Assembly: GCA_963796685.1 (NCBI GenBank)
Contig: CAWCMR010000003.1
Span: forward strand, 1 to 64,000
Direction of reading: 5' to 3'
Source: an uncultured delta proteobacterium
GTDB lineage: Bacteria; Myxococcota_A; Polyangia; Fen-1088
DNA: 64,000 bases
Shown here: positions 1 to 64,000 of the stretch, one piece after another
Layout of the letters: each line of letters opens with the position of its first letter
How positions within the stretch are numbered: the first letter of the stretch is position 1
Translations under genes and position numbers: made by a program
The notes under the pieces: generated by a model
What the model was told of the DNA's origin: nothing
Database searches by the model: none
Seen by the model: only the letters and a program-made list of their open reading frames with translations

Positions 1-8
1 CCTAGGCC

Positions 9-2225
9 ATGGCACTTCTCGGAAGCGATACCTTTGTGAATGGACCCTTTCCCAAGGGAGTGCTGCTGCTCGAGTCCTTGACGGGGACCGAGGCGCTGGG
101 GGGGCCGTACGAATTCGACCTCGTTCTCCTGTCCAAGGACCCCAACCTCGATGCCGATGATGCGCTGGGAAGGCCGATGGCGGTGCAGATCCGCATGAAC
201 AATCTCGAAAGCCGCTACTTCCACGGCATCGTCACCAGCTTCCGCAAAGGCGGCGCCACCCAGCTCCACACCCGCTACGCTGCGACCCTGCGGCCGCAGC
301 TCAGCCTGTTCGAGGACACCTTCGACTGCCGCGTGTTCAACGATCCTTCGCAGGACGCCCTCAGCATCGTGACCGACGTGTTGGCGAAACGTGGGTTGAC
401 CGACGTCGAATCGGGTTCGATCACGGACCACGCCTTTCGCGCACGCGAATACTGCGTGCAGTTTCGCGAGAGCGACCTGAATTTCGTGCAGCGCCTGCTC
501 GAGGAGGAGGGCATCTACTATTTCTTCGAGCACGAGGAAGCCAAGCACACCCTGGTGCTTGCGGATTCCATCACCGGGCACGAGACGGTGGATGGCTACG
601 AAGCGGTTCTCTATGCCCAGAAAGAGCGAAAGGTCGCGGGCTCCGAGGAGCATTTCTGGGGCATGAAGGTGCGCAGGGGGCTCTATCCCGGGCGTCACAC
701 GATCTTGAGCGGCTACGACCCCACGCAGCTTCGGCCGAAGCAGCCTCAGCTCGGTCACGGGACGTCGGAGGATCTGGTGACAGCGTACCCGTACGAGCAC
801 TACGACTATCCCGGCGGGCTCTTCGATCCCGAGGAAGCGCAGCGCGAGGCGGACGTGCGCACGCAGATCGGCGGCGTGGAGCACACCCTCATCGAGGTGG
901 AGGGCAACACCGTGGGGCTCGGGGTCGGCAATCTGGTTTCGCTGCGCAAGAGCCTGGAAGACTTCGACGAGATCCTCCCGTTCTGGAGCGAAGAGGATTT
1001 CCTTTCGCAGTATCTGATTGTCGGCGCGACCTATACGATCAGCATCAACCAGGCCGAGACCGGCGAGGTGGCGGGCAGCGACGAGCCCTTCAAGGCGCGA
1101 TACTGGCTGCTCAACAGCCAGACGCAGTTTCGTCCTTCGCGCACGACGCGCAAACCGGTCATGTCCGGCGCGCAGACCGCGCTGGTGGTCGGCCCGGCGG
1201 GCGAGGAGATTTGGACGGACGAGCTCGGCCGCGTGCGGGTGCAGTTCGATTGGGACCGCCTGGGCGAGCGCAACGAGAAGTCGTCGTGCTGGGTGCGCGT
1301 GTCGCAGATGTGGGCAGGGGCGAAGTGGGGGGCGATCCACATTCCGCGCATCGGGCAGGAGGTGATCGTGGATTTCCTCGATGGAGATCCCGATCGGCCC
1401 ATCATCACGGGACGGGTGTACGACGCCGACAACATGCCGCCCTACGATCTGCCGGCCAACCAGACGCAAAGCGGGATCAAGAGCCGCAGCAGCAAGGGCG
1501 GCACGGCCAGCAACTTCAACGAGCTCCGCTTCGAGGACAAGAAGGGCCAGGAAGAGCTGCACCTGCAGGCCGAAAAGGACATGTCCACCCTGGTCAAGCA
1601 CGACCAGACCCTGAGCGTGGGCGTGGATCGCAGCATCGTGGTGGGCAACGACGAGGACACGCACATCAAGCACAACCGCCAGACCACGGTGGACGTCAAT
1701 GACGACGTCATCATCGGCGGCTCGCACGACAAGACGGTGACCGGCGCGGTGACGCAGATCTACGGCGACGACCACATGCGCAAGGTGGACGGCGATCAGC
1801 TGCTGGTGGCGGAGAAGAACAAGACCGAGCACGTGAAGCTGGCCTACACCCTGACCACGGACGAGATGTTCCAGCTCAACCAGGACGCGACCAGCATGAC
1901 CTTCGAGGGCACCAACGTGACCCTCGATTCGGCGGGCAAGATTACGATGATGGCCGGCGGCGCGACGGTGATGGTCGATCAGGCGGGCATGGTCACGGTG
2001 ATGTCGCCCACGGGCATCAACCTCTTGTGTGGGGGCAGCGGCTTGTCCATCTTGCCCGGCGGCATTGCCGTCGCCGCCGCCGCGGTCACGGCCGCGGCCG
2101 GGGGAGCCAGCAAGATGGAGATGGGCGAGAAGAACGTGACCATGAAGAGCAAGACCGTCACCATCGAGGCTGAGACCACCTGCAGCATCAAAGGCAAGAG
2201 CGTGCTCAAGCTGAACACGACGTAG
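9..2225 (+). CDS. vgrG: Type VI secretion tip protein VgrG/TssI
   Basis: Motifs REYCVQFRESDLNFVQRLLEEEGIYYFF, EEIWTDELGRVRVQFDW, IPRIGQEVIVDFLDGDPDRPIITGRVY and NELRFEDKKGQEEL; gp5-like beta-helix repeats at the C-terminus. Confidence 0.96.
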   Translation: MALLGSDTFVNGPFPKGVLLLESLTGTEALGGPYEFDLVLLSKDPNLDADDALGRPMAVQIRMNNLESRYFHGIVTSFRKGGATQLHTRYAATLRPQLSLFEDTFDCRVFNDPSQDALSIVTDVLAKRGLTDVESGSITDHAFRAREYCVQFRESDLNFVQRLLEEEGIYYFFEHEEAKHTLVLADSITGHETVDGYEAVLYAQKERKVAGSEEHFWGMKVRRGLYPGRHTILSGYDPTQLRPKQPQLGHGTSEDLVTAYPYEHYDYPGGLFDPEEAQREADVRTQIGGVEHTLIEVEGNTVGLGVGNLVSLRKSLEDFDEILPFWSEEDFLSQYLIVGATYTISINQAETGEVAGSDEPFKARYWLLNSQTQFRPSRTTRKPVMSGAQTALVVGPAGEEIWTDELGRVRVQFDWDRLGERNEKSSCWVRVSQMWAGAKWGAIHIPRIGQEVIVDFLDGDPDRPIITGRVYDADNMPPYDLPANQTQSGIKSRSSKGGTASNFNELRFEDKKGQEELHLQAEKDMSTLVKHDQTLSVGVDRSIVVGNDEDTHIKHNRQTTVDVNDDVIIGGSHDKTVTGAVTQIYGDDHMRKVDGDQLLVAEKNKTEHVKLAYTLTTDEMFQLNQDATSMTFEGTNVTLDSAGKITMMAGGATVMVDQAGMVTVMSPTGINLLCGGSGLSILPGGIAVAAAAVTAAAGGASKMEMGEKNVTMKSKTVTIEAETTCSIKGKSVLKLNTT

Positions 2226-2312
2226 TCTCGTCACTCAAGCGTGAGGGCCGATCTGCCGTTGAGGGTGCGAACATGTCCACCGGCCAGGGACGTCGTGGCC
2301 TCGACGGAATGA

Positions 2313-5300
2313 ATGCGTGACAGAGAGCGAAATCCCCGCAGACCAGCGGCGCTGGGTCAGCCCGTGAGCGAACAGAGCGGGCTTCGCCGCGACGTGCTCG
2401 ACCGCATCGGCGCCGGGGTTGCCATCGTGGATCCTCGCACTCGCGTCATCGAGTGGGTTAATCCCACGGCGGCCGAGCTCCTTGGCGCGCCAGCGGAACA
2501 GATCGCGGGGCAGAAGTGTCACCGTCTTCTTTGTTCCGCCGAGGAGGAAGAGTGCCCCGTCCTCGATCGAGATAAGGAGGTGGACAACGCGGAGCGCACG
2601 CTCTTGCGGCGCGATGGCCGCGATTTGACCGTCGTAAAGTCGGTCAAACGCGTTTGCATCGATGGCGAGGAGAAGCTCCTCGAGACCTTCATCGACATCA
2701 GCGAGCGCAAGCGCGTCGAGCAGAATCGGCGCGAGAGCGAGGATCGGTACCGCGCGCTCTTCGAGACCTCCAGCGATGCCATGATGGTCCTCGCGCCCCC
2801 CGACTGGAGCTTCATCTCCGCCAACGCGGCAACGCTGGAGCTGTTCGGGGTGAAAGACGAGGAGACGTTCAAGGCTTTCGCCCCTTGGCAGGTTTCCCCG
2901 GCCACCCAACCCGATGGCCGGCCTTCTTCGGACAAGGCGCGGGAAATGATCGCCATCGCCATGCGCCAGGGCTCGCACAGCTTCGAGTGGAGGCACCAGC
3001 GGAGGGATGGTCGAGAGATCCCCGCCTCGGTGCTGCTCACCCGGTTGGTGCTCGGCGGCCAGACGCTGCTGCAGGCGACGGTGCGGGATCTGAGACCGAT
3101 CGAGCTGGCCCTGTCTGCGTTGCGCGACAGCGAGGAACGGTTGCGACTCGCCGTCGAGGCCACGGGCATGGGCACCTACCTTTTGGACCACGCCACGGGC
3201 AAGGCGAATCATTCGCCGGAGCTCTTGTCCCTTTACGATGTGCCGCCGGACGGCACCTTGCCTTTGGGGCCGGATCTTGTTCCCCTTGCGGTCCTGGACG
3301 AGGACCGTCAAGTCTTCCGCGCGGCCGTAGCCGCCAGCAACGAGCCTTCGGGCGACGGTGTGCTGAAGGTCGAGTTTCGCGTGCGCAGACCCGACGGCTC
3401 GATCCGCTGGCTGATGGCGCGAGGACGTACGGAATTCGAGGACGTGCCCGGTGAGCGCCGCCCTTCCAGGGCCGCCGGGATCATCATGGACATCACCGAG
3501 CGCAGGCAGGCCGAGGAGATGCTGCGCCGATACGAGCTGCTGGCCGCGCACAGCCGGGATATGGTGCTCTTCGTGCGGCGCGATGACGGGTGCATCCTCA
3601 ACGCCAATGCTTCGGCCCTCGCGACCTACGGCTACACGCGCGACGAAATGCTCTCGCTGTCGATTCAGCACCTTCGTGCCCCCGAGGCACGGCTGCTGAC
3701 CGAGGAGCAGATGGCGCTTGCGGACTCTGTCGGGGTGCGATTCGAAACGGTCCATCAGCGCAGGGACCGCGGCGCCTTTCCAGTCGAGGTCAGCTCGGTG
3801 GGGGCAACGATCGGCGGCGTCCGCACGCTGATGAGCGTGGTGCGCGACATCAGCGAGCGCAGGCAGGCCGAGGCGGCGTTGCGCGAGAGCGAGGAAAGAT
3901 TTCGGGCCTCCTTCATGACCGGGCTGGATGCCGTCTTCTGGGCAAGCTTGCATGATGGGCGGATCCTGGAGGTCAATCGGGTCTTCGAGGGTCTCTACGG
4001 CTACTTCCGCGACGAGGCTATCGGCAGGACCGCGGAACAGCTTGGCCTGTATTGCAACCCCGACGATCGTTCGAGAATGCTTTCCGAGCTCGAGGAAAAG
4101 GGCTTCGTCAGGGACTTGGAAATGAAGGCGAGACGAAAGGACGGTCAGCTCATCACCGTGTCCTTTTCCGCCAGCCTGGTGCGCAGCTCCAACCAGCAGT
4201 TCTTCCTGGGGATAGTCCGCGATATCACCGAACGTAAGCGCGCCGAGGAGGAAACGGCGAAGCTCACGTTGCAACTTCAGCAGGCGCAGAAGATGGAATC
4301 CGTCGGCCGCTTGGCCGGCGGCGTGGCCCACGACTTCAACAACATGCTGGGGGTCATCCTCGGGTACTCGGAATTGGCGTTGGAGAAGATCGGCGCGTCC
4401 GACCCGCTTCACGACGACCTGACGAACATTCGGACAGCCGCGCAGCGGTCGGCGGCTCTCACCAACCAGCTTCTGGCCTTCGCGCGCAAGCAGACGGTTG
4501 CGCCCAGAGTGCTGAATCTGAACCATACGGTCTCGGGCCTGCTCAAGATGGTGAGACGGCTCATTGGCGAGGACATCGAGCTTCGGTGGCGGCCGGGGGA
4601 GAACGTGTGGCCGGTCAAGGTCGATCCGACCCAGCTCGATCAGATTCTGGCCAACCTGTGTGTCAATGCTCGCGACGCCATTGCCAATGTCGGCACGATC
4701 GTCATCGAGACGGGCAGCAAAGTCATCCCGGCCCACGCTGCCACCACCTCGAATGGCACCTTGCCGGGAGACTACGTTTGGCTGACCGTGAGCGACGACG
4801 GCTGCGGCATGGCGCCGAGCACGCTGGCGCACGCCTTCGAGCCCTTTTTCACCACGAAGGACGCCGGCAAGGGGACTGGCCTGGGCCTGTCCACCGTGTA
4901 CGGCATCGTCAAGCAGAACGGCGGTTTCATCGAGCTGCGCAGCGAGCTCGCGCAAGGTACGGCGGTCACCCTCTACCTGCCCCGGCATGTGGGCAAGGAG
5001 GTTGACGACGGGACACACGCGACGGCGGGAATCGTTCAGCCCGGCCAGGAGACCATCCTGCTGGTGGAAGATGAAGCGCCTCTATTGGAGGTCACGCAAA
5101 GGATGCTGGAGAAACGTGGCTACCGGGTGCTGCCAGCAGGCACGCCTGAGCGGGCCATCCAGCTTGCGCGCGAGCATGGGGGAGACATCGATTTGCTCGT
5201 CACCGACGTGGTCATGCCCAAGATGAACGGCCGCGACCTGGCCAAGAGCTTCTCGTCGCTGCATCCCCGGGCCAAGCGTCTGTTCATGTCGGGTCACACC

Positions 5301-5426
5301 GCCGAGGTCATCGCTCAGGGCATCCTGGATCGGGGCGTGTTCTTCATCCAGAAGCCGTTTTCGGCCAAGGATCTGGCGGCCATGGTCCGTCGCGTACTGG
5401 ACGCCGGGAGCGCGGACGCGGCCTAA
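2313..5426 (+). CDS. Multi-PAS hybrid sensor histidine kinase with C-terminal receiver
   Basis: About 5 PAS/PAC units ending in DI(S/T)ERK/R; H-box AHDFNNML; N-box NLCVNARDA; G-boxes DDGCGM and GKGTGLGL; receiver LLVTDVVMPKMNG. Start may be GTG 2364. Confidence 0.93.
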   Translation: MRDRERNPRRPAALGQPVSEQSGLRRDVLDRIGAGVAIVDPRTRVIEWVNPTAAELLGAPAEQIAGQKCHRLLCSAEEEECPVLDRDKEVDNAERTLLRRDGRDLTVVKSVKRVCIDGEEKLLETFIDISERKRVEQNRRESEDRYRALFETSSDAMMVLAPPDWSFISANAATLELFGVKDEETFKAFAPWQVSPATQPDGRPSSDKAREMIAIAMRQGSHSFEWRHQRRDGREIPASVLLTRLVLGGQTLLQATVRDLRPIELALSALRDSEERLRLAVEATGMGTYLLDHATGKANHSPELLSLYDVPPDGTLPLGPDLVPLAVLDEDRQVFRAAVAASNEPSGDGVLKVEFRVRRPDGSIRWLMARGRTEFEDVPGERRPSRAAGIIMDITERRQAEEMLRRYELLAAHSRDMVLFVRRDDGCILNANASALATYGYTRDEMLSLSIQHLRAPEARLLTEEQMALADSVGVRFETVHQRRDRGAFPVEVSSVGATIGGVRTLMSVVRDISERRQAEAALRESEERFRASFMTGLDAVFWASLHDGRILEVNRVFEGLYGYFRDEAIGRTAEQLGLYCNPDDRSRMLSELEEKGFVRDLEMKARRKDGQLITVSFSASLVRSSNQQFFLGIVRDITERKRAEEETAKLTLQLQQAQKMESVGRLAGGVAHDFNNMLGVILGYSELALEKIGASDPLHDDLTNIRTAAQRSAALTNQLLAFARKQTVAPRVLNLNHTVSGLLKMVRRLIGEDIELRWRPGENVWPVKVDPTQLDQILANLCVNARDAIANVGTIVIETGSKVIPAHAATTSNGTLPGDYVWLTVSDDGCGMAPSTLAHAFEPFFTTKDAGKGTGLGLSTVYGIVKQNGGFIELRSELAQGTAVTLYLPRHVGKEVDDGTHATAGIVQPGQETILLVEDEAPLLEVTQRMLEKRGYRVLPAGTPERAIQLAREHGGDIDLLVTDVVMPKMNGRDLAKSFSSLHPRAKRLFMSGHTAEVIAQGILDRGVFFIQKPFSAKDLAAMVRRVLDAGSADAA

Positions 5427-5476
5427 GCCGAGCCCTATCCGGCAACGACGGATTGCCGGCCTTGTCGCAGGTGCAA

Positions 5477-6328
5477 TCAGTTGCCGACCACCGGCCCGCA
5501 GGTGGGGCAACCGCAGGGCAGGGCGCTTGGCAGGACTCCGCCGGCCGGGCAAGCAATGGCCGGGCACACGATGTCCAGGCAGATGATGGGGCCGTCCGTG
5601 GCCCCAGCGTCAGCCGGCGCGCAGGTGGGACAACCGCACGGTGTGGGGCTTGCCTGGTAACCGTTCAGGCAGGCAATCATCGGGCACGCGACGAGTGGAC
5701 AGGTGGTCGGACCATCGGCCCCGCCGTCATCCGCTGAACCGGCGTCGATGGGCGCACAGATGGGGCAACTGCAAGGCGGCGGACCTTTCACGGTGCCGTT
5801 CGGGCAGTCGGGTTGCGCGCAGGCGGCGTTGCAAATCAAGGGGCCGTCGGCGGGGCGAGCATCCTTGTTGGTCGCGGCGTCGGAAGTGCTGCCGGCGTCG
5901 CCACCATCAGGCGGAGGCGCGCAGGTGGGGCAGCCGCACGGGGACGGCCCTGGCACGACACCGTATGGGCATTTGTCGGGCAGTACGCACGCGATGGCGG
6001 GGCAAATTGTCGTTCCGCCCGCGCCGCCGGCCGCGCCACCGGTACCGCCGGCTTTTCCGCCCGCGCCAGGCGCACCGCCGGTGCCGCCGGTTTTTCCGCC
6101 GGTGCCGCCAGCCATTCCGCCCACGCCCATTGTCATGCCACCGTCACCCATCATCCCTCCCACGCCGCTGGTGGCGCCACCGCTGCCGCTCTTTGTTCCA
6201 CCGGTGCCGGTTCCGCCTCCGCCCTTTCCCCCAAGTCCGCTGAGCCCGAGGCCGGAGTTGTCCGTGCAGGCAACCATGAAGAAACAGCCCGACAGGAGGC
6301 TGACCAGAACCGTCGACGTGTTGCGCAT
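5477..6328 (-). CDS. Cys-rich repeat lipoprotein with Gly-rich linker
   Basis: RBS GGAGG before ATG 6328; lipobox-like FMVAC; GG/GT linker; four 6-Cys repeats ending PC(G/S)CP(T/I)C. Confidence 0.78.
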   Translation of the reverse strand: MRNTSTVLVSLLSGCFFMVACTDNSGLGLSGLGGKGGGGTGTGGTKSGSGGATSGVGGMMGDGGMTMGVGGMAGGTGGKTGGTGGAPGAGGKAGGTGGAAGGAGGTTICPAIACVLPDKCPYGVVPGPSPCGCPTCAPPPDGGDAGSTSDAATNKDARPADGPLICNAACAQPDCPNGTVKGPPPCSCPICAPIDAGSADDGGADGPTTCPLVACPMIACLNGYQASPTPCGCPTCAPADAGATDGPIICLDIVCPAIACPAGGVLPSALPCGCPTCGPVVGN

Positions 6329-6360
6329 TGATCCCTCCGTCATACTTCGAGGCCGCTTTT

Positions 6361-6378
6361 ACGCAACCTTCGTGCCGT
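6361..6378 (-). promoter_or_regulatory. Putative sigma-54 (-24/-12) promoter
   Basis: Minus strand ACGGCACGAAGGTTGCGT with exact GG-N10-GC spacing, about 33 nt upstream of ATG 6328. Confidence 0.55.
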
Positions 6379-6532
6379 CCTTCGTGGCGGGCAAGCGGCC
6401 CGAAAACCCAGCGTTGTCCGCCAAGGCGCCGTGCCATCGCCTCAGAATCCTGAGAATGGCGCCCAATAGTCGAGCAGGCGCTGGCGCGATGGGGACCGGG
6501 ACTCAGGGGGTCAGGATGGTGGTCGAGCGAGG

Positions 6533-7405
6533 CTAACGGTGGCCACCGCCACCATGGAAACCACCGCCAAAGCCGCCGCCGTGGAAGCCTCCGCCGTGGA
6601 AGCCTCCGAACCTGGGTCCGCCGCCGTGGAAGCCTCCGCCGTGGAAGCCTCCGAACCTGGGTCCGCCGCCGTGGAAACCTCCGAACCTGGGTCCGCCGCC
6701 GTAGAAGCCACCGCGGTATCCGATGAATGGCCTAGCACCCCACCAACCCATTCCCCAATACCAGTCGGGTCCCCACAAGTACCAGTCGGGTCCCCACCAC
6801 CAGCCTGGAGCGTAGTCCAGAACGACTCCGGCTTCCTCGGTGGGCTCGTAGTAGATCTCGCCGGTAACGGGGCCGTTCAACATGTCGAAGCGGGTGCTGA
6901 AGGTTTCGGTTTGGCTGCCGCGATGAACCTGCCATAGAAGGTCGACGAACATCGGTCGCGCTTCCGGCCCAATGGGGAAGAAGAGGTCGACCTTGCCGCG
7001 CTTCCCCGGCGGAACTTCCAGCAAGGTGCCCGCGGGCTCGCTGCTCGAGTAGGCCGGGTACAGGTTGCTGGAGCCATCTAAGGCCAACTTCATATCGCGC
7101 GGATCGAGTGTCCAGGCGACCGTGTCCGCATCATTCTGGACCGCTATGCGGATGTGCAAGAGCCTTTCAGGGGGGGCGCCTGGCGCGGCGCGATCTTCCA
7201 CTCCCAGGGACATGACGAAGGCCTTGCCCTTGGGCGCCACGGCCGGGATTGCGTACTGCGAAACTGGCGGCCCGGGCGGCTCGGGCTGGACGTAGTCCTG
7301 CGGGGAATAATCCTCTTCCGTGGCCACGTACCCGTACCCGCAGCCCGCCAGCAGCGTCGGTGCGGCGAGCAGTGCCACCAGGAGACCTGTCCTCTTGTCC
7401 CTCAT
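6533..7405 (-). CDS. Lipoprotein with Trp-rich segment and GGF(H/Y)GGG repeat tail
   Basis: MRDKRTGLLVALLAAPTLLAGC lipoprotein signal; globular middle; WWWGPDWYLWGPDWYW; Gly/His/Phe low-complexity C-terminus. Confidence 0.75.
   Translation of the reverse strand: MRDKRTGLLVALLAAPTLLAGCGYGYVATEEDYSPQDYVQPEPPGPPVSQYAIPAVAPKGKAFVMSLGVEDRAAPGAPPERLLHIRIAVQNDADTVAWTLDPRDMKLALDGSSNLYPAYSSSEPAGTLLEVPPGKRGKVDLFFPIGPEARPMFVDLLWQVHRGSQTETFSTRFDMLNGPVTGEIYYEPTEEAGVVLDYAPGWWWGPDWYLWGPDWYWGMGWWGARPFIGYRGGFYGGGPRFGGFHGGGPRFGGFHGGGFHGGGPRFGGFHGGGFHGGGFGGGFHGGGGHR
6545..6712 (-). repeat. Coding tandem repeats (15/30-bp units) encoding FHGGG / GGFHGGGPRF
   Basis: Repeated gccgccgtggaagcctcc and gaacctgggtccgccgcc on the + strand. 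Confidence 0.85.
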
Positions 7406-7418
7406 GATGAAATGTGGA

Positions 7419-7436
7419 ATGCACAGCCAGTGCCAA
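7419..7436 (-). promoter_or_regulatory. Putative sigma-54 promoter
   Basis: Minus strand TTGGCACTGGCTGTGCAT, GG-N10-GC, just upstream of ATG 7405. Confidence 0.5.
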
Positions 7437-7578
7437 GCGGCCACCGCGGTTCATATCGACAGCTCGTGCCGCCTCGTGACCTGCTCCGTGGCAATCCGCC
7501 TCGCGTGGCAGTTCGCCCCATGGCACAGCGAGGAGCCCGGAAGGCGTGGCTGGCTCAGGGGTATCGACCTTGACCAGT

Positions 7579-8502
7579 TCAAACAATCAGGAAGATACCG
7601 AGGATCACCCCGGTCAAGGCCAACGACTTGCGCAGACGATTGCGTTCGCCGAAGAGCAAGGAGCCGAGCGCGAAGCTCAGCACCACGTTGGTCCGGCGCA
7701 CGATCGAGATCACGCTGATCAAGGCGCCGGGCATGGCCAGGGCGTGGAAGTAGAGCGCATCGGAGAGCAGCAACAGCGCGCCGACGGCGGCGATGGTCCA
7801 GCGCCAGCGGAAGGGCGTGTTGCCAGCGCGGCGGGGCCACCACAAGAAGACGACGATCAGCCCTTGAATGAGGGCGTTGTAGACGGTGAACCAGAGCTGC
7901 ATGGCAAGGGCGGGCAGGTGCGCGCTTTGCAAGAGATGCTTGTCGTAAAGTCCGCTGGCGGCGCCCACCAGCGTGCCGAGAAAGAGCGACCACACCCAGG
8001 CGTTGCGCGAGAAGTGGATGCCCTCGCTGCGGCCGATGAGCGAGAAGATCCAGTAGGCGGACAGGATGACCGCCATGCCCAGCCCCTGGCGCAGGCTGGG
8101 GCTCTCGCCGAATAGAACGACCGCGCCCAGCAACGTGAAAAGCGGGGCGCTGGCCCGTACGGGCGAGGCGAGAGAAATGGGCAGGTGCTTGAGCGCGAAG
8201 AAGGTCAATACCCAGGAAAGCGTGACCAGGGCCGCCTTGGCCAGCACCAAGGCGTGCTCGTGCCAGGAAAGCGCGTGGATGAAGACGCCATGGGCGCGTG
8301 CCCAGGTTGGTGCGGCCAGCGAGAGGGCGCCCAGGGGCAACATGAGCGCCAGTCCTGTGGCGCTGCTCGCGAAGAGGACGACCAGCACGGCGTTGTCTCG
8401 CACCGAGGCCTTCTTGGCCACATCGTAAACGCCGAGAAAGATGGCCGAAAAGACAGCGAAGAGCGCCCAGGAAAGCCCGGGCGTGGAAAATGGAGCGTGC
8501 AT
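7579..8502 (-). CDS. EamA/DMT family transporter
   Basis: About 10 TM helices in two repeats; FFALKHLPISLASP, VVLFGES and LLFGER motifs. Confidence 0.88.
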   Translation of the reverse strand: MHAPFSTPGLSWALFAVFSAIFLGVYDVAKKASVRDNAVLVVLFASSATGLALMLPLGALSLAAPTWARAHGVFIHALSWHEHALVLAKAALVTLSWVLTFFALKHLPISLASPVRASAPLFTLLGAVVLFGESPSLRQGLGMAVILSAYWIFSLIGRSEGIHFSRNAWVWSLFLGTLVGAASGLYDKHLLQSAHLPALAMQLWFTVYNALIQGLIVVFLWWPRRAGNTPFRWRWTIAAVGALLLLSDALYFHALAMPGALISVISIVRRTNVVLSFALGSLLFGERNRLRKSLALTGVILGIFLIV

Positions 8503-8585
8503 GGAGCACGCGCCTTATAGCGTTTCTGCCGCCAGAAGCGCGGCAAGAAGTCGGAGGGCGTGCCGCGAGCCCGAGGCCCGCAACC

Positions 8586-8690
8586 TTACCTGCACGTGTT
8601 GAGAAACGTCCGGATGCTGATCTGGTTCGCCACGACGAGGTCGAGGCGGCCATCGCCATTGACGTCCCCCGCGACTGCGGTCGTATAGTC
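8586..8690 (-). pseudogene. Remnant 3' end of an FG-GAP/VCBS repeat gene
   Basis: Translates TTAVAGDVNGDGRLDLVVANQISIRTFLNTCR*; no start codon before an upstream in-frame stop. Confidence 0.65.
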
Positions 8691-8773
8691 GGGCTGGATG
8701 GGATGATCGTTAGGTAGGGTGCTATCGAGATCCCCGAGCTTGAAAGCCCGTCTGTGAGCCCGGCCGCTGTTTC

Positions 8774-8820
8774 GTAGGGGCCGCGCAGCGGCCTATCGCC
8801 TCGCCCCGCGGCGCCCCTAC
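8774..8820. repeat. GTAG-type REP-like palindrome / possible terminator
   Basis: GTAGGGGC...GCCCCTAC terminal inverted repeat with inner CCGCG/CGCGG; contains the TAG stop of the upstream minus-strand gene. Confidence 0.55.
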
Positions 8821-11800
8821 CGCAGCGTCCCGGTTACGCCCATGATGAACGGCGCCGAGCCGGGCGCGCCGGGATCTTGCGGTAGTGCGCCCACCATGGG
8901 CGACCAGCTGGCGACGTCGAACAGGTTGCGCAGCTCGTGCAGGGCGTTTCTCACCAGCGAGGGCTTCGCGTCGGCGAGCACGTCGGCGGAGGTGAGCTCG
9001 GCGCCGTCATTGCCAGGGGCAGAGTCGCCGAGGTGGGCCGAGAAGCCGGCGATCCTGCGGCTCGGAATCCACGCCGCGTGACCTTCGTTCGAGGAAGGGG
9101 AGGAAGAGGGCGAGCGCAGACGCGGCACCAGCACCGCTGCCGTGGCGATGCCCAAAAGCGGGCCAGCGGCCACACCGGCCAGGATGGGTCGCGCATCGTC
9201 CTTGCTCGACAGGGCCGCGCCCACGCCGCCGCCGAGCGCGGCGCCCACCGCGCCGCCCAAGCTCAGCCAGCCGAAGTCGCGCGGATCGACGAGGTCGGTC
9301 TTGACCAGGCCGTAACCAAGCAGCGCTCCCAGGTTCGCCCCGCCGAGGCCGCCCAGGGTGACCTCGTGGGAATCGCGGCTGGCGAGCGCACCCGCGAACG
9401 CGCCCGTCCACGCGCCCCAGGCCGCGAAGCCGGTGCTGGTCAGGCCTTTGCTGGTCCCGAGATCGGTGCTGGTTGCGGCAGCGACGCCGAGTCCCGCCCC
9501 GAGCCCGGCGCCGATCAAGCCGGCGCCCGCGTAGTCGCTTGCACCGCTGCTTCGTCCGGCCCATGCGAACACCAGACCTTCCGCCGCGCCGAGCGTGCTG
9601 CCGGCCACAACATTGCCGACGCCGCGACCTTGCATGTCGATGGAGGGACCGACAATCGCGCCGAGGCCGAGGCCGAGCGCGGTCCCTCCCAGCGTCAGGC
9701 CGTAGCCGCGTTGGTCGTGCAAGTTGCCGGCGAGCAGGACGGTGCCGCCCGCGAGCTCGGCGCCCATCACGCTGCCCAGGGTCGACTTGGCCAAACGCTC
9801 GCCCGATGGATCGAGAAGGCGGCTGGTCAGGATCGCCGCGCCAGTCGCGCCCAATCCACCGGCGGCCAGTCCGGCGACGATCTGGCGGTCGCTAACCTCT
9901 GCCGCCGGGCGCAGCACGTAGGGCAGAACGCCGCCGAACCACAATCCCTCGGCGCCCGCGAAGGTCAGGTACGGGACGTCGTCTTCGGAGAGGTCTATGT
10001 GATGGTGGAGCACGCCGCCGAGGACCAGGCCCGCCCCGCCCGCGGCCAGCATGCCGATCACCGGCGCATCGTCGCGCGCGCTGGCCAGGATGCCCACGCC
10101 CGCGCCTGCGCCGGTCCAGATGCCGTCGAGAGCGAGAGCGTTCAAGGTCAGATCGGGATCCACCTCGAGCCGGGTGGCCAGCGAGGCCGCCAGCAACGAG
10201 CCCGCGCCCGCGCCGGCCAGGATGCCGCCTTCGGTGGCCCTGGGGCTGACGTCGCCGCTGCTTGCGTGTCCCAGGCGAGGAAGGAGCGCGCCGTCGAAGC
10301 CACCGACCGCGAGCGCCGCCGATAGGAAGGGCAGGGTGCCGTCGTGGAAGTCGGAGCGCGCCCATAGGCCCGCGCCCAAGCCCAATCCCGCGCCGAGTCC
10401 CGCCACCAGGCCGATGCGCAGGCCGCGGCTTTGGTCCGTCCCGTCGATCATCATACCGAGGCCGAGGCCGGTCAGGGCTCCGTCGAGGCTGCCGAGACCA
10501 CACGCTGTTACGGCGCCGGGGGTTGCGTCGACCGCGTGGGCCAGCGTGACCGCGGCGACCGAACCCGCGCCCACACCCAGGAGCAATCCGCCCTCGGTGT
10601 CACGCTGCCAACCTGGCCAGGTCGCTTCACCAAGGGTCGGTGCCAGCGCGCCCAGCAAACCACCCAGGCCGGCGCCGAAGGGCAACGCCGTCGCATCGCC
10701 CGGACCGAGGGGTGCATCGTGCGCTACCAGCGCGCCGGCGCCGAGCCCGGCCAGCGATCCCGCCATGGTGGCCGTGCTGTCCGGCCGGCTGGTGGCCGGA
10801 TTCGGCGAGCGCCAACATGATGAGGCCGCGGCCCATGAACGCGCCGGCCACGCTGGTTCCGGTCGCGGTTGCGATGCCTTCGAAGCCTGGATCGTAGCGC
10901 TTGGACAAGAGCAGCCCCGAGGCCACTCCCAGCGAGGCGCCGAGCAGGGCGCCGCCCTTTTGCGCGCGGGCGTTTTCGCTCTCGTCGCCCGGCGTGGGAT
11001 AGAGCACGTCGGTCAGGAACGCACCGTTTACCGCGCCGGTCAGTCCGCCCAGGACGGCCATGGCAGGCGCGGACGTGCCGAGCCCGTCGCTCAAGCGAAG
11101 CCGCCGATCGAGGAGCGTGGCGCCCGCGATGCCGCCGAGTGAGCCGGCCACCACGCCGATGCGCTCGGGCTGGGTGTCGGCGTGGGCCCACAAAAGGCCC
11201 GCCCCTGCGCCCATGCCGGTGCCGAGCAAACCGCCCGCGGCGGTGACGAGGACATTGGCTCCACTGGCGCTCGTCAGGTGCGCGATTCCTGCGCCGGCGG
11301 CCGTGCCCAGGGAGAGCCCGAGCCAGGTGGCGCCGGTGGTGTTGCGCGAGCCCTCCCAGTTGCCGAGCTCCAGGCTGGGAACCAGCTGGCCGAGCAGGAT
11401 GCCTTGGGCCGCGCCCAGGGCCGCGCCGCCGAGGTCGGGGGCTTGCAAGCGTGTCTTGTGCGCCAGCAGCGCGCCCGCGGCGAGGCCGCCGACCGAGCCA
11501 CCGAGCACACCCGCGAGCTCGCCATTGCCTCGTGTCTCTGTGGCCAACGTGCCCACGCCCATTCCCGCGCTCATGCCGAGCGCGGTGGCTGCCGCGGCGG
11601 TTGCGTAGTCGGCCTCGTCGGGATCGAAGCGGGCCGAGGCCAGCGTGCCCACGATGCCCGCCGCTGGGGCGAAGGCCAGCAGGCCCCCCGCGAGGCGCGC
11701 ATCGGCCGGGCGACCCGCGGCGAGGTTGGCCAGGCCCCAGGTGCCGGCGCCGTAGAGGAGTCCCGCTGCGCCCATGCCCGCGGCCTGCGGACCCACGCGC

Positions 11801-13686
11801 AGGTAGGGCGCGGCGACAGCTCCGGCAGCCAGCAGCCCCACGCCGCCGAGGCCCGCGCCCAGCGTCCACTTCTCGCTGTTGTCGGGCGAGACGAGCATGT
11901 GCGTGCCAAGGCCCATGCTGTTGCCGACCAGCATGGCACCCGCGCCCGCCATGGCCTGCGAGCCCGAAACCTCGACGAAGGGCGAGGCCGCGATGGCCGC
12001 CAGGTATCCCGCCGACAGGCCCAGCATCATCCCGCCCTGGCCCACGTGACCGCCAAAGGGCTCGCTGCCATCGACGCCCGAGGCGATGAGCCCTGCCGTC
12101 CAGGCCGAGCCGGCAGCGGCCACGCCGGCCAATTGCACATCGTTCTTCGAGACATCGAGGTAGCGGCTCGCCACCGCGGCGGCGATCATGGCCGGTGCCG
12201 TGCCGTAGCCGACGAAGGCAGGGACGTCGAGGCTCGTCGAATCCCGCGCCACGCGCTCGACGCCCATGCCGCCGAGGCCGGCCGCCAGCACCAAGCTATC
12301 GGCCAGCGCGACTTGCGAGGCCGTCCACGGCCAGCGCCGCGCTCCGTACACGCCCGCGGCCATGCCGCCCAGCTCGCCGCCCACGAGCAGCCCGTACTTG
12401 AGCTTGGCGTTGTCGGAGCCGCTGCCCGCCCAGACCAGGAGCCCGGCCAGCACTCCCCAGGCGGTGGTGTTGGTGTAGAAGAGCGCTTGCTCGGGCGTGG
12501 GCGTCTTGCCGAAGTGAACCAGACCGAGGGCGGTCCCGCCGCCGATGATGGCACCCGCCGAACCGGCCAAGGTGATGAAGCCGACGCTGTCCTGCAAGGC
12601 CAGCTTGGACAGGCCGGCGCCCCACAGGCCGCCGGCCAAGGTCGAGGTCGTGATGGCCAAGGCCGCGCCGTCGGAGGGCTTGGGTGGCGGGGACGTCGGC
12701 TGCGGAACCGGCGCCGGAGTCGAAGCCGGCACCGGAATGGGTTCCGGATCCCGGGCCGGTGCTCTGCGTTCGGACTGGACGATGGTCGTGTAGCTTGTCG
12801 CCGGGGTCGCGGGCCGTAAGCGCAATCGGTCGCGCTGGCCGGCATCGTCGAGCAGATTCTGCAAGGGTTCGGTTCGTCCGAGGGTGGCAAGCGCGTCCAT
12901 GCTGGCCCTGCGAACCGATTCGTCTTCATCGTGGGCTGACGCGGCGGCCAGCGCGCCCTTGCTGCGTTCGATCTTGCAGGCGGCGAGCGATGCCGCGGCA
13001 GCGGCGCGCGTGGCGGGCGGCGCCGGAGGAAACAGATCCATCATCCACGCGGCGACCTCGACGCTGGGGCACCCCTTGGTTGGCGTGGCCTGGACCGCCG
13101 GTTGCGCAGGCAGCGGCGCGGCGGCTTCCAGGCCAAGCACGAGCAGGACCTTCCCCTGCTCGCCGCGCAGGGTGAGGCTGACCTTGCGCCCGCCGCTTGC
13201 CCACACCACCTCGCACGAGAACGTGCCCACGCGCAACCACCCCAGCTTGGCATCGTCGTCGAGGCTGGCAATCCAGACGGGCTCGTGTCCGGTCACGCGC
13301 GCGGAAACGTCGCCGAGAAAGGCTTGTATGCGGGCCTCGCGATCCTTGAAGAGCGCGACCAGCGCCGGATAGTTGGCCAGTCCGAGCGAGGCCATGTCGC
13401 CCACCTGGTAGATGCGCGAGAGCCGGCCGTTTACGATCCAATAGGTCGTCGACGTTCCGGCCAGGTTGGCGAGCGACGTCAGGCCGGCGGGGCAGATCAT
13501 GGCCCCTTGCCGGGCGACCCGGCAGGCGATGCTCCGCGCCTGCATGAGGGCGGCGAGGTCGTCCCCGCTGGTCCCGAGGTCCACGCCGAAAACCAGCGGA
13601 ACGGCTGTGCTCTCCCCACGGGCCGCGGTCCCGTTCACCATCGCCAGCAGGGCCAGCGTACCCGCGATCGCTTTGAGCTTTGGCAT
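8817..13686 (-). CDS. Very large (~1620 aa) exported Gly/Ala-rich glycine-zipper protein with HEAT-like repeat; one +1 frameshift near 10795
   Basis: Signal peptide MPKLKAIAGTLALLAMVNGTAARG; HEAT-like AHDEDESVRRASMDALATL; dozens of GxxxG helices. Removing one C at ~10795 joins ORF 10627-13821 to ORF 8817-10766 (LAESG-TSRPDSTATMAGS). Confidence 0.75.
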
Positions 13687-13699
13687 CGGTGCCAGCGAC

Positions 13700-13716
13700 T
13701 GCAACGCGTATTCCAG
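13700..13716 (-). promoter_or_regulatory. Putative sigma-54 promoter
   Basis: Minus strand CTGGAATACGCGTTGCA, GG-N10-GC, immediately upstream of ATG 13686. Confidence 0.5.
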
Positions 13717-13928
13717 GGCGATTGGCCGAGGATTCACGAAAGAAAGGTCCGGAAACCCGATCACGGAAAGGCGGATTTCAAACGGTTCTGGTGAAGACCT
13801 GACAGCGTCCGCCCGAGCCATGGGAGCTCGGACGACGCGCCGGCAGGCAGGAAGAGTCGGCCGGGAGTTTGTGCTTTTCCGGTTGCGGACCCAGCGCAGA
13901 CCGCGAATTTCTGCCAGAATGGTGGGGC

Positions 13929-14855
13929 TTGCGTCTCCGCTCCCCCACGACCCGATTTCTGAACCGTGCGCGCCTCGTCTTCACGCTGACGGCGCTCGTT
14001 CCCACGATTCTGATCACCACCGTCGGGATCATCCTGCTGGCCATAGGCGGGTCGAAGTCCATGGCGGTCATTGGCGGTATCCTCTTGCTGTCCTTTTGCG
14101 CGGTCGCGCTGGCGGGGTACATCATCGGGACCACCTTCGTCACGCGCGGCGCGAGCCTGGCGGCGGTGCAGAACGAGTTCCTGGCCCAGGTCTCGCACGA
14201 GCTGCGCACGCCCCTCACGTCGATTCGCATGTTCATCGACACGCTCCGCGAGGAACGCGTGCACGACGAAGAGGAAAGACGTCGCTGTCTCAGTATCATC
14301 AATCAGGAGCTGGGGCGGCTCGACGGACTGGTGGGCCGGCTCATCGATCTGTCCAAGATCGAGCACCGGCACGCGGTCTTCGACCGTCGCAACGTGACCG
14401 TTACCGACATCGTGGCCGACGCGCTGGCCTCGTTCGACGCGGTCAAGGTGGGCAGCGAAGTCGAGCTTCACGTTGACGTGCAGCCGAACCTGGTGGTTTT
14501 CGGCGACCGGTCCGCGCTGGCCCAGGCCGTGGGCAACCTGCTTGGCAACGCCTGGAAGTACACGCCGTCGCAAGGCAAGAAGATCGACATCGTGGCCGCC
14601 GCGGACGCAAAGCACGTCACCATCACGGTGGGCGACAACGGCGAGGGCATCAAGGGCGCGGAGGCGGACAGGATTTTCGAGAAGTTCAGTCGCGGCTCCT
14701 CGGCCAAGGAGCGCGGAATCCCTGGCTCGGGGCTGGGACTGGCCATCGTGCAGGCCGTGGTCGAGGCTCACCAGGGCAGGGTCGACGTCAGGTCGATCGA
14801 AGGCCACGGGGCGCGCTTTCGCATCGTGCTTCCCCGTCGAAAAGAGGCGGCATGA
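13929..14855 (+). CDS. Membrane sensor histidine kinase (HisKA + HATPase)
   Basis: Two TM helices; VSHELRTPLTSI; NLLGNAWKYT; DNGEGI; GSGLGLAI. TTG start at 13929 inferred. Confidence 0.92.
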   Translation: MRLRSPTTRFLNRARLVFTLTALVPTILITTVGIILLAIGGSKSMAVIGGILLLSFCAVALAGYIIGTTFVTRGASLAAVQNEFLAQVSHELRTPLTSIRMFIDTLREERVHDEEERRRCLSIINQELGRLDGLVGRLIDLSKIEHRHAVFDRRNVTVTDIVADALASFDAVKVGSEVELHVDVQPNLVVFGDRSALAQAVGNLLGNAWKYTPSQGKKIDIVAAADAKHVTITVGDNGEGIKGAEADRIFEKFSRGSSAKERGIPGSGLGLAIVQAVVEAHQGRVDVRSIEGHGARFRIVLPRRKEAA

Positions 14856-15616
14856 GCGAGAGCACGGCCGGTCCTTTGGTTGCCATCGTCGAGGACGACG
14901 AGGCCATCGCGGAAGGGCTGTCGCTGAATCTCAAGCTGCAAGGCTACCGGACCGAGGTCATGGGCGATGGCGAGACCGCGCGCAAGCGCATCGAAACCGG
15001 CTCGCCGGATCTGGTCTTGCTGGATATCTCGCTGCCCAAGCAGAGCGGTTTGTGGGTGCTCGAGCGCCTGCGCGAGGCCGAGGATCAGGTGCCGGTCATC
15101 GTTCTTTCGGCGCGCCAGGATGAATACGACAAGGTGGCTGCGCTGCAACTGGGAGCGGACGACTACGTCACCAAGCCTTTTGCCCTGGCCGAGCTACTGG
15201 CGCGCATCTCGGCCGTGCTCCGCCGCACGCGCATGGGGACCAGGCCCGCGCCGGAAGGAGTGGTCGAAACGAAGCCCGCTGACCCGGTCGAGACCCCGCT
15301 GCCGGACTCGGGGCCGATCCTGAGCTTCGGAGATGTGGTCGTGGATCTGGACACGCGCTCGGTGAGCCGTTCGGGCAAGCCGGTGCGGCTGACCCACCTG
15401 GAATTCGAGCTGCTCAGCTTCTTCTGCCGCAGCTCGCGTCGGGTCTATTCGCGCGAGCACCTTCTGCGCGAGGTATGGGGACTGCGGCAGGCCGGCCAGG
15501 CGCGCACCGTGGACAACTTCATGGCCCAGCTGCGCTCGAAGCTCGAGGTCGATCCCGAGAGGCCGCGCCACCTCTTGACCGTTCGAGGCAGCGGTTACCG
15601 CTTCGTGCCGGATTGA
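14852..15616 (+). CDS. OmpR/PhoB-family response regulator
   Basis: Receiver VEDD...LLDISLP...GADDYVTKPF; winged helix LTHLEFELL...RTVDNFMAQLRSKLE...TVRGSGYRF; ATGA overlap with the kinase. Confidence 0.95.
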   Translation: MSESTAGPLVAIVEDDEAIAEGLSLNLKLQGYRTEVMGDGETARKRIETGSPDLVLLDISLPKQSGLWVLERLREAEDQVPVIVLSARQDEYDKVAALQLGADDYVTKPFALAELLARISAVLRRTRMGTRPAPEGVVETKPADPVETPLPDSGPILSFGDVVVDLDTRSVSRSGKPVRLTHLEFELLSFFCRSSRRVYSREHLLREVWGLRQAGQARTVDNFMAQLRSKLEVDPERPRHLLTVRGSGYRFVPD

Positions 15617-15628
15617 CCAGCGCGTGAA

Positions 15629-17257
15629 TCAGACCGCGGCCTGTGCCCGATCATCCAGCGCATCGACCAGGGGCAGATGCCTGAGCGCGTGGACGGCGTG
15701 TGTCTTGTTGGCCTTTCTGGCGGCCTCGGCATCCTCTTGGCGAACCTCTTCGATGGCATCCGCAAGCCGGGGCAAAACCGCTTCCTCGGTGTAGCGAATC
15801 ATGTGTTCTCCCGCGACGGCCAGCGCGATGGCGCGGGCGAGGCGACCGGGCGCGTAGCGCAAGGCCTGCCCCAGGAAGCGCCAGTAAGCCTTGCGATACT
15901 TGCCGCGCACGCCCTGGCGCCACATCGAGCTGACCACGCAACGAAGGGCATAGCTCCAAGGCAAGCTGAAGTGAGCGTCGCTGCGCGGGTACAGGCGCAG
16001 GGCGCGCAGGCAGCGCGCGAAGTACTCCTCGGGGGAGTAAATCTGTTTCAAGGTGGCGCGATAGGTTTCGAGCAGGGTCGACTCGGGCACCTTGGTCTTG
16101 AAATTGGCGCGTCCGAAGGTCTCGCCGCTCGCGCGTTCGATGAGTCGTCCCTCGCGCGTCAGCCTGCGTTCGAGTTGCGTGCCCGGCAAGGCCGTCAGGA
16201 TACCGATCATGGCTTGCGGGATCGGCGAACGCAGGACCCATTCGCGTTGCCGATCGAGAGCGGCCCCATCGTCGGCGTCGAAGCCCATGATGAAGCCCGC
16301 GGTCACGTCGAGGCCGGAGCGAATCAGGGTTTCGATGGCCGCGTTGAGATCCACCTTGAGATTCTGCCCCTTGTGGGTTTCGCGCAGGGCCTCCCGCGAG
16401 GGTGTCTCGATGCCGACGAACACGCAATCGAAGCCGGCCGCCACCATGCCGGCCATGAGGTCCGGGCACCCGGCCAGATCCACGCTGGCCTCGGTGAAGA
16501 ACTGAAAGGGGAACTTGTGCGCGCGCATCCACGTGGTGAGCGGCGCCAACAATCCCAAGGTCTCTTTGCGATTGCCGACGAAATTGTCGTCGACCACGAA
16601 GACCGAGCCGCGAAACCCCGTGGCCAGAATGGCGTCGAGCTCGCGACAGAATTGCGTCGGCCGCTTGGTGCGCGGTCGCCGGCCGAAAAGCTCGACGATG
16701 TCGCAGAACTCGCAACTGAACGGGCAGCCGCGACCCCATTGCACGCCGATGGCGTGGTAGGCCTTGATGTCGAGCAAATCGTAGCGCGGCGGAGGGAGTT
16801 GCTTGAGGTCGGGCCGTCCGGAGCTCACGAAACGTGCTGGCAGCGCCGAGCGATCGCCGAGCAGTGCCTCGCACAAGGGAGCGATGAGGTCCTCCGCTTC
16901 GCCCATGACGATGGAATCCACGTAGGGGGCGAGCGCGTCGGGCGTGGCCGTGGCATGTGGGCCGCCCGCGATGACGGTCTTGCCCATGGCACGGGCTCGC
17001 GCGGCCACCTCCAGCATGGACGGCCGTTGAACCAACATTCCCGACAGGAAGACGACATCGGCCCAGGTCAGATCCCGGTCTTCGAGCGACCGCACGTTCA
17101 TGTCGCAGAGTCGAACTTCCCAGTCGCGCGGCAGCATGGCCGCCACCGTGAGCAGGCCGAGCGGGGGAAGAATCGAGCGCTTGCCGATGAACTGGAGCGT
17201 TCGCTCATGGCCCCAGTAGGTCTCCGGAAACACTGGCGAGATGCACAAGACCTTCAT
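15629..17257 (-). CDS. B12-binding radical SAM protein (DUF4070-type)
   Basis: PPLGLLTVAAMLP and GGPHAT cobalamin-binding domain; RGCPFSCEFCDI CxxxCxxC motif; FVGIETP. Confidence 0.9.
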   Translation of the reverse strand: MKVLCISPVFPETYWGHERTLQFIGKRSILPPLGLLTVAAMLPRDWEVRLCDMNVRSLEDRDLTWADVVFLSGMLVQRPSMLEVAARARAMGKTVIAGGPHATATPDALAPYVDSIVMGEAEDLIAPLCEALLGDRSALPARFVSSGRPDLKQLPPPRYDLLDIKAYHAIGVQWGRGCPFSCEFCDIVELFGRRPRTKRPTQFCRELDAILATGFRGSVFVVDDNFVGNRKETLGLLAPLTTWMRAHKFPFQFFTEASVDLAGCPDLMAGMVAAGFDCVFVGIETPSREALRETHKGQNLKVDLNAAIETLIRSGLDVTAGFIMGFDADDGAALDRQREWVLRSPIPQAMIGILTALPGTQLERRLTREGRLIERASGETFGRANFKTKVPESTLLETYRATLKQIYSPEEYFARCLRALRLYPRSDAHFSLPWSYALRCVVSSMWRQGVRGKYRKAYWRFLGQALRYAPGRLARAIALAVAGEHMIRYTEEAVLPRLADAIEEVRQEDAEAARKANKTHAVHALRHLPLVDALDDRAQAAV

Positions 17258-17514
17258 GTCAGCATTAGCTCACGTCCCCTGTCAGGGTTGTGTCACGGAC
17301 GCGTCATTTTCGATGGGAGGCCTCGGCATCCGCCACCCGCCCTGCCACTCCCGCGCTGAGCGCGGCCTCGCCAAACCCTCGGCGACGGATGCACGCACCC
17401 AATCGGAGCGATGAGGGGTGGTCGTGGACGTAGACCCATCAGCGTCCACGAGCCTCTGCGGCTCTCGCGGGATGATGGCGCCGGGCGAAGCCTGGCTATG
17501 CCAACGCGATAAGT

Positions 17515-17766
17515 CTACTCACTTCTCTCGAGTTGCTCGACCGAGCCGGCAGCTTCGCCTTCGGGAGCACTTTCTGGAACGCCTTCTATGGGCTGAGGCC
17601 CGGGCACGATACCGGCGAGGTCAGGATCCTCGTCAGGATCGAGTGGACCATGATCCTGACGATCCGAATGCCGCTGGAGGCGGCGCTCGGCCTTTTCCTT
17701 TTGTCGCTTCTGCCGAAGAACTTCCTTCTTCCGTTTTTCGGCTGCGTTTTTCGTGCCCGGTCTCAC
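17515..17766 (-). CDS. Small basic/acidic hypothetical protein downstream of the RRM gene
   Basis: GTG 17766 lies 7 nt after the RRM stop; EKRKKEVLRQKRQKEKAERR...EDPDLAGIVPGPQP. Confidence 0.65.
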   Translation of the reverse strand: MRPGTKNAAEKRKKEVLRQKRQKEKAERRLQRHSDRQDHGPLDPDEDPDLAGIVPGPQPIEGVPESAPEGEAAGSVEQLERSE

Positions 17767-17773
17767 GCCTGGT

Positions 17774-18154
17774 CTACCAACGCTGCTTGCGTCCGCCGCC
17801 GAATCCACCACGATCGCCGCCGCCGCCGCCGCCGCCACCGCCGAATCCACCGCGACCGCCGCCGCCACCGCCGCCGAATCCGCCGCGACCGCCACCACCA
17901 CCCGTGCGCTCGCGCGCTTCACTGACCGCGATGGAACGGCCCTGCAGATCCTTGCCGTTCAGGTTTTCGATCGCGTTCTGTGCGCCGGCATCGGTCGCCA
18001 TCTCGACGAATGCAAAGCCACGTGGACGCCCGGTGTCTCGGTCGAGCACCAGCTTGACCTCGGCCACTTCATGTCCGGTCGCTACGAATGCGTCGCGCAG
18101 ATCCGCCTCGGTCGTCGAGTAGGACAAATTGCCAACATACAGTCTCTTTCCCAT
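17774..18154 (-). CDS. RRM RNA-binding protein with Gly-rich RGG tail
   Basis: RNP2 LYVGNL; RNP1 RGFAFVEM; GGRGGFGG tail; RBS AAGGAG. Confidence 0.95.
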   Translation of the reverse strand: MGKRLYVGNLSYSTTEADLRDAFVATGHEVAEVKLVLDRDTGRPRGFAFVEMATDAGAQNAIENLNGKDLQGRSIAVSEARERTGGGGGRGGFGGGGGGGRGGFGGGGGGGGGDRGGFGGGRKQRW

Positions 18155-18784
18155 CGGAATCTCCTTCGTTCTCTGCCAGGTTTCATTTTCCGTCGACTAC
18201 CCAGCAGCGGCCTTGGAGGAGCCTCAGACGGGAGACGATCAGCCGATTTAACTCAACAAGATTGGAATCGCTCGGACCGCGATCCGCTACGAGTCGCTTT
18301 GTTGTTTCTTATCGTCGTGGCCGAAGCCCGACGCGTCGTCACCCCTCGCGCTACATACGAACCGGTTCCAAGGTCAGGTCGACCCTGGTGAGTTAAGTCT
18401 ATGGGCAAGAGGATGGGGCTGCCCTGGGAAAAAGTCCAGGGGGTTGTGGAAGATTCTCTTGCGAAAGACGCATTGGGATATGAGTTGTCTGCAGAAGCCG
18501 ACTGAAGGTGATCTCGGGGATTTGGGCGCGTCACACGATGTTCTATTGCGTCGTTCGATTCTCGAAGTTTTCTTGTAACCAAAGTGATGATGCGACGCCT
18601 CGACAGTGGACAAGTGACCGTGCTTCCGGGTACCGTGCGCTTGAATTTCTCGCCGTGGCTACCGTGAAGACGTTCAAGGAGCAGCAAGGCCGGCCGAGCA
18701 GGAACGATCGAGTTTCCAGCCGCCGGACTGAAGCTTTGCGTGGGGCGGATGTCCGCGAACGGCAGCCTGAAAGGGACGCCAGCA

Positions 18785-19396
18785 ATGAGTAACATCGGAG
18801 CCGCAACCGCTCCGTCGAACCCAGGGGAGGGTCGCCAGCCGGCGGGAGGGCCAGCGGAACGCGTCGTCGTCGCGTTCGTTTGCGAGAACTGCTCGCGGGC
18901 CGGGCTGCTGCCGACTTCGGGATTCCGGCGTCGTCCGACCACGCCCGATTTCGCATGGCCTTTCCCGGTCAGCGAGGTGATCGCGCCGTGCGCTGGACGC
19001 TTGCAGCCCGAGCATCTCCTCAAGGCCTTCGAGGACGGCGTGGACGCGGTTGGCGTCATCTGCTGCGAGGAAGGCAACTGCCACCACCTCGAAGGCAACC
19101 TGCGCTGCGGTCGCCGCCTCGACTATGTGGGCGGGCTCCTCGATCAGATTGGCCTGGGGGCCAATCGCCTGATGGTCTTCCACCTGCCAGGATCGGCGAA
19201 GGAAGACATGGCCCTTGGCGTCGGCGCGACCGCGACCGTCGATCCAAACATTCCGGAGATGAATCGCAAGGTCGCGTCCGTGCGCGACGCGTTTGTCGCC
19301 CGCCTAGCAACCCTGACAGCCAACCCCGTGCGCAAGGGCGCCTTGCTCGACGAATCCCCCTACGAAGTGGACAGCGAAGATGAAAGCGACGAATAA
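18785..19396 (+). CDS. mvhD: MvhD/FlpD-family [2Fe-2S] subunit (copy 1)
   Basis: AFVCENC, PCAGRLQPEHLLKAFEDGVDAV, CEEGNCHHLEGN. Confidence 0.85.
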   Translation: MSNIGAATAPSNPGEGRQPAGGPAERVVVAFVCENCSRAGLLPTSGFRRRPTTPDFAWPFPVSEVIAPCAGRLQPEHLLKAFEDGVDAVGVICCEEGNCHHLEGNLRCGRRLDYVGGLLDQIGLGANRLMVFHLPGSAKEDMALGVGATATVDPNIPEMNRKVASVRDAFVARLATLTANPVRKGALLDESPYEVDSEDESDE

Positions 19397-20279
19397 ACTG
19401 GCCGAGAAATTGGGCAGCGGAAAGCTGGCGCTGACCGCCGCCTGCCTGCCCCCCCACGATGCCGACGCGGCGTCGGTGAAGAAGCTGGCGGGCTACTTTC
19501 CGGCCGCGCTCGACGGCGTGGTGGTTGCCGACAACCCGGGCAAGGTGCGTGGGTCGGCGCTGGCGTGTGCGGCGCTGTTGGCGGCGGAAAAGGTAGAGCC
19601 CATGCTCTCGCTCATCACGCGCGATCGCAATCGCATTGCGCTCGAATCGGACGTCCTTGGCGGCGCCGCTCTCGGCATCAAGAACTTCCTGTGCCTCACC
19701 GGCGCGCACCAGACGCTCGGCGCGGGCGCGCAGGCGGCGGGGGCCTTCGACATCGACTCGACCCAGCTTTGCCAAGCCCTGTCCAGGATGACCTCGCAAG
19801 GGGTCGACTTCGACGGCAACAAGCTTTCCTCTTCCCCGAATTTCGGTATTGCGGTTGCCGTACACCCGTATCTGCGGCCCATCGAGCTGTCCGTTCTGCA
19901 GCTCAAGAAGAAGATCGCGGCCGGGGCCCAGGTGCTCTTGACCGATCCCATCTTCGACGTGGCAGGCTTCGAGCAGTGGATGCAGGCCGTGCGCGCTGCC
20001 GGGCTCGACAAGAAGGCCGCCATCATCGCCAGCGTGATGCCCTTGCAGAGCGTCGCCCAGGCCGAATTCCTTGCGGCGCGTTCGGGCTTTGCTCCGATTG
20101 GCGACGAGGTCATCGGCCGGCTGAAGGGTGCCAGCGACCCTATTCAGGCCGGCATCGCCATCGTGGCCGAGATTGCGGGCAAAGTGAAAGCCATCGCGGG
20201 CGTGCGTGGCGTTCACATCCTCAGCGACGGTTGCGAGCAGTCGGTGGCCAAGATCATCCAGGAGGCGCGCCTGGCGTAA
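19380..20279 (+). CDS. metF: MetF (methylene-THF reductase)-family flavoprotein with substituted folate-site residues
   Basis: RDRNRIALESDVLGGAALGIKNFLCLTG, FDIDS and LKKKIAAGA are typical of MetVF-type MetF; but TAE>TAA, TGD>TGA and TQ>TD. Confidence 0.85.
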   Translation: MKATNKLAEKLGSGKLALTAACLPPHDADAASVKKLAGYFPAALDGVVVADNPGKVRGSALACAALLAAEKVEPMLSLITRDRNRIALESDVLGGAALGIKNFLCLTGAHQTLGAGAQAAGAFDIDSTQLCQALSRMTSQGVDFDGNKLSSSPNFGIAVAVHPYLRPIELSVLQLKKKIAAGAQVLLTDPIFDVAGFEQWMQAVRAAGLDKKAAIIASVMPLQSVAQAEFLAARSGFAPIGDEVIGRLKGASDPIQAGIAIVAEIAGKVKAIAGVRGVHILSDGCEQSVAKIIQEARLA

Positions 20280-20296
20280 GCCGGGCGGAGCTGCAC

Positions 20297-21694
20297 ATGC
20301 CCGACAAGTATCATGTCAAACCCGTGGCAACGCCCGGACGCTTCCGGCGCGTGGGCAAGTTCGGCAGCGTCGATTGGCGCGAAGACTGCTCGCGCTGCAC
20401 GAACTGCGTGAAGCCGCGCTGCGTGTACGACACCTATAAGAAGGAGGCGGCCTACAATCGCGATCCTTCGACCTCGGTGGTGCCGCTTTACGAATGCCGG
20501 GGGTGTCTTTCGTGCGTGCAGGGGTGCACCAAGGGCCTCTTGGCCATCGCGCTCAATCCGGAATACCTGGCGCTGGGGGACGAGTACTGGAAGCCCGACA
20601 TCCTGGCCACCACCTGGAACCAGGCCGACAGCGGTCGCATCCCGGTGTCCGGCGCGGGGTATCGCGGCCGCTACCACGGCCCGGGCTTCGACGGCATCTG
20701 GACCGACATGTCCGAGATCGTCCGGCCCACCCGGGACGGCATCCACGGCCGCGAGTACATCAGCACCAGCGTGGACATCGGGCCGAAGCCCATGCGCCTG
20801 ACCTTCACTCCCGACGGCAAGATGCTCAGCGAGCCGAGCGCGCTCATCGACCTGCCCATCCCGCTGATTCTGGACGTCCCGCCCTGGACCATCGGCGGAC
20901 AGGCCCTGACCAAGGCGCGGCTGGCGGCAGCCAAGGCGCTCAAAGCCCTGACCGTGGCCTCGGCCGCCGAGGTCGCGGGCGTCCCAGCCGATCAGTTGCC
21001 CCACCTGGTGCCGCTCTTGGGCGGCGAAGGACTGGGCGCCGCGGAGCCGATCCTGCGCCAGGTGCGCATGGCCGAATTCGTGGACGGGGCGCAGGCGCTG
21101 GACCTGGTCAAGAAGGCCAAGGGAATCCATCCCGGCCTGATCTGCGCCCTGCGCTTGCCCATGCAGACCTATGCCGCGGACCGGATTTTGGCGGCGAGCA
21201 AGGCCGGCGTGAAGGTGTTTCATCTGTGCGCGGATCAGCACGGCCAGGAGATCGGCGCGGAGAAGCCCCGCCACATCAAGGACGCCTTGCGCGAGATCCA
21301 CACCCGCCTGGTCAAGGAAGGCATGCGCGACGAGGTCACCCTGATCGTGTCGGGAGGCATCGCCCTGGCCGAGCACATGGCCAAGGCCATCATCTGCGGC
21401 GCGGATTTGGTGGCGGTCGACACGTCGTTGCTGGTGGCGCTGGGGTGTCGCGTGTGCCGCGGAGCCTCGGGGACGACGCATGTCGAGCAATGCGCGGCCG
21501 AGGCGGGCGATCTGGATCCGGTGTACGCGGCCCAGCGCATGGTCAACTTGATGGCCGCCTGGCACTCGCAGCTCATCGAGGTGCTGGGCGCCATGGGCAT
21601 CCGCGAGGTGCGGCGTCTGCGCGGCGAAGTCGGGCGCGCCATTTTCATGGAAGATATCGAACGGGAGGCTTTCGGTGACCTTGCCTGCAAGTAG
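20297..21694 (+). CDS. Glutamate synthase FMN-barrel-like subunit with N-terminal 2x[4Fe-4S]; degenerate active site
   Basis: CSRCTNC..C and CRGCLSCVQGC; GFDGIWTDMSEIVRPTRDGIHGREYIST; LIVSGGI; GAMGIREVRRLRG; lacks MS(F/Y)G and QGAKPG. Confidence 0.8.
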   Translation: MPDKYHVKPVATPGRFRRVGKFGSVDWREDCSRCTNCVKPRCVYDTYKKEAAYNRDPSTSVVPLYECRGCLSCVQGCTKGLLAIALNPEYLALGDEYWKPDILATTWNQADSGRIPVSGAGYRGRYHGPGFDGIWTDMSEIVRPTRDGIHGREYISTSVDIGPKPMRLTFTPDGKMLSEPSALIDLPIPLILDVPPWTIGGQALTKARLAAAKALKALTVASAAEVAGVPADQLPHLVPLLGGEGLGAAEPILRQVRMAEFVDGAQALDLVKKAKGIHPGLICALRLPMQTYAADRILAASKAGVKVFHLCADQHGQEIGAEKPRHIKDALREIHTRLVKEGMRDEVTLIVSGGIALAEHMAKAIICGADLVAVDTSLLVALGCRVCRGASGTTHVEQCAAEAGDLDPVYAAQRMVNLMAAWHSQLIEVLGAMGIREVRRLRGEVGRAIFMEDIEREAFGDLACK

Positions 21695-23243
21695 TGTTCA
21701 ACCAGCGACGGGCGCGGGAAAGGCCGGTGCAGGGCAACCCGTGATTTCGGCGGGCGGCGAGCCCCAGGTGACCGTGGAGCGCACGGTGCGGCCCATGCCC
21801 GACCGCTACCGCAACGCCCTCGGCAAATACAAGATTGGACGCTCGGCCGACTGCGTGGGCTGCGGCGACTGCGTCAAGCTGTGTCCCGAGGGCGTGCACG
21901 TCAAGCCCGACGGCTACACCTTTTCGCTGCGTCCGCGCGACCACCTCTGTATCGGGCCGGATTGCGCCAAGACCGAGCATTACTGCGTCGCCAAGTGCAC
22001 CAAGAAGGCGCTGTCTATAGCGCGCAACCCGACGGTGGACGCCATGGGCGATCCGCGCTGGACCTCGGATCTGATTCTCTCCACCTGGCACATGGCCGAA
22101 ACCGGGCACGCGCCGAAAGCGGGACTCGAGCACCGGGTGGGTGCCTCGGGCGGCGGGTTCGACCGCATCGGGTTCGACTTCCCTGCGGCGCCGCCCAAAG
22201 TCGATCCGGCGAAAGTCGACACCGGGCTCGATCTCAATCGGCGCAACGATGGCCGACCGCAGGTTCACATCGATCTGCCGGTGTACGGCGGTGGCATGTC
22301 ATTCGGCTCGGTCAGCATCCACACCATCCTGGCCAAGGCGCGCACCGCCGCCGCGTGGAACATCTTCACCTGCACCGGCGAGGGCGGCTACCACGACCGC
22401 TTGAAGCCCTACGACGACCACGTCATCACCCAGGTCGCCACCGGCCTGTTCGGCGTGCGCGAGGACACCATCCAGCGCGTGCGCATGGTCGAGTTCAAGT
22501 ACGCCCAGGGCGCCAAGCCCGGCCTCGGCGGCCACTTGCTCGGCGACAAGAACACCCCGGCGGTGGCGCGCATGCGCGAGGCCGTGGCGGGCAACGCCCT
22601 GTTCTCGCCCTTTCCGTTCCACAGCGTGTACAGCGTCGAGGATCACAAGAAGCACCTCGATTGGATCAAGGAGGTCAATCCCCGCGCCCTGGTCTCGGTG
22701 AAGGTGTCCACCCCGACGGACGTGGACATGGTCGCCGTGGGCAGCTACTACGCCGGCGCGCACATCATTCACCTCGACGGCAGCTATGGCGGCACAGGCG
22801 CCGCGCCCGACATCGCCAAGAAGAACATCGCCATGCCGCTCGAATACGCCATCGCCAAGGTGCACAAGTTCCTGGTCGCGGAAGGCATTCGCGATGGCGT
22901 CACCTTGATCGTCAGCGGCGGCGCGCGCACGGCCTGGGACGTGATGAAGGCCATCGCGCTCGGCGCCGACGGCGTGGTCATCGGTACCGCGGAAATGGTC
23001 GCCCTCGGTTGCGTGCGCTGCGCGTGCTGCGAGAGCGGTCGCGGCTGTCCGCGCGGCATCGCCAGCACCGACCCCGAACTGATGATGCTGATGAGCCTCG
23101 ACTGGGCCACGCAACGCTTGATCAACCTCATGTCGGCCTGGCGCGAGCAGATGGTCGAGATCCTGGTGAAGCTCGGTATCCCGAGCACGCGCGAGCTGCG
23201 TGGCCGCAGCGACGTCCTCACCTACGCCAAGGAGGCCGAGTGA
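21675..23243 (+). CDS. gltB: Glutamate synthase FMN-binding subunit (archaeal/split GltB2 type) with ferredoxin domain
   Basis: CVGCGDCVKLCP; GGMSFGSVS; TGEGG; QVATGLFGV; EFKYAQGAKPGLGGHL; CVRCACCESGRGCPRGIA. Confidence 0.88.
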   Translation: MTLPASSVQPATGAGKAGAGQPVISAGGEPQVTVERTVRPMPDRYRNALGKYKIGRSADCVGCGDCVKLCPEGVHVKPDGYTFSLRPRDHLCIGPDCAKTEHYCVAKCTKKALSIARNPTVDAMGDPRWTSDLILSTWHMAETGHAPKAGLEHRVGASGGGFDRIGFDFPAAPPKVDPAKVDTGLDLNRRNDGRPQVHIDLPVYGGGMSFGSVSIHTILAKARTAAAWNIFTCTGEGGYHDRLKPYDDHVITQVATGLFGVREDTIQRVRMVEFKYAQGAKPGLGGHLLGDKNTPAVARMREAVAGNALFSPFPFHSVYSVEDHKKHLDWIKEVNPRALVSVKVSTPTDVDMVAVGSYYAGAHIIHLDGSYGGTGAAPDIAKKNIAMPLEYAIAKVHKFLVAEGIRDGVTLIVSGGARTAWDVMKAIALGADGVVIGTAEMVALGCVRCACCESGRGCPRGIASTDPELMMLMSLDWATQRLINLMSAWREQMVEILVKLGIPSTRELRGRSDVLTYAKEAE

Positions 23244-26077
23244 TGCGCGACCTGCCGGAACAGGTTCTAGCGACTCGCAGCCAGGTGTATGAGGAGGGCG
23301 ATCGCGTTGGCGGAGCCGGGCTTTGCCCGGCGGAGCCAGAGCGCGGGAGGGCACGGGAACCCTCCGAGGGTTCCCGTGTAGATCGCGTTGGCGGAGCCGG
23401 GCTTTGCCCGGCGGAGCCAGAGCGCGGGAGGGCACGGGAACCCTCCGAGGGTTCCCGTGTAGATCGCGTTGGCGGAGCCGGGCTTTGCCCGGCGGAGCCA
23501 GAGCGCGGGAGGGCACGGGAACCCTCCGAGGGTTCCCGTGTAGAGGAGGGTGGCTGCGGCGTCACGGGGTTTGCTTGCAACATTCCCGTGCGCGGCAAGT
23601 TCATCCACGAGCCGTCCATTCAAATGCAGAACCGCGGCAACGGCAAGGGTGGCGGTATCGCGGCGGCGGGCCTGGTGCCCGAGCAGGTCGGGGTCTCGCG
23701 CGACGTGCTCGACTCGCACTACCTGCTGCAGATCGCGCTGTTGGATCCGTCGGCGGACAACGAGGTCGAGCAAAAGTTCGTGCTGCCGCATTTCGATGTC
23801 GCCCTGTCGACCAAGCAGGAGCACCTCGACGATCACCGCGACATTCCCGGCCTCGACGTGCGACCGCCCGACATTCACCGCTACGTCGTACGGGTCAAGC
23901 CCGCGGTGCTGAAGGCTTTCGGCGAATCGAATGGCCTCGGCAAGCTGTCTCCGCGCGACCTGGAAGACGAATTCGTGTGGCGTAATTCGTACCGCTTGAA
24001 CGACACCCTGTACGCCTCGCTCGGCGAGAAGCGAGCCTTCGTGCTGTCGCACGGCCGCGACCAACTGGTGTTCAAGCTGGTCGGCTACGCCGAGCAGAAC
24101 GTCGAGTACTACAAGCTCGAGGATTTCAAGGCCCACGTCTGGATCGCCCACCAGCGCTATCCGACGAAGGGGCGCGTGTGGCACCCCGGCGGTGCGCACC
24201 CGTTCGTGGGGATCAACGAGGCTCTGGTCCACAATGGCGACTTCGCCAACTACCACTCGGTCTGCGAATACCTGCGCCAACGCAACATCAAGCAGCAGTT
24301 CCTGACCGACACCGAGGTGTCGGCGCAGCTCTTCGATCTGTGGGATCGCGTCTACAAGTACCCGCTGGAATACATCATCGAGGCCCTGGCGCCCACCACC
24401 GAGCTGGACTTCGACCAGCTGCCCAAGGACAAGCAGCGCATCTACCGCGAGATCCAGGCCACCCACATCCACGCCTCGCCCGACGGGCCGTGGTTCTTCA
24501 TCATCGCGCGCAACCATCCCGATCTCCATCGCATGCAGCTCCTTGGCATCACGGACACGGCCATGCTGCGGCCGCAGGTGTTCGCGCTCTCGGACAGTGG
24601 CGACGTGCAGATCGGCCTTATTTGCTCGGAGAAGCAGGCCATCGACGCTACCTTGCGCGGACTGTCGCGCGAGGATCCGCGCTTCTCGCCCGTGGCCGAT
24701 CGCTACTGGAACGCGCGCGGCGGCAGCAGCAGCGACGGAGGCGCCTTCATCTTCACGGTGACGGGAGACGAGGGAAAGAAGAAGCTGACTTGCGCCGACA
24801 AGTTCGGCCGGCAGGTCAAGCTCGACATCGGCAAGGTCCGTTGCGATCAGCCGAAATCGGCGCCGCTGGTGGAGATCGTCTCGGCCGGCATCCGCAAGGC
24901 GATCGCCGAGTCGCTCAAGCAGGGCAGGGCGCACGATCTCTACACCCACGTGGTGCGGAGCCTCCCGGGATGGCCCGCCGCCGGTCTGCGCGAGCTGTGC
25001 GAGCAGATCGTCGCAGCGGCCGATAACGGCCGCGCCAAGGCCACCGCCATCGAGGCGCTGACCTTGCTCTACGACCGCCGCTACGACACCGGCGACAAGC
25101 GCCGCGCCACCGTCCTGCCCGTGCTCGAAGAGACGCTGATGCGCCTGTTCGACGCCACGCCACTCATCGGTGAGCCCGGAGAAGGCACGTTCCGACGGTT
25201 CCATTGGGACAGTCGGAACAACATCGAAGCGCCCAAGCCTGGCGAAGAGATCCTGGTCATCGACGCGGAGAAGTTTCCGCCCGAGGGTGACGACTGCGAT
25301 GCCGTGTACCTGCGCAAGGCCTATGAGGCCGGTTGGAAGCGCTTCATCGTGTACCGCCTGCGCGGTCAGCGCTTCACCGGCGTCGGCCTTGGCCCGAGCA
25401 CCCACGGCGTGCGCATCGACACCTACGGGTCGAGCGGCGACTACCTGGCGAGTGGCATGGACGGCGAGGAGATCTATGTCCACGGCAATGCCCAGGATCA
25501 GGTCGGCCAGATCGCCAAGCAGGGCAAGCTGGTCATCTACGGCGACGTGGGTCAGACCTTCATGTACGGCGCCAAGGGCGGCGACGTCTTCATCATGGGC
25601 AATGGCGCGGGCCGGCCGCTCATCAATGCCGTCGGTCGTCCGCGCGTGGTCATCAACGGCACCTGCCTCGACTTTCTTGCCGAGTCGTTCATGGCCGGCG
25701 ATCCGCTCAATGGCGGCGGATTCGTCATCCTGAACGGGGTGGAATTCGACGGCCACGCCAAGCTGGTGCCGCTGGCCTCGCCCTACCCGGGCAGCAACCT
25801 GTTCTCGCTCGCCTCGGGCGGCGCCATCTATGTGCGCGACCCGGACAAGAAGGTGGTCGAACAGCAATTGAACGGCGGCGTGTTCGCGGCCTTCACGGGC
25901 GCCGACTGGCGCCTGATTCGAGCCTACTTGGAAGAGAACGAGCGCTTGTTCGGCATCAACGTGCAGGACCTACTGACCGTGAACGGCAAGTTGTGCGAGC
26001 CCGAGCAGGTGTATCGCAAAGTCAGCGCGCAGGCGCTGGCGGTGCTGGCGGCCGCGACCAAGGAGTCGAAGAAATGA
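23243..26077 (+). CDS. Glutamate synthase amidotransferase (class II Ntn) + GXGXG domain fusion (GltB1/GltB3)
   Basis: TGATG overlap; EEGG-CGV nucleophile Cys at 23555; HQRYPT; HPF; HNGD; TDTE; C-terminal GSSGDYLASGMDG...GDVGQTFMYGAKGG beta-helix. Confidence 0.88.
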   Translation: MRDLPEQVLATRSQVYEEGDRVGGAGLCPAEPERGRAREPSEGSRVDRVGGAGLCPAEPERGRAREPSEGSRVDRVGGAGLCPAEPERGRAREPSEGSRVEEGGCGVTGFACNIPVRGKFIHEPSIQMQNRGNGKGGGIAAAGLVPEQVGVSRDVLDSHYLLQIALLDPSADNEVEQKFVLPHFDVALSTKQEHLDDHRDIPGLDVRPPDIHRYVVRVKPAVLKAFGESNGLGKLSPRDLEDEFVWRNSYRLNDTLYASLGEKRAFVLSHGRDQLVFKLVGYAEQNVEYYKLEDFKAHVWIAHQRYPTKGRVWHPGGAHPFVGINEALVHNGDFANYHSVCEYLRQRNIKQQFLTDTEVSAQLFDLWDRVYKYPLEYIIEALAPTTELDFDQLPKDKQRIYREIQATHIHASPDGPWFFIIARNHPDLHRMQLLGITDTAMLRPQVFALSDSGDVQIGLICSEKQAIDATLRGLSREDPRFSPVADRYWNARGGSSSDGGAFIFTVTGDEGKKKLTCADKFGRQVKLDIGKVRCDQPKSAPLVEIVSAGIRKAIAESLKQGRAHDLYTHVVRSLPGWPAAGLRELCEQIVAAADNGRAKATAIEALTLLYDRRYDTGDKRRATVLPVLEETLMRLFDATPLIGEPGEGTFRRFHWDSRNNIEAPKPGEEILVIDAEKFPPEGDDCDAVYLRKAYEAGWKRFIVYRLRGQRFTGVGLGPSTHGVRIDTYGSSGDYLASGMDGEEIYVHGNAQDQVGQIAKQGKLVIYGDVGQTFMYGAKGGDVFIMGNGAGRPLINAVGRPRVVINGTCLDFLAESFMAGDPLNGGGFVILNGVEFDGHAKLVPLASPYPGSNLFSLASGGAIYVRDPDKKVVEQQLNGGVFAAFTGADWRLIRAYLEENERLFGINVQDLLTVNGKLCEPEQVYRKVSAQALAVLAAATKESKK
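23300..23542 (+). repeat. Three identical tandem 81-bp palindromic units inside the CDS
   Basis: Units start at 23300, 23381 and 23462. Each has hairpins GCCGGGC-TTT-GCCCGGC and CACGGGAACCCT-CCG-AGGGTTCCCGTG. GAGGAGGG flanks both sides. Confidence 0.95.
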
Positions 26078-26640
26078 CCATGACCCTGGCAGCAGGCGAA
26101 ATGTCCGGGGACTTCGCTGCGCAAGTCGAAGCTGAAAGCCACGCCAATTTGATGGCGTGCCTGCAGTGCAAGAAGTGCACTTCGGGTTGCCCGGTGGCCG
26201 CGGTTGCCGACGTCAAGCCGCACGAAATGGTGCGCATGGTGCAGTTCGGTCAGCGCGACGAAGTGCTGACGAGCAAGATGCTCTGGCAGTGTACCTCGTG
26301 CCAGACCTGCGCCACCCGCTGCCCGCAGAAGGTCAGCGTGGCCGCGCTCAACGACGGCCTGCGCCGCATGAGCGCCCGGGCCAAGGCGCGCAGCAAGGGC
26401 GCGGTCCCGACCTTCAACAGGATCTTCATGAAGGCGGTGCGCGAGCGCGGGCGCATGAACGAAGCGGGCCTCATGGCCTCGTTCAAGCTGCGCACCGGTC
26501 GGCTGTTCGAGGACATGGGCAAGCTGCCCATGATGCTCCTCAAGGGCAAGATGCCGCTGTGGCAGGCGGCGTCGCCGGGCCGCGGCGAGCGCGAGGCGAT
26601 GTTCGACCGCGCGGCCAAAGCGAAGGGCAGCAAGTCATGA
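26074..26640 (+). CDS. hdrC: Heterodisulfide reductase subunit C-like
   Basis: CLQCKKCTSGCP and LWQCTSCQTCATRCP; ATGA overlap with the upstream gene. Confidence 0.9.
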   Translation: MTMTLAAGEMSGDFAAQVEAESHANLMACLQCKKCTSGCPVAAVADVKPHEMVRMVQFGQRDEVLTSKMLWQCTSCQTCATRCPQKVSVAALNDGLRRMSARAKARSKGAVPTFNRIFMKAVRERGRMNEAGLMASFKLRTGRLFEDMGKLPMMLLKGKMPLWQAASPGRGEREAMFDRAAKAKGSKS

Positions 26641-26972
26641 CCGCCCGGAGTTTTTTCACCACAGAGGGCACAGAGAGCACAGAGACGGACCGGAGGGAAA
26701 GAAATGGTCGAATCCGGATCCGGATCCGGAGAACCCATCCCCTTCCGGCCTCTGTTGACCTGTCCATGAATTGGACAGGTCGACGGAAGCCGAGCCAAAG
26801 GCTCGGCCGCAGGTGGGGTGAAGTCCGCGAATTCACTTCGCGGACGAGGGGCGGGCCGCGGCCCGCCCCTTTGAAATCTTCAAGACGGGTCCATTTATGG
26901 ACACGTCTTGTGTCCTCTGTGCTCTCTGTGGTTCATCATCCGGATCGCACCACGAAAGGCGGTGCTTCGTGA
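26637..26972 (+). CDS. Possible 111-aa translational-coupling ORF spanning the hdrC-hdrB insertion
   Basis: Its ATG overlaps the hdrC stop (ATGA 26637-26640) and its TGA overlaps the hdrB start (GTGA 26969-26972); no recognisable domain. Confidence 0.3.
   Translation: MTARSFFTTEGTESTETDRRERNGRIRIRIRRTHPLPASVDLSMNWTGRRKPSQRLGRRWGEVREFTSRTRGGPRPAPLKSSRRVHLWTRLVSSVLSVVHHPDRTTKGGAS
26658..26932. mobile_element. MITE-like/structured element with CACAGAG-type terminal inverted repeats and six internal palindromes
   Basis: Left end ACCACAGAGGGCACAGAG matches the reverse complement of the right end, ACCACAGAGAGCACAGAG (17/18). Stems at 26713-30, 26757-81, 26789-807, 26823-45, 26847-70 and 26881-910. 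Confidence 0.7.
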
Positions 26973-27835
26973 GCTACGCGTTCTTCCCGGGTTGTAGTAT
27001 GGAAGGCACGGCGCACGACTATCAGAAGTCGACGGTGGCGGTGAGCAAGGTGCTGGGGCTGGAATTGCCCGAGATTCCCGGGTGGACTTGTTGCGGCTCG
27101 ACCTCGGCACACCAGACGGACCACCTGTTGTCGCTGGCTCTGCCGGCCAAGAACCTGGTCGCCGCCGAGGGCAAGCCCGTGGCCGTGGGGTGCGCCGCCT
27201 GTTACAGCCGCCTGAAGACCGCCAACTACGAAATCGCCAACGACGAGCAAACGCGCAAGTCCGTGGCCGGCGTCGTCGGCAAGGACTACGACGGCAAGAC
27301 CGAGATCCTGCACCTGCTCGAGATCCTGGCCCGCGACGTCGGCATGAAGAAGATTGCCGAGGCGACGAAGAAGCCGCTCAAGGGACTCAAGCTGGTCACC
27401 TACTACGGCTGCCTGCTCTCGCGACCGCCCGAGGTTACCAAGTTCGACGACCCGGAAAACCCGACGCTGATGGATCAGGTGCTGGAGGCCGCGGGCGCGA
27501 CCATCCTCGAATGGCCGCACAAGACCGAGTGCTGCGGCGCCGGGTATTCGATCACCGACGTCACCATCGTCAAGAAGCTCACGCGCGAAATCCTGGCCAT
27601 GGCCAAGGCCGCCGGTGCCGACTGCATCGCGACGGCGTGTCCGCTGTGCCAGCTCAATCTCGATTTGCGCCAGAAGGATACGGAAGAGGCATCCGGCGAA
27701 CGGTTCAACCTGCCGGTGTTCTATTTCACGCAGTTGCTGGGCCTGGCCTTCGGCCTTTCCCGCAAAGAATTGGGCCTGCGCAGCCTGGTGGTCAGCCCCA
27801 AGAAGCTCTTGGCCGACCGTGGAATTGGTGTTTGA
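26969..27835 (+). CDS. hdrB: Heterodisulfide reductase subunit B-like (two CCG domains)
   Basis: FFPGC...WTCCGS...CAACY and YYGC...ECCGAG...ACPLCQLNL; GTG start. Confidence 0.92.
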   Translation: MSYAFFPGCSMEGTAHDYQKSTVAVSKVLGLELPEIPGWTCCGSTSAHQTDHLLSLALPAKNLVAAEGKPVAVGCAACYSRLKTANYEIANDEQTRKSVAGVVGKDYDGKTEILHLLEILARDVGMKKIAEATKKPLKGLKLVTYYGCLLSRPPEVTKFDDPENPTLMDQVLEAAGATILEWPHKTECCGAGYSITDVTIVKKLTREILAMAKAAGADCIATACPLCQLNLDLRQKDTEEASGERFNLPVFYFTQLLGLAFGLSRKELGLRSLVVSPKKLLADRGIGV

Positions 27836-27844
27836 GGCAAGACG

Positions 27845-30800
27845 ATGAGCGAACAGGGCAAACCCACGAATGGTAATTCCACCAAAGCCCCCGAGGCGGT
27901 CGGCGCGGTCATGGTGTGTGGCGCCGGCATCACCGGCATTCAGGCGTCGCTCGATTTGGCCGAATCCGGGTTCAAGGTCTATCTCGTCGAACAGTCGGCG
28001 GCCATCGGTGGCCGCATGGCCCAGCTCGACAAGACCTTTCCCACCGGCGACTGCGCCATGTGCATTCTCTCGCCCAAATTGGTCGAGTGCGCGCGCAACA
28101 AGAACATCGACATCATCACCCTGGCCGACATCGAAGGCATCAGCGGCGAGGTCGGCAACTTCGAGGTGAAGCTGCGCCAGCGCCCCCGTTACATCGACCT
28201 GAGCAAGTGCAACGCCTGTGGCGATTGCGCCATCGCGTGTCCGGTGTCGCTTCCGAACGAATTTGACCGCGCCCTCGGCACGCGCAAGGCCGTGTTCCGT
28301 CCCTACGCGCAGGCCATTCCCAACGTCTTCGGCATTTCCAAGGCCGAAGGCATGGCCCCGTGCAAAGCGGCCTGCCCGGCCGGCGTCAACGCCCAGGGCT
28401 ACGTCGCCTTGATCGCGGCCGGCAAGTTCGAGGAGGCCTACGAGCTGGTCAAAGAGCGCTGCCCGCTGCCGGCGGTGTGCGGCCGCATCTGCCAGCACCC
28501 GTGCGAAGGCCAGTGCAACCGCAAGGATCTCGACGAGCCCGTGGCCGTGCGCGACCTCAAGCGCTTCGCCGCCGATTTCGTCTACGCCAAGCGCGACAAG
28601 AAGACGCGTGCCCCTTTCCAGCCGGTCAAAATCCAGAAGGAGAAGGTCGCTGTCATTGGCGGTGGTCCGGCCGGTCTCACCGCCGCGCAGGATCTGACCA
28701 AACAGGGCTACCCGGTGACCCTGTTCGAATCGCGTCCATTCTTGGGCGGCATGCTTCGTCTGGGCGTGCCCGCGTACCGTCTGCCGCGCGACGTGCTCGA
28801 CTACGAGATCGAGCAGATCCTCAACGAGCGGGTCGAGGTGAAGCTCGGCGCGAAGCTGGGCAACGGGCCGAAAGACATCACCATCGAGGGGCTCAAGAGG
28901 GACGGCTTCTCGGCCATCTTCGTGGCCACGGGCGCGCACAAGAGCCAGAAGATGGGTCTGCCCGGCGACGACGTGACCGGCGTGATGTACGGCCTCGACT
29001 TCCTCGTGGGCGTGAACCTGGGCGAGAAGGGGTCGCGTGGGGAGCGGCGAGCTTTGCTCGACGCGGACCATCGCGGGAGGGTTGGGGAACCCTCCCAGGG
29101 GTCCCCTGTTGAGATCGGCAAGAAGACCGTCGTCGTGGGCGGCGGCAACGTGGCCATGGATGCCGCGCGCGCGGCCCTGCGCATGGGCGCCAAGGAAGTC
29201 ACGGTGGTCTACCGCCGCAGCCGCGTGGAAATGCCGGCTTTGCCCGAAGAGATCGTGCAAGCGGAAGAAGAGGGCGTGAAGCTCGAGCTGTTGACCAATC
29301 CCATCAAGGTGATTGCCAGCAATGGCCGGGCAATCGGGCTCGAGTGCTTGCGCATGAAGCTGGGCGAGCCCGATGCCTCGGGGCGCCGCCGTCCGGTTCC
29401 CGTCGAGGGCTCCAATTTCACCGTCGCCGCCGACAACGTCATCATCGCCATCGGCCAGACCGCCGATATCGAAGGCGTGCCGCTGGAAAGCGGGAAGATC
29501 GCCGCCGACGGATCCCTGGCCACCAAGGTTCCCGGCGTGTTCGCCGGCGGCGATGTGGTGCTCGGCCCTGCCTCCTTGGTCGAGGCCATGGCCCATGGCC
29601 ACCACGCGGCCGCCGCGATTCACGCCTTCCTGCGCGGCCAGCCCATGCCGGTGCTCGAAACCGCGACGAAAGCCACCGCACCCAACCCCAACCCGGCGGC
29701 CGAGTCGGTCGCCAAGCAGGCCATGAAGAAGATCGTGGTCGAGGACCGCACGCGCGACTTCCGCGAGATCGAGCTCGGCTACACTGCCGAGGAAGCCATG
29801 GCCGAGGCCAAGCGCTGCCTCGCTTGCGGTCTGTGCAGCGAGTGCGGGCTGTGCGTGAAGGCCTGCGGCCCCGGCGCCATCGTGCACGACATGCAGCCCA
29901 AGTCGGAATCCATCCGCGTGGGCTCGGTCATCCTTACCCCCGGCTACGAGGAGTTCCAGGCTAGCCTGCGCGGCGAGTTCGGGCACGGCCGCTACGCCAA
30001 TGTGCTTTCCAGCGTGCAGTTCGAGCGCATGCTGAGCGCGTCCGGTCCCACGGAAGGCCACGTGCAGCGGCCGTCCGACGGCAAGCCGGTGAAGAAGATC
30101 GCCTTCATCCAGTGCGTAGGCTCGCGCGACAGCGCCCGCGGCAACGGCTACTGCTCGTCCATCTGTTGCATGTCCGCGACCAAGGAGGCCATGGTCGCGC
30201 TCGAGCACGTGCAAGGGCTCGATATCTCCATCTTCTGCATGGACGTGCGCGCCTTCGGCAAGGAGTTCGACGGCTACGTCAACCGCGCTCGCGACGAGCA
30301 CGGCGTGAAGTACATCCGCGCCATGCCCTCGCGCGTGGTGGAAATGCCTGGCAGCAAGAACGCCCGGGTGCGCTTCTTCGACGAGAAGGGCGACGAGCAC
30401 CAGGACGAATACGACCTGGTCGTTCTGTCGGTCGGCCTGCGCCCGAGCGCTTCGGTCAAAGACACCGCAGCCAAGCTCGGCCTGGATCTGAATTCATTCG
30501 GGTTCTGCCAGACCGATCGTCTGGCGCCCATGGCGGCGTCCAAGCCCGGCATCTACGTGGCCGGCGCCTTCCAAGAGCCGAAGGACATTCCCGAATCGGT
30601 GGCGCAAGCCTCGGGCGCCGCCGCCTGCGCGATGGAGAAGCTATCTCTCGCGCGCGGCACCCTGATCAAACGCCACGAGTACCCGTGGGAGCGTGACGTC
30701 ACCGACGAGAAGGCACGCATCGGCATCTTCATCTGCCACTGCGGCCACAACATCGCCTCGGTCGTCGACGTGAAGAAGGTGGCCGAAGCCGCCGGCAAGA

Positions 30801-32389
30801 TGCCGGGCATCGCGCACGCCGAAACCAACCTGTACGCGTGCTCGGACACCAGCCAGCAGCACATCAAGGACGTGATCCGCGAAAAGCGGCTCAACCGCCT
30901 GGTGGTTGCGTCGTGCTCGCCGCGCACCCACGAGGTGCTTTTCCAAGAGACCCTGCGCGAGTCGGGCCTCAACCAATATCTCTTCGCCATGACCAACATC
31001 CGCGACCAGTGCTCGTGGGTGCACAAGAACGATCCCGAGGCCGCGACCGAGAAGGCCACGGACCTCATGCGCATGGCCGTGGCGCGCGCGCGCAACCTCA
31101 AGGCGCTGGGCACGGGCAAGCTGCCGGTGGTGCAATCGGCGCTGGTGCTGGGGGGCGGCCTGGCCGGCATGACCACCGCGCTGGCGCTCGGCGACCAAGG
31201 CTTCGCCGTGCACCTGTGCGAAAAGGAAGCGGTGCTGGGCGGGCAACTGCGCAATATTCGCTATACGCTCGAAGGCTCGGACGTCGCCGGCTTCTTGACC
31301 GAGCTCATCGCGCGGGTCGAGAAGCACCCCAAGATCACGCTGCACTTGCGGACCAAGCCGGTCCAAATCACGGGCCACGTGGGCAACTTCAAGACCCGCC
31401 TGGACGAGGCCGGCAAAGAGCAGACCATCAGCCACGGCGTCATCGTGCTGGCGGTCGGCGGTCAGGAACGCCAGACGGATTTGTATCTCAACGGCAAACA
31501 CCCCGGCGTCATGACCCAGCGCCAGCTCGAAGAGAAGTTGGCCCCAAAGACCTTGGCTGGCTCCGAGTCTCCGTCCATCGTTATGATCCAGTGCGTGGAC
31601 AGCCGCAACGACGCGCACCCGTATTGCAGCCGCGTGTGCTGCTCGGCGGCCATCAAGAACGCACTCGAGCTGAAGAAGCAAAAGCCCAAGGCCAAGGTGA
31701 TCGTCCTGTACAAGGACATCCGCACCTACGGTTTCCGCGAGTTGGCCTACCAGCAGGCGCGCGAGGCGGGTGTGCTCTTCATTCGCTACGACGACAAACA
31801 GGATCCCGTGGTCAGCGACAAGGGGGGGCTGGCGGTCGACGTCGTCGACGCCAGCAACGGTCGAGAAATCACCTTCAAGCCCGACCTGGTGGTTCTGTCG
31901 ACCGGCATCGCACCGGCCGCCGACAATCCGGTCATCTCGGGTCTTCTGCGCAGCGCCTTGACCGCCGATGGCTTCTTCCTGGAAGCCCATCCCAAGCTGC
32001 GCCCGGTGGATCTGGCGAACGAAGGCGAGTTCATCGCCGGGCTCTGCCACTCGCCGCGCTTCATCGACGAGACCATCGCACAGGCCAAGGCCGTGGCCGG
32101 GCGCGCAGCCACGGTCTTGTCGCGCGCTTTCCTCGATATCGCCGGCCAGGTGGCCAAGGTCGACCCCACCGACTGCGTGGCCTGCGCCACCTGCGTGAAG
32201 GTGTGTCCGTACGGCGCACCCATGATCAACGACTTGCACAAGGCCGAAATCCAAGTTGCCAAGTGCATGGGCTGCGGCTCGTGCACGGCGGCCTGCCCGG
32301 CCCATACCATCACCCTGCAACACCAGGAATGCACCCAAGTGACCGCCATGCTCGACGAATTGCTCGTCGGTGAAGGAGCCGCGCAATGA
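27845..32389 (+). CDS. hdrA: Large HdrA (HdrL-type): HdrA + GltD-like NAD(P)H oxidoreductase module + second HdrA module
   Basis: GGRMAQLDKTFPTGDCAMC; PCKAACP...CGRICQHPCEGQCNR; GGGPAG; GGGNVAMD...YRRS; two HdrA cores (IQCVGSRD...YCSSICC..ATK and IQCVDSRN...YCSRVCC..AIK); C-terminal ferredoxin. Confidence 0.92.
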   Translation: MSEQGKPTNGNSTKAPEAVGAVMVCGAGITGIQASLDLAESGFKVYLVEQSAAIGGRMAQLDKTFPTGDCAMCILSPKLVECARNKNIDIITLADIEGISGEVGNFEVKLRQRPRYIDLSKCNACGDCAIACPVSLPNEFDRALGTRKAVFRPYAQAIPNVFGISKAEGMAPCKAACPAGVNAQGYVALIAAGKFEEAYELVKERCPLPAVCGRICQHPCEGQCNRKDLDEPVAVRDLKRFAADFVYAKRDKKTRAPFQPVKIQKEKVAVIGGGPAGLTAAQDLTKQGYPVTLFESRPFLGGMLRLGVPAYRLPRDVLDYEIEQILNERVEVKLGAKLGNGPKDITIEGLKRDGFSAIFVATGAHKSQKMGLPGDDVTGVMYGLDFLVGVNLGEKGSRGERRALLDADHRGRVGEPSQGSPVEIGKKTVVVGGGNVAMDAARAALRMGAKEVTVVYRRSRVEMPALPEEIVQAEEEGVKLELLTNPIKVIASNGRAIGLECLRMKLGEPDASGRRRPVPVEGSNFTVAADNVIIAIGQTADIEGVPLESGKIAADGSLATKVPGVFAGGDVVLGPASLVEAMAHGHHAAAAIHAFLRGQPMPVLETATKATAPNPNPAAESVAKQAMKKIVVEDRTRDFREIELGYTAEEAMAEAKRCLACGLCSECGLCVKACGPGAIVHDMQPKSESIRVGSVILTPGYEEFQASLRGEFGHGRYANVLSSVQFERMLSASGPTEGHVQRPSDGKPVKKIAFIQCVGSRDSARGNGYCSSICCMSATKEAMVALEHVQGLDISIFCMDVRAFGKEFDGYVNRARDEHGVKYIRAMPSRVVEMPGSKNARVRFFDEKGDEHQDEYDLVVLSVGLRPSASVKDTAAKLGLDLNSFGFCQTDRLAPMAASKPGIYVAGAFQEPKDIPESVAQASGAAACAMEKLSLARGTLIKRHEYPWERDVTDEKARIGIFICHCGHNIASVVDVKKVAEAAGKMPGIAHAETNLYACSDTSQQHIKDVIREKRLNRLVVASCSPRTHEVLFQETLRESGLNQYLFAMTNIRDQCSWVHKNDPEAATEKATDLMRMAVARARNLKALGTGKLPVVQSALVLGGGLAGMTTALALGDQGFAVHLCEKEAVLGGQLRNIRYTLEGSDVAGFLTELIARVEKHPKITLHLRTKPVQITGHVGNFKTRLDEAGKEQTISHGVIVLAVGGQERQTDLYLNGKHPGVMTQRQLEEKLAPKTLAGSESPSIVMIQCVDSRNDAHPYCSRVCCSAAIKNALELKKQKPKAKVIVLYKDIRTYGFRELAYQQAREAGVLFIRYDDKQDPVVSDKGGLAVDVVDASNGREITFKPDLVVLSTGIAPAADNPVISGLLRSALTADGFFLEAHPKLRPVDLANEGEFIAGLCHSPRFIDETIAQAKAVAGRAATVLSRAFLDIAGQVAKVDPTDCVACATCVKVCPYGAPMINDLHKAEIQVAKCMGCGSCTAACPAHTITLQHQECTQVTAMLDELLVGEGAAQ
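29030..29107 (+). repeat. In-frame 78-bp palindromic insertion homologous to the 81-bp unit
   Basis: Shares TCGCGT, xGxGC-TTT-GCxCG, CGCGGGAGGG and GGGAACCCTCCxAGGGxTCCC with the 23300 unit; adds 26 aa between VNLGEK and VEIGKK. Confidence 0.8.
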
Positions 32390-32856
32390 GCGAGCTTGTC
32401 CCCCAGACGACGACCAGGCCCAAATCGGCCGGCAACGACCAATGGGAGCCGGAGATCATCGCCTTCTGCTGCAACTTCTGCGCCTACGCAGCCGCCGACC
32501 TGGCCGGCTCGCGCCGCATGCAATACCCGTCCAACGTGCGCGTGATGCACGTGCCTTGCACCGGCAAGATCGAAATGGAGCACATCCTGTCGGCCTTCGA
32601 AAAGGGCATCGACGGAGTGCTCATCGCCGGGTGCCTGGAAGGCGGTTGCCACTTTCTGGAAGGTAATCTGCGCGCCAAGAAGCGCAGCGAGTATTTGCGC
32701 GAGATGCTGGACCAGATCGGCGTGGGCCGCGAGCGCCTGCGCATGGTCAACCTGTCGGCCGCCGAGGCGCCGACCTTCGTCAAGCGCGTGAAGGAAATCG
32801 TCGAGACCGTGAAAGGCCTGGGTCCGAATCCCCTGAGAAAGAGTGGAACGCCATGA
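32386..32856 (+). CDS. mvhD: MvhD/FlpD-family [2Fe-2S] subunit (copy 2)
   Basis: IIAFCCNFCAYAAADLAG; VPCTGK; GCLEGGCHFLEGN. Confidence 0.94.
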   Translation: MSELVPQTTTRPKSAGNDQWEPEIIAFCCNFCAYAAADLAGSRRMQYPSNVRVMHVPCTGKIEMEHILSAFEKGIDGVLIAGCLEGGCHFLEGNLRAKKRSEYLREMLDQIGVGRERLRMVNLSAAEAPTFVKRVKEIVETVKGLGPNPLRKSGTP

Positions 32857-33521
32857 TCGTCGCCAGCCCCAAACCCGTCACCGAGCTGAAACAACTCATC
32901 GACCGGCACAAGAAGGTGCTGTTCGTCGGCTGCGGCACCTGCGTGACCGTGTGCCTGGCCGGCGGCGAGCGTGAAGTCGGCATCGCCGGCTACGCCACGC
33001 GCATGGCGCGCAAACTCTCCGGCCAACCCATCGAGCTGGAGCAAGTCACCATCGAGCGCCAGTGCGAAAACGAGTTCATCAAGGATCTGGCCGACCCCAT
33101 CGCGCGCGCCGAGGCCGTGGTCTCGTTCGGCTGCGGGGCCGGGGTGCAAGCCATCGCCGAGCGCTTCCCCAACAAACCCGTCTACGCCGGCCTCAACACC
33201 AACTTCCTCGGCATCCTGGAAGAGCAAGCCGTGTGGACGGAGAAGTGCATGGCCTGCGGCGACTGCATGCTGGCCGAATTCGGCGGCATCTGCCCCGTCA
33301 CCCGCTGCGCGAAGCACATGCTCAACGGCCCGTGCGGCGGCAGCACGACCGATAGGTGCGAGGTCGCGGAAGATCGTCCGTGCGCGTGGCAGCTCATCTA
33401 CAAGCGCCTGAGCGCCATCGGCCAGCTCGACCGCCTGGAAAAGATCCAGCCGCCCAAGAACTGGAGCCTGGCGTGGTTCGGCGGGGCGCGCAAGCTGGTG
33501 CGGAACGAGCACCGGGTTTAG
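32853..33521 (+). CDS. metV: MetV (methylene-THF reductase small Fe-S/Zn subunit)
   Basis: VGCGTCVTVCLAGG; ERQCENEF; GCGAGVQ; EKCMACGDC...GICPVTRCAKHMLNGPCGG...CAWQLIY. Confidence 0.9.
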   Translation: MIVASPKPVTELKQLIDRHKKVLFVGCGTCVTVCLAGGEREVGIAGYATRMARKLSGQPIELEQVTIERQCENEFIKDLADPIARAEAVVSFGCGAGVQAIAERFPNKPVYAGLNTNFLGILEEQAVWTEKCMACGDCMLAEFGGICPVTRCAKHMLNGPCGGSTTDRCEVAEDRPCAWQLIYKRLSAIGQLDRLEKIQPPKNWSLAWFGGARKLVRNEHRV

Positions 33522-33662
33522 GACAACCTCAACCATTCAGATGCGCAAGGCGAATTCGCAGAAGAACTTCGCTGCGTGGCTACTGCATTGCGAACGACGC
33601 AGTGGTATGTCGAGATACGTTTTTTCGTGGCTCTTGCAGGTTTTTCGGTAAGACTCCCCAAA

Positions 33663-34319
33663 ATGCCGCGAACCAGGACTCCGACTTGGGCGACCTCGCG
33701 TCACCCGACAAGCCCGAAGGGATGGCTCGGTATCGTGTTGGCCGCTGCGCTGCCGGTCGTGATGGCCACCCCGGCCCAGGCCGCGTGGGGCGTGCCTTGC
33801 CCGCTTCCGAAAGTCCTCTCGGCGCCTCCGGATCAGTCTTGGTTGAGGGATGTCCCGGAGAAACCTGGAGATCACCTGCGGGGCAGGGTCGCGGTCTTCG
33901 TCTTCAAGGGGGACGATGTCTTCGAGCCCGTGCGAGCCGCCGTGGTGCGGGCGCTTCGCAAGCAACACCTGAACGTGAACGCGGGGTTGCGGCCGGCCGA
34001 CACTCCCGCCCAGTACCGCGAGATGTCCTATGCGTCGCACCTGGCGGTGTTCATCGATGGCGAGGTCATCGGTCAAGGCGCCCGGCAAACCGTCATCCTA
34101 CGGCTGCGTAGCGGCGTGACCGGCCAGTACTTTACCTCGGCCAAATTCTCGGGGACTACGCCGTCGCTTGTCGGCGCCATCGGGGGCACGCTGTGGGCGC
34201 GGGTCGGCTCGGCCATCATCCGTTCCTGCTCGAGCGCCGCCAAGCCACGCCGACGTGGAGCCGAGCCGACGTACATCGACGCTAGCTCGTCGTCGGATAG
34301 CCCTCTCGTAGGTTTGTAG
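33663..34319 (+). CDS. Hypothetical exported protein
   Basis: Hydrophobic signal ending AQA; globular alpha/beta-like body; normal codon usage. Confidence 0.6.
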   Translation: MPRTRTPTWATSRHPTSPKGWLGIVLAAALPVVMATPAQAAWGVPCPLPKVLSAPPDQSWLRDVPEKPGDHLRGRVAVFVFKGDDVFEPVRAAVVRALRKQHLNVNAGLRPADTPAQYREMSYASHLAVFIDGEVIGQGARQTVILRLRSGVTGQYFTSAKFSGTTPSLVGAIGGTLWARVGSAIIRSCSSAAKPRRRGAEPTYIDASSSSDSPLVGL

Positions 34320-34323
34320 CCGC

Positions 34324-35046
34324 CTACTTCGTGCAGGTGTCCTCGGCCATGGGCTGGTAGCCCTTGCCCTGTTCAATCTCGACTTTGTGATAGATCTGCC
34401 CCGGCCCCCTCTTGGCCAAGGTCTCCCGAATCTTGACCTTCACCCCCTTGAGGAAGCCTTCTTCGGCAAAGGTGACCGAATCACCGGAGATGGCGCCCGC
34501 GCCCATCATGGCCGAGCCTACGCTGTCGTAGCTGAGGAAGGTCGCTTGTTTGGTGCCGGTGGCGTAGCTGATTTGGAACACGCCGCTGGTCGCGGAGGTG
34601 ATCGTCGTCTTGGCCAGCTTGAATTCGCCGTGCCAGGAAAACCCGCCGGGCTCTTTCCTGATGGTCATGTCGGTTCTTGCGTTCGGCGGTTGCGAGCCAG
34701 GACCCATGGATCCCGCGGCGAACTTCGTGTCGCACTTCCAGCGGCCTTCGAGCCCCTTCATGAAGGTCGCGAGCTCTTTGGATGGAAGGTGCGGCGCGGC
34801 AGGCGCAGCCAGGACGGCGGCGGGTGTGGAGGCTGCCGACCTTGCTGGCACGGACACCTGCGCCCCGGGCTTCGCGGGGGTTGGGGATTCCTCGAAGGGA
34901 TCTGCTGAAGACTCGGCCCTCGCGGCAAATGCGGGCGCGGAATGATGCGCCGCCCTCGCGGTGGGCGGCCCCGCCATCGCGATGGATCCGTTTGAAGACA
35001 CGGCCAAAACAAAGAACAGGGATGGAAGGGCGCCTCTCGTTGTCAT
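34324..35046 (-). CDS. Exported DUF1579-like beta-barrel protein
   Basis: RBS AGGAG; signal peptide; Pro/Ala linker; LEGRWKC...GGFSW...YDSVG pattern. Confidence 0.6.
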   Translation of the reverse strand: MTTRGALPSLFFVLAVSSNGSIAMAGPPTARAAHHSAPAFAARAESSADPFEESPTPAKPGAQVSVPARSAASTPAAVLAAPAAPHLPSKELATFMKGLEGRWKCDTKFAAGSMGPGSQPPNARTDMTIRKEPGGFSWHGEFKLAKTTITSATSGVFQISYATGTKQATFLSYDSVGSAMMGAGAISGDSVTFAEEGFLKGVKVKIRETLAKRGPGQIYHKVEIEQGKGYQPMAEDTCTK

Positions 35047-35239
35047 CAGAGCTCCTGTTGCTGGTCCGCTCGACCATGGTCCGGCGCGCATCCATAGTCC
35101 ATCCTGAACATCGGTCAGGCTTTCAGCTCGGCGCTCCGCGGCATCGCTGTGCTTGCCGGGGATCACAGTGGGAGGTGAGGTCTATGCGCCAAGTGGCATT
35201 GGGGCTATTCTGAGAGCGGACCACTTGAAGGGACGCTCT

Positions 35240-35731
35240 ATGACCTATGGCCGACGGCTTGCGCTCGCACTGCTCATGTTTCCGGCATGCGATGGCGGGG
35301 GAACCGACACCAGCGGGCCGCCCATGCCCCTGCTCACCGCCCAAGGCACGGCCTCGGTGGCGGGGCAACCCGTCGCGCTCGCCTATGGTGCCTCCAAGGT
35401 GTTTGCCACCTCGGGCACCGTCCTGGTGGCGATGAGCGACATCGAGATGAACTGCACGACCTTCGCGGTCACCCGTCCCCCCAACCACGGGACCTTCGTC
35501 TCGGTCGAGGTCCCCAGCGCGGACAAGGGGGTCGCCAGCGAGAGCTTCGTGAGCTTCGATGTCTTCGTCAACGGCGACTATGCCGACGTCGGCGGCGGCT
35601 CGAATACGGGAACCGTCGAGGTGCTGGACTCCAGCGACAATACCATCACGCTGCGGGTAGCCTACCGCGACACCATCCAGAACGCCGAGCTCGTGCTCAA
35701 CGGCGATTACGGCGTCACCCGCTGCCCGTAG
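35240..35731 (+). CDS. Hypothetical lipoprotein
   Basis: MTYGRRLALALLMFPAC lipobox; beta-rich body; ends TRCP. Confidence 0.65.
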   Translation: MTYGRRLALALLMFPACDGGGTDTSGPPMPLLTAQGTASVAGQPVALAYGASKVFATSGTVLVAMSDIEMNCTTFAVTRPPNHGTFVSVEVPSADKGVASESFVSFDVFVNGDYADVGGGSNTGTVEVLDSSDNTITLRVAYRDTIQNAELVLNGDYGVTRCP

Positions 35732-35733
35732 GA

Positions 35734-37425
35734 CTACAAGCTCCACTTTCCCGAGCCAAAGTCGATTCCGGAGCTTCCGAGTTGCTCGAGCTTCAATTGC
35801 GCCAATGCCTTTTCACGGCGTTGGCGAACGAACTCGGCAATACCCAGCACTTGAAGGCCGCTGACGGCGCTAGAACCCGAGGCGTCCAATTGCTGATCCG
35901 AGATCGCGTGACGATAGACTTCGTCATTCGTCCAAGGCCGCGCGGTGTCGGGTGGACCGAACGGCGATTGCGATTCGAGGTACACCGTCTGCTCGAGACG
36001 CTTCCAAAGTGCGCCGCGTTTCTGCGCGAACCAATCAGGGGTAAATCGCTCTTCGAGGAACCAAGCGATGAAGTCGCAATAGTAAGCACGAAAGTCGGGG
36101 TTCTCCAGGACTCGCTTCGCGAGCACGATATTCCCCAATTCCGTGCCTCTGAACAGGATGTCCTTCTCTTGCCAATTGCGCTTCTGGCCTGGCCAACTCA
36201 GTCCCAGGACGCTATCCATGTCGTAGGCGCAGAACGATACAAACGGCGTATGGGCCCCAGGGGTTGCGTCCGATAGTGCGATGTGTAGGATGTAATTCTG
36301 AGCATTGAGATAGTAGTTGTCCCAAGCACCCAACAGGTTGATGGTGGCCATCGTCCGCAAAAAGGTCGCGACATCGAAGATCTTCAGCAGGCTATTGGCG
36401 AAGGCGCTGCTCTTGGGATCGCCACTGTTGTGCAGCACGTCGATGAATTGGGCCAACACGTCGTATTGCGTGTCAGGCGTGTCCAGGCGTGGCTCATAGG
36501 TTCGCGACGACGGTCTCGTACCAGCAGTGAAATAGGCGGTTCCGCTCGGGCCGCGGTTTGCAAGGGTGGCGCCACCGGCAATTTCGCCATATTGGCCGCG
36601 AAATACGGCACGCTCACTGACGCCAGGAAAGAGCCCGCTGAAGAAGTACTCGTCCGGAGGCGGCATGGCAACGTAGGTTCCGTGGTAGACGCCGTCGAGG
36701 GTCATCTCCGCATAGGCGCTCGGCTCTGCCGGACACCTGGCTTCGGCCATCAACGCCCAGGCGAGACGAACCCGTTCGTATGCGGGGTTACGGATGCAGT
36801 TCAACAGGTTGACCTGCTTGGGGAAGCCGGATGCAGCGTCACCGTCGAGCGCCACGCACAGATTGATCTTGCGATCCCAGCGGCTTGTGTTGCCGCGGCG
36901 CTTGACCGACACCTTGTCGCCCTTCAGAGACTGAAACGTCCCGTTGGTATCGTCGGGCCGCTTGTCCGCGTGTTGACCCAGCGCTGTTTCGAAGAACGTG
37001 AGCGTCGCCGTGGGGTCTCCTTTGACCACGGCAGGGTCATGCTTGGCGTCGTCTTTCCAAAGCGCATCGACATCGATACCCGTGATTTGAACCACGAGGA
37101 TGGTGGGTCCATTGGCGCCGACTTCGTCGAACAAGGTCGCGCGATTGGCCTGCGCCTTCTTCCAGTCCGCAACGACCTCGCCGGCCCGAGATGCCTGACC
37201 CTTGCCATTTTTCAGTAGGAGTTTCCCGTTTGCGCTCGAGCCGGGAAGGGCCAAGAGAGCCTGATACGCCCGCTCGAAGGCGTCTTTCCCGCGGAGATAC
37301 GAGCTCCCCGCGCCCGCGGACTGCTCCGCGATTTGCCGCGATTGCGATCCAGCCTCGAGGCCCAGAAGAAAGACGGATTGTACGTCGGCCCGAAGGTCTT
37401 TGGGTGCAGTGGCTTGGTTTGGCAT
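35734..37425 (-). CDS. CotH-family atypical protein kinase
   Basis: VKRRGNTS..RK; E..AWAL; YAEMTLDGVYHGTY; WDNY...NYIL; YDMDSVLG; RBS GAGGGG; no signal peptide. Confidence 0.82.
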   Translation of the reverse strand: MPNQATAPKDLRADVQSVFLLGLEAGSQSRQIAEQSAGAGSSYLRGKDAFERAYQALLALPGSSANGKLLLKNGKGQASRAGEVVADWKKAQANRATLFDEVGANGPTILVVQITGIDVDALWKDDAKHDPAVVKGDPTATLTFFETALGQHADKRPDDTNGTFQSLKGDKVSVKRRGNTSRWDRKINLCVALDGDAASGFPKQVNLLNCIRNPAYERVRLAWALMAEARCPAEPSAYAEMTLDGVYHGTYVAMPPPDEYFFSGLFPGVSERAVFRGQYGEIAGGATLANRGPSGTAYFTAGTRPSSRTYEPRLDTPDTQYDVLAQFIDVLHNSGDPKSSAFANSLLKIFDVATFLRTMATINLLGAWDNYYLNAQNYILHIALSDATPGAHTPFVSFCAYDMDSVLGLSWPGQKRNWQEKDILFRGTELGNIVLAKRVLENPDFRAYYCDFIAWFLEERFTPDWFAQKRGALWKRLEQTVYLESQSPFGPPDTARPWTNDEVYRHAISDQQLDASGSSAVSGLQVLGIAEFVRQRREKALAQLKLEQLGSSGIDFGSGKWSL

Positions 37426-37435
37426 AGGTTCCCCC

Positions 37436-37915
37436 TCAATCACGATCTCCGTAGAGCAACTTCTGATGGTACCGTTTCAGGGACGCCGAGCTCGGGAACC
37501 CGTCGATTTGCCAGATTCGGTCGAACACATCGTCCTCCCAGTGGTCGGGCGCGTCGTGTACCCCCAGAGCGCGTGCGAACTGTGGAATCGTGCCGTGATG
37601 CCAGCAAATCACGATCCGCGCGTCTCGATAGGTTGGGCTCTCCGCCAGGATTTTGGCCCAGTGCTTGTAATCGGTATCCTCGAAGCGCGTGTCAATGGCG
37701 AGCCCAAGGCTTTCACTGAGCGGCTTGAGCGTGAGCGCGGGTCGATTGCTCTCGCGGCTGGCTTTCGTCGCGATCAGCTGGTCCGGTCGCCCAAAGTGAT
37801 CGGGCAAGAAGACAGCGAGCGCGGCCGCTCGAATCCGACCTTTCAACGACAGATCCGCGCGATCGTTGTCGTCAGGCTTTTCCGCGTGCCGTAACAACAC
37901 TATTTGAGCCGGCAT
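37436..37915 (-). CDS. Histidine phosphatase superfamily protein (SixA/PGM-like)
   Basis: VLLRHAEK; LSLKGRIRA; R..LTLKP; ICWHHGTIP. Confidence 0.85.
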   Translation of the reverse strand: MPAQIVLLRHAEKPDDNDRADLSLKGRIRAAALAVFLPDHFGRPDQLIATKASRESNRPALTLKPLSESLGLAIDTRFEDTDYKHWAKILAESPTYRDARIVICWHHGTIPQFARALGVHDAPDHWEDDVFDRIWQIDGFPSSASLKRYHQKLLYGDRD

Positions 37916-38140
37916 GGCAGCCCCCTTTTCCGTTCGTCATTGGCACATCGTCCTATCTTGACCCGTGGCGCCGCCTCCGCACTTTCCGATGCCGCAGAGG
38001 CAGTTCGGTTACAGCCGAAGACCAAATGGTAGTTGTGCCCATGTCCTGTGCGGAGCAGTGCTGGTGTCATCCCCCCACGGCGAAGCCATCGCGCGATTTC
38101 CCGCGCAAAAGAAAAGACGTGCCTCGCGCCGATCCTCGGA

Positions 38141-38165
38141 CATTATATCGTTCCACGATATGATG
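38141..38165. promoter_or_regulatory. Palindromic operator overlapping the MarR start (probable autorepression site)
   Basis: CATTATATCGT-TCC-ACGATATGATG: 11-bp arms with one mismatch. Confidence 0.7.
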
Positions 38166-38606
38166 ACCTCAGACGAGCATCAAGCCCTGGCCGAGTTTCG
38201 CTACCAGATCCGCCGCTTCCTCGGGTTCAGCGAACGCGAGGCGCGGGCCGCCGGAATCGAGCCTCGGCAGCACCAACTCTTGCTTGCCATCAAGGGTCTC
38301 CCCGGTGGGCAGCGGCCCACCATCGGGACGCTCGCCGAACGATTGCAGATCCGGCATCACAGCGCGGTGGAATTGGCGAACCGCCTGGTCGAAAAGCGAC
38401 TTGTAACGCGGCGCCGTAACGACGTCGATGGGCGCGAGGTCCTGATCCAGGTGACCGCACAGGGCGAACGGCTGCTTGCGCGCCTTTCCCTGGCGCACGG
38501 GAACGAGCTGCGCAGCGTAGGGCCTAGTCTGGTGCGAGCTTTGGAGGCAATCGTCGGCGAGCCAAGCGCGACCGGCAAGGGCGTCCGCGCGGAAAGGCGC
38601 CCGTGA
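38160..38606 (+). CDS. MarR-family transcriptional regulator
   Basis: LAEFRYQIRRFL; HQLLLAIKG; TIGTLAERLQIRHHSAVELANRL; DGREVLIQVTAQG. Confidence 0.92.
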   Translation: MMTSDEHQALAEFRYQIRRFLGFSEREARAAGIEPRQHQLLLAIKGLPGGQRPTIGTLAERLQIRHHSAVELANRLVEKRLVTRRRNDVDGREVLIQVTAQGERLLARLSLAHGNELRSVGPSLVRALEAIVGEPSATGKGVRAERRP

Positions 38607-40453
38607 GCTCGCCGATGGGCAAGAAATTGCCCGCCGACCTCAGCGACTTCACAGCCACCCGGCGGTTGATTCCCGTCACGCTGATGGCCATGGCCATCGG
38701 CGCCCTCGGCGCGTGGGTCGCGCTCGCGCTCCTCAGGCTCATCGGCCTTTTCACCAACCTCTTCTTCTTTCAAAGGTGGGGAATCTCGCTTCTCTCTCCC
38801 GCCGCGAACACCCTCGGAGCGATCGAGATTCTGGTTCCGGTGGCTGGGGCGATCGTGGTGGGTCTCCTGGCTCGCTACGGCTCGGAACGAATCAGGGGTC
38901 ACGGCATTCCCGAGGCCTTGGAAGCCATCCTGCTCCAGGGCAGCCGGGTTCAGCCGCGCGTCGCCTTGCTGAAACCCATCTCGGCCGCCATCTCCATCGG
39001 CTCGGGCGGCCCGTTCGGCGCCGAGGGGCCGATCATCATGACGGGAGGGGCCTTCGGCTCGTTGATTGGCCAGATGTTCCGCCTGACCAGCGCCGAGCGA
39101 AAGACCTTGCTCGTCGCGGGTGCCGCCGCGGGGATGGCCGCCACCTTCGCCGCGCCGATTGCGTCCGTCTTCCTCGCGGTGGAGCTTCTGCTTTTCGAGC
39201 TCAAGCCAAGGAGCCTTATCCCGGTGTCGCTTGCCAGCGCGACCGCGATGGTGATGCGCCAACATCTGCTCGGTCCCGGGCCGATCTTTCCCGTTCCGGC
39301 CCACGCCGCGCTCACGGACCCCAAGGCTCTCGCCGGGTGCGTCCTGGTTGGGCTCCTGGCCGGGATGGTGTCGGCGCTCATGACCCTGTCGGTGTACGCG
39401 GCGGAGGATCTCTTCAAGAAATTGCCTATCCACTGGATGTGGTGGCCGGCCATCGGCGGCCTGGCCGTAGGGCTCGGCGGCTTCATCTGCCCGCGAGCGC
39501 TCGGGGTCGGCTACGAGACCATCGACGGTCTCCTGCGAGGGGCTCTGCCCGTGCGGGAGATCGTCACCCTGATGGTCGTGAAGTGGGTCATCTGGTCCAT
39601 CGCCCTGGGTTCGGGAACATCCGGCGGGGTGCTGGCGCCCCTGCTCATGATCGGAAGTGCGTTGGGCAGCCTGGCTGGCCTCGTCCTGCCCAGCGCAGGT
39701 GTCGGATGCTGGTCGCTCGTATGCATGGGCGCCATCTTGGGCGGTATGATGCGATCGCCGCTTACCGGTGTGGTCTTCGCCGTCGAGCTGACCGGCGATC
39801 ATGGGATGTTTCTTCCGCTCCTGATTGCCGCCTCCGTGGCCCACGGTTTTTCCGTGCTGACCATGAAACGATCGATCCTGACCGAAAAAGTAGCCCGTCG
39901 TGGTCACCACCTGACCCGAGAGTATTGTGTCGACCCTCTCGAAGTCGCCTTCGTCCGCGATGTCATGGATACGGACGTGCTCGGGCTGTCCGCTGAATCG
40001 TCGCCCGCCGATGTCGTCGGCCTGCTCGAGGACGCGGGCGAGGCGAGAGACACGTTGTACCCGGTCGTGGAGCCGGATGGCCGTCTCGCTGGCGTGGTGA
40101 CCCGCCGACGGCTGGAAGACTGGGCCCGAGCGGAGGCCACGGGGCAAGGCCTGCACACGGCGAGAGAGATTGCAACGCTGGCACCCGTGACGGTCCATCC
40201 TGACCAGCCGCTGCACATCGTCGTCCGACGCATGTCCGAGACCGGAAAGACCTGCATGCCCGTCGTGACGCGCGATCAGCCTGGGCTTGTGGTCGGGATG
40301 ATCGCTCTTGCCCACACGCTCAAGGCGAAGCGTCGACACCTGGAGGAAGAACATCGGCGGGAGCGCGTCTTGCCCATCGCCTTTCTGCTGCCGCCCGCGC
40401 TGCGTCCGCCTTGGACGAGGCGCGCGACCCGTGCCCGTGATGGAAAAGCATAA
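38603..40453 (+). CDS. ClC-family anion channel/transporter with CBS pair
   Basis: GHGIPE; GGPFGAEGP; GTSGGVLAP; C-terminal CBS domains. Confidence 0.93.
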   Translation: MSSPMGKKLPADLSDFTATRRLIPVTLMAMAIGALGAWVALALLRLIGLFTNLFFFQRWGISLLSPAANTLGAIEILVPVAGAIVVGLLARYGSERIRGHGIPEALEAILLQGSRVQPRVALLKPISAAISIGSGGPFGAEGPIIMTGGAFGSLIGQMFRLTSAERKTLLVAGAAAGMAATFAAPIASVFLAVELLLFELKPRSLIPVSLASATAMVMRQHLLGPGPIFPVPAHAALTDPKALAGCVLVGLLAGMVSALMTLSVYAAEDLFKKLPIHWMWWPAIGGLAVGLGGFICPRALGVGYETIDGLLRGALPVREIVTLMVVKWVIWSIALGSGTSGGVLAPLLMIGSALGSLAGLVLPSAGVGCWSLVCMGAILGGMMRSPLTGVVFAVELTGDHGMFLPLLIAASVAHGFSVLTMKRSILTEKVARRGHHLTREYCVDPLEVAFVRDVMDTDVLGLSAESSPADVVGLLEDAGEARDTLYPVVEPDGRLAGVVTRRRLEDWARAEATGQGLHTAREIATLAPVTVHPDQPLHIVVRRMSETGKTCMPVVTRDQPGLVVGMIALAHTLKAKRRHLEEEHRRERVLPIAFLLPPALRPPWTRRATRARDGKA

Positions 40454-40476
40454 ACCGCCTGCAACGGAGGTGGACC

Positions 40477-42789
40477 GTGAATAGCAATCCCAATGTACGT
40501 CCTGCATCGCCCGATTCGGCACCGCTTTCTCCCTGGTGGCGCCAGACCGCGATTTTGGTCATGGCCTTCGGCTTCACCCTGCTGACGGTGGTGACGGTCA
40601 AGACCTACAAGGGGGCGCCGCCCATCCCGGCACGCGTGGTGAGCTCCGAGGGGCAGATTCTGTTCACCGCGGACGATGTCCACAAAGGCCAGGATGTCTT
40701 CCTCAAGTTCGGCCTCATGGAGCACGGCACGCTGTGGGGACACGGCGCCTACCTCGGACCCGATTACACCGCCGAATACCTGCACCGCCTGACCGAGATC
40801 GCGCGCGACACCGAGGCCACATCTCGATATAGGAAGCCCTGGGCCGAGCTCGCGCAGGAACAGGCGCATTCCGTCGCCGAATCGGTCAAGCAGACGCTCA
40901 AGCAGAACCGCTACGACGAAGGCACACAGACCCTGGTCTTCACGCCGGGTGAGGAGGCGTCCTTTCGCATCCAGCAAGGCGAGTGGAAGAATTACTTCGC
41001 CGGCCACAAGCCGGCGCCGGGACTTCCGTCTCGTTTCATCAACCGCGACGGCGACCTCGCTTCCCTGAACGCGTATTTTGCTTGGGCGACTTGGGCCACC
41101 GTGGCCCCGCGGCCGGGAACGCAGGACTCGTACACCAACAATTGGCCGTTCGAACCGTCGGCGGGAAACACGCCTACCTCGTCGACCTACTTGTGGAGCG
41201 CGCTGAGCCTGGTTTGCCTCTTGGGCGGGCTTGGCGTGGTGCTCTTCGTCTTCGGACGATTCGACTACCTTGGCTGGGGCGGGTCTTCGGGTCACGTACA
41301 CGTATCCGAGGGGCCCATTCACCGCTGGAAGGTCACGCCAAGCCAGAAGGCGTTGGGTCTGTTCTTCGCGGTCGTCGCCGTTCTGTTCGTCCTGCAAGCG
41401 GCGATGGGTGGCGTGCTCGCCCACTATCGCGTCGAGCCCGGCGCATTCTATGGTTTCGATCTGGCTCGATTCCTGCCCTACAACCTGGCCCGCACCTGGC
41501 ACCTGCAACTGGCCATCTTTTGGATCGCCACCTCGTGGGTTGCCGGCGGCCTGTTTCTTGCGCCGCTGGTCGGCGGCGCGGAGCCGAAAGGTCAGAGAGC
41601 CGGCGTGCTGGTGCTTCTCGGTGCCTTGGCGGTGGTCGTCTTCGGCAGCCTGGGCGGCGAGGCGCTCGGGATCAACGACAAGCTTGGGACGCTGTGGTTC
41701 TGGCTCGGCCATCAGGGCAGCGAGTACCTCGACTTGGGCCGTTTCTGGCAACTGCTGCTGGCCGGCGGGCTGGTATTTTGGCTGTTCCTGATGTTCCGCG
41801 CCTTGCGACCCGCCATGAAGTCCGGCGAGAAGGGCGAGCTGTCTTCGCTATTTCTCTACGCGGCCGTGGCCATCCCGGTCTTCTACTTGCCCGCCCTGTT
41901 CTATGGATCCCACACCAACTTTGCCATCATCGACAACTGGCGTTTCTGGATCATCCACCTCTGGGTCGAGGGTTTCTTCGAGCTCTTCGCCACGGTGCTG
42001 GTGGCCGTCATGTTCGTCCAAATGGGACTGGTGACGACCAAGACAGCGACCCGCCTGATCTATCTGGATGCGATCCTCTATCTTGTCGGCGGCATCGTGG
42101 GCACCGGCCACCACTGGTACTTCACGGGGCAAGGCACGCTGAACATGGGACTGGCCTCGTGCTTCAGCGCGTTGGAGGTGATTCCGTTGACGCTTCTGAC
42201 CCTCGATGCGTGGGATTTCATTCGCCTCAAGGATCAGAATTGCGAAGACTGTCACCGGCCGCTTGCCGCCCACCAGAAATGGGCCATCTATTTTCTCATC
42301 GCCGTGGGCGTCTGGAACTTCGTGGGTGCCGGCATCTTCGGATTCCTCATCAATCTGCCCATCGTCTCGTACTTCGAGATCGGCACCAGCCTGACCGCGA
42401 ACCATGGCCATGCCGCCATGTTCGGGGTGTTCGGCATGTTGGCTCTCGGGGTCGTCTTCTTCTGTCTGCGCGCCATTCGCGACGATGAGACTTGGAATCG
42501 GGCCGAACGATGGGTTCGCATCGGGTTCTGGGGTGTCAATGGCGGGCTAGGCCTGATGGTCGTGCTCGACCTGTTTCCCGGCGGCGTGTTGCAACTCTGG
42601 GACGCCATCCAGAACGGCTACTGGCATGCGCGTCGCCTCACGTTTCTGATGGGCGGCCTCTTCCACACGCTCGAATGGATCCGCATCGTCGCGGATCTGA
42701 CCTTCCTGCTCGTGGGGGCCGTGCCGCTGGCGTTGGCCGTGTTGATCCTCGTCTTCGGCGAGCGGGCGCCCGAGCTCGGCGGCCTCTAG
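40477..42789 (+). CDS. norB: Quinol-dependent nitric oxide reductase (qNor)
   Basis: GHGAYLGPDYTAE; YTNNWP; RTWHLQLAIFWIAT; HLWVEGFFELF; GTGHHWY; ALEVIPL; NHGHAAMFGVFG. Confidence 0.95.
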   Translation: MNSNPNVRPASPDSAPLSPWWRQTAILVMAFGFTLLTVVTVKTYKGAPPIPARVVSSEGQILFTADDVHKGQDVFLKFGLMEHGTLWGHGAYLGPDYTAEYLHRLTEIARDTEATSRYRKPWAELAQEQAHSVAESVKQTLKQNRYDEGTQTLVFTPGEEASFRIQQGEWKNYFAGHKPAPGLPSRFINRDGDLASLNAYFAWATWATVAPRPGTQDSYTNNWPFEPSAGNTPTSSTYLWSALSLVCLLGGLGVVLFVFGRFDYLGWGGSSGHVHVSEGPIHRWKVTPSQKALGLFFAVVAVLFVLQAAMGGVLAHYRVEPGAFYGFDLARFLPYNLARTWHLQLAIFWIATSWVAGGLFLAPLVGGAEPKGQRAGVLVLLGALAVVVFGSLGGEALGINDKLGTLWFWLGHQGSEYLDLGRFWQLLLAGGLVFWLFLMFRALRPAMKSGEKGELSSLFLYAAVAIPVFYLPALFYGSHTNFAIIDNWRFWIIHLWVEGFFELFATVLVAVMFVQMGLVTTKTATRLIYLDAILYLVGGIVGTGHHWYFTGQGTLNMGLASCFSALEVIPLTLLTLDAWDFIRLKDQNCEDCHRPLAAHQKWAIYFLIAVGVWNFVGAGIFGFLINLPIVSYFEIGTSLTANHGHAAMFGVFGMLALGVVFFCLRAIRDDETWNRAERWVRIGFWGVNGGLGLMVVLDLFPGGVLQLWDAIQNGYWHARRLTFLMGGLFHTLEWIRIVADLTFLLVGAVPLALAVLILVFGERAPELGGL

Positions 42790-42842
42790 CCGCATCGGTT
42801 ACGAGTCGTGCCAGGCGGAACGCGCTCGGAGCGTCAACTCGC

Positions 42843-43256
42843 CTACTTCCGCACGCGTCCGCCGAGGGAGGCCACCCCGCTGCCGTGGGCGGCGATGAAC
42901 AGGAACAGGAAGCAGTAGATCACCGCTAGCTCGCCCTTGTTGATGCCCGGTAGCCACATGCCGCCCGCCAGGGCGAGCTTCCAGTGGAACTGGAAGTAGG
43001 CGACCGCCATCTCGCCGGAAGCCAGGAACGCGGCGGGGCGCGTGAGCAACCCGAGCGCGATCAACGTCCCGCTCACCAACTCGATGATTCCGGCGAACCA
43101 GATCTGCGAGCCCGCCGGGGGCATGAACTGGCTGTGCCAGCCGAGGATCTTTTGTGCGCCATGAAAAGCGAACAGCGCGCCTGCGACGATGCGCAGGGCT
43201 ACATAGAGATACGGCTCTGCTCGAAGCGCGAGCTCCCTGACTTTCGTAGTGAACAT
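42843..43256 (-). CDS. DoxX family membrane protein
   Basis: LRIVAGALFAFHGAQK; GLLTRPAAFLASGEMAVAYF; NKGELA. Confidence 0.92.
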   Translation of the reverse strand: MFTTKVRELALRAEPYLYVALRIVAGALFAFHGAQKILGWHSQFMPPAGSQIWFAGIIELVSGTLIALGLLTRPAAFLASGEMAVAYFQFHWKLALAGGMWLPGINKGELAVIYCFLFLFIAAHGSGVASLGGRVRK

Positions 43257-43435
43257 GCTGTTCTCCTTGAAGGTTGTCGAAGGTCACGCGACAACGCCGG
43301 CCAGACGGCGCTCGTTGGAATTGAAAGCTGTGAACGGACCCTCGCTAGGAAGATGTCCGAGCGTTGCCGAACGTTACATGGCAAGTCATGATACGGCACG
43401 AGACTCTCAACCCGTGCTTGGTTGGGGAATGCGCA

Positions 43436-43894
43436 CTACCTACCTTCCGGAAGCTGCGGGCCCGCGCCGATCTTGAATTTTCCCATGAAATAGCGCTTTC
43501 GGATGACCTTGCTCTCGGCCGCCCAAGCCTCGATGCCGCGGTTCTTGATCGCGGTGAGGTTGTAGACCTTGAGGTTGTGTGGGTACTTCTCCGCGCCTTC
43601 GGCCAGCGGCTGCAACTTCTGGCACGGGAAGTCCTTGCACTCGTAGCAGAAGTCCACGCCCTCTCGTTTCGCGCATTCGAGGGTGTCGCACTGGCCGCCG
43701 ATGGTCGTGCAGCCGCCGTTGCGGCAACCGTTGCAGCGGAGCTTTTCGATGGTCATGCCGCGCGCCTCGAAGACGCGTCTGCGTTCCGGGGGAATCGAGG
43801 CGAAGAACCCGTCGATGTTGCTGTGAAAGAACTCGCAGTTGAAGCAGTCGATTCCGCACAGGGCGGTGAGGTTCTTGAGCTCGCTTAAGTCCAT
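43436..43894 (-). CDS. DUF3795-type Cys-rich metal-binding protein
   Basis: CGIDCFNC...CNGCR...C...CAKREGVDFCYECKDFPC. Confidence 0.82.
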   Translation of the reverse strand: MDLSELKNLTALCGIDCFNCEFFHSNIDGFFASIPPERRRVFEARGMTIEKLRCNGCRNGGCTTIGGQCDTLECAKREGVDFCYECKDFPCQKLQPLAEGAEKYPHNLKVYNLTAIKNRGIEAWAAESKVIRKRYFMGKFKIGAGPQLPEGR

Positions 43895-43951
43895 GGGCCT
43901 CTCCTTGATGTTGGCCGGTCCATCCTACCGATTGACGGGCAGGCGCGATCC

Positions 43952-43980
43952 CAAATCGCACGGGAGCCTCATGCGATTTG
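43952..43980. promoter_or_regulatory. Inverted repeat in a divergent intergenic region (candidate operator)
   Basis: CAAATCGCA-N11-TGCGATTTG, perfect 9-bp arms. Confidence 0.4.
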
Positions 43981-44013
43981 CTTTCCCCCGGCCGGCACGG
44001 CACCTTGGTTGGC

Positions 44014-44592
44014 ATGATCTCCCATTTGCACTCCGTCATCGAAAAGGCATGCGCGCGGCCCGAGACTCGGTTGGGACTGGATTTCTATCGCGAGCATGTC
44101 CTCGTGGTCGAGCGCTTCGTGTGCCGATTGGCGCCAATCCTTGGCGCCAGTCTGGACATCGTGCTACCCGCCGCCCTCTTGCACGACATCGCGGCCGTCG
44201 AGGATTTCTCGCGTGTTGCCGATCACCATGAGCTGGGCGCGGTGAGAGCGATGTCGATTCTCCGCGACCAAGGCCTTGCCGAGGACCGCGTCACGGCCGT
44301 AGGCGCCTGCATTCGCCGGCACGTGCTGCCGGTCGCGCAGGGTGAAGGAACGGCGGAGGAGGTGTGTCTCTCGAATGCGGATGCCCTGGCGCAGATGGCC
44401 AACCCGTCCTACTGGCTGCACTATGCGCACTGGGCGCGTGCCCTGGAGTTCCCCGCCGGACGGGATTGGTATCTTTCTCTCGTCAAGGACCGGTGGCCGA
44501 GGCTTCACCCTGCCGCGCTCGACCTCGGCCGCCCGCACTACCTTCGCGCAGTCGGGGCTTGTTCGGACGATTGGACCGACTCCAATCGGTGA
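44014..44592 (+). CDS. HD-domain metal-dependent phosphohydrolase
   Basis: EHVLVV...AALLHDIA...HHELGA...IRRH...NADAL. Confidence 0.85.
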   Translation: MISHLHSVIEKACARPETRLGLDFYREHVLVVERFVCRLAPILGASLDIVLPAALLHDIAAVEDFSRVADHHELGAVRAMSILRDQGLAEDRVTAVGACIRRHVLPVAQGEGTAEEVCLSNADALAQMANPSYWLHYAHWARALEFPAGRDWYLSLVKDRWPRLHPAALDLGRPHYLRAVGACSDDWTDSNR

Positions 44593-44651
44593 TGACGAGA
44601 CATCCCGGTGTGGACAACCGCGGTCGCGCGTAGTACACCCCGGCACCTCTC

Positions 44652-46277
44652 GTGGTTCGCCTCGACAACATCAGCAAGCAGCACGGCCCGCAAATCCTAT
44701 TTGTAGATGCCAGCGCCGCGCTCTTGCGTGGCGAGAAGGTGGGCCTCGTGGGACCGAACGGCGCGGGCAAGTCGACCGTCTTTCGCCTGATCATGGGCGA
44801 AGAATCGGTCGACGACGGGCAGATCTCCATCGACCGCAACGTGACCATCGGGCACTTCAGCCAGGACGTCGGCGAGATGAAGGGCATGTCCGCCCTGGCC
44901 GCCACCATGGACGGCGCCGGTCCGGTATCGGCCCTGGCCGGCGAGCTGCACGAGCTCGAGCATGCCATGGCGGATCCGGCGCGCGCCGATGAGCTAGACA
45001 AGTTAATCGATCGCTTCGGCCACGTGCAGGCCCGCTTCGACGAGCTGGGCGGGTACGCCCTGGAGGCGCGGGCGCGCGAGATCATGGCCGGCCTCGGGTT
45101 TTCGCAAGAGCAGATGGACGGTGATGTGGGCAACCTCTCGGGCGGGTGGAAGATGCGCGTGGCCCTGGCGCGTATCCTGCTGATGCGCCCCAACGTCATG
45201 CTGCTCGACGAGCCGTCGAACCACCTCGACATCGAGTCCATCATCTGGCTCGAGGGTTTTCTCAAGGACTTCGACGGCGCCCTGCTGATGACCACCCACG
45301 ACCGCGAGTTCATGAACCGCGTGGTCAGCAAGATCGTCGAGATCGACGGGGGTGTGCTGACCAGCTACTCGGGCAATTACGATTTCTACGAAAAGCAGCG
45401 CGCGCTGCACGCCGTCCAGGCCGAGGCCGCGTATGCGCGCCAGCAGGCCATGCTGGCCAAGGAGATCCGCTTCATCGAGCGCTTCAAGGCGCAGGCTTCG
45501 CACGCGGCGCAGGTGCAGTCGCGCGTGAAGAAGTTGGACAAGATCGAGAAGCTGGAACCGCCACGCCGCCGGCGCACCATTACCTTCGAGTTCCCGGAAT
45601 CGCCACGTTCGGGCGAGGACGTGGTCAAGATCGAGGGACTGTGCAAGCGGTACGGCGACCACGTCATCTACGACGACTTCAGCTTGATGATCCGGCGCAA
45701 GGAGCGCTGGAGCGTAATGGGCGTGAACGGCGCGGGCAAGTCGACGCTGCTCAAGCTGGTGGCGGGCGAGATCGCCGCCGATGGCGGGTCAGTCACGCTG
45801 GGCGCGGGCGTACGCATGGGCTACTTCGCCCAACACGCGATGGAGCTTCTCGATCCGCAGAAGACCGTCTACGAGACCCTGGAGGAGGCCTTTCCCCTGG
45901 CCTCGGTGGGCACGCTGAAATCGCTGGGCGGTTGCTTCGGCTTTTCGGGCAGCGACATCGACAAGGTGTGCCGCGTGCTTTCGGGCGGCGAGAAGGCCCG
46001 CGTGGTCATGGCCCGCTTGCTCTACGATAGGCCCAACCTGCTGGTCCTCGACGAACCCACCAACCACCTCGATCTGGCCACCAAGGAAATGCTCTTGTCC
46101 GCGCTACACGATTTCGAAGGCACCATGCTCTTCGTGTCGCACGACCGGCGCTTCCTGGCCGCGCTGTCCAACCGCGTGCTCGAGCTGGATGGCGGCACCA
46201 CCACCACCTACGGCGGTGGCTACCTGGAGTACGTCGCCCGTAGCGGACATGAGGCGCCCGGTCTGCGCGCCAAATAG
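44652..46277 (+). CDS. ABC-F family ATPase
   Basis: Two NBDs (GPNGAGKST/LSGGWKMR/LLDEPSNHLD and GVNGAGKST/LSGGEKAR/LDEPTNHLD) with a helical linker; no TM segments. Confidence 0.95.
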   Translation: MVRLDNISKQHGPQILFVDASAALLRGEKVGLVGPNGAGKSTVFRLIMGEESVDDGQISIDRNVTIGHFSQDVGEMKGMSALAATMDGAGPVSALAGELHELEHAMADPARADELDKLIDRFGHVQARFDELGGYALEARAREIMAGLGFSQEQMDGDVGNLSGGWKMRVALARILLMRPNVMLLDEPSNHLDIESIIWLEGFLKDFDGALLMTTHDREFMNRVVSKIVEIDGGVLTSYSGNYDFYEKQRALHAVQAEAAYARQQAMLAKEIRFIERFKAQASHAAQVQSRVKKLDKIEKLEPPRRRRTITFEFPESPRSGEDVVKIEGLCKRYGDHVIYDDFSLMIRRKERWSVMGVNGAGKSTLLKLVAGEIAADGGSVTLGAGVRMGYFAQHAMELLDPQKTVYETLEEAFPLASVGTLKSLGGCFGFSGSDIDKVCRVLSGGEKARVVMARLLYDRPNLLVLDEPTNHLDLATKEMLLSALHDFEGTMLFVSHDRRFLAALSNRVLELDGGTTTTYGGGYLEYVARSGHEAPGLRAK

Positions 46278-46329
46278 TTGACGGTCCTCGTTCCGGGGTG
46301 CGCGACCGCCCGCCCGAAGACCGTGCGCG

Positions 46330-47043
46330 TTGGTGCACCCCGGGCATCGCCTGCGTGGCCGGGGCTTGCCAGCAACGAAGGTGCACAGGGGCACTGTCCT
46401 TCCAGAAGATTGCGACGTATCCAGCAAGCTTCGAAAACAGCTCCTACCTGGGCGCGGACATGAACCGCGATGGACGGCTCGATCTGCTCGAATACGGCGC
46501 CGGGCTCACCATCTGGCTCGGGCAAGACGACGGTACCTTCGTCGCCAGCGCCACCTATCCCACGACAGGGACAGGCTCCACCTGGAACCTGACGGGCTAC
46601 GCCGCGGTCGGGGACTTCAACGAGGATGGGTTGGCCGACCTGGTTGTGACCAAGCCTGATGGCAGCGACGTGCAGATCCTCCCCGGACTGCCGGGGGGCG
46701 GATTGGGGGCTCTTCCGGGAGCTCCACTCTTTCGTCTCCTGATGGGCGATTTGGACGGTGACGGGCATCTCGACGTCGTCTTCACGCCAGTCGGCGCCGA
46801 CAGCAGCGGTGTGGGTCGGGTTCTGATCCGGCGAGGCAGTGGCCATGGGACCTTTGTCGGCCCGAGCTCCTACACGATTCCGAACGACAATCTCTCCGCG
46901 GCGGCGCTTGTGGACTGGGATGGAAACGGCACTCTCGACATCGTCATCAGGGGGATGAGCGGATTGCACATTCTCTACGGCGGCTCGACCTCCTTGTCGC
47001 GAACCAGAGCAGCATCATCGTGTTCCTCAACACGTGTCTGTAG
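46330..47043 (+). pseudogene. Truncated/frameshifted FG-GAP (VCBS) repeat gene
   Basis: ADMNRDGRLDL, GDFNEDGLADL, GDLDGDGHLDV and VDWDGNGTLDI; after ILYG the frame shifts to RLDLLVANQSSIIVFLNTCL* (46981-47043); no credible start or signal peptide. Confidence 0.7.
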
Positions 47044-47142
47044 AGCGTGGCGCGTGGCTCGAATAGCCACATACACAATTCTACTCTGTTGTTGTTCGCG
47101 AAGTGGGCATAGTCTGATCGTCCTTCCTCGGACGAGGTGCCC

Positions 47143-49167
47143 ATGGATGGCGTCAAAGGCCAACCGAAAGAACCTGGATGCGCTCTCGATGTCGTTCGAC
47201 TGATCGCCGAATTCGACAGCGAGACCTCGCACCTGACCTTCAGCGAAATCGCCAAGGGCGCGCTCAGGTTCATGACCGAACGGTTGCACATCGACCGTGC
47301 CTCATTGGCCCTCTTGAGCGATGACGGTCAGGCATTCCGGATGTTCGATGCCACCATCGAGGTGCGGGGGATCGAATCGGGCAAGATCATCCCGTTTGGA
47401 TCCGCCTCGCTTGGCGAAACGGTCGAGGCGCAAAGCCCGATTTACCGCGCGGACATTCGCGACTGGCCGAACAAGAACCCCGTCGACCAGGCCCTCGTGG
47501 CGGGCGGTCTTCTCTGCACCTTCAGCGTTCCGCTTTTGTCCGGCGGGCGTTGCTCTGGAACCCTGAATGCCGCCGTGAAGAGCGTCGGCGGTATCGATGC
47601 GGAGATACGCACCGTCATTGAGCTCGTGGCACCGAGGCTGGCCTATGCGCTGGCCATGGGCATCGCGCTCGACGCCTTGGCCGAGAGCGAAGCGCGATTT
47701 CGCGATGTATTCGATACCGTGGGCGATGGCATTGCGGTGGCCGATGTTTCGAATCGAAGGTTGCTGATGGCCAATGGGGCCATCGGCACCATGCTCGGGT
47801 ATTCCGTGGGCGAGTTGACGACCCTGAGCGTGAACGACCTTCACCCGCGGGACCGGGTCGAAGACATCGTCCAGATCTTCGACTCCATGGCTCGTGGCGA
47901 GCTCGACCGCGCCATGGAAATCCCGATGCAACACAAGAGCGGCGGCATCTTGCTTGCCGACGTCAGCGCAAGAAAGACCGTCATTGCCAACAAGCATTGT
48001 GTCGTTGGCGTCTTTCGGGACGCAACCGAGCGTCGGCGACGCGAGGACGAGCAGTTGCAGGTGCAAAAGCTGGAATCGATTCGCACGCTGGCGGCCGGTA
48101 TCGCCCACGACTTCAACAACCTGCTGACCGGCCTCGTCGGGAACATCAGCTTGGCGCAGATGCAGCTCGACAAGGGGCAGCAAGCCTGGGATCTGCTCGA
48201 CGAGGCCCAGCGTGCCGCGGCCCGAGGCACGGCGCTTACGCGGCAGCTTCTCACCTTCGCGAAGGGCGGAGCGCCCGTGCGCACGCAACTCGACCTGGTA
48301 CGGATCGTGCGCGACTCGGCCAATCTCGCGGCAAGCGGCAGCAACGTCCAGTGCCAGCTCGATCTGCCCGGCGAGGGCTGCACGGTGATGGGCGACGAGG
48401 GGCAGCTTGCGCAGGTCTTTCAAAACCTCGTGCGCAACGCGATCGAGGCCACGCCAGACGGCGGAACGGTGCAAGTTCGGGCGTGGCGCCAGAAGGCCCA
48501 TTCTGGCGAGGAGGTTTGTGTCGAGGTCGCCGACCACGGCGCCGGCATCGCGCCCGAGACGATCGAGAAGATCTTCACGCCGTTCTTCACCACCAAGGAC
48601 AAGGGTAGCGGGCTCGGTCTGGCGGTGGCGTACTCTGTCGTACGGAACCACGGCGGACGCATCGATGTGTCGTCGAAGCCCGGAGCGGGGAGCGCCTTTC
48701 GCGTCAGCCTTCCCGCGTGCACGGGGCGCGAATCGGTGCCGTCACCCTCGCCGGCAAGTCGTCCCGGTATCGGAACCATCATGGTCATGGACGACGATGC
48801 CATGGTCGTGCGCGTGGCCGAGCGGGTTCTGCGCAACGCAGGCTTTCGTACCCATGGCACCGCGAACGGCAAGGACGCGGTGACTGCTTACCGGGCGGCG
48901 TTGAGCCAAGGCCAGCGCTTCGATTTGGTGATTCTCGATCTCACGGTCCCGGGCGGAATGGGCGGGCGGGAAGCCGCCGAGCGGATCTTGGCCCTCGATG
49001 CGACAGCGCGCCTGATGGTGTCGAGTGGCTACTCGGAGGACTCGCTCATGGCCGAATTCCGCAGCCATGGCTTTTGCGCCGTCTTGCCCAAGCCCTACAA
49101 CGCGAAACAACTGTGCGAGGCTGTCCAGGCCGCGCTGCAGGCGGATCCGGAAGACGAATTGCCTTAG
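47143..49167 (+). CDS. GAF-PAS hybrid sensor histidine kinase with receiver
   Basis: GAF (FSVPLLSGG..GTLN); PAS; AHDFNNLL; NLVRNAIEA; GSGLGL; LVILDLTVPGGMGG. Confidence 0.93.
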   Translation: MDGVKGQPKEPGCALDVVRLIAEFDSETSHLTFSEIAKGALRFMTERLHIDRASLALLSDDGQAFRMFDATIEVRGIESGKIIPFGSASLGETVEAQSPIYRADIRDWPNKNPVDQALVAGGLLCTFSVPLLSGGRCSGTLNAAVKSVGGIDAEIRTVIELVAPRLAYALAMGIALDALAESEARFRDVFDTVGDGIAVADVSNRRLLMANGAIGTMLGYSVGELTTLSVNDLHPRDRVEDIVQIFDSMARGELDRAMEIPMQHKSGGILLADVSARKTVIANKHCVVGVFRDATERRRREDEQLQVQKLESIRTLAAGIAHDFNNLLTGLVGNISLAQMQLDKGQQAWDLLDEAQRAAARGTALTRQLLTFAKGGAPVRTQLDLVRIVRDSANLAASGSNVQCQLDLPGEGCTVMGDEGQLAQVFQNLVRNAIEATPDGGTVQVRAWRQKAHSGEEVCVEVADHGAGIAPETIEKIFTPFFTTKDKGSGLGLAVAYSVVRNHGGRIDVSSKPGAGSAFRVSLPACTGRESVPSPSPASRPGIGTIMVMDDDAMVVRVAERVLRNAGFRTHGTANGKDAVTAYRAALSQGQRFDLVILDLTVPGGMGGREAAERILALDATARLMVSSGYSEDSLMAEFRSHGFCAVLPKPYNAKQLCEAVQAALQADPEDELP

Positions 49168-50339
49168 AGCTTCTTGGCATCGTCAAGGGCGCGCGCGAAG
49201 GCGGGTAGCGAACGCTCGATGGTGTCCATGGGCACGGTCATGGAAAGCCGGATGTGGCCGCCACGGCCGAACCCGGTGCCGGGCACCGAGAGCACGCCGC
49301 GCGCGAGCAGAAGCTGCACGAAAGCCACGTCGTCGGGAATGGGCGTCTTCAAGAACACGTAGTACCCGCCCTCGGGCTTGCGCACGTCGTAGCCCGCGGC
49401 CGCCAACCCGTCGCACAGGACGTCGCGCTTGTGCTGGTAGGCGGCCACGTCCACGCACGCGTCCGCGGCCTCGGCCATGACCCATTGCCAGATGGCTGGC
49501 GCATTCACGAAGCCGAGGGTGCGATTGGCGAAGGCGCACGCCGCGAACAGCTGGGCCAAGTCGGGCAGGCGCGGGGAGAGGGCAAGAAAACCGATACGCT
49601 CGCCGGCCAGGGCCTGGGCCTTGGACCACGAGTAGCAGATGGCCGTGTTGGTGATGTGGGCCGCCACGTCGCTCTGCTTGCCGCCGTCATAGACCAGTTG
49701 CTTGTAGGGCTCGTCGCTGATGACCAGCGGTGGACTGGGCAGGCGCGACAACATCGATTCCAGCTTGCGCAGCACCGCGGTCGGGTAGACGCGGCCCGAG
49801 GGATTGTTGGGCGTGTTGAGGATGATGGCGCGTGTGCGCTTGGTGATGACCGCGAGGATATTGTCCACGCTCGGAAGACAATCCGCGTCCGTCTCGACCA
49901 CGATGGTCCGGCCACCATGATTACCGACGTAGAACGGGTACTCGGCGAAGTAGGGCGCAAGCAGAATGACCTCGTCGCCCGGATCGAGGATGGCCTTCAG
50001 GATGACGTTGCAGGCGGCAGCGGCGCCCGTGGTCATGCAGATGTGCTCGGCTCTGAAATCGAGGCCGCTGTCGCGGGCAAGCCGTCCGGCCATGACCGCG
50101 CGGACCTCGAGAAAGCCGGGATTCGGCATGTACCCGTGGCGGCCGGGGAGGTCGCGATTCACCACCTGGCGCAAGGCCGCCATCGTCTGCGCGGGCGGCT
50201 CGACCTCGGGGTTGCCGAGCGTGAAGTCGAAGATGTTCGCTTCGCCGCGTTCCTTCTTGAGGCGCGCCCCTTCCTCGAACATGCGCCGGATCCACGACGC
50301 GCGTTCGAGCTGCTGGGCGATGGTGCGCGCGACCGGCAT
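49164..50339 (-). CDS. PLP-dependent class I/II aminotransferase (aspartate/aromatic)
   Basis: NTPNNPSG; ISDEPY; SWSK...GERIG; GFG...HIRLS. Confidence 0.93.
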   Translation of the reverse strand: MPVARTIAQQLERASWIRRMFEEGARLKKERGEANIFDFTLGNPEVEPPAQTMAALRQVVNRDLPGRHGYMPNPGFLEVRAVMAGRLARDSGLDFRAEHICMTTGAAAACNVILKAILDPGDEVILLAPYFAEYPFYVGNHGGRTIVVETDADCLPSVDNILAVITKRTRAIILNTPNNPSGRVYPTAVLRKLESMLSRLPSPPLVISDEPYKQLVYDGGKQSDVAAHITNTAICYSWSKAQALAGERIGFLALSPRLPDLAQLFAACAFANRTLGFVNAPAIWQWVMAEAADACVDVAAYQHKRDVLCDGLAAAGYDVRKPEGGYYVFLKTPIPDDVAFVQLLLARGVLSVPGTGFGRGGHIRLSMTVPMDTIERSLPAFARALDDAKKL

Positions 50340-50770
50340 CAACCCTCGAGGAGCACGTCGGCGGCCAGCACGGGCACGCCCTTGGCCTGCAGAACCGTGA
50401 TGGCCGCGTCGGGATCGGCGAAGCGGAAGATCAGCACCGCCTTGCCTTCGTGCCCGAAGGGAAAGGCGTACATGTACTCGATGTTGACCGGCGAGCCTTC
50501 GAGCGCCGTGAGCACGCCTGCCAGGCCGCCGGGCTCGTCCGCCACCTCCACCGCCAGCACCTCGGTGGTCTTGACCACGTGGCCGGCATCCTCGAGCAGC
50601 TTGGTGGCCTTGGCTGCATCAGTCACGATGAGGCGCAGGATGCCGAAGCGCTGGGTGTCGGCCACGGACAGTGCCCGGATGTCCACGCCTTGCTCGGCCA
50701 GCAGGCGGCAGGGGGCGGCCAGATGTCCGGGCTTGTTTTCCGCGAAGATGGAGAGTTGCTGGATTTTCAT
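50339..50770 (-). CDS. Tandem ACT-domain protein
   Basis: [13 protein letters not shown]...[18 protein letters not shown]...DEPGGL...NIEYMYAF. Confidence 0.92.
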
Positions 50771-52112
50771 GATTGCCCTCGCTTGTCGATGACCCGCTTG
50801 GCCTTGCCCTCGCTGCGCTGGATGGTGTGCGGCTCGACCAGGGTGACCTTGATGCGAATGCCGACCACGCGCTCGATGGTGTCCATGACCTTTTCGGCCA
50901 GCGCTTCCAGGGCGCCGACCTTGTCGCTGAAGATTTCGGGCGTGACCTCGACCTGCACCTCGATCTGGTCCAGGCCGTGCTCGCGCGTGAGGATGATCTG
51001 GTAGTGGGGCAGGGTGCCTTCCACCTCCAGCAGCGCCGCCTCGATCTGCGACGGGAACACGTTCACCCCGCGCACGATCAGCATGTCGTCGCTGCGCCGG
51101 CCGATGCGCCGCATGCGCCGCAGGGTGCGCCCGCACGGGCAGGCGCCGGGCAGAAGCGCGGTGATGTCGCGCGTGCGGTAGCGGATCATGGGCATGGCCC
51201 GCTTCGTCAGGGTGGTGAGCACCAATTCGCCTTCTTGGCCGTCGGGCAGCACCTGGCCGGTCTCGGGGTCGATGATCTCGGGGTAGAAGTGGTCCTCGAA
51301 GATGTGCAGGCCGTCGTGGTGCGGGCATTCGATGGCCACGCCCGGGCCGATAATCTCCGACAGGCCGTAGATGTCGAAGGCGCGCGATGTTGGCTCACGC
51401 TCTCGATGTGCCGGCGCATCGACTGCGGTCCACGGCTCGGCGCCGAACACGCCGGCACGCAAGCGGCAGGGATTTCGAAGTCGACGCCGAGCTGGCCCGC
51501 GCGATCGATGAGGTGCAGGAAGTAGCTGGGCGTGCAGCAGATGGCGGTGACGCCGAAATCCTTCATCACCATGATCTGGCGGTCGGTGTTGCCGCCCGAG
51601 ATGGGGATGACCGTGGCGCCGAGCGCCTCGGCGCCGTAGTGCGCGCCGAGGCCGCCGGTGAACAGGCCGTAGCCGTAGGCGTTCTGCACGATGTCGCCGT
51701 CGTGCAGACCGCAGGCGGCGAAGCTGCGCACCATGACCTGGGTCCAGACCTCGACGTCGTCCTTGGTGTAGGCCACCACGATGGGCTTGCCGGTGGTGCC
51801 GCTGGAGGCGTGCAGCCGCACCACCTCCTCGAGCGGGCTGGCGAACAGGCCGAAGGGGTAGGTGTCGCGCAGATCGGCTTTGGACGGTGAACGGCAGCTC
51901 GGCCAGGTCGCCCGGCGACTGGAGGTCCGCGGGTGCGATCTTGCGACCCTGCAGGCGCTCGCGGAAAAGGCAACCCGCTCGTAGGCGTGGCCCACGATGG
52001 CTTGCAGCCGATCGAGTTGCAGCTTGCGCAGCAGGGCCACGGGCACGAAGTCGGGCGCGCTCGCGGGATGGAAGGTGGGCTTGGCCTCTGTCGCTGATGG
52101 AATCGCCGTCAT
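50767..52112 (-). CDS. paaK: Phenylacetate-CoA ligase, read through about 5 frame switches (probable sequence errors or decay)
   Basis: [12 protein letters not shown]; [11 protein letters not shown]; CTPSY; FGAEPW; [12 protein letters not shown]; RYRTRD; [19 protein letters not shown]. The homology alternates between two frames in 51385-51970. Confidence 0.85.
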
Positions 52113-52121
52113 GATGTCTTC

Positions 52122-52607
52122 CTATGCGCCTTTCTGGGACGTCCTGCCGATGGCAAAAGCCTGCAAGTTGGCCGCGTGGAGCTTCTCGGGAAGTGCGGCT
52201 TGGATGGCCGCGTGCCACAGATTGTCGGCAAGATCGAGGTGGCGCGCAAGGGCTCCGAGCAGGGCCACGTTCAGGCTCTTCTTGTTGGCGAGGCTTGCCT
52301 CGTCGATCAGGCCGGGCTCGATCAGCACGCCCCCCGATTTCAGCATGGGGCGTGCGACCTCGATTTGGCTCTGCGACAGCACCACCAGACAGTCGGCCTC
52401 GCCTGGCGGCACCATGGGCGAAAAGACCTTCCTGCCGAAGCGCACGTCGCTCGACACCGAGCCGCCGCGTTGGCTCATGCCGTGGATTTCGCTCTTCTTG
52501 ACGTCGAAGCCGGCGCGGAACACGGCGCTGGCCAGGATGTCCGAGGCCTTGAGCACGCCCTGGCCACCCAGGCCGGCGATGACGATGTTGGTGATGTGGT
52601 TGCTCAT
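52122..52607 (-). CDS. iorB: Indolepyruvate:ferredoxin oxidoreductase beta subunit
   Basis: [13 protein letters not shown]; [22 protein letters not shown]; N.ALLGAL; ANLQAF..G. Confidence 0.92.
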
Positions 52608-52608
52608 G

Positions 52609-54216
52609 TCACTTGGGGGCATTGGATTTCTCCCGAACCCTTATTGCGCCGGCTGCCAGCAGGCATGGGCGGCGGGCGATGATGAGGGTGAGCTCGTCCT
52701 TGTCCAGGGCCTCGCGCAGCACGCGCGCGATGCCGGCCGAGTCGAGGATGGGATCCACGACTTGAACGTTCTCGATGCCGAGGGCGCGGGCCAGCTCCTC
52801 GAAGCTCAGCTTGCCTGTCGCCTCGTGGTTGAGTCGGCGGCCCGTGCCCGGGTGCTCCTGCAGGCCGGTCATGGCCGTGGTGCCGTTATCCAGGATGACC
52901 AGCACGTGGCCGGTGAGGGGCGGGTTGTAGATCATCTCGACCAGACCCGTGATACCGCTGTGGACGAAGGTCGAGTCGCCGATCACGCTGACCACCCGAC
53001 GCGCCTGCTCGGGCGGCAGGGCGTGGCGCAGGCCCAGGCCCACGCCGATGGAAGCACCCATGCACACGCAGGTGTCCATGGCGGAGAACGGCGGCAGGAC
53101 GCCGAGGGTGTAGCAGCCGATGTCGCCGGACACGATGCAGTCGAGGTCGTGCAAGACCTCGAAGACATTGCGGTGCGGGCAGCCCGGGCAAAGCTCGGGC
53201 GGTTTGCCGGGCGCCGGCGCGGCCTCGGTCGAGGTGTCGCCCGCGACGATGCGACGGACGCGCGCGACGTTCAGCTCGCCGAAGCGGTACATCTCGGGCT
53301 TGTTCTCGGCGGCGATGCCGGCCGTGCGCGCGGCCTCGTAGAGGAAAGGATCGCCTTCTTCCACGACCAGGCAACGCTCGACGGAGGCGGCGAAGCGTCG
53401 CATGGTCTCGACGGGCAGCGGGTAGGTGAGGCCGATCTTGAGCACGCGCGCCTCGGGTGCGGCCTCGCGCACGTGCTGAAAGGAAATGCCGGAGGTGATG
53501 ATGCCCAAGGTGCCCCCGCCCTCGACGATCTGGCTTGGTCCCTCGCTGTCGTTCCAGGCCGCCAGCTCGGCCAGCTTCGCCCGCAGCCGCTTGTGCGCCG
53601 GCCGCGCGTAGGCGGGAATCATCACGCGGCCGGGAATGTCGCGCACGAAACCGACCGGTTTGGCCGGCGGTACGGGATAGCCCGGCGTTTGCAGCGCCGT
53701 GGCCGAGTGGCACACCCGCGTGGTCATGCGTAGCAGGACCGGCACGTGCCAGCGTTCGGACAGCGCGAACGCGCGCAGGGTGAAATCGTAGGCTTCCTGC
53801 GAATCCGCCGGCTCCAGCATGGGCAGGCCCGCGGCGACCGCGAAGCGCCGGTTGTCCTGCTCGTTCTGGCTGGAGGCCATGCCGGGATCGTCGGCCGACA
53901 CGATCACGAGGCCCCCCGACACGCCCGTGTAGGCCACCGTGAAGAGCGGATCCGCCGCCACGTTGAGGCCCACGTGCTTCATGGTGACGAGCGCCCGCGC
54001 ACCCGCGAAGGCCGCGCCGATGCCCACCTCCAGCGCCACCTTCTCGTTGGGCGCCCACTGGGCGGGTCCCCCTAATCCGTCGAAGAATTCCAGGATTTCC
54101 GTCGACGGTGTGCCAGGGTAGCCCGTACCGAGCTTGACCCCCGCCTGCATCGCGGCCAGGGCCACCGCCTCGTTGCCGCTCGCCAACCGACGGCCTACTT
54201 CGTGTTGCTGTGACAT
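52609..54216 (-). CDS. iorA: Indolepyruvate:ferredoxin oxidoreductase alpha subunit (TPP-binding)
   Basis: GYPGTPSTE; NEKVALE; MKHVGLNVAAD; SSQNEQD; LCPGCPHR; GDIGCY; IGDSTFVHSG...LDNGTTAMTG. Confidence 0.94.
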   Translation of the reverse strand: MSQQHEVGRRLASGNEAVALAAMQAGVKLGTGYPGTPSTEILEFFDGLGGPAQWAPNEKVALEVGIGAAFAGARALVTMKHVGLNVAADPLFTVAYTGVSGGLVIVSADDPGMASSQNEQDNRRFAVAAGLPMLEPADSQEAYDFTLRAFALSERWHVPVLLRMTTRVCHSATALQTPGYPVPPAKPVGFVRDIPGRVMIPAYARPAHKRLRAKLAELAAWNDSEGPSQIVEGGGTLGIITSGISFQHVREAAPEARVLKIGLTYPLPVETMRRFAASVERCLVVEEGDPFLYEAARTAGIAAENKPEMYRFGELNVARVRRIVAGDTSTEAAPAPGKPPELCPGCPHRNVFEVLHDLDCIVSGDIGCYTLGVLPPFSAMDTCVCMGASIGVGLGLRHALPPEQARRVVSVIGDSTFVHSGITGLVEMIYNPPLTGHVLVILDNGTTAMTGLQEHPGTGRRLNHEATGKLSFEELARALGIENVQVVDPILDSAGIARVLREALDKDELTLIIARRPCLLAAGAIRVREKSNAPK

Positions 54217-54445
54217 GGAATGCTACCTCGAACGCCGGACCTTGGCCCAATCGAATCGAGGAGACAAGAGCCTTCCAACGGATTACGTTCCGTCGAAACC
54301 GTGGCCTTGCGCGCACAGAGTGTGCCCGTGGCCACGGGACGCTGTTCGTGGCAAACACGACCTTTCGGCCATCCGTACGGCCTGCTCGCGACCTGATGGA
54401 TGTCGTGCTCGCAGTCGCGAGCTTACTCCTGCCGAGCCGGCCTCG

Positions 54446-56134
54446 TCACGGCTTGCCGACAAATGTCGTAACGGATTGTGCGGCGAGGGAGGCGCTAAAC
54501 CGTCCGGCCGTCACCGCGATGTCGGTCCCTGCAGCCAGCTTGGAGCTCGATGTGGTGACGTATGGGGTCACGGACGCCGGCCACGCCGTGCCCGCGACGA
54601 AGAAGGAAACCTGCTGAGCCGAACCCCCGTTCACCACCACGATGGCCGTCGTCCCGTCCGGCGGGTTCGAGAATGCCACCACCAGAGGCACGGTTCCGGA
54701 TGCTTTGGCGGCGCCGCTGACGTCGACGCGGTAGTAGCCGGGGCGTACGAACTTGCTGAAGTTTCCGAGCGCGTAGTACTGGGCGGGCGGACTGCTTGCA
54801 TTCGGGATGAACGCCTGGGTCCACCAATAGTGCCATCCGTTCACACCGCCGGTCGAGAACGCCGCGTAAACCATCGTCGCGATGGTGATCGGCCCCGTGT
54901 CACCCGGCGTGCACTCCGTCTCCCAGACATGGTGCGTGTTGTTCGCAGGGGGCGCCGGACGTCCATACGTCCCCGCGCTGGTGTTTCCGTAGTCGTGCGT
55001 CGCGATCGGTCCGACGTAGGAGTCGGCCTTCGAGTCGGCAATGATGGCAGGGCCGTAATTGTCGCCGCCCCAGATGTTGCCCCAGTTGTCGGGCTCGGCC
55101 GCCAGCACCTTGACGGGCGGGTTGAGCGCCGCTAGCAACGGCCCAAGCACATCGATGAAGTTCACCATCTGGGTCTTGTCGAAAAGGCACGACTGGTAAC
55201 TCGCCGTGAAATCAGGCTCGTTCTGAGCCGAGAGGGCGTAGAGGTCCACGCCACCGTTCTGCTTGTAGAAGGCAGGGAACGCCGCGAGGATCGCTGCCCA
55301 CGAGGCGTAGGCGGACGTATTCAAATGCCCGCCGTTGTTGACGTTATTGTTGTCCTTGTCTCCCGCGGGCGGCGACCAGGGAGCTGCCCACACCTTGCAC
55401 GCACAGCCGGCAAACTTGACGCAGGCCTGACCGTCGGCATACCCCGCAGCTCCCATGATATTGGGCTTGCCGCTCGTACCGTCGATGCCAACGCGGAGCA
55501 GGGTCAGCCCAATCCCGTTGACCGGATCCCACAAGAGCGTTTGCATGGCCGTCGAAGATGAGCCTTGCCAGACGTCGGCGAGCCCAAAGCCATCCACGAT
55601 CTGATGCTGCTTCGTCGGATCGACCGTAATGTCGCTTGTCTGGGCCGTCCCGGCCGTCTTCGTTCCAACATATACCGCGGTGCTTCCGCAGGTAACTGGC
55701 TCGGTGGTCCCGCCGGTGCCCGGCCCGGATCCGCCCGACCCGTTGCGACCGCCGGTGCCCGGCCGTCCGTCTGGGCTGGTGGCGACGTCGGTGACGCTGG
55801 CGTCGCCCGGGCCGCTGCGACCGCCGGTTGCGAGCTCGCCGCCGGTTCCCGACTGGCCGCCTGAGCTGGTCGCCCCGCCAGAGCCACTGCGACCACCGGT
55901 TCCCGGCTGGCCGCCCGAGCTGGTTGCCCCGCCAGAGGCGCTGCCACCCGAGCCACTACGACCACCCGTTCCCGACTCCCCGCCCGAGCTGGTCGTACCG
56001 CCCGTGTTTCCCGGCTCGCCGCCCGACCCGTGGACGCCCCCGCTGCCATTTGTCACTGATGTGCCCGAAGAACAAGCAGCGCCCGCAATCGCGAGTGCAG
56101 CAACCGTTGTGCGCAAGAAGCGGTTTGATGTCAT
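54446..56134 (-). CDS. GH30 (glucuronoxylanase-like) glycoside hydrolase lipoprotein with Gly/Ser/Thr linker
   Basis: Lipobox AGAAC; repeated SGG.TSSGG..GTGG linker; Q.VDGFG; WAAPWSPP; QNEPD acid/base; VWETE nucleophile; WHYWW; FSKFVRPG. Confidence 0.88.
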   Translation of the reverse strand: MTSNRFLRTTVAALAIAGAACSSGTSVTNGSGGVHGSGGEPGNTGGTTSSGGESGTGGRSGSGGSASGGATSSGGQPGTGGRSGSGGATSSGGQSGTGGELATGGRSGPGDASVTDVATSPDGRPGTGGRNGSGGSGPGTGGTTEPVTCGSTAVYVGTKTAGTAQTSDITVDPTKQHQIVDGFGLADVWQGSSSTAMQTLLWDPVNGIGLTLLRVGIDGTSGKPNIMGAAGYADGQACVKFAGCACKVWAAPWSPPAGDKDNNNVNNGGHLNTSAYASWAAILAAFPAFYKQNGGVDLYALSAQNEPDFTASYQSCLFDKTQMVNFIDVLGPLLAALNPPVKVLAAEPDNWGNIWGGDNYGPAIIADSKADSYVGPIATHDYGNTSAGTYGRPAPPANNTHHVWETECTPGDTGPITIATMVYAAFSTGGVNGWHYWWTQAFIPNASSPPAQYYALGNFSKFVRPGYYRVDVSGAAKASGTVPLVVAFSNPPDGTTAIVVVNGGSAQQVSFFVAGTAWPASVTPYVTTSSSKLAAGTDIAVTAGRFSASLAAQSVTTFVGKP

Positions 56135-56471
56135 GCGTTCCTCTCATTTCGGATTTCGACGGTCGGCGTCTGTCCACAGGGACAACGAGGATGCACCTCA
56201 ATCGCAAAGACCGTCCTAATCAGCAGTGGGAGAGGCGCCTGAATTCCGTCTCGTAATTCGGATCGAAAGACAAATCCGGCTAGTCCTTCGCCGCGCCCTT
56301 TCTGCTCACATCTGCCCCTGTGTGCTCACAGGTGCGACCTCGCGGGAAGACAGGTTCTTCCTTCGCTCGGCGATGTAAGCGACCCGTCGCCGCGCACAGC
56401 TCGCGCCACCACACCGCGTTTCCGAACAGAACGCCCAGGTGTACACGCAGCGTGCGGTCGGCTTCGGCGTG

Positions 56472-57020
56472 TCACCTGGAAGGGAGGCCTGCAGAGCGCT
56501 GCTGCGCCTGCAACAGTTTCTCCAGCTGGGCGCTGATGTCTTGGATGAGCTTAGGGTTGTCTTGCGCTGTTGCGATCGCAAGTGCCTGGCGTTCGGACTG
56601 GAGGGCTTCCGGAAGCCGGTCCAGGTCGGCGTAGACGTGGCCAAGAAGGTGCAGGATCAATGGATTCTTGCCGCCCGATAGTCTGACCGCCTGCTCCAGG
56701 TGGAGGCTCGCCTCGTCGAAGCGGCCCTTTCCTGCCAGCGCCTGAGCGAGGTTGATGCGGGCATCGACTGCATCCGGTTTCGCCTCCACCACCCTTTTCA
56801 GCTGGAAGATGGCCTTGTTCGTCTGCCCCGCATGGGCCAGCACGATCCCGAGGTTCGTGCGGGCGACAGCGTAAGCCGGGTCCAGCTCGACGGCTGCTTC
56901 GAATTGGGCGATCGCCTCCTTGACCGCACCTTTGCCGGCCAGTGCCTCGCCGAGGTTGTTGTGCGCCTCCGAATACTGCGGGTTCAGCGCCAACGCTTTT
57001 TGAGATCCAGCTCGACCCAT
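56472..57020 (-). pseudogene. 5'-truncated TPR-repeat gene
   Basis: Homology begins mid-TPR at QKALALNPQYSEAHNNLG (~57002); about 4 TPRs follow; no RBS before ATG 57020. Confidence 0.6.
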
Positions 57021-57054
57021 ACGCGACGTGGCACTTGCGGTGGCAGCTTCGGTT

Positions 57055-58590
57055 TCAGCGCAAGTCGAAATTGTCGAAGTAGAACCAGCCCGACCAGCCG
57101 GCGGGAAGTGAAACAACAAGTCCGAAGTAGGTGCCCTGGGAACCGCCGGCATCTATCGCAAGGTTCGAGACCACATTCGCAATGCCGCCGTAGTTGATGT
57201 TGGCGGCAGGCCCCCCAATGACCCAGGTGGACTCGGTGTAGGCGTACATCATGCCGTCCGATGGATCCGGATACGCTGGATCCGACACCGCCCAGAACTG
57301 GAAGTTCAGCTTCAGGCCGTTGACACTAGCGGTCCCGTTGCTCGGACAGTACGGTACCTGAATCCGGAAGCCAGGGGTACTGCCTTGGGCATGGATCGCC
57401 ATCATACGGCTACTGTTGTAGCTCACGTTGCTGAGAGTCGACGTCGTGGAGGAAGCGGGATCCCACGCCCAGCCTTCGAGACCTGCCGATTCGAAATTCC
57501 AGCTGCCACAACTGTTGGAAGTGCTGCAAGACAGTGTTGTGCCAACGCAAACACAGTTGCCCGAGCCATTGCATTTCTGGTTTGCGGAACAGTGGTTGCC
57601 GCACACACCGCAATTCGCGACGTCACTGCCATAGACATTGATGCAACCGCTGCTGCCACAGTCGGTCAGCGAGCCGGGGCAGACGCAGGTGCCGGTCGAG
57701 CAGCTTCTTCCACTCGGGCAAACATTGTCGCATGTGCCGCAGTTGGAGTTGCTCGTGTTTGTGCTGACACAAACGCCGCCACACAGAGTCTGGGCGGCGG
57801 GGCAGGCGCATTGACCAGTCTGGCACGTCTTGCCGCCAGTGCAGGAGCCGCAGGCCGCCCCGGCCGTGCCGCACGAGGCATCCGTCTGGCCTGCATACCC
57901 CGTACACACCTTTCCGCTGCAGCAGCCGCTGGGACACGAGACCACGTCGCACACGCAGTTGCCCGCCGAGCAATGCTGCCCGGCCGCACAGGCAACTCCG
58001 CAGGTGCCGCAATTGCCGATGTCGTTTTGCAGATTTACACAGGTTCCGCTGCACGCTGTCTGCCCGTTGGGACAGGCCGTGCCGCCCGTGCCAGTCAAGC
58101 CCCCCATCCCCGCAATACCACCGGTCCCAGAAGTACCGCCCACCCCGTAAGCACCACCGGTGCTCGTTCCGCCGTCAGCGCCTCCGGTCGTGTTCGGCGC
58201 ATCGGGATTGGACGTCATCCCTCCGGTTGCGGGCGGCGCGTCTGCGACCGTGGTACCTCCCGAGCCGCCAGCCGCATCCATGGGGACAATGCCCCCTGAG
58301 CCTGAGCCGCCCGTCCCTCCCGTCGTGCCGGGTGCGTCGGGATTGGATGTCCTTCCTCCGGTTGCGAGCGGCACGTCCGCGACCGCGCTGTCTCCCGAGC
58401 CGCCGGCCCCGTCCAGCAGCCCAGTCAGTGCGTCGGCATGCGCCAAATCGTGTGGCGAGACCTCGCCCGCTTGTGAGTCTCCATCCAACGTGGGTGGATG
58501 TTTGAGGTCCGAATAGCAGCCCAGGGGGCCAAACCAAGCAGCCAACAGCGTGCTCTTTGCAAGGATGGTCAAGCTTCGATGCAATCGCAT
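57055..58590 (-). CDS. Cys-rich repeat (myxobacterial) lipoprotein with Gly linker and C-terminal beta domain
   Basis: FGPLGC lipobox; duplicated VAD.P.ATGG.TSNPDAP.TTGG; repeated C...C.....D..NCG.CG..C.....C..G.C.C. Confidence 0.8.
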   Translation of the reverse strand: MRLHRSLTILAKSTLLAAWFGPLGCYSDLKHPPTLDGDSQAGEVSPHDLAHADALTGLLDGAGGSGDSAVADVPLATGGRTSNPDAPGTTGGTGGSGSGGIVPMDAAGGSGGTTVADAPPATGGMTSNPDAPNTTGGADGGTSTGGAYGVGGTSGTGGIAGMGGLTGTGGTACPNGQTACSGTCVNLQNDIGNCGTCGVACAAGQHCSAGNCVCDVVSCPSGCCSGKVCTGYAGQTDASCGTAGAACGSCTGGKTCQTGQCACPAAQTLCGGVCVSTNTSNSNCGTCDNVCPSGRSCSTGTCVCPGSLTDCGSSGCINVYGSDVANCGVCGNHCSANQKCNGSGNCVCVGTTLSCSTSNSCGSWNFESAGLEGWAWDPASSTTSTLSNVSYNSSRMMAIHAQGSTPGFRIQVPYCPSNGTASVNGLKLNFQFWAVSDPAYPDPSDGMMYAYTESTWVIGGPAANINYGGIANVVSNLAIDAGGSQGTYFGLVVSLPAGWSGWFYFDNFDLR

Positions 58591-58593
58591 GAT

Positions 58594-59373
58594 CTAGAAT
58601 TCTCCTTCCAAGGTGAGGCCTGCCCCACCGCGGGGCGAGAAAGGCGCGAGGGCAACACTTCCGCTTCCTGTTCTGGTGCGCTTGTGACCGACCAGGTAGA
58701 GCACAATGCCAGTGACCAGCGCTGCGCCTCCCGCGCCGTAGCAAACCATGGATGACGTTTTGTAGGAGTGGAGACTCGATTCCAGGCCCGAGTCTGCGGC
58801 CTGGTTGGCTTTGAGATTTAGAACGAAGCCCGTTGCAACTCCGGCCAACCCGATGCTGCCAACCACGATGCCAATCGTTGGCAGGACCGAGCCACCGCTT
58901 TCTCCTGGAGGCGGTGGTGCGGGCACCACAGGGAGAGTCTCCAGGGGTGGCTGAGGTTGCGGTAGCAACGAAGGTGGCGAAGGCGACGCTACCGCCGTGG
59001 GAGGTGCGGCCTGCCTCTCCTCCTCCGCCTGGAAGGCCCTGCAGTCGGCGATGTGCTTCTCCGTGTCCGTGGCATCCTCGGCATTCATCCTCGGGGTCTT
59101 TCGCAAATACTCACGGAAGCGGTCGATCGCGCTAGTCCATTGATGGTTCTGCTCGTAGCAACGGCCCTGGTTGTAAATCCAGTTGGCGTCGTTTGTTTCG
59201 ACGTAGAGCACGGCAAGGATCTCTACCCCTTTGCGAAAATCGCCGGCTGCGCAGGCAATCTTGGCCGCTTTGGCCCGGGCATTCGCGGAGCTGCCCTTGG
59301 GATTGCTCGCCCGAGCCAGTGGCAACCAGGCAAGCGATAGCAGGAGCGCCGAGAGCAAGATAGGAGTTCGCAT
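58594..59373 (-). CDS. Exported TPR-like protein with C-terminal membrane segments
   Basis: Signal peptide ending ARA; YNQGRCYEQ...AIDRFREYL; Pro-rich linker; two hydrophobic helices; terminal GLTLEGEF. Confidence 0.72.
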   Translation of the reverse strand: MRTPILLSALLLSLAWLPLARASNPKGSSANARAKAAKIACAAGDFRKGVEILAVLYVETNDANWIYNQGRCYEQNHQWTSAIDRFREYLRKTPRMNAEDATDTEKHIADCRAFQAEEERQAAPPTAVASPSPPSLLPQPQPPLETLPVVPAPPPPGESGGSVLPTIGIVVGSIGLAGVATGFVLNLKANQAADSGLESSLHSYKTSSMVCYGAGGAALVTGIVLYLVGHKRTRTGSGSVALAPFSPRGGAGLTLEGEF

Positions 59374-59630
59374 CGGAAGGGATATACCTTAACACGGAGG
59401 CCCCCAAAGGCGCAGGCGAATCCGGGAAGTCTGGAATGCGCGCCATGTCTCTAGGCGGCGTCGGAAACCGACTGGTTGCCAGGCTGATGGCTCATCGAGG
59501 AGATTGGGTGCTGATGTCGGGCAGTGAATAGTGGCGTGCGGCGGCGAACGAAGACGTTCCCGACCTTGGCAGTGCAAGTTGTTCGCTTCTCCCGGGCGTG
59601 CCCTCTCGTCGGCGAGCACAGGCCTGGTGC

Positions 59631-61394
59631 TCAATGAGCACGTTGCGCCTCCGCGGCACGCAGCATTTCCGCCGCAGCCGAGTAGTCCGGTCGCAGCTCC
59701 AGGGCTTTCTGAAACTGCGCAATGGCTTCGTCGACCCGTCCCAGCGAGAGCAGGGCGGTCCCCAGGTTGTTGCGAGCCACGACATACTCCGGAACCAGGG
59801 CCACGGCCCTCTCGAAATGCGGGAGGGCCTCGGCGGTCTGGCCGAGATACATCAGGGCCAGGCCGAGGTTGTTGTGAGCGAAGGCGTAATTGGGATCCAC
59901 GTCCAAAGCCTTTCGGCATTGCTCAATACCCTCCGCAATGCGCCCCTGGCTGAGCAAAGCCAGGCCCAGATTGTTCATGGCCTTGGCGAAATCCGGCTTG
60001 ATGTCGAGCGCCTTGCGGTACTCCATCATCCCTTCGTCTATCCGGAGCTGGTTCACCAGGACGAAGCCGAGGTTGTTGTGGACCTCCGGGATGTCCGGCT
60101 TGAGCGCCAGCACGTGGCGGAACAAGGTCTCGGAATCGTGCCATAGCTTGGACTGGCGCCAGCTCAGGCCGGCGAGCAAGAGCAGGACCGCGGCCAGCTC
60201 CGCGGCCAGCAGACGGCGTTGCTGTGTCCCCAGCCGGCGCAGCCCGGCCAGTGCCGCGGCCCCAACCAGCAAGGCCCAGGCCATCCCGGGCAAATAGGTG
60301 TAGCGGTCGGCCACGAGCAGGATGCTAATCGAGACCAGCCCGAGCACAGGCAGCAGGCTGACGACGTAATGGGCCCACGCGACCACTCCGCCCGGCCAGC
60401 GTCGCCGCCGGTAGAGCAGAACGGCGGTGAGCGCCAGTACGAGCCCCGCGCTGGCGAGGACGGCCGTGGCGGGGAGCCGGCGATCCAGAGGGATGGCGTA
60501 AAAGGGCATGAGCCCGACCGGGGCCACCGTCTTGCCGAGATAGAATCCAAGGCCATACAAGGCCTGCTGGATTCGGAAGCCCAGGCCGAGGGGCTCGAGC
60601 ACGGTGGTCTGATGCCGCGCCACGAAGCTGACCGATCCAGCCGCCACGGCCACGGACAGCAGCGGAAGCTTCTCCAGCCAGACCCGCCGGTGCTGCGGGT
60701 CCAGCCACTGCTTCCGATCCGCGGGAAGTCGGCGCAGCGGATAGAAGTCCAGCAGCAACAGGGTGATGGGCAGGGTGATGCCGTTGGTCTTGGACAGCAT
60801 GGAAGCCGCGAAGAGCACGGTGCAGATCGCGAGCCAGCGTCGCCGCCTCGCCTGGTCGGAGCAGGTCCGCAGGTAGCAGAGGATGGCCAGCAGGTAGAAC
60901 GTGGCGCCCTGCAGGTCGTGCTGGCCACTTAGCCAGGCCACGGACTCGACCCGCAAGGGGTGCAAAGCGAAGAAGAGCGCGGCGAAGGCTGCGGCAGCCG
61001 GCAGGGACGCGTCGTCGTGGGGCAAAGGCGCGGCCAGACGCAGCAGCCGCACGGCCACGAAGTAGAACAGGATGGCATTGAGCATGTGGAAGGCGAGGCT
61101 GCTGGCGTGATAACCGAGGGGCGCCATGCCCCAGAGCGAGTGGCCCAGGCAGGAGAAGAGCCAGCTCAGGGGCTGGTAGTTGCTCATGTAAAGAGTGGTG
61201 AGCATCCAGCGCAAATTTCGCCAGTCCAGCCCGCGAAAATGGGGGTTGTTGAGGAAATTGGCGTCGTCGTCCCACGTGATGAAACCGGCCTGCAGCGTGG
61301 GCCAGAATGCCACCAGGACAGCCAACGAGATCAGCACCAGGAGGAGGAGTCGCCTCGAGCCGTCGCCTGCGATCGGAGAGCCGGAGGTCTTCAT
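59631..61394 (-). CDS. TMTC-like GT-C glycosyltransferase with C-terminal TPRs
   Basis: WDD in the first loop; Y.PL; LHPLRVESVAW; SK; LEKLP; ADRYTYLP; W.DSETLF; HNNLG TPRs. Confidence 0.88.
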   Translation of the reverse strand: MKTSGSPIAGDGSRRLLLLVLISLAVLVAFWPTLQAGFITWDDDANFLNNPHFRGLDWRNLRWMLTTLYMSNYQPLSWLFSCLGHSLWGMAPLGYHASSLAFHMLNAILFYFVAVRLLRLAAPLPHDDASLPAAAAFAALFFALHPLRVESVAWLSGQHDLQGATFYLLAILCYLRTCSDQARRRRWLAICTVLFAASMLSKTNGITLPITLLLLDFYPLRRLPADRKQWLDPQHRRVWLEKLPLLSVAVAAGSVSFVARHQTTVLEPLGLGFRIQQALYGLGFYLGKTVAPVGLMPFYAIPLDRRLPATAVLASAGLVLALTAVLLYRRRRWPGGVVAWAHYVVSLLPVLGLVSISILLVADRYTYLPGMAWALLVGAAALAGLRRLGTQQRRLLAAELAAVLLLLAGLSWRQSKLWHDSETLFRHVLALKPDIPEVHNNLGFVLVNQLRIDEGMMEYRKALDIKPDFAKAMNNLGLALLSQGRIAEGIEQCRKALDVDPNYAFAHNNLGLALMYLGQTAEALPHFERAVALVPEYVVARNNLGTALLSLGRVDEAIAQFQKALELRPDYSAAAEMLRAAEAQRAH

Positions 61395-61519
61395 GACGTG
61401 TTGCCGCCACTATACAACTATCGTGGGGTCTTCTTTGCTGAACGGCGGGCGCTGGGGCTCGCGGTGGTGAAGCCACGCGTGCGCAGTTGCGGGCCACCGC
61501 GGACCAGACGGTGCTTTCC

Positions 61520-63883
61520 CTACGGGTGCGGGCGGCGGGCGATCAGGACCAGCGCCCCGGTCAGGGCGTAGCCGCCGGCGCCCAGCAGGATGACGGCCGA
61601 GAAGCCCAGGTTGGTGATGGCGCTCATGGCCCACGCCGAGCCCCACACCGACGCCAGCGTGGACATGGCGTAGGTAGCGGGCACGGCGGCGCGGCGCCCG
61701 GTCTTCACCACGCGCTCGACGCCGAACGGGTAGAACATCCCGAGGAAGGTCCCGGCGGGCACCACTGCCAGTGCCACGCAGAGGATCTTGAGCGGCAAGG
61801 GCAGGGAGAGCAGGCGCGTGTTGCACAGGTGGGTGGCGAGAATGCCCCACGCGATGGCCGCGATGGTTGCAGCAATGCCCGGCAGCACGCGCGTCGCAGG
61901 GACCCGGAACACGCGCAGGCGGTCCTGCAGGTATGCGCCCAGGCCGCTTCCCGCCAGGAACAGCGCCAGGATCACGGCCACGGCGTAGAGCGGGCTACCG
62001 AGGAAAAGCTCGGTCCTGGCGATGAGGCCGATCTCCACGCACATGTACGAGACGCCGGCCACGAAGAAGTACAGCACCCACGGCCAAGGCACGCGCCGCT
62101 CGCGACCGCGCCGCAAGCCCAGGCCGAGGAAGACCACGACCGCGACAGCCCCGAAGAGCAGGATGGTGAAGACCTTGATCCAGCTCGAGGCGTAGAGCTG
62201 GTCCCTGAAGCGCGCCTGCGCGGGCAGGAGCTCGAAGTCGCGCCAGCTCACCTCGTGCACGAACGGGCGATCGTCCGTGACGAGTGGCCCGTGGGTACGC
62301 CCGCGGACGACATCCAGGTAGGTCGCCAGGCCCGCACCCGACGGCGAATAGAGCACCTGCCGCGGGTACGGCCACGACGACACCTTGCGGTCGATGGCCG
62401 CGATCTCGTCCGGCGTGAGGCCGCTTGGCTTGACCACCATGCTGTCTTGCCCCCGGGTCACCGGCGCGCCGAACGCGAAGACCGCCTGCCCGAAGTCGCC
62501 GAGGCCGCGCTCGGCGAAGAGGCGCCGTAGGCTCTCGGCCTTGTGGAGCACGGGCTGGTTCATGAACACCATCATCGAGCCCGGACCCGGGGCCAGGTGG
62601 TCGAGGTACGACGCCATGGCCTCGTAGGTGTCGAGGTACTTGCGGGTGTGGCCGGTGCGCCCGGTGTTGGTCGCTCCATTCGTGGCCACGAACACGAGGT
62701 CGTAGCGCCCGCGGTCGTGGTCGAGGAAGTCGCGACCCTCGCGCACCACGAGGTGCATGTTGGGCCGCGCGAGGAAGGCGCGCAGGTTCATGCCCGCGAG
62801 CAGCGGATCGCGGATGAGGTCGACCACGGCGCGGTTCAGCTCCACGCCCGTGATGTCCGCCCGGCCCTCGGCCATGCAGTCGAGCTCGACCATGTCGCGT
62901 CCCACGCCAGCGAAGAGCACGAGCACGCGCTTCGGCTCGTGGCCCATGAGAAAGGGCAACGCGTGGTGCAAGGTGTAGGGCAAAAGGTCGGCGGGCTTCG
63001 CCGCCGGATCCCAGCGCGCGACCTTCACGTTGCTGAGCCCATCGTCCTGCACGATGCCCCACGCCTTCTCGCCCGTCCCCGGGCCGCCGTCGGCCCGCAC
63101 CAAGCTCGTGCGCGCGAGGTCGTTCCAGCGCACGCGCATCTCCTGCACGTTGTCGGCCGCGTAGCCGGGCAGCACGTAGCGCGACAGGCGCACGACGTCC
63201 GGGTGCTCCTGGAACACGCTTCCGTGGTACGCCAGGAACGCGAGCACGCAAAACCCCGCCGCGCCGACGCCCACCGCGAGACGCCGACGGCTGAGCGGCG
63301 TGGCGGCGAGGAGCGCGAGCGCGCCCAAGAGCACTGTCATGATGGCCGGTGGCAGACCCGCCCAGGTCAGCACGAGAGGTGCGAGCAGGCAGCCCACCGC
63401 CGCGCCCGCGAGGTCGAAGCAGTAAAGCCGGCCGATGCTCGGCGCGCCCTCGTCGAAATACAGGGCCAGGAGCGCGCCGAAGATCGCGTACGGCGGCAGG
63501 AAGATGCCCGAGTACGCCAGCATGCGCCCTGCGTCCCCGTACGGGTTCTCGAGCGAAACGTGAATGGCCGGGAAGAACGCATTCGCGACGGCGAAGAAGC
63601 CAATGAACGCGGCGGCCAGGACCGGCAGCGTGAGCGCTTGCAGAAGCGCGATCAGGCGGCGCGCGTCGGCCTTGCGCTCGCGGTGCACGAGCAGCGAGCC
63701 GAGCGAAAGACCCAAGAGCGCCACCGGAATGGCGAGGAAGCTCGAGATGCTGCCGAGGAAGAACGCCAGCATGCGCGTCTGCAGGAGCTCCACCATCAGG
63801 CACAAGAGCCCGACGAGGAAGAGCCCAAGCTCGACCGCCCGCTTCGGGCGTCCGGGAGGCGTTCCTTCGGCATTCTGCGACAT
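61520..63883 (-). CDS. Spermidine-synthase-like membrane protein (TM - SAM-dependent fold - TM)
   Basis: N-terminal TMs with IGRLYCFDLAGAAVG; VLVLFAGVGRD...GVELN...EGRDFL...YDLV; VTDDRPF; C-terminal TMs with GMFYPFG. Confidence 0.82.
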   Translation of the reverse strand: MSQNAEGTPPGRPKRAVELGLFLVGLLCLMVELLQTRMLAFFLGSISSFLAIPVALLGLSLGSLLVHRERKADARRLIALLQALTLPVLAAAFIGFFAVANAFFPAIHVSLENPYGDAGRMLAYSGIFLPPYAIFGALLALYFDEGAPSIGRLYCFDLAGAAVGCLLAPLVLTWAGLPPAIMTVLLGALALLAATPLSRRRLAVGVGAAGFCVLAFLAYHGSVFQEHPDVVRLSRYVLPGYAADNVQEMRVRWNDLARTSLVRADGGPGTGEKAWGIVQDDGLSNVKVARWDPAAKPADLLPYTLHHALPFLMGHEPKRVLVLFAGVGRDMVELDCMAEGRADITGVELNRAVVDLIRDPLLAGMNLRAFLARPNMHLVVREGRDFLDHDRGRYDLVFVATNGATNTGRTGHTRKYLDTYEAMASYLDHLAPGPGSMMVFMNQPVLHKAESLRRLFAERGLGDFGQAVFAFGAPVTRGQDSMVVKPSGLTPDEIAAIDRKVSSWPYPRQVLYSPSGAGLATYLDVVRGRTHGPLVTDDRPFVHEVSWRDFELLPAQARFRDQLYASSWIKVFTILLFGAVAVVVFLGLGLRRGRERRVPWPWVLYFFVAGVSYMCVEIGLIARTELFLGSPLYAVAVILALFLAGSGLGAYLQDRLRVFRVPATRVLPGIAATIAAIAWGILATHLCNTRLLSLPLPLKILCVALAVVPAGTFLGMFYPFGVERVVKTGRRAAVPATYAMSTLASVWGSAWAMSAITNLGFSAVILLGAGGYALTGALVLIARRPHP

Positions 63884-64000
63884 GGGTCTAGCTTATCGCA
63901 CGGCGCCCCGGCCCCGCCGGGTGGTTTCCTAGGCGCCGCCAGCTCCCCAATGGAACAGGGGCATCCACGCCATCACATCTCTCTGCCCTCCCGGCGTACT

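Follow-up and report, generated by a model that had tools for sequence, protein, structure and literature searches.

Ten intact genes were located on the forward strand of the window (the whole 64,000-nucleotide stretch of DNA analysed here), between positions 18785 and 33521. Their order, mvhD, metF-like, gltB2* (degenerate), gltB2, GATase-GXGXG, hdrC, hdrB, hdrL, mvhD, metV, is the one given in the original prediction, and all are open frames that match the expected Pfam families; none of the ten proteins reached the cut-off of a curated NCBIfam model. The features of the region are as follows:

18785..19396, + strand: mvhD1, a diverged MvhD/FlpD-type iron-sulfur adaptor of 203 aa (PF02662, 78 bits)
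19380..20279, + strand: metF-like, a TIM-barrel flavoprotein homologue (PF02219, 74 bits)
20297..21694, + strand: gltB2*, a degenerate paralogue of the FMN subunit (PF01645, C-terminal part only, 57 bits)
21795..23243, + strand: gltB2 (PF01645, 305 bits), with an N-terminal Fer4 region; alternative GTG start at 21675
23243..26077, + strand: GATase-GXGXG fusion, a class-II glutamine amidotransferase (PF13522, GATase_6) with a GXGXG beta-helix (PF01493)
23300..23544, no strand assigned: three perfect tandem 81-bp copies (TRF: period 81, 3.0 copies, 100% match)
26074..26640, + strand: hdrC, a two-[4Fe-4S] subunit (Fer4_17, Fer4_8)
26641..26968: hdrC-hdrB spacer of 328 nt, with dispersed repeat copies
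26969..27835, + strand: hdrB, matching PF02754 in two stretches (two CCG domains), 85 bits
27845..32389, + strand: hdrL, HdrA(L) of 1514 aa, an HdrA that has an NfnL/GltD-type insert as well as a second HdrA-like half
32386..32856, + strand: mvhD2, a canonical MvhD (PF02662, 162 bits)
32853..33521, + strand: metV, an Fe-S/zinc-ribbon partner of MetF-type reductases (PF12225, 127 bits)

Most junctions are overlaps or short gaps: a 17-nt overlap between mvhD and metF-like, a 17-nt gap between metF-like and gltB2*, a 1-nt overlap (TGATG) between gltB2 and the GATase gene, a 9-nt gap between hdrB and hdrL, and 4-nt overlaps at each of the GATase/hdrC, hdrL/mvhD and mvhD/metV junctions. To this extent the tight packing claimed at the outset was borne out; it fails at gltB2*/gltB2, where the gap is 100 nt if gltB2 starts at ATG 21795. 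That start is more likely than the GTG at 21675 chosen initially, because it is at its Met that relatives and a fused homologue start to align. The start of mvhD1 was placed at ATG 18785, with in-frame starts further upstream at 18740 and 18749, and hdrB starts with GTG, with an in-frame ATG upstream at 26897. The ten genes probably form one operon, mostly translationally coupled, and this view belongs to the overall reading given below. The flanks carry unrelated genes, for histidine kinases, a CLC channel, a radical SAM protein and qNor. The window also encodes a ferredoxin-linked 2-oxoacid oxidoreductase, which fits the reading given below; a point against that reading is that no sigma-54-type site was found in the window upstream of mvhD1.

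Repeats have entered this copy at three places. A part of the hdrC-hdrB spacer, about 170 bp long, recurs at 90-99% identity on six other contigs (C6, C8, C9, C13, C22, C23), and the median distance from hdrC to hdrB in 45 related loci is -4 nt; the 328-nt spacer is thus a local insertion. The tandem 81-bp repeat is hairpin-rich and belongs to a dispersed family (66 hits of 60 nt or more in the genome). Lying in frame within the propeptide of the amidotransferase, ahead of the codon for the catalytic Cys, it adds an 81-residue insert absent from the eight homologues read (73-93% identity). HdrL carries a repeat-derived in-frame insert of 26 residues beside the NADPH motif, at about nt 29030-29107 (repeat motif matches at 29085-29105), which is missing from all six orthologues compared. 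The insertions in the propeptide and in HdrL might impair this copy, though all frames are open.

Nitrogen enters biomass mainly through glutamate synthase, the parts of which were recognized in three of the ten proteins. GltB2 aligns with the alpha subunit of Azospirillum glutamate synthase (2vdc, 1ea0; 176 bits) through its GEGG, KYAQGAKPGLGG (KxAQGAKPGxGG) and GGTGAAP motifs and its Cys cluster, and so has the FMN-binding synthase domain, the 2-oxoglutarate loop and the Fe-S cysteine cluster of such enzymes. In the fusion protein, the HxRYxTxG, HNGD and TDTE motifs of the amidotransferase align to GlmS; nucleophilic Cys, Asn-Gly oxyanion hole and glutamine-binding Arg/Asp of a class-II (Ntn) enzyme are all present, and 'CGV', 'HQRYPTKG', 'HNGD' and 'TDTE' are invariant in eight homologues. 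The catalytic Cys, that of 'EEGGCGV', is encoded at 23555-23557 after an N-terminal propeptide; in relatives the propeptide is 15-35 residues long, and its removal is assumed. The GXGXG beta-helix scored 47 bits against PF01493 (cut-off 32.5), with FwdC (5t5i) as the best solved match.

GltB2* retains two CxxCxxCxxxC motifs and, like GltB2, has its own two-cluster ferredoxin-like N-terminus. Some 50 residues, among them the AQGAKPGxGG substrate loop, are missing from it, as is the GGTGA motif; it is strongly conserved, with a mean column identity of 70% over 21 sequences. The central domain of glutamate synthase (PF04898) had no specific match, and the degenerate barrel of GltB2* may fill that role. 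A total of 1051 long proteins match GltB2* at E ≤ 1e-10. In the one whose architecture was checked, P0137 (982 aa), GltB2* (residues 1-458, 47% identity) is followed by GltB2 (502-978, 66% identity), and the occurrence of this fusion in other bacteria indicates that the Glt proteins form a unit. The present genome also has a canonical GltB elsewhere (a 1621-aa frame), so that the operon should be dispensable for housekeeping. On the complete 2.3-Mb chromosome of a member of the Chloroflexota (G004), the Glt trio accounts for every PF01645 match above 30 bits, and no PF00208/ELFV-type glutamate dehydrogenase was found there. From the motifs kept and this sole candidacy, the three Glt proteins are predicted to be, and probably are, a real glutamate synthase.

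The genes between which the Glt genes are interspersed encode proteins that handle electrons in methanogens and acetogens. A second group among the ten encodes an HdrABC-MvhD module: an HdrA flavoprotein, a two-CCG HdrB, a two-[4Fe-4S] HdrC and MvhD. For HdrC, every match to an HdrC NCBIfam model stays below the cut-off, as does that of HdrB to TIGR03288 (205 bits); four Cys of MvhD1 are invariant across 18 orthologues. HdrL scored 597 bits against HdrA (5odc), 318 bits against NfnL (4ylf_B) and 199 bits against GltD (2vdc_G), and its insert, at residues ~165-665, is an NfnL/GltD-type FAD/NAD(P)H/2x[4Fe-4S] module with the motif GGGNVAMD. This insert is the predicted electron-donor site of the Hdr module; the FMN of the Glt proteins may be fed from it or through their own ferredoxin-like domains. 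The insert also modifies the earlier statement that the cluster has no stand-alone GltD: none is present, but a GltD/NfnL-type NAD(P)H module is, fused into HdrL. No hydrogenase or formate dehydrogenase catalytic-subunit family was matched among the ten cluster proteins.

The third group is the MetF-like protein and MetV, the latter the sole PF12225 match in the genome. When the MetF-like protein was aligned to the genome's own canonical MetF (308 bits, encoded elsewhere), the catalytic Glu, Asp and Gln (residues 28/120/183 in E. coli numbering) were found replaced by Ala21, Ala109 and Asp189. The MetF-like protein of this genome is predicted to have lost folate catalysis. The original claim of folate inactivity thus holds for the window, where all three residues are gone, but does not extend to the family: in a survey of 61 loci, the triad was intact in 14 of the 51 non-delta orthologues (Asp being replaced in 32) and in all 10 of the delta type. 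Folate chemistry may therefore persist in the system in some lineages.

Relatives of the GATase-GXGXG fusion protein were encoded by 496 of the species genomes scanned, and relatives of 73-93% identity occur across phyla; the best 80 of these 496 were compared as loci, 47 of them with full flanks. All ten genes stood in the same order in 32 of the 47, spanning Myxococcota, Acidobacteriota, Actinomycetota, Chloroflexota, Planctomycetota and Verrucomicrobiota, and the gene order on which the original prediction had staked itself is thus conserved. One further locus (L078) misses only the hdrL hit at the coverage threshold used, and two from Lentisphaerota (L052, L053) end early, their order agreeing as far as present. 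The arrangement is far from chance, being found in uncultured bacteria from at least seven phyla. Reduced forms among the full-flank loci comprise seven without hdrCB, two without any hdr and two with only the Glt trio. Three Chloroflexota loci, L073, L075 and L087, have the trio on its own; the order is mvhD-metF-like-trio-metV in L051, which has no Hdr, and mvhD-trio-metV-metF in the delta-type relatives. The reduced forms are nested among ten-gene clades and look like secondary losses. They also imply that the Glt core works without Hdr, which could then be a separate enzyme sharing ferredoxin. All 80 loci are from metagenome-assembled genomes, and some record titles bear fen-derived isolate names.

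We consider the operon to encode a multi-subunit, glutamine-dependent glutamate synthase with a non-standard, Hdr-type electron input, a reading from sequence to which we assign a probability of roughly 0.55. Genes, motifs, interleaved order, the GltB2*-GltB2 fusion and the nitrogen-linked neighbours are observed; that the subunits assemble, which donor and route the electrons use, and that the enzyme bifurcates are inferences. The core would be wired to HdrL, two MvhD proteins, MetV, the MetF-like flavoprotein and HdrBC, with no free GltD. The amidotransferase-GXGXG fusion would free ammonia from glutamine, and GltB2, with its ferredoxin domain, Fe-S cluster and FMN, would reduce 2-iminoglutarate; GltB2* would probably serve as scaffold or electron relay, like the 'central domain' of one-piece GltB. 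From the flavins of HdrL, which NADPH would reduce, electrons could take an exergonic path to the GltB2 FMN by way of MvhD, MetV, the MetF-like protein and Fe-S clusters. Driving force left over from the glutamate synthase reaction might then send electrons uphill along a second path, with ferredoxin, a disulfide at HdrBC, or both as acceptor. True electron bifurcation of this kind is a tentative proposal that we consider less likely than not, as is the fuller version in which the ten proteins make up a single flavin-based bifurcating glutamate synthase, with NADPH at HdrL driving both glutamate formation and uphill reduction of ferredoxin or disulfide. Bifurcation and assembly into one complex nevertheless appear plausible.

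The glutamate synthases known so far draw on ferredoxin, on NAD(P)H via GltD or, according to a proposal, on F420; a form wired to modules of the Hdr and MetFV types would introduce a new kind of electron input. With a bifurcating form, nitrogen assimilation would conserve energy in place of the estimated 50 kJ/mol or so that is otherwise wasted; it would be a new enzyme class on the short flavin-based list, linking nitrogen assimilation to energy conservation in energy-starved anaerobes, and would be widespread in anoxic soil and peat bacteria. With 496 genomes and some fen-derived isolate names, the family is common enough for its function to bear on nitrogen cycling in such habitats. The series from ten genes to no HdrBC, no Hdr and Glt trio only offers natural material for dissecting the modules.

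As the original prediction had stated, the arrangement appears uncharacterised: no description of it was found in the literature searched. The parts have clear counterparts. Like Azospirillum brasilense GltBD (1ea0, 2vdc, 6s6s), the present system combines an Ntn-type amidotransferase, an FMN/Fe-S synthase, GXGXG and a GltD-type module. Here, however, three proteins make up the alpha subunit, the place of the central domain is taken by a degenerate FMN-domain paralogue, the synthase subunits have ferredoxin-like N-termini, and an HdrA protein houses the GltD-type module. The nearest counterpart of the HdrL insert is NfnL of the NfnSL transhydrogenase (4ylf, 5jca; 318 and 291 bits), the subunit that carries the bifurcating FAD, but the cluster has no NfnS partner and the module is embedded in HdrA. 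The formylmethanofuran dehydrogenase-Hdr supercomplex (7bkb) sets a precedent for the direct coupling of Hdr to a catalytic enzyme; its HdrA matches HdrL at 481 bits, and FwdC (5t5i), as noted, is the best GXGXG match, although that complex is archaeal, has CO2 reduction chemistry and has other partners. In archaeal-type glutamate synthase, the amidotransferase, ferredoxin-fused FMN subunit and GXGXG domain are likewise distinct parts, and occur as separate proteins. Amidotransferase and GXGXG are fused here, and the extra GltB2* is always present. Putative F420-dependent archaeal-type forms have been named in the available excerpt of one paper (PMC9012536); the partners here are MvhD, MetV, the MetF-like protein and Hdr, not FrhB-type F420 modules.

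The best-surviving alternative, which we regard as unlikely, is that two or three enzymes merely share the operon: a ferredoxin-dependent split glutamate synthase (GltB2*, GltB2, GATase-GXGXG) supplied by way of its own ferredoxin domains, and a separate HdrL-MvhD-HdrBC oxidoreductase (NADPH:ferredoxin/disulfide) that supplies or balances reduced ferredoxin, the link being the free pool instead of direct wiring. The solitary trio in three Chloroflexota loci, the forms without hdrCB or any hdr, and the ferredoxin-like N-termini of GltB2 and GltB2* all suit such an arrangement. MetF and MetV are normally partners, but here their genes bracket the whole operon from opposite ends, each adjoining an mvhD, which makes two independent enzymes hard to invoke. 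The ten-gene order is moreover kept over six phyla with overlapping stop and start codons, and mvhD stays beside the Glt genes even without Hdr, as in L051 and the delta type. In favour of separate enzymes, HdrL, MvhD and HdrBC alone would be a complete module of known type: as far as the available excerpts go, Desulfobacterium autotrophicum and Syntrophobacter fumaroxidans have an HdrL, that is, an HdrA with a GltD/NAD(P)H insert followed by mvhD (PMC2702500, PMC5947623), and the 'type III HdrA' carries a GltD insert (PMC12054007). The present HdrL, also large and followed by mvhD, resembles these. Those earlier loci are linked to dsr, fdh or hdrABC, and the excerpts mention no glutamate synthase subunits or MetV/MetF alongside.

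A Moorella-type MetFV-HdrABC-MvhD methylene-tetrahydrofolate reductase, with glutamate synthase as a second electron partner coupling C1 and nitrogen metabolism, is improbable. The excerpt describing the Moorella thermoacetica complex (PMC6085437) indicates that homologues of MetF, MetV, MvhD and HdrABC are clustered in both systems; relative to that description, the present operon has three inserted Glt genes, an HdrL-type HdrA, a second MvhD and a MetF without its catalytic residues. The intact triads noted above speak for folate reduction in the relatives, especially the delta type, whose MetF matches PF02219 over its full length at 130 bits. Against it stand the Ala/Ala/Asp of the window protein, the replacement of Asp in most non-delta orthologues, the canonical MetF elsewhere in the genome, and the Wood-Ljungdahl context: no match to the acetyl-CoA synthase gene product AcsB (PF03598) turned up in this 88.6%-complete genome.

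An N-methylglutamate-synthase-like or other amine/2-oxoacid reaction in place of glutamate synthesis is very improbable: MgsABC, too, are GltB homologues in split form that share the three types of domain, and AmtB proteins also carry methylammonium, but that reaction is redox-neutral and needs no external electron chain, GltB2 aligns with authentic GltS in its motifs for 2-oxoglutarate and FMN, the trio is the only glutamate synthase candidate in G004, and the genomic context adds nothing, the recurrent neighbour being amtB-glnK. The defining genes of the N-methylglutamate pathway are gmaS and mgdABCD; no gmaS-type (glutamine-synthetase-like) or mgd-type (sarcosine-oxidase-like) Pfam family was matched among the ten cluster proteins and 20 flanking ORFs of the window, and in related loci ten selected flanking ORFs were scanned.

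The neighbourhood is nitrogen-related and speaks for the glutamate synthase reading: amtB and glnK lie within 10 kb in 12 and 9 of the 80 loci, respectively, in four phyla. In Actinomycetota they stand just upstream on the same strand, four of the five loci of this kind having two pairs, and they also occur close by in loci of Acidobacteriota, Chloroflexota and Thermodesulfobacteriota. An NtrC-type sigma-54 activator is encoded upstream in eight Acidobacteriota loci, and a divergent LysR regulator in seven loci of Bryobacteraceae.

Ten open frames, all on the + strand, were located within positions 18785-33521 of the window. The best-supported reading of this operon is a putative glutamine-dependent glutamate synthase that would receive its electrons through a chain of the Hdr/MetFV type instead of from a GltD subunit. 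The ten genes, in order and with the Pfam matches on which their assignments rest, are as follows:

mvhD1 (first gene), + strand: MvhD/FlpD, 78 bits
metF-like, + strand: MetF-like protein, weak match to MTHFR, 74 bits
gltB2*, + strand: GltB2*, a degenerate GltB2 paralogue whose match to the glutamate-synthase FMN domain is confined to that domain's C-terminal third, 57 bits
gltB2, + strand: GltB2, full FMN domain, 305 bits, with an N-terminal ferredoxin-like region
GATase-GXGXG, + strand: fusion of GATase_6 (amidotransferase) and GXGXG domains
hdrC, + strand: HdrC
hdrB, + strand: HdrB, two CCG domains
hdrL, + strand: HdrA of the HdrL form, 1514 residues
mvhD2, + strand: second MvhD, canonical, 162 bits
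metV, + strand: MetV, PF12225, 127 bits

None of the ten proteins reached the curated cut-off of an NCBIfam model. The junctions are mainly overlaps or short gaps. The original prediction had described most of them as overlaps or gaps under 20 bp; the most likely start of gltB2, ATG 21795 (the methionine where the alignments to both the paralogue and a fused homologue open), would leave 100 nt between gltB2* and gltB2.

The gene order is conserved across genomes. Relatives of the GATase-GXGXG fusion protein number at least 7729 in a large protein collection, with identities of 73-75% across phyla, and a scan of one genome per species identified 496 genomes that encode it. The best 80 of these 496 loci, all from MAGs, were fetched, and the ten window proteins were mapped onto them by tblastn. 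Order was counted in the 47 loci whose flanks extended 5 kb or more upstream and 7.8 kb or more downstream; the 33 loci with shorter flanks were left out of the counts and are consistent as far as their sequence extends. All ten genes were present in the window's order in 32 of the 47 loci: Acidobacteriota (10), Actinomycetota (8), Myxococcota (8, one of which bears just the title 'delta proteobacterium'), Chloroflexota (3), Planctomycetota (2), and Verrucomicrobiota (1). Within the same 47, one Actinomycetota locus lacked only the hdrL match at the coverage threshold used, seven Acidobacteriota loci lacked hdrCB, and two Acidobacteriota loci lacked all hdr genes (mvhD-metF-like-trio-metV, the trio being GltB2*, GltB2, and the fusion protein). 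The Glt trio stood alone in two Chloroflexota loci, and three Thermodesulfobacteriota-type loci had the delta-type order mvhD-trio-metV-metF, confirmed by Pfam in L081.

A midpoint-rooted FastTree phylogeny built from 78 fusion-protein rows, with local support values only, placed the delta type in a separate clade, the trio-only Chloroflexota inside the ten-gene Chloroflexota, and the hdr-less Acidobacteriota among ten-gene clades. Because they are nested in this way, the short operon forms look like losses; because functional-looking short forms exist, Hdr is an accessory and not a requirement. The Actinomycetota and an Anaeromyxobacter-type pair fell within an Acidobacteriota clade, which points to transfer of the whole operon.

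GltB2 aligned with Azospirillum GltS alpha (176 bits) with the GEGG, KxAQGAKPGxGG, and GGTGA motifs and the cysteine cluster in register. The fusion protein, aligned to GlmS, has kept its Ntn motifs, and among solved structures its GXGXG region matched FwdC best. GltB2* shares 28% identity with GltB2 and is missing ~50 residues with the substrate loop, as well as the GGTGA motif; it retains two CxxCxxCxxxC motifs and the C-terminal cysteines, and its mean column identity over 21 orthologues is 70%, with long invariant stretches. Such strong conservation despite the lost motifs indicates a functional subunit, non-catalytic or differently catalytic, not a decaying copy. Long proteins matching GltB2* at E ≤ 1e-10 numbered 1051; the best 120 of these are ~960-1070 residues in length, and 119 of the 120 span 96-100% of GltB2*. 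In the one examined (P0137, 982 aa), GltB2* is followed by GltB2, the same order as the window genes and one that mirrors one-piece GltB, in which the central domain precedes the FMN domain. This fusion argues for a physical unit.

Structure prediction contributed little: AlphaFold2 gave a mean pLDDT of 49.3 for the fusion protein (8-row alignment) and of 50.5 for GltB2* (21 rows, confident for residues ~200-375 only), both too poor for fold comparison, and the ESM Atlas returned only generic 'glutamate synthase-related' clusters for GltB2*. A complex prediction of MvhD1, the MetF-like protein, and GltB2* scored 0.04 and 0.00, where the mark is 0.32, and was used neither way.

On the complete 2.3-Mb chromosome of a trio-only Chloroflexota (G004), no PF01645 match other than the Glt genes exceeds 30 bits, and a search of that chromosome for PF00208 glutamate dehydrogenase found none. 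A further strong PF01645 gene is present in the window's own genome and in three of the four other genomes checked; in the fourth (G003), the second PF01645 match is broken across frames. In genomes with a further PF01645 gene, the Hdr-linked enzyme is a second isoenzyme.

HdrL matched the methanogen HdrA 5odc in four stretches (597 bits). Its residues ~165-665 form a module nearest to NfnL (4ylf_B, 318 bits) and GltD (2vdc_G, 199 bits), and a second HdrA-like half is suggested from ~residue 958 by NCBIfam, below cut-off. The architecture is that termed 'HdrL' or 'type III HdrA' in PMC2702500 and PMC12054007. The original prediction was correct that the operon has no stand-alone GltD, but a GltD-type NAD(P)H entry exists inside HdrL. 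Chains related to the Fwd-Hdr supercomplex, a precedent for Hdr wired directly to a catalytic enzyme, were found among the structural matches of both the fusion protein and HdrL. Since NAD(P)H-linked GOGAT is a strongly exergonic reaction (roughly -50 kJ/mol) and the flavins of HdrA and NfnL are known bifurcating sites of their respective families, NADPH-driven bifurcation by the operon products would be thermodynamically sensible; its downhill branch would lead to 2-iminoglutarate and its uphill branch to ferredoxin or a disulfide.

The MetF-like protein was aligned with the genome's canonical MetF (contig C8, 308 bits), its second MetF (contig C5), and orthologues. At the Glu, Asp, and Gln positions that serve the folate half-reaction of MetF (28/120/183 in E. 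coli numbering), the window protein carries Ala, Ala, and Asp, and all three residues are lost in the Myxococcota clade to which it belongs. Across 61 related loci surveyed, the three were kept in 10/10 delta-type MetF and in 14/51 non-delta MetF-like proteins, and Asp was replaced in 32/51 of the latter (Asn in 17, Ala in 5, other residues in 10). The proposal that this MetF is inactive toward folate is thus in keeping with the window protein but does not extend to the 14 orthologues. The family has conserved its fold and repeatedly abandoned folate catalysis. In E. coli MetF, the Asp-to-Asn change reportedly leaves the NADH half-reaction far less damaged than the folate half-reaction, which it cripples; from this behavior, a retained role as a flavin relay or as the point of NAD(P)H entry is conceivable. 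When longer homologues were searched for any joining of the MetF-like protein to Glt or MvhD domains, the five matches were all MetH/BHMT-type or unrelated fusions, an absence that constitutes weak negative evidence. No AcsB was found in the window's genome (88.6% complete). The second MetF (C5:351884-352939) has intact catalytic residues and aligns in register with the delta-type MetF that adjoins MetV, yet MetV in this genome is confined to the operon cluster.

Repeats have entered the operon. The amidotransferase frame, which begins at 23243 and overlaps the stop codon of gltB2, contains an 81-bp unit present in three perfect copies (23300-23544) upstream of 'EEGGCGV' (Cys codon 23555). Eight homologues (73-93% identity) have a leader of 15-35 residues before the catalytic Cys, without the repeat insert. 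A gene broken by repeats was ruled out, since the insert, at 3 x 27 codons, leaves the frame open and sits in a pre-Cys stretch of variable length among relatives. It is probably tolerated, because a propeptide ahead of the catalytic Cys is usual in bacterial GltB. A 26-residue in-frame insert of the same family (~29030-29107) lies in HdrL just ahead of the GGGNVAMD dinucleotide-binding motif and is missing in 6/6 orthologues compared. This hairpin-rich family (~76-81 bp) gave 133 blastn-short matches in the genome, 66 of them ≥60 nt, often in tandem arrays of 2-8 copies, on contigs C5, C7, C8, C10, C13, C21, and C25; its two in-frame insertions within coding sequence are reminiscent of Rickettsia palindromic elements. 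The 328-nt hdrC-hdrB spacer (26641-26968) consists of dispersed repeats that occur elsewhere in the genome at 90-99% identity; its ~170-bp repeat differs from the 81-bp family and is found on at least six other contigs, with a tandem array on C23. The estimated hdrC-to-hdrB distance in 45 related loci has a median of -4 nt.

Genes for ammonium transport and nitrogen signaling were found near some clusters: amtB within 10 kb in 12/80 loci, as compared with ~1% of loci expected by chance (our own estimate for 1-3 amtB copies per genome), and glnK in 9/80. In Actinomycetota, these genes are immediately upstream and on the operon's strand, and 4/5 such loci have two pairs; elsewhere they are upstream in two Acidobacteriota loci, downstream in one Chloroflexota locus, and upstream in divergent orientation in three delta-type loci. 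Eight Acidobacteriota loci have an NtrC-type sigma-54 activator ahead of the operon, and seven Bryobacteraceae loci have a divergent LysR regulator there. In the window, no sigma-54 site (TGGCAC-N5-TTGC, ≤2 mismatches) was found on the + strand of 16753-19625, the motif search gave 95 matches versus 76.6 expected, and nt 17900-18800, when read through, held no convincing site. A sigma-70 scan returned 0 sites, and terminator-like sites were not enriched (13 versus 12.4 in shuffles).

The original prediction knew of no characterisation of the arrangement, and full-text searches of openly available articles came upon no account of Glt subunits lying within a cluster of the Hdr/MetVF kind. None is mentioned in the passages covered from PMC2702500, PMC9012536, PMC5736913, PMC7325909, PMC5947623, PMC12054007, PMC6085437, PMC10746287, PMC6046458, and PMC7306483; such genes could stand without comment in the proteome and locus tables of PMC5947623 and PMC2702500.

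The first gene, mvhD1, is preceded by ~630 nt of non-coding DNA, and the operon's flanks are unrelated to it (histidine kinases, a B12-radical-SAM gene on the opposite strand, a CLC channel, and qNor). A small upstream ORF (17900-18154, - strand), read by eye, has an RRM-type RNA-binding look. Positions 8800-13800 are very GC-rich (0.69-0.74), and the long ORFs there (648, 1063, 545, and 462 aa, both strands) had no Pfam match. The CLC chloride channel, with CBS domains (38528-40450), lies 5 kb downstream of the operon; a CLC channel also directly follows the Glt trio in the Chloroflexota loci L073 (13594-15435) and L075, and its proximity to Glt genes in all three may be coincidence. The quinol-type nitric oxide reductase (40441-42786), whose NorB bears a cytochrome c-like domain, and a gene of the 2-oxoacid:ferredoxin oxidoreductase type (52609-54219) hint at a facultatively anaerobic, ferredoxin-using host.

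Follow-up and report, generated by a model that had tools for sequence, protein, structure and literature searches.

A MetF-fold protein without the three folate-site residues is conserved in a ten-gene operon encoding Hdr-type and glutamate-synthase-like proteins

What becomes of a methylenetetrahydrofolate reductase (MTHFR) fold once the residues that act on folate are gone? This question is raised by a locus of an uncultured delta proteobacterium (GenBank assembly GCA_963796685.1, contig CAWCMR010000003.1), whose first 64,000 nucleotides were analyzed here as the window. An open reading frame on the forward strand at 19380-20279, running from ATG to TAA, encodes a MetF-fold protein of 299 aa that is without equivalents of Glu28, Asp120 and Gln183 of the Escherichia coli enzyme. 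The frame belongs to an operon at 18740-33521 with all ten genes on the forward strand, in the order MvhD, MetF-like, two GltB FMN-domain proteins, a glutamine amidotransferase with a GXGXG domain, HdrC, HdrB, HdrA with a GltD insert, a second MvhD and MetV.

The MetF-like protein is a member of the MTHFR fold family. It scores 74 bits against Pfam PF02219 (cut-off 24), its AlphaFold2 model (mean pLDDT 94.8) is a barrel with eight strands, the top Foldseek matches of this model are all MTHFRs (TM 0.66-0.75), and a search of the ESM Atlas returned MTHFR clusters only. With the FAD-dependent MTHFRs (MetF) of E. coli and Thermus it has in common the fold, over that range of TM scores, and the Pfam family, and the KRKVDAGA stretch of E. 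coli aligns with its KKIAAGA. It differs from these enzymes in being only about 17-21% identical and in belonging to a MetV-associated subfamily that carries the RDRNR motif. Against the NCBIfam models for MTHFR it falls far below the cut-offs, with 47.2 against 293.7 for TIGR00676, 39.3 against 310 for TIGR00677, 26.2 against 382 for PRK09432 and 156.4 against 453 for PRK08645, the bifunctional YitJ type.

The initial annotation of this DNA had claimed that all three folate-site residues are replaced, and alignments of several kinds bear this out. When aligned by MAFFT with the two other MetF proteins of the genome, Ala21 (GCC, 19440-19442, followed by TGC for Cys22) stands under the Glu of FSFEFFPP and TTEVGAP, Ala109 (GCG, 19704-19706, with His110 next as CAC) under Asp in LRGD and LAGD, and Asp189 (GAT, 19944-19946) under the Gln of ITQ and QTQ. 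The identical three columns, which correspond to Glu28, Asp120 and Gln183, come out when a profile from 125 family members is aligned with chains of Thermus MTHFR, and LLTDP falls on AITQF when HMMER aligns the protein pairwise with MetF chains of E. coli. The same annotation had placed Ala109 at a GCG codon two base changes away from Asp and had described the RDRNR and KKIAAGA stretches as intact flavin-scaffold motifs; the codon is as it stated, and both stretches are kept, their part in a flavin scaffold being putative. It had also suggested looking for a second, canonical metF, and the genome holds two further MetF genes, one of E. coli type (308 bits) and one of acetogen/YitJ type (132 bits), each of which carries the complete triad.

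The cost of such replacements is known from E. coli MTHFR, as given in the available part of PMC11094777: in Glu28Gln about 0.01% of kcat remains, Asp120Asn retains 0.3% of kcat with a Km increased more than 40-fold, and for both Gln183Glu and Gln183Ala the Km is increased more than 250-fold, kcat being kept in Gln183Glu. According to the same source, the Glu is also required in the flavin-independent reductase Mfr and in Mer. Judged by its alignments, the MetF-like protein has none of the three residues required of a competent methylene-THF reductase.

Is this state peculiar to one assembly? Three absent catalytic residues, found in a draft genome of 26 contigs that is 88.6% complete with 6.5% contamination, could suggest a gene without function, either decaying or produced by a sequencing or assembly error. 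The conservation data contradict this reading, which we consider very improbable. The same state is seen in 116 full-length sequences (at least 270 aa, 63-91% identical, the query counted in) from many assemblies; 13 of 14 related genomes have an intact frame; and dN/dS lies at 0.07-0.23 in five pairwise comparisons, inside the range of the other operon genes. The two base changes that separate the Ala109 codon from any Asp codon also argue against an error. Within the clade of 116, position 21 is Ala in 101, Gly in 14, Thr in one and Glu in none, and position 109 is Ala in 76, Met in 24, Val in seven, Thr in five, Asp in three and Ser in one, so that Asp is absent in 113. Asp189 and Cys22 are found in all 116, as are RDRNR and Lys178 with Ala181-Gly182-Ala183. 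In addition, the positions that are invariant across the whole family are kept in the MetF-like protein (R81-R85, D51, K178, G182, T188 and H279). The triad-less state is, by these sequence comparisons, conserved and under purifying selection.

A protein maintained in this way might still reduce methylene-THF by means of other residues, for example with Asp189 as an acid or pterin ligand, perhaps together with residues of MetV. One acidic residue has indeed been gained at a pterin-binding column while two were lost, the E. coli Gln183Glu variant retains kcat (available part of PMC11094777), and the MetV partner is intact. Against this stand the Glu of the first column, present in all 80 complete metagenome homologues (at least 33% identity; an 81st, ending before the column, was left out) and in both MetF paralogues of the genome, and the finding that three reductase families lose almost all activity once this Glu is replaced, as the accessible text of PMC11094777 has it. 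Moreover, positions 21 and 109 are variable, six further conserved positions have changed, and the NCBIfam equivalog scores lie far under their cut-offs. We regard continued folate reduction as improbable.

The genes around the MetF-like frame suggest what it is kept for. Upstream lies MvhD1 (18740-19396, 218 aa as called from a putative start), an MvhD-like iron-sulfur protein with 78 bits to PF02662 (FlpD) over residues 43-157, which overlaps the start of the MetF-like gene by 17 bases and has an orthologue directly upstream of that gene in eight related loci (L004-L007, L037, L039, L041 and L042). Downstream come two glutamate-synthase FMN-domain proteins. The first (20297-21694) is a degenerate paralogue with a Fer4 N-terminus and 56.6 bits to Pfam Glu_synthase; it covers only profile positions 258-368, so that the C-terminal part of the barrel alone is recognizable, and BLASTP against the product of the next gene finds the YAQGAKPGLGG and GSYGGTGAAP stretches replaced. 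The second (21675-23243), a split, archaeal-like GltB domain with an N-terminal 4Fe-4S ferredoxin domain, scores 305.5 bits to PF01645 and 176 bits to 2vdc/1ea0 (PDB entry: glutamate synthase [NADPH] large chain), with AQGAKPG and GGTGA aligned.

The next gene (23243-26077) encodes a class-II (Ntn) glutamine amidotransferase domain and a GXGXG domain (Pfam GATase_6 and GXGXG). Its conserved part begins near 23540 with EEGGCGVTGF, and EEGGCGV(T/V)GF follows a leader of about 30 aa in nine of ten related loci read, the excerpt of L007 consisting of repeat copies only. We take the Cys of this motif, by analogy, to be the putative nucleophile and the leader to be cleaved. The leader region holds a perfect 81-base tandem repeat in frame (23300-23544, forward strand, 3.0 copies), which is not in L004 and has more copies in L007; each unit contains a palindrome with 70 occurrences per strand in the genome and none in the control.

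The Hdr-type part begins with an HdrC-like 4Fe-4S dicluster protein (26074-26640; 56-64 bits to NCBIfam HdrC models, below their cut-offs; Pfam Fer4_17/8/9) and an HdrB-like protein with two CCG stretches in Pfam (26897-27835; TIGR03288 204.8 bits, below the cut-off of 345). The true start of the latter is probably near 26969, and contigs of relatives skip 26634-26967 around the called start. They are followed by an HdrA-like protein of 1514 aa (27845-32389) whose GltD/NfnB-like insert comprises Fer4_20 and NAD(P)-binding Pyr_redox_2 domains in Pfam, by MvhD2 (32386-32856, 156 aa, Pfam FlpD 162 bits) and by MetV, an intact MTHFR C-terminal / zinc-ribbon-like Fe-S protein of 222 aa (32853-33521, PF12225 126.6 bits). 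All ten genes are syntenic in four related genomes of two genera, and four further loci are syntenic as far as their DNA reaches. No sigma-54 promoter consensus was found in the upstream region (18155-18740), with 47 matches against 31 expected over the window, and Rfam searches over 17000-35000 (E<=1) gave chance-level matches only, with no riboswitch or leader. In a search of sequencing runs, at most 0.17 of the sampled words turned up in any one run; all 30 operon bins are covered, at a likeness of at least 85%, by contigs from two runs of metatranscriptomes, these being contigs of relatives with possible DNA carry-over.

The initial annotation had further proposed that the altered protein still pairs with an intact MetV. 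MetV is the only PF12225 match in the genome, has every Cys that is invariant across 42 MetV sequences as well as NGPCGG, and is 83-97% identical in four related genomes. A complex model of MetV with the MetF-like protein scored 0.84 against 0.25 for the best of three controls, a measure of model confidence that speaks for a predicted association; solved complexes reach this mark in 116 of 157 cases and mismatched pairs in two of 215. At least 93% of contacts are the same between runs, with partner pLDDT of at least 92. As the PDB copy searched yielded no MetV chain, the pass does not come from a solved MetVF structure, and it may reflect the family instead of the triad-less copy, for the alignments behind it include full-triad homologues. 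The predicted interface takes in R81, R85, His110, His162, Gln174 and Asp189 of the MetF-like protein, and the interface residues of MetV are the same as in MetVs paired with triad-bearing MetFs. The model supports binding of the MetF-like protein to MetV. The proposal thus holds for an intact MetV in the same operon; it fails for the neighbor, since the two genes are not adjacent, MetV lying at the far end, and the protein encoded upstream is of the MvhD/FlpD family.

How did this MetF lose its site? The possibility that MetF homologues linked to glutamate synthase form a clade sharing the changes, also raised at the outset, is not what the homologues show. Among 30 Glt-linked homologues from metagenome loci, 19 have the full Glu/Asp/Gln triad; the other 11 are altered only at the Asp or the Gln position, and Glu is lost in none. 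Asp to Tyr or His and Gln to His or Arg are among the partial changes, and P0126, a sequence with Glu in the first column but Thr and Asp in the other two, has the look of an intermediate. The triple loss is restricted to one sublineage of the tree, and the nearest sister group has the full triad in 10 of 11 members. Departures from the triad were seen in 11 of 30 Glt-linked and in none of 50 complete non-Glt homologues, counts that come from a metagenome scan seeded with intermediate forms and so not from an unbiased sample. The sister group has the same gene order from MvhD to HdrA, its loci reaching no further than inside hdrA, and it keeps the triad; the operon alone therefore does not make the MetF site dispensable. 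That NAD(P)H enters via the GltD insert does not suffice to explain the decay, since the triad is retained in Moorella-type loci whose HdrA is of this kind. The Moorella-type layout is found in many metagenome loci with a full-triad MetF.

Loss of the old site could also have opened the way to a new one. A flavin barrel fed by MetV might act on a non-folate substrate, such as another iminium or N-methyl compound, in an enlarged and less charged pocket. Relative to the sister group, change is seen at nine positions that all other groups conserve (E21, G71, D109, G158, R174, L175, F185, Q189 and E257), several of them from large or charged to small residues (E to A/G, F185 to V/I, L175 to T/A and E257 to A). 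A new substrate would fit with this pattern, with the strong purifying selection, with the invariant Asp189 and the newly near-invariant K71, A158 and Q174 of the triad-less clade, and with the invariant Cys22, His110, His162 and Cys285, which in the model lie at or just past the C-terminal ends of the barrel strands. However, Cys22, Cys63, His162 and Cys285 are common to the triad-bearing sister group and hence not tied to the change, and the predicted MetV interface holds His110, His162, Gln174 and Asp189, so that docking could account for their conservation. Cys22, Cys63 and Cys285 might also make up a metal or Fe-S site together with His162 and Asp189; this idea was set aside, the Cys and His residues being present in that sister group too. 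Five of the nine changed positions, at former substrate contacts, are now variable, namely 21 (A/G/T), 109 (A/M/V/T/D/S), 175, 185 and 257, and the bulky Met109 of 24 of the 116 members would be unusual in a defined pocket. No operon gene hints at another substrate, and we consider the acquisition of a new one rather unlikely.

Variability of this kind is more in keeping with a ligand site that was lost than with one that was re-tuned. The explanation we prefer, and to which we would give about an even chance, is that the MetF-fold protein no longer reduces methylene-THF and is kept by purifying selection as a MetV-binding subunit of a redox complex encoded by the ten genes. Loss of the general-acid Glu and of two pterin-binding residues would have ended folate chemistry, while the protein would still dock MetV. 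The GltD insert of HdrA would be the entry point for NAD(P)H, electrons may be bifurcated by the Hdr core, and the catalytic acceptor of the complex would be the glutamate-synthase-like module. The MetF site may then have become dispensable in the triad-less lineage and decayed. Within this explanation the MetF-like subunit could be an electron relay holding FMN or be purely structural. Counting against it, the invariant Asp189 and the near-invariant K71, A158 and Q174 could mark a new function instead of decay.

Known systems contain parts of this arrangement. The MetFV-HdrABC-MvhD complex of Moorella thermoacetica, of the six-subunit type, has been described with its gene cluster (available parts of PMC9012536 and PMC8515935), and HdrC, HdrB, HdrA, MvhD and MetV are encoded here in the same order. 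Unlike in Moorella, metV is not followed by metF; the operon's single MetF-fold gene is found at the opposite end, after a second MvhD, and is without the triad, and three glutamate-synthase-like genes are inserted. The gene for acetyl-CoA synthase (CdhC) was not found in the 88.6%-complete genome. The ferredoxin-dependent, heterodimeric MetFV of Clostridium ljungdahlii, so far as the accessible account describes it, joins a MetF barrel to a MetV Fe-S subunit with NGPCGG, as in the local MetV, whereas the local MetF-fold protein is without the three folate residues. The 1514-aa protein has Fer4_20 and Pyr_redox_2 inside an HdrA frame, as in the HdrA-GltD fusion named HdrL (PMC2702500) or type III HdrA (PMC12054007), and the available portions of these accounts make no link to genes for the glutamate-synthase large subunit or to a triad-less MetF.

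The split arrangement of glutamate synthase is typical of archaea. In common with this split form and with the bacterial GltB/GltD, the operon encodes an FMN-domain protein with a ferredoxin N-terminus, Ntn amidotransferase and GXGXG domains and a GltD-like NAD(P)H module; here that module is an insert in HdrA, an extra degenerate paralogue of the FMN domain is present, and the same operon encodes HdrBC, two MvhD, MetV and a MetF-fold protein. The sequence features expected of a glutamate synthase are present in the predicted products, namely an amidotransferase domain whose N-terminal Cys is the putative nucleophile, an FMN domain containing AQGAKPG and GGTGA, and a GXGXG domain. Furthermore, genes for Amt, P-II, glutamine synthetase, GlnD or GlnE lie beside the operon in five of six more distant Glt-linked loci examined. 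Against the glutamate-synthase part of the preferred explanation, nitrogen-assimilation genes flanking the operon were found neither in the window nor in two sister-group loci examined, and the genome encodes a conventional large GltB as well (open frame, 1621 aa). We tentatively suggest, at a probability short of even, that the operon represents an undescribed class of glutamate synthase which receives electrons via MetV/MetF and an Hdr-type, possibly bifurcating core (HdrABC with the GltD insert and two MvhD). Older, triad-intact versions (MvhD-MetV-MetF-Glt) would couple methyl-/methylene-THF or MetF-mediated redox chemistry directly to glutamate synthesis, and the MetF here would be a pseudoenzyme relic or an enzyme for a new substrate. 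Exact-word matching over a library of open-access full texts found no paper on a linkage of MetV/MetF and Hdr to split glutamate synthase.

MetFV-Hdr complexes count as candidates for electron bifurcation, with a second substrate that has yet to be identified (available part of PMC9012536). The present family offers a natural experiment on such complexes, with similar operons that carry an intact MetF site in the sister group, partly changed sites, and a fully stripped site in the triad-less clade. Biochemical comparison of these three forms would show the role of the MetF subunit apart from folate chemistry. For the bacteria of soil, peat and sediment that carry such operons, the linkage of MetV/MetF and Hdr proteins to a split glutamate synthase, which in some lineages has Amt, P-II and GS genes beside it, points to an unrecognized electron route for nitrogen assimilation.

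The open reading frame at 19380-20279 (+), which starts with ATG, ends with TAA and specifies a protein of 299 aa, has the fold of a methylenetetrahydrofolate reductase. The Pfam MTHFR family (PF02219) recognises it with 74 bits (cut-off 24), and its AlphaFold2 model, built from 125 aligned sequences, has eight strands and a mean pLDDT of 94.8, with top Foldseek matches in the PDB that are all methylenetetrahydrofolate reductases (TM 0.66-0.75). Its scores fall far below the NCBIfam MTHFR equivalog cut-offs; the highest is 156 bits, for the reductase portion of the bifunctional YitJ-type model, which has a cut-off of 453. The initial annotation described this protein as a MetF homologue lacking all three folate-site residues (the triad Glu28, Asp120 and Gln183 of E. 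coli), and both codons and alignments bear this out. In a MAFFT alignment with the genome's own two other MetF genes, Ala21 (GCC at 19440) aligns to the Glu of FSFEFFPP and TTEVGAP, Ala109 (GCG at 19704) to the Asp of LRGD and LAGD, and Asp189 (GAT at 19944) to the Gln of ITQ and QTQ. The family profile against Thermus MTHFR chains gives the identical three columns, and pairwise alignment with E. coli MetF chains, the third independent line, spans the Gln183 region. E. coli Glu28Gln retains about 0.01% of kcat, Asp120Asn has a Km raised more than 40-fold with 0.3% of kcat remaining, and Gln183Glu and Gln183Ala have a Km raised more than 250-fold; Mfr and Mer, enzymes with unrelated cofactors, likewise require this Glu (PMC11094777, PMC11868366). 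Canonical copies do exist elsewhere in the genome: a family search of the 7.3-Mb assembly (88.6% complete) found two further MetF genes, one E. coli-type (308 bits) and one acetogen/YitJ-type (132 bits), both with a complete triad. The same 88.6%-complete genome yielded no acetyl-CoA synthase (CdhC) gene.

The replaced triad is conserved and not a product of chance. A word-indexed protein search with the MetF-like sequence gave 1052 matches at E <= 1e-5, the best 120 of which are 63-91% identical to it. When 150 more distant proteins from a representative search were added to a joint alignment, the variant clade, in which the triad is replaced, comprised 116 full-length sequences, query included. 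Position 21 is A in 101, G in 14 and T in one; position 109 is A in 76, M in 24, V in seven, T in five, D in three and S in one; Cys at position 22 and Asp at position 189 occur in all 116. Pairwise dN/dS of the MetF-like gene against five orthologues is 0.07-0.23, within the span of the nine other operon genes. The invariance of Asp189 would suit an enzyme that acts on a new substrate, the main rival to a folate-inactive docking subunit, but the other former contact positions are variable and we consider a new substrate rather unlikely. Orthologues of at least 64% identity occur in 9 of 12 other reference genomes of the same genus, and in all five of a second genus, together 14 of the family's 60; elsewhere in the phylum, the best match among 400 sampled genomes is 39% identical. 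In one genome of the second genus (G447:C12:120981-121869) the gene is present in two pieces that overlap (residues 2-150 and 136-299), which may reflect a frameshift or an assembly error. In a related MAG (L004:10001-10981) 28 residues are inserted in frame into a loop at about residue 253, which brings the aligned length to 327 versus 299; the inserted peptide resembles the translated palindromic element of a repeat in the operon's amidotransferase leader, described below.

The MetF-like gene is the second of a ten-gene operon (18740-33521). Its start is overlapped by an MvhD/FlpD gene (Pfam), and it is followed by a degenerate GltB FMN-domain paralogue (GltB-like A, 20297-21694), a well conserved GltB FMN-domain protein with a ferredoxin N-terminus (GltB-like B, 21675-23243), a GATase+GXGXG protein, HdrC, HdrB, a 1514-aa HdrA with a GltD/NfnB-like insert, a second MvhD, and MetV. 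This synteny is complete in four related genomes, with both genera represented, and four more loci are syntenic to the limit of the available DNA. MetV, the sole PF12225 gene in the genome, closes the operon and is thus not the neighbour that the initial annotation had made it; its NGPCGG motif and every invariant Cys are kept, and the partner is intact as had been claimed. GltB-like A is 26-31% identical to GltB-like B over aligned stretches, has the AQGAKPG and GGTGA motifs replaced, and is kept in every group whose MetF lies beside glutamate-synthase-like genes (Glt-linked); judged by its sequence, it would be a second pseudoenzyme-like subunit. A conventional large GltB is also encoded in the genome. 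Directly upstream of the operon, on the opposite strand, lies an RRM-domain RNA-binding protein with a Gly-rich tail (17774-18154); the window also holds a VgrG-like type VI secretion spike (Phage_GPD, Gp5_C; 6-2225), a NorB-like protein (COX1 and NorB cytochrome c-like domain; 40441-42789) and a 2-oxoacid:ferredoxin oxidoreductase pair (52122-54222).

A perfect 81-base tandem repeat (3.0 copies, 23300-23544) lies in frame within the leader of the amidotransferase gene, and each unit contains the palindrome GGGAACCCTC-S-GAGGGTTCCC, which is found at 70 places per strand genome-wide versus none in a reversed control. One diverged copy lies in hdrA (29085-29105). The leader repeat is absent in L004 and present in more copies in another related locus, L007, and looks like a REP-like element tolerated within coding regions. 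Between hdrC and hdrB, about 330 bases (26635-26966) with long terminal inverted repeats look like a MITE-like insertion; relatives' contigs omit them, two RNA-library contigs and one DNA contig join 26634 to 26967, and the annotated HdrB start at 26897 is probably inside the insertion.

Does the loss of the triad go with glutamate-synthase linkage? Intermediate forms served as seeds for a metagenome scan, which returned 80 loci. On the basis of re-alignment and of tblastn searches with proteins from the window, 88 MetF-fold matches were classed; seven below 33% identity form a separate divergent group and were left out, leaving 81. Among the 30 Glt-linked sequences, 19 keep the full triad, 11 are changed at Asp (Tyr/His) and/or Gln (His/Arg), and none lacks the Glu, so the earlier proposal that Glt-linked homologues form a clade sharing the changes did not hold. 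Of 51 sequences without the linkage, 50 have the full triad and one is truncated. In a quick IQ-TREE tree of 81 rows, with SH-aLRT as the only support and a long-branched E. coli-type outgroup, the variant clade has support of 99, and a clade joining it to an 11-row sister group and to homologue P0126, whose three columns hold Glu, Thr and Asp, has support of 98. The sister group keeps Glu/Asp/Gln at 48-60% identity to the query, and 10 of its 11 rows are Glt-linked (the contig of the remaining one is too short to tell), with the order MvhD-MetF-GltA-GltB-GATase-HdrC-HdrB-HdrA. The tree places two further Glt-linked groups elsewhere. In one, Tyr or His stands in place of Asp, with the order GATase-HdrCBA-MvhD-MetV-MvhD-MetF-GltA-GltB in L069; the other (MvhD-MetV-MetF-GltA-GltB-GATase) has a complete triad, nests among Moorella-type MetVF, and yielded no detectable Hdr genes. 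Since triad-keeping groups also carry the linkage, it predates the triple loss and is broader, and the triple loss is derived and confined to one sublineage. Wherever the exact root lies, parsimony favours loss, because the triad is present in all other groups and the distant outgroup. Relative to the sister group, the variant clade has changed at nine positions conserved in every other group (E21, G71 to K, D109, G158 to A, R174 to Q, L175, F185, Q189 to D and E257), five of which are now variable. Cys22, Cys63, His162 and Cys285 are invariant in the clade but common to the sister group, and are therefore not part of the change. Five Moorella-type metagenome loci have a second, very divergent MetF-fold gene (26-31% identity to the query) preceding hdrA (L074:1126-1992, L080:3406-4272, L085:3407-4273, L088:3478-4335 and L109:3337-4212), in which Glu is kept and other residues occupy the Asp and Gln columns; the low-identity matches L076:11582-12451 and L077:8167-9030 keep Asp.

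A model of MetV with the MetF-like protein and FMN scored 0.84, versus 0.25 for the best of three controls; 116 of 157 solved complexes and 2 of 215 mismatched pairs attain that mark, counts that are only rough for this model because custom alignments and a riding ligand (FMN) went into it. Contact agreement between runs was at least 93% and partner pLDDT at least 92. The predicted interface involves the NGPCGG-bearing C-terminal part of MetV (residues 153-171 and 195-204), and on the MetF-like side the catalytic face of the barrel (81, 85, 107-110, 123-129, 160, 162, 174, 189). The MetV interface residues are identical to those of MetVs paired with triad-bearing MetFs. As a prediction, the model supports binding of MetV by the MetF-like protein; because its input includes triad-bearing homologues, it bears on the family more than on this particular copy.

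GltB-like B aligns at 176 bits to PDB chains entered as glutamate synthase large chain, taking in AQGAKPG, GGTGA and a Cys-rich stretch. The amidotransferase has EEGGCGV(T/V)GF after a leader of about 30 aa in 9 of 10 related loci read; the leader would presumably be cleaved, by analogy with known Ntn amidotransferases. Five of six loci inspected in the two distant Glt-linked groups have the operon next to genes of nitrogen assimilation (Amt, P-II, glutamine synthetase, GlnD or GlnE). The two sister-group loci have divergent LysR regulators in their place, and the window has no such neighbours. On these motifs and neighbours, the Glt module is interpreted as a genuine glutamate synthase with an unusual architecture, and Hdr, MvhD, MetV and the MetF-like protein as its electron-handling part. 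NAD(P)H could enter at the GltD insert of HdrA, and the complex may bifurcate electrons, as the Hdr family suggests.

A published classification sorts MetFV into an E. coli type, types with two, three and six subunits, and one linked to NuoEFG (PMC8515935). In the literature covered by full-text search, neither a triad-less MetF nor a linkage of MetV/MetF to glutamate-synthase large-subunit genes was described. The initial interpretation stands as to function lost or changed beside an intact MetV, and falls as to MetV's position and the sharing of the changes by Glt-linked homologues. The reading we prefer, to which we give about an even chance, is that a folate-inactive MetF, which may still carry flavin, has been kept in an Hdr-linked glutamate-synthase-like complex as the subunit that docks MetV.

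Follow-up and report, generated by a model that had tools for sequence, protein, structure and literature searches.

Architecture of the hdrC-hdrB spacer

The window analysed here, 64,000 nucleotides of one contig of an uncultured delta proteobacterium, comes from a draft metagenome-assembled genome (26 contigs, 88.6% complete, 6.5% contaminated) and contains two neighbouring plus-strand genes that resemble hdrC and hdrB. The first, whose 3' part spans 26098..26640 (+ strand; start uncertain, stop TGA at 26638-26640), encodes a product with Fer4 dicluster domains; its C-terminus aligns with those of orthologs, and it matches HdrC models, but under the NCBIfam equivalog cut-off. The second (26969..27835, + strand) starts with GTG at 26969 and encodes a protein with the N-terminus VSYAFFPGCS, which begins at the same residue as its orthologs and contains two CCG domains, with a TIGR03288 score of 205 bits that is also below the cut-off. 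Since neither product reaches its equivalog cut-off, the assignments are "-like" only, and the names hdrC and hdrB are used below in that sense. The spacer ends in a short tail (26947..26968, + strand) carrying the Shine-Dalgarno sequence GAAAGG of hdrB at 26954-26959.

The original prediction described a 275-bp cassette in this spacer, with six palindromes enclosed by a terminal inverted repeat, and all of these were recovered: (TCCGGA)x3 at 26713-26730, stems at 26757-26781, 26789-26807 and 26823-26845, a perfect 24-bp palindrome at 26847-26870 and an interrupted stem at 26881-26910. The terminal inverted repeat (26658-26681 / 26909-26932) is 24 nt long and 88% matched, and a shift of the register by 9 nt yields a perfect 16-nt pair (26669-26684 / 26915-26930). 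Folded as RNA, positions 26640-26950 have a minimum free energy of -184.2 kcal/mol versus -117.9 +/- 5.7 for 100 dinucleotide shuffles (z = -11.6), none of which folds as well; the inner 156 nt alone reach -94.3 versus -56.8 +/- 4.1 in shuffles (z = -9.1). The original prediction survived the check named for its refutation: folding is far better than in the shuffled controls, and copies of the inverted repeats as well as of the hairpins are found throughout the genome.

Extreme folding scores and a position inside an operon might point to a dedicated structured non-coding RNA, such as a riboswitch, small RNA or attenuator, between hdrC and hdrB. However, an Rfam search of 26000-27500 returned 15 matches at E-values up to 10, all far under the gathering threshold, the best of them to miRNA models with at most 23 bits against cut-offs of 60-100. 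Both halves of the spacer are multicopy repeats scattered genome-wide in either orientation, related elements in other phyla have unrelated interiors and keep the arm words alone, and six of nine orthologous junctions lack the spacer. A dedicated RNA is largely refuted already and retains very little probability.

Two nested repeats

The right-hand part of the cassette is a hairpin-ended element of 153 bp (26756..26908), composed of a left terminal hairpin (26757-26781), an 87-bp module of three hairpins (26786-26872) and a right terminal hairpin (26884-26907). The hairpins of the cassette had been thought to share no sequence, but the first and last inner hairpins both carry GACnnGTCCAT..ATGGACnnGTC (families D3, D6 and I4) and are the two ends of one element. 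Its terminal inverted repeats, TGACCTGTCCATGAAT and the reverse complement of the right end AGACGTGTCCATAAAT, match at 13 of 16 positions. The element is bounded by a target-site duplication TGT (26753..26755 and 26909..26911), and the closest relative (G002) has the exact empty site, CCTCTGTGTCC.

Copies that are 98-99% identical lie at C6:108166, C6:243485, C8:62390 and other sites, and the element occupies about 10 loci in this genome. Among seven full copies here, six have identical flanking triplets (TGT/TGT four times, TGA/TGA twice) and four sit at CTCTG^TGTCC with flanks that differ from copy to copy. A second congener (G004) has at least 28 matches, and all 20 copies fetched from it have the same ends, reading C/TGA/../TGA/G; overall the element occurs in 10 of 31 related genomes, all within one family. 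The inner element is small and non-coding, with terminal inverted repeats, a fixed 3-bp duplication and multiple dispersed copies, and in these respects corresponds to a classical MITE. This agrees in part with the earlier suggestion of a MITE that collects REP-like units. The MITE stands; the single collector gives way to two nested elements, as the five right-hand palindromes form one unit of 153 bp recurring at 98-99% identity. A proposed resemblance of the 26789 stem to an 81-bp unit elsewhere in the window (23300-23544) fell away, with a local score of 9 versus a shuffle mean of 11.3, which is not above chance, and the likeness of the same 81-bp unit to the 87-bp module was no better than chance.

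The element might instead be an IS200/IS605 palindrome-associated derivative, or a REP/BIME unit that relies on a Y1 (RAYT) transposase for its movement, given the subterminal imperfect hairpins, alike in sequence, at both of its ends, the solo hairpins elsewhere (C5:184761 and C25:1388364) and a mosaic structure whose inner module can be repeated, as in its sixfold tandem amplification at C23:1800-2389. The 3-bp target duplication speaks against this, since IS200/IS605 elements are not known to make one. Moreover, PF01797 (Y1_Tnp) and PF07282 have no match in this genome, whereas the controls were positive in 6 and 8 of 14 genomes, respectively, so that neither a Y1 transposase nor TnpB was found as a mobilising enzyme in this 88.6%-complete assembly. 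With the duplication present and the Y1 TnpA domain not found, the inner element does not fit the IS200/IS605-derived class, and we consider this origin improbable. Nor does any pair of inner-element ends enclose a longer element, as an autonomous insertion sequence would, in the same 88.6%-complete genome.

The inner element interrupts a second, gene-less element with CACAGAG arms that extends from about 26645 to 26946. Its left portion (26645..26755) is matched by an nhmmer family model over 26649-26755 (E = 5e-18) and comprises the left arm (CACAGAGnn)x3 at 26660-26684, with words at 26660, 26669 and 26678, the central palindrome (TCCGGA)x3 mentioned above and CTCTGT (26750-26755), with which the right arm begins. 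The right portion (26912..26946) contains the words CTCTGTG at 26915-26921 and 26924-26930 as well as the outer inverted repeat GTTCATCATCCGGATC, and is identical in the G002 ortholog. In each arm a CRCnRAR heptamer is repeated with a step of about 9 nt, the two arrays being inverted relative to each other and the right one consisting of two words and an interrupted one. In this genome, 144 nhmmer hits to the family collapse into 71 loci, 57 of them at least 95 bp long. Of 31 related genomes, 11 contain the inverted-array pattern, compared with 0 of 31 for a reversed-pattern control.

The outer family leaves no recognizable target duplication: flanking direct repeats scoring at least 9 were seen at 3 of 46 loci versus 3 of 133 mismatched-flank controls, and none is visible in 41 array hairpins of other phyla. 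Its inverted repeat, moreover, ends 2-5 nt outside the arrays. On both counts the outer family departs from the behaviour of a classical MITE. At one further locus (C25:1645632) four of five relatives have the element, the corresponding stretch of the fifth being shorter; at another (C25:897698) the orthologous intergenic flanks are too diverged for an empty-site comparison.

On these data we regard the 275-bp cassette as selfish DNA, two non-autonomous mobile repeats nested at the hdrC-hdrB junction, with a probability of roughly 0.87. The cassette would then need no special function, and neither a riboswitch nor an engineered stoichiometry device would be a correct reading of it. A misjoining of repeats during metagenome assembly could be suspected in a region that consists wholly of repeats and belongs to a draft with the completeness and contamination given above. 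Both flanks, however, are the expected neighbour genes, three independent assemblies hold the outer element in the same place with the same junction, and the inner element cleanly interrupts one word with an exact 3-bp duplication, which leaves an artefact with a negligible probability.

History of the junction

The junction states were taken from the printed sequences of nine congeners and of this genome, a comparison of relatives that the original prediction had called for. In six of the nine congeners the hdrC stop and the hdrB start overlap by 4 nt, as GTGA (G001, G004, G006, G011 and G012) or ATGA (G003). The remaining three (G002, G010 and G005) contain the uninterrupted outer hairpin alone, without the inner element, in spacers of 157-178 nt. 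The filled junction ..ATCCGGATCnCAnCACGAAAGG.. is common to these three and to this genome, which indicates one insertion event. That six of nine orthologous junctions lack the insert speaks against a regulatory role in the ancestor.

The ancestral junction was a 4-nt overlap, GTGA, in which the hdrC stop codon and the hdrB start codon run into each other, as is usual where translation is coupled. A gene-less CACAGAG hairpin of about 120 bp landed there in an ancestor that this genome shares with three sister species. Neither gene was damaged, as some 20 nt of the old junction, with the ribosome-binding site and start codon, now follow the outer element. The tail at 26947..26968, present with its Shine-Dalgarno sequence in all four filled junctions, resembles the final ~20 nt of hdrC, and the fraction of shuffles that match as well is about 0.0005 in G010 and about 0.1 in the other three genomes. 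The tail is probably a duplicate of the old hdrC-hdrB junction, the resemblance being significant in one of four genomes only. In this genome only, the 153-bp element then entered the right arm at its innermost word, CTCTG^TG, duplicating TGT. One site thus occurs in empty, singly filled and doubly filled states in related genomes, which makes it well suited to the study of element movement.

A simple rule explains the nesting, namely that the 5-nt target of the invader is part of the arm word: CTG(A/T)G occurs, on the opposite strand, in the CACAGAG arms, which makes the arms natural landing pads. Insertion sequences that target REPs are known, namely IS1397 and ISKpn1 in enterobacterial REPs and IS110-type elements in Pseudomonas REPs. 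The use of the CTCTG^TGTCC word of CACAGAG arms by four of the seven full inner copies is similar, whereas the invader here is a non-autonomous element of 153 bp that uses a 5-nt word and not hairpin recognition.

At the level of the messenger, the insert would end translational coupling and place a nearly fully paired spacer of about 300-330 nt between the two reading frames; a pair as tightly coupled as a GTGA overlap implies would then tolerate such a spacer if the ribosome-binding site is regenerated. The terminal stem of ~25 bp is a plausible RNase III substrate, and among the possible effects on the mRNA, cleavage of the long stem by RNase III would be the likeliest. The element may even have been exapted for mRNA processing or stability, with RNase III cutting the stem, separating the hdrC and hdrB messages and setting their ratio, which would be compatible with a mobile origin. 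In the four species with the outer hairpin, 251 of 268 cells are paired and 6 of 67 pairs have changed on both sides, so that the hairpin may be under selection, although the kept pairing could instead reflect the alignment of tandem words. All four species also retain the Shine-Dalgarno sequence immediately downstream. Precedents exist in the Correia elements, which are cut by RNase III at their inverted repeats in transcripts (PMC10969869), and in the 23S rRNA intervening sequences, which RNase III excises at the terminal stem (PMC4990558). Against exaptation, the gene pair does without the spacer in six of nine congeners, where the two genes overlap by 4 nt. The inner 153 bp, being missing at the site in the closest relative, cannot belong to a conserved device. 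In a scan of 25900-27300, both strands were free of promoter-like sites and the + strand was free of terminator-like ones. Such a role for the spacer seems unlikely to us. No sequencing run in the search contained half or more of the sampled words; the best DNA share was 0.28, and two RNA runs gave 0.05. Four runs yielded only short contig pieces on the repeats, with foreign flanks, none of which spans the hdrC-hdrB junction.

A nuclease gene between the same arms

It had been suggested that CACAGAG-type inverted repeats often flank small genes of the GxxExxY or four-helix-bundle type. The first half of this holds. The sole full-length PF13366/TIGR04256 (GxxExxY) gene of this genome (C25:838674-839021) lies exactly between six and three CACAGAG words, so the association is 1 of 1 here, and it recurs in six congeners; the outer arms of the hdrC-hdrB spacer match both of its flanks. 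In seven genomes of the genus the gene is located between a ComM-like gene and recA, and at six of seven of these loci the gene-less family HMM matches the flanks of the recA-upstream cassette as a left half plus a right half. In a comparison across phyla, 22 of 29 GxxExxY genes lie between inverted heptamer arrays, versus 1 of 107 shifted controls. The second half was not borne out as regards heptamer arrays, which were detected at none of 29 loci with four-helix-bundle (23S_rRNA_IVP) genes.

Among 31 relatives, which as kin are not independent, gene and arrays occur together in 8, arrays only in 3, the gene only in 2 and neither in 18; one of them, G026, has 57 array matches and no GxxExxY gene. 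In other phyla, 31 arrays are one-armed, lacking a partner array within 200 bp. Of 76 ORF pieces taken from these loci, 0 match PF13366 or PF05635, a search of low sensitivity with pieces of 40-66 aa. The link between nuclease and hairpins is a correlation only.

The GxxExxY protein itself looks like an active PD-(D/E)XK nuclease, judging from residue conservation and a structure model. All 28 of the 28 proteins compared have D63, E73 and K75, and the model (pLDDT 97) is aligned by VIA-align mainly with restriction-endonuclease-like folds at middling Z-scores of up to 7.7, with no sequence match in the PDB and nothing in Foldseek at E <= 0.001. Members of the outer family are probably gene-less forms derived from a cassette in which the same arms enclose this nuclease, and the nuclease would probably multiply or maintain the hairpins, as RAYT genes do for REPINs.

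We tentatively propose, at somewhat short of even odds, that CACAGAG hairpins and the GxxExxY PD-(D/E)XK gene constitute an enzyme-plus-repeat system of many phyla, analogous to REPIN-RAYT, in which the protein recognizes phased heptamer arrays and for which the hdrC-hdrB locus provides a dated before-and-after case. No description of this system or of the GxxExxY-array architecture was found in the literature searched, subscription journals and database family comments lying outside its reach; the sole match to six array 16-mers was a Bacteroides fragilis PCR primer. Gene-less hairpins occurring genus-wide would be tied to one conserved GxxExxY nuclease gene adjoining recA, and the association would give a function to many "hypothetical" PD-(D/E)XK proteins. 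If the proposal is true, a gene-less hairpin of the system entered the 4-nt overlap of two translationally coupled genes, persisted there in four species and became a landing pad for another element.

Comparison with known repeat systems

REPINs are REP doublets that form hairpins and are associated with the REP-associated tyrosine transposase RAYT (Bertels & Rainey 2011, PMC3116915). Measured against that account, this genome similarly contains tens of short hairpins made of inverted repeat words, which are abundant and, judged by eye, apparently extragenic. One gene is flanked by the same words and has conserved synteny (ComM-like gene and recA, in seven genomes), and hairpin abundance tends to accompany presence of the gene. 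Unlike in REPIN-RAYT, the enzyme is a PD-(D/E)XK protein of ~120 aa and not a Y1 HUH transposase, a domain (PF01797) with 0 matches here, and the arms are tandem arrays of one to six heptamer words with a 9-nt step, whereas a REPIN is built from single REP palindromes. The mobility of the CACAGAG hairpins in this comparison is putative.

The 23S rRNA intervening sequences of Coxiella, Leptospira and Salmonella are described (PMC4990558) as selfish stem-loops with complementary ends and sometimes a small ORF in the loop; that of Coxiella has tandem heptamers (GACAGAT), variable in number, adjoining its ORF. The outer element resembles these in being a selfish stem-loop inside a transcribed unit, the RNase III cut being known for the intervening sequences, but it lies between protein-coding genes and not in helix 25 or 45 of the 23S rRNA, and the ORF family of the intervening sequences (23S_rRNA_IVP) is the one without heptamer arrays at 0 of 29 loci. 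If the outer stem is cleaved by RNase III, the hairpin would become an "intervening sequence" of a messenger RNA.

The Correia repeat-enclosed elements of Neisseria are co-transcribed with their neighbours and cut by RNase III at the inverted repeats (PMC10969869). Both elements of the cassette share with them and with other bacterial MITEs the small size, lack of genes, multiple copies and inverted-repeat ends, and the inner element agrees closely with the definition of a MITE in its terminal inverted repeat, 3-bp duplication and many copies. Two features differ: the parent insertion sequence of the inner element was not found in this genome, and the outer element, without target duplication, has a gene-bearing form that carries a nuclease-fold gene and not a known transposase. 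The inner element also recalls the Rickettsia palindromic elements (PMC10969869). Together with its duplication it measures 156 bp (52 codons), its core measures 87 bp (29 codons), and one frame is open on each strand; unlike those elements, the copy at hdrC-hdrB is intergenic.

Two nested elements in the hdrC-hdrB spacer

The spacer at 26640-26969 separates an upstream gene with a Fer4 dicluster (TGA stop at 26638-40) from a downstream gene with two CCG domains (GTG start at 26969, ribosome-binding site GAAAGG at 26954-59), which we call hdrC-like and hdrB-like because both proteins score under the NCBIfam equivalog cut-offs. Six palindromes and a terminal inverted repeat had been predicted here, and all were located where listed. 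The folding of the spacer region (-184.2 kcal/mol, compared with -117.9 +/- 5.7 for shuffles, z = -11.6) is far better than chance, and the inner 156 nt folded alone also stand apart from shuffles (z = -9.1). An Rfam search of the spacer region, proposed as a check for a structured RNA, returned no family near its threshold; promoter-like sites were found on neither strand of the hdrC-hdrB region, and terminator-like sites were not seen on the + strand. A dedicated RNA function for the spacer is unlikely.

CACAGAG and its complement form 344 clusters genome-wide, often in inverted pairs, 82 of them with at least two words. Most inverted pairs are ~107 bp long and built on one common plan, TTCAC-(CACAGAGnn)x1-6 .. 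GGAAGGGTTCGGATC..GATCCGAACCCTTCC .. (nnCTCTGTG)xN-GTGAA. A profile trained on 38 copies gave 144 matches in the genome, merging into 71 loci (57 of at least 95 bp), and matched the spacer at 26649-26755 (E = 5e-18). Since this match breaks off at 26755, inside a CTCTGTG word, and the stretch 26755-26910 recurs elsewhere as a unit, the 275-bp "cassette" at 26658..26932 is a CACAGAG hairpin broken by a second element. The original prediction of a MITE-type cassette was thus right as to mobile DNA and wrong as to a single cassette, there being two nested elements.

In a subfamily of ~265 bp (C25:1368095-1368361 in this genome and about 15 other loci), the CACAGAG hairpin lies between flanks that are themselves conserved, CTAGAGCACCGAACGG..TTTCCGGATTCTAAC to the one side and GTGAAAAA..GGCTTGTGCGCGCTCTGCAC to the other. 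The subfamily showed no coding capacity.

Three states of the junction among congeners

hdrB-like orthologs were found in nine congeners, and their hdrC-hdrB junctions were read from the sequences. Five genomes (G001, G004, G006, G011 and G012) have a 4-nt stop/start overlap, ..TCGTGAGCTAC.., and G003 has a 4-nt overlap ..CAATGACG.. (ATGA) with additional in-frame hdrC codons further upstream. The outer hairpin alone occupies the junction in G002, G010 and G005 (spacer 157-178 nt), and the present genome has both outer hairpin and inner element (328 nt). The HdrB proteins of the filled-junction relatives are 94-95% identical to that of this genome and among the closest to it; that of the empty-site G003 is as close (95%, in a partial match over 118 residues), and the remaining five genomes with an empty site have HdrB identities of 81-91%. 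Because the right-hand join ATCCGGATCnCAnCACGAAAGG is common to all four filled junctions, a single ancestral insertion of the outer hairpin would be the simplest reading. The right arm is CCTCTGTGTCCTCTGTGCTCTCTGTGG in G002, which lacks the inner element, and CCTC-TGT-[153 bp]-TGT-GTCCTCTGTGCTCTCTGTGG in this genome, so that the former is the exact empty site of the inner element, whose insertion duplicated 3 bp. The value of the locus lies in this clean three-state site and in its link to a repeat-nuclease system.

The extra codons at the HdrC C-terminus of G003 (locus L010) are rich in G/C hairpin sequence (CCCCGCTTGGCGGGG) and are another small repeat, placed in frame at the 3' end of hdrC.

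The inner element as a MITE

Three further copies of the inner unit have 98-99% identity (C6:108166, C6:243485, C8:62390); others lie at C13:517098 (94%) and C9:209228 (90%), with partial ones elsewhere. Both ends fold as hairpins; when one, TGACCTGTCCATGAAT, is compared with the other in reverse complement, AGACGTGTCCATAAAT, 13 of 16 positions agree. Solo terminal hairpins also occur, bounded by the same triplets as the whole element. At C23:1800-2389 the 87-bp (29-codon) core is present six times between the two terminal hairpins, and the sister genome G002 has an array of at least six such units (C3:192933-193521). Of 31 related genomes, ten have the element, and these ten belong to a single family.

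Left and right flanking triplets agree in six of the seven full copies here (TGT/TGT four times, TGA/TGA twice; the other is TGT/TGC), and all 20 copies fetched from G004 read C|TGA|element|TGA|G. As the triplets covary here and are uniform in G004, the target is CTG(A/T)G, and 3 bp of it are duplicated. The arm word CTCTGTG includes CTGTG, which explains the CTCTG^TGTCC context of four of the seven full copies, with flanks that differ each time; two of the four are inside profile-detected CACAGAG elements and two in arm-like relics recognized by eye. An IS200/IS605-type origin is ruled out by the 3-bp duplication, since elements of that type are not known to make one. Neither a Y1 transposase or TnpB gene nor an autonomous partner was found in this genome. 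As a MITE the inner element is of the ordinary kind, with no parent element found.

The start of hdrB and the likely effect on the mRNA

In all four filled junctions the hairpin is followed by a ~22-nt tail, with GAAAGG 6-9 nt ahead of the start codon. The tail is similar to the final ~20 nt of hdrC; in G010 about 0.0005 of shuffles do as well, and in each of the three remaining genomes about 0.1. We infer that the tail may be a duplicate of the old hdrC-hdrB junction, and that only such an insertion could survive. Such a duplication is not a family trait, because other copies of the outer family show no long flanking duplications.

The outer hairpin has kept its pairing across the four orthologs, with 251 of 268 cells paired and 6 of 67 pairs altered on both sides. 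Selection on structure, exchange between copies or alignment slack in the tandem words could each account for this. By analogy, a ~25-bp terminal stem around about 250 nt of hairpins in a polycistronic mRNA would end translational coupling and would be the kind of substrate that RNase III cuts. RNase III cuts transcripts that contain Correia elements (review PMC10969869), and the same enzyme excises 23S rRNA intervening sequences (PMC4990558).

An ATG at 26897, within the inner element, is in frame with hdrB, and an ORF finder adds 24 codons from it (MDTSCVLCALCGSSSGSHHERRCF, 26897-26968); it is probably unused as a start because no ribosome-binding site lies upstream of it.

A GxxExxY nuclease gene between heptamer arms

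This genome has a single full-length PF13366/TIGR04256 (GxxExxY) gene, C25:838674-839021, which sits exactly between six CACAGAG and three CTCTGTG words. Its neighbours on the two sides are a ComM-like Mg-chelatase gene and recA; the cassette is also upstream of recA in G002, G003, G004, G005, G006 and G010. Since the gene-less profile matches the cassette flanks as a left and a right half at six of the seven recA-upstream loci, we infer that the gene-less hairpins are the arms of this cassette joined together.

The association extends across phyla. A scan for (CACAGAGnn)x3, with one genome per species, found at least 124 stretches, and those listed include Proteobacteria, Acidobacteriota, Planctomycetota, Chloroflexota, Bacteroidota, Cyanobacteria, Firmicutes and others. 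An inverted partner lies within 200 bp at 48 of the 80 array loci listed, and among the matches listed the paired arrays have unrelated interiors and lengths of 54-214 bp. PF13366 genes are present in 33 of 40 genomes with paired arrays, a sample selected by the arrays, compared with 0 of 14 controls. That such inverted repeats flank small genes was part of the original prediction: automatic detection of heptamers in inverted tandem arrays, at steps of 8-10 nt, bears this out for GxxExxY, being positive at 22 of 29 loci versus 1 of 107 shifted controls across phyla, and gives nothing at 23S_rRNA_IVP loci (0/29). The words detected are CACAGAG, CGCAGAG, CACGAAG/A, CGCAAAG, CGCAGAT, CACCAAG and CGCGGAG. 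The protein has 37-63% identity between phyla; G18, G20, E23, Y26, D63, E73 and K75 are invariant in all 28 proteins, and the predicted structure (pLDDT 97) has only moderate likeness to restriction-endonuclease-like folds.

The link between enzyme and repeat is weakened by exceptions. Among 31 relatives, kin and so not independent, eight have arrays and gene, three arrays alone, two the gene alone and 18 neither. The arrays without a gene are in G001 (4 matches), G011 (2) and G026 (57), which belongs to another family within the class. The 91%-complete genome of G026 gave no PF13366 gene despite its 57 matches, so that either its hairpins are orphans or the gene escaped assembly. The 31 one-armed arrays of other phyla gave no PF13366 match in 76 short ORF pieces, and no target duplication was found around copies of the outer family; both points weaken the link as well.

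In its working the outer element is closest to the REPIN with its RAYT (PMC3116915); it lacks the feature that defines that pair, since the enzyme is GxxExxY and not a Y1 transposase. In Coxiella (PMC4990558), tandem GACAGAT heptamers of variable number adjoin the IVS ORF, and they resemble the CACAGAG arrays, a resemblance and not a test. No description of heptamer-array arms around GxxExxY genes was met in the literature searched, subscription literature and database family comments lying outside it, and the repeat-nuclease system appears to be undescribed.

Related cassettes and a third repeat family

Other inverted words occur in this genome at C5:241085-241399, C25:1266996 and C13:521578, where GGCCACGG-type words stand in inverted runs on both sides of a 23S_rRNA_IVP gene and inverted GGAAGCCAG-type 9-mers flank two GxxExxY gene fragments, so that differing word types exist in one genome. 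G004 (loci L043, L048 and L051-L068) has about 40 GxxExxY gene copies, each with arms of a related word, GGAACrGnG. Of the copies inspected, nearly all lie inside a larger element whose ends are GGGTGCyTCCCTGAAA, flanked by a 9-bp target duplication at the three loci checked closely (L052, L053 and L062); in G004 the nuclease cassette has been amplified as a passenger of another transposon-like element.

In Bacteroides fragilis, a PCR primer for the stretch upstream of BF2782 (PMC3090145) terminates in CTCTGTGTTCTCTGTGGTG. As it has the same arm-plus-terminus as the element here, a CACAGAG-class element lies beside an invertible capsule promoter region.

The stretch 23300-23544, within the long open frame 21881-26077, consists of exactly 3.0 copies of an 81-bp unit, in frame and stop-free. 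The unit has more than 100 matches genome-wide, with tandem arrays of up to eight (for example C25:2111418-2112051), and makes up a third family of repeats, related to neither the outer nor the inner element.
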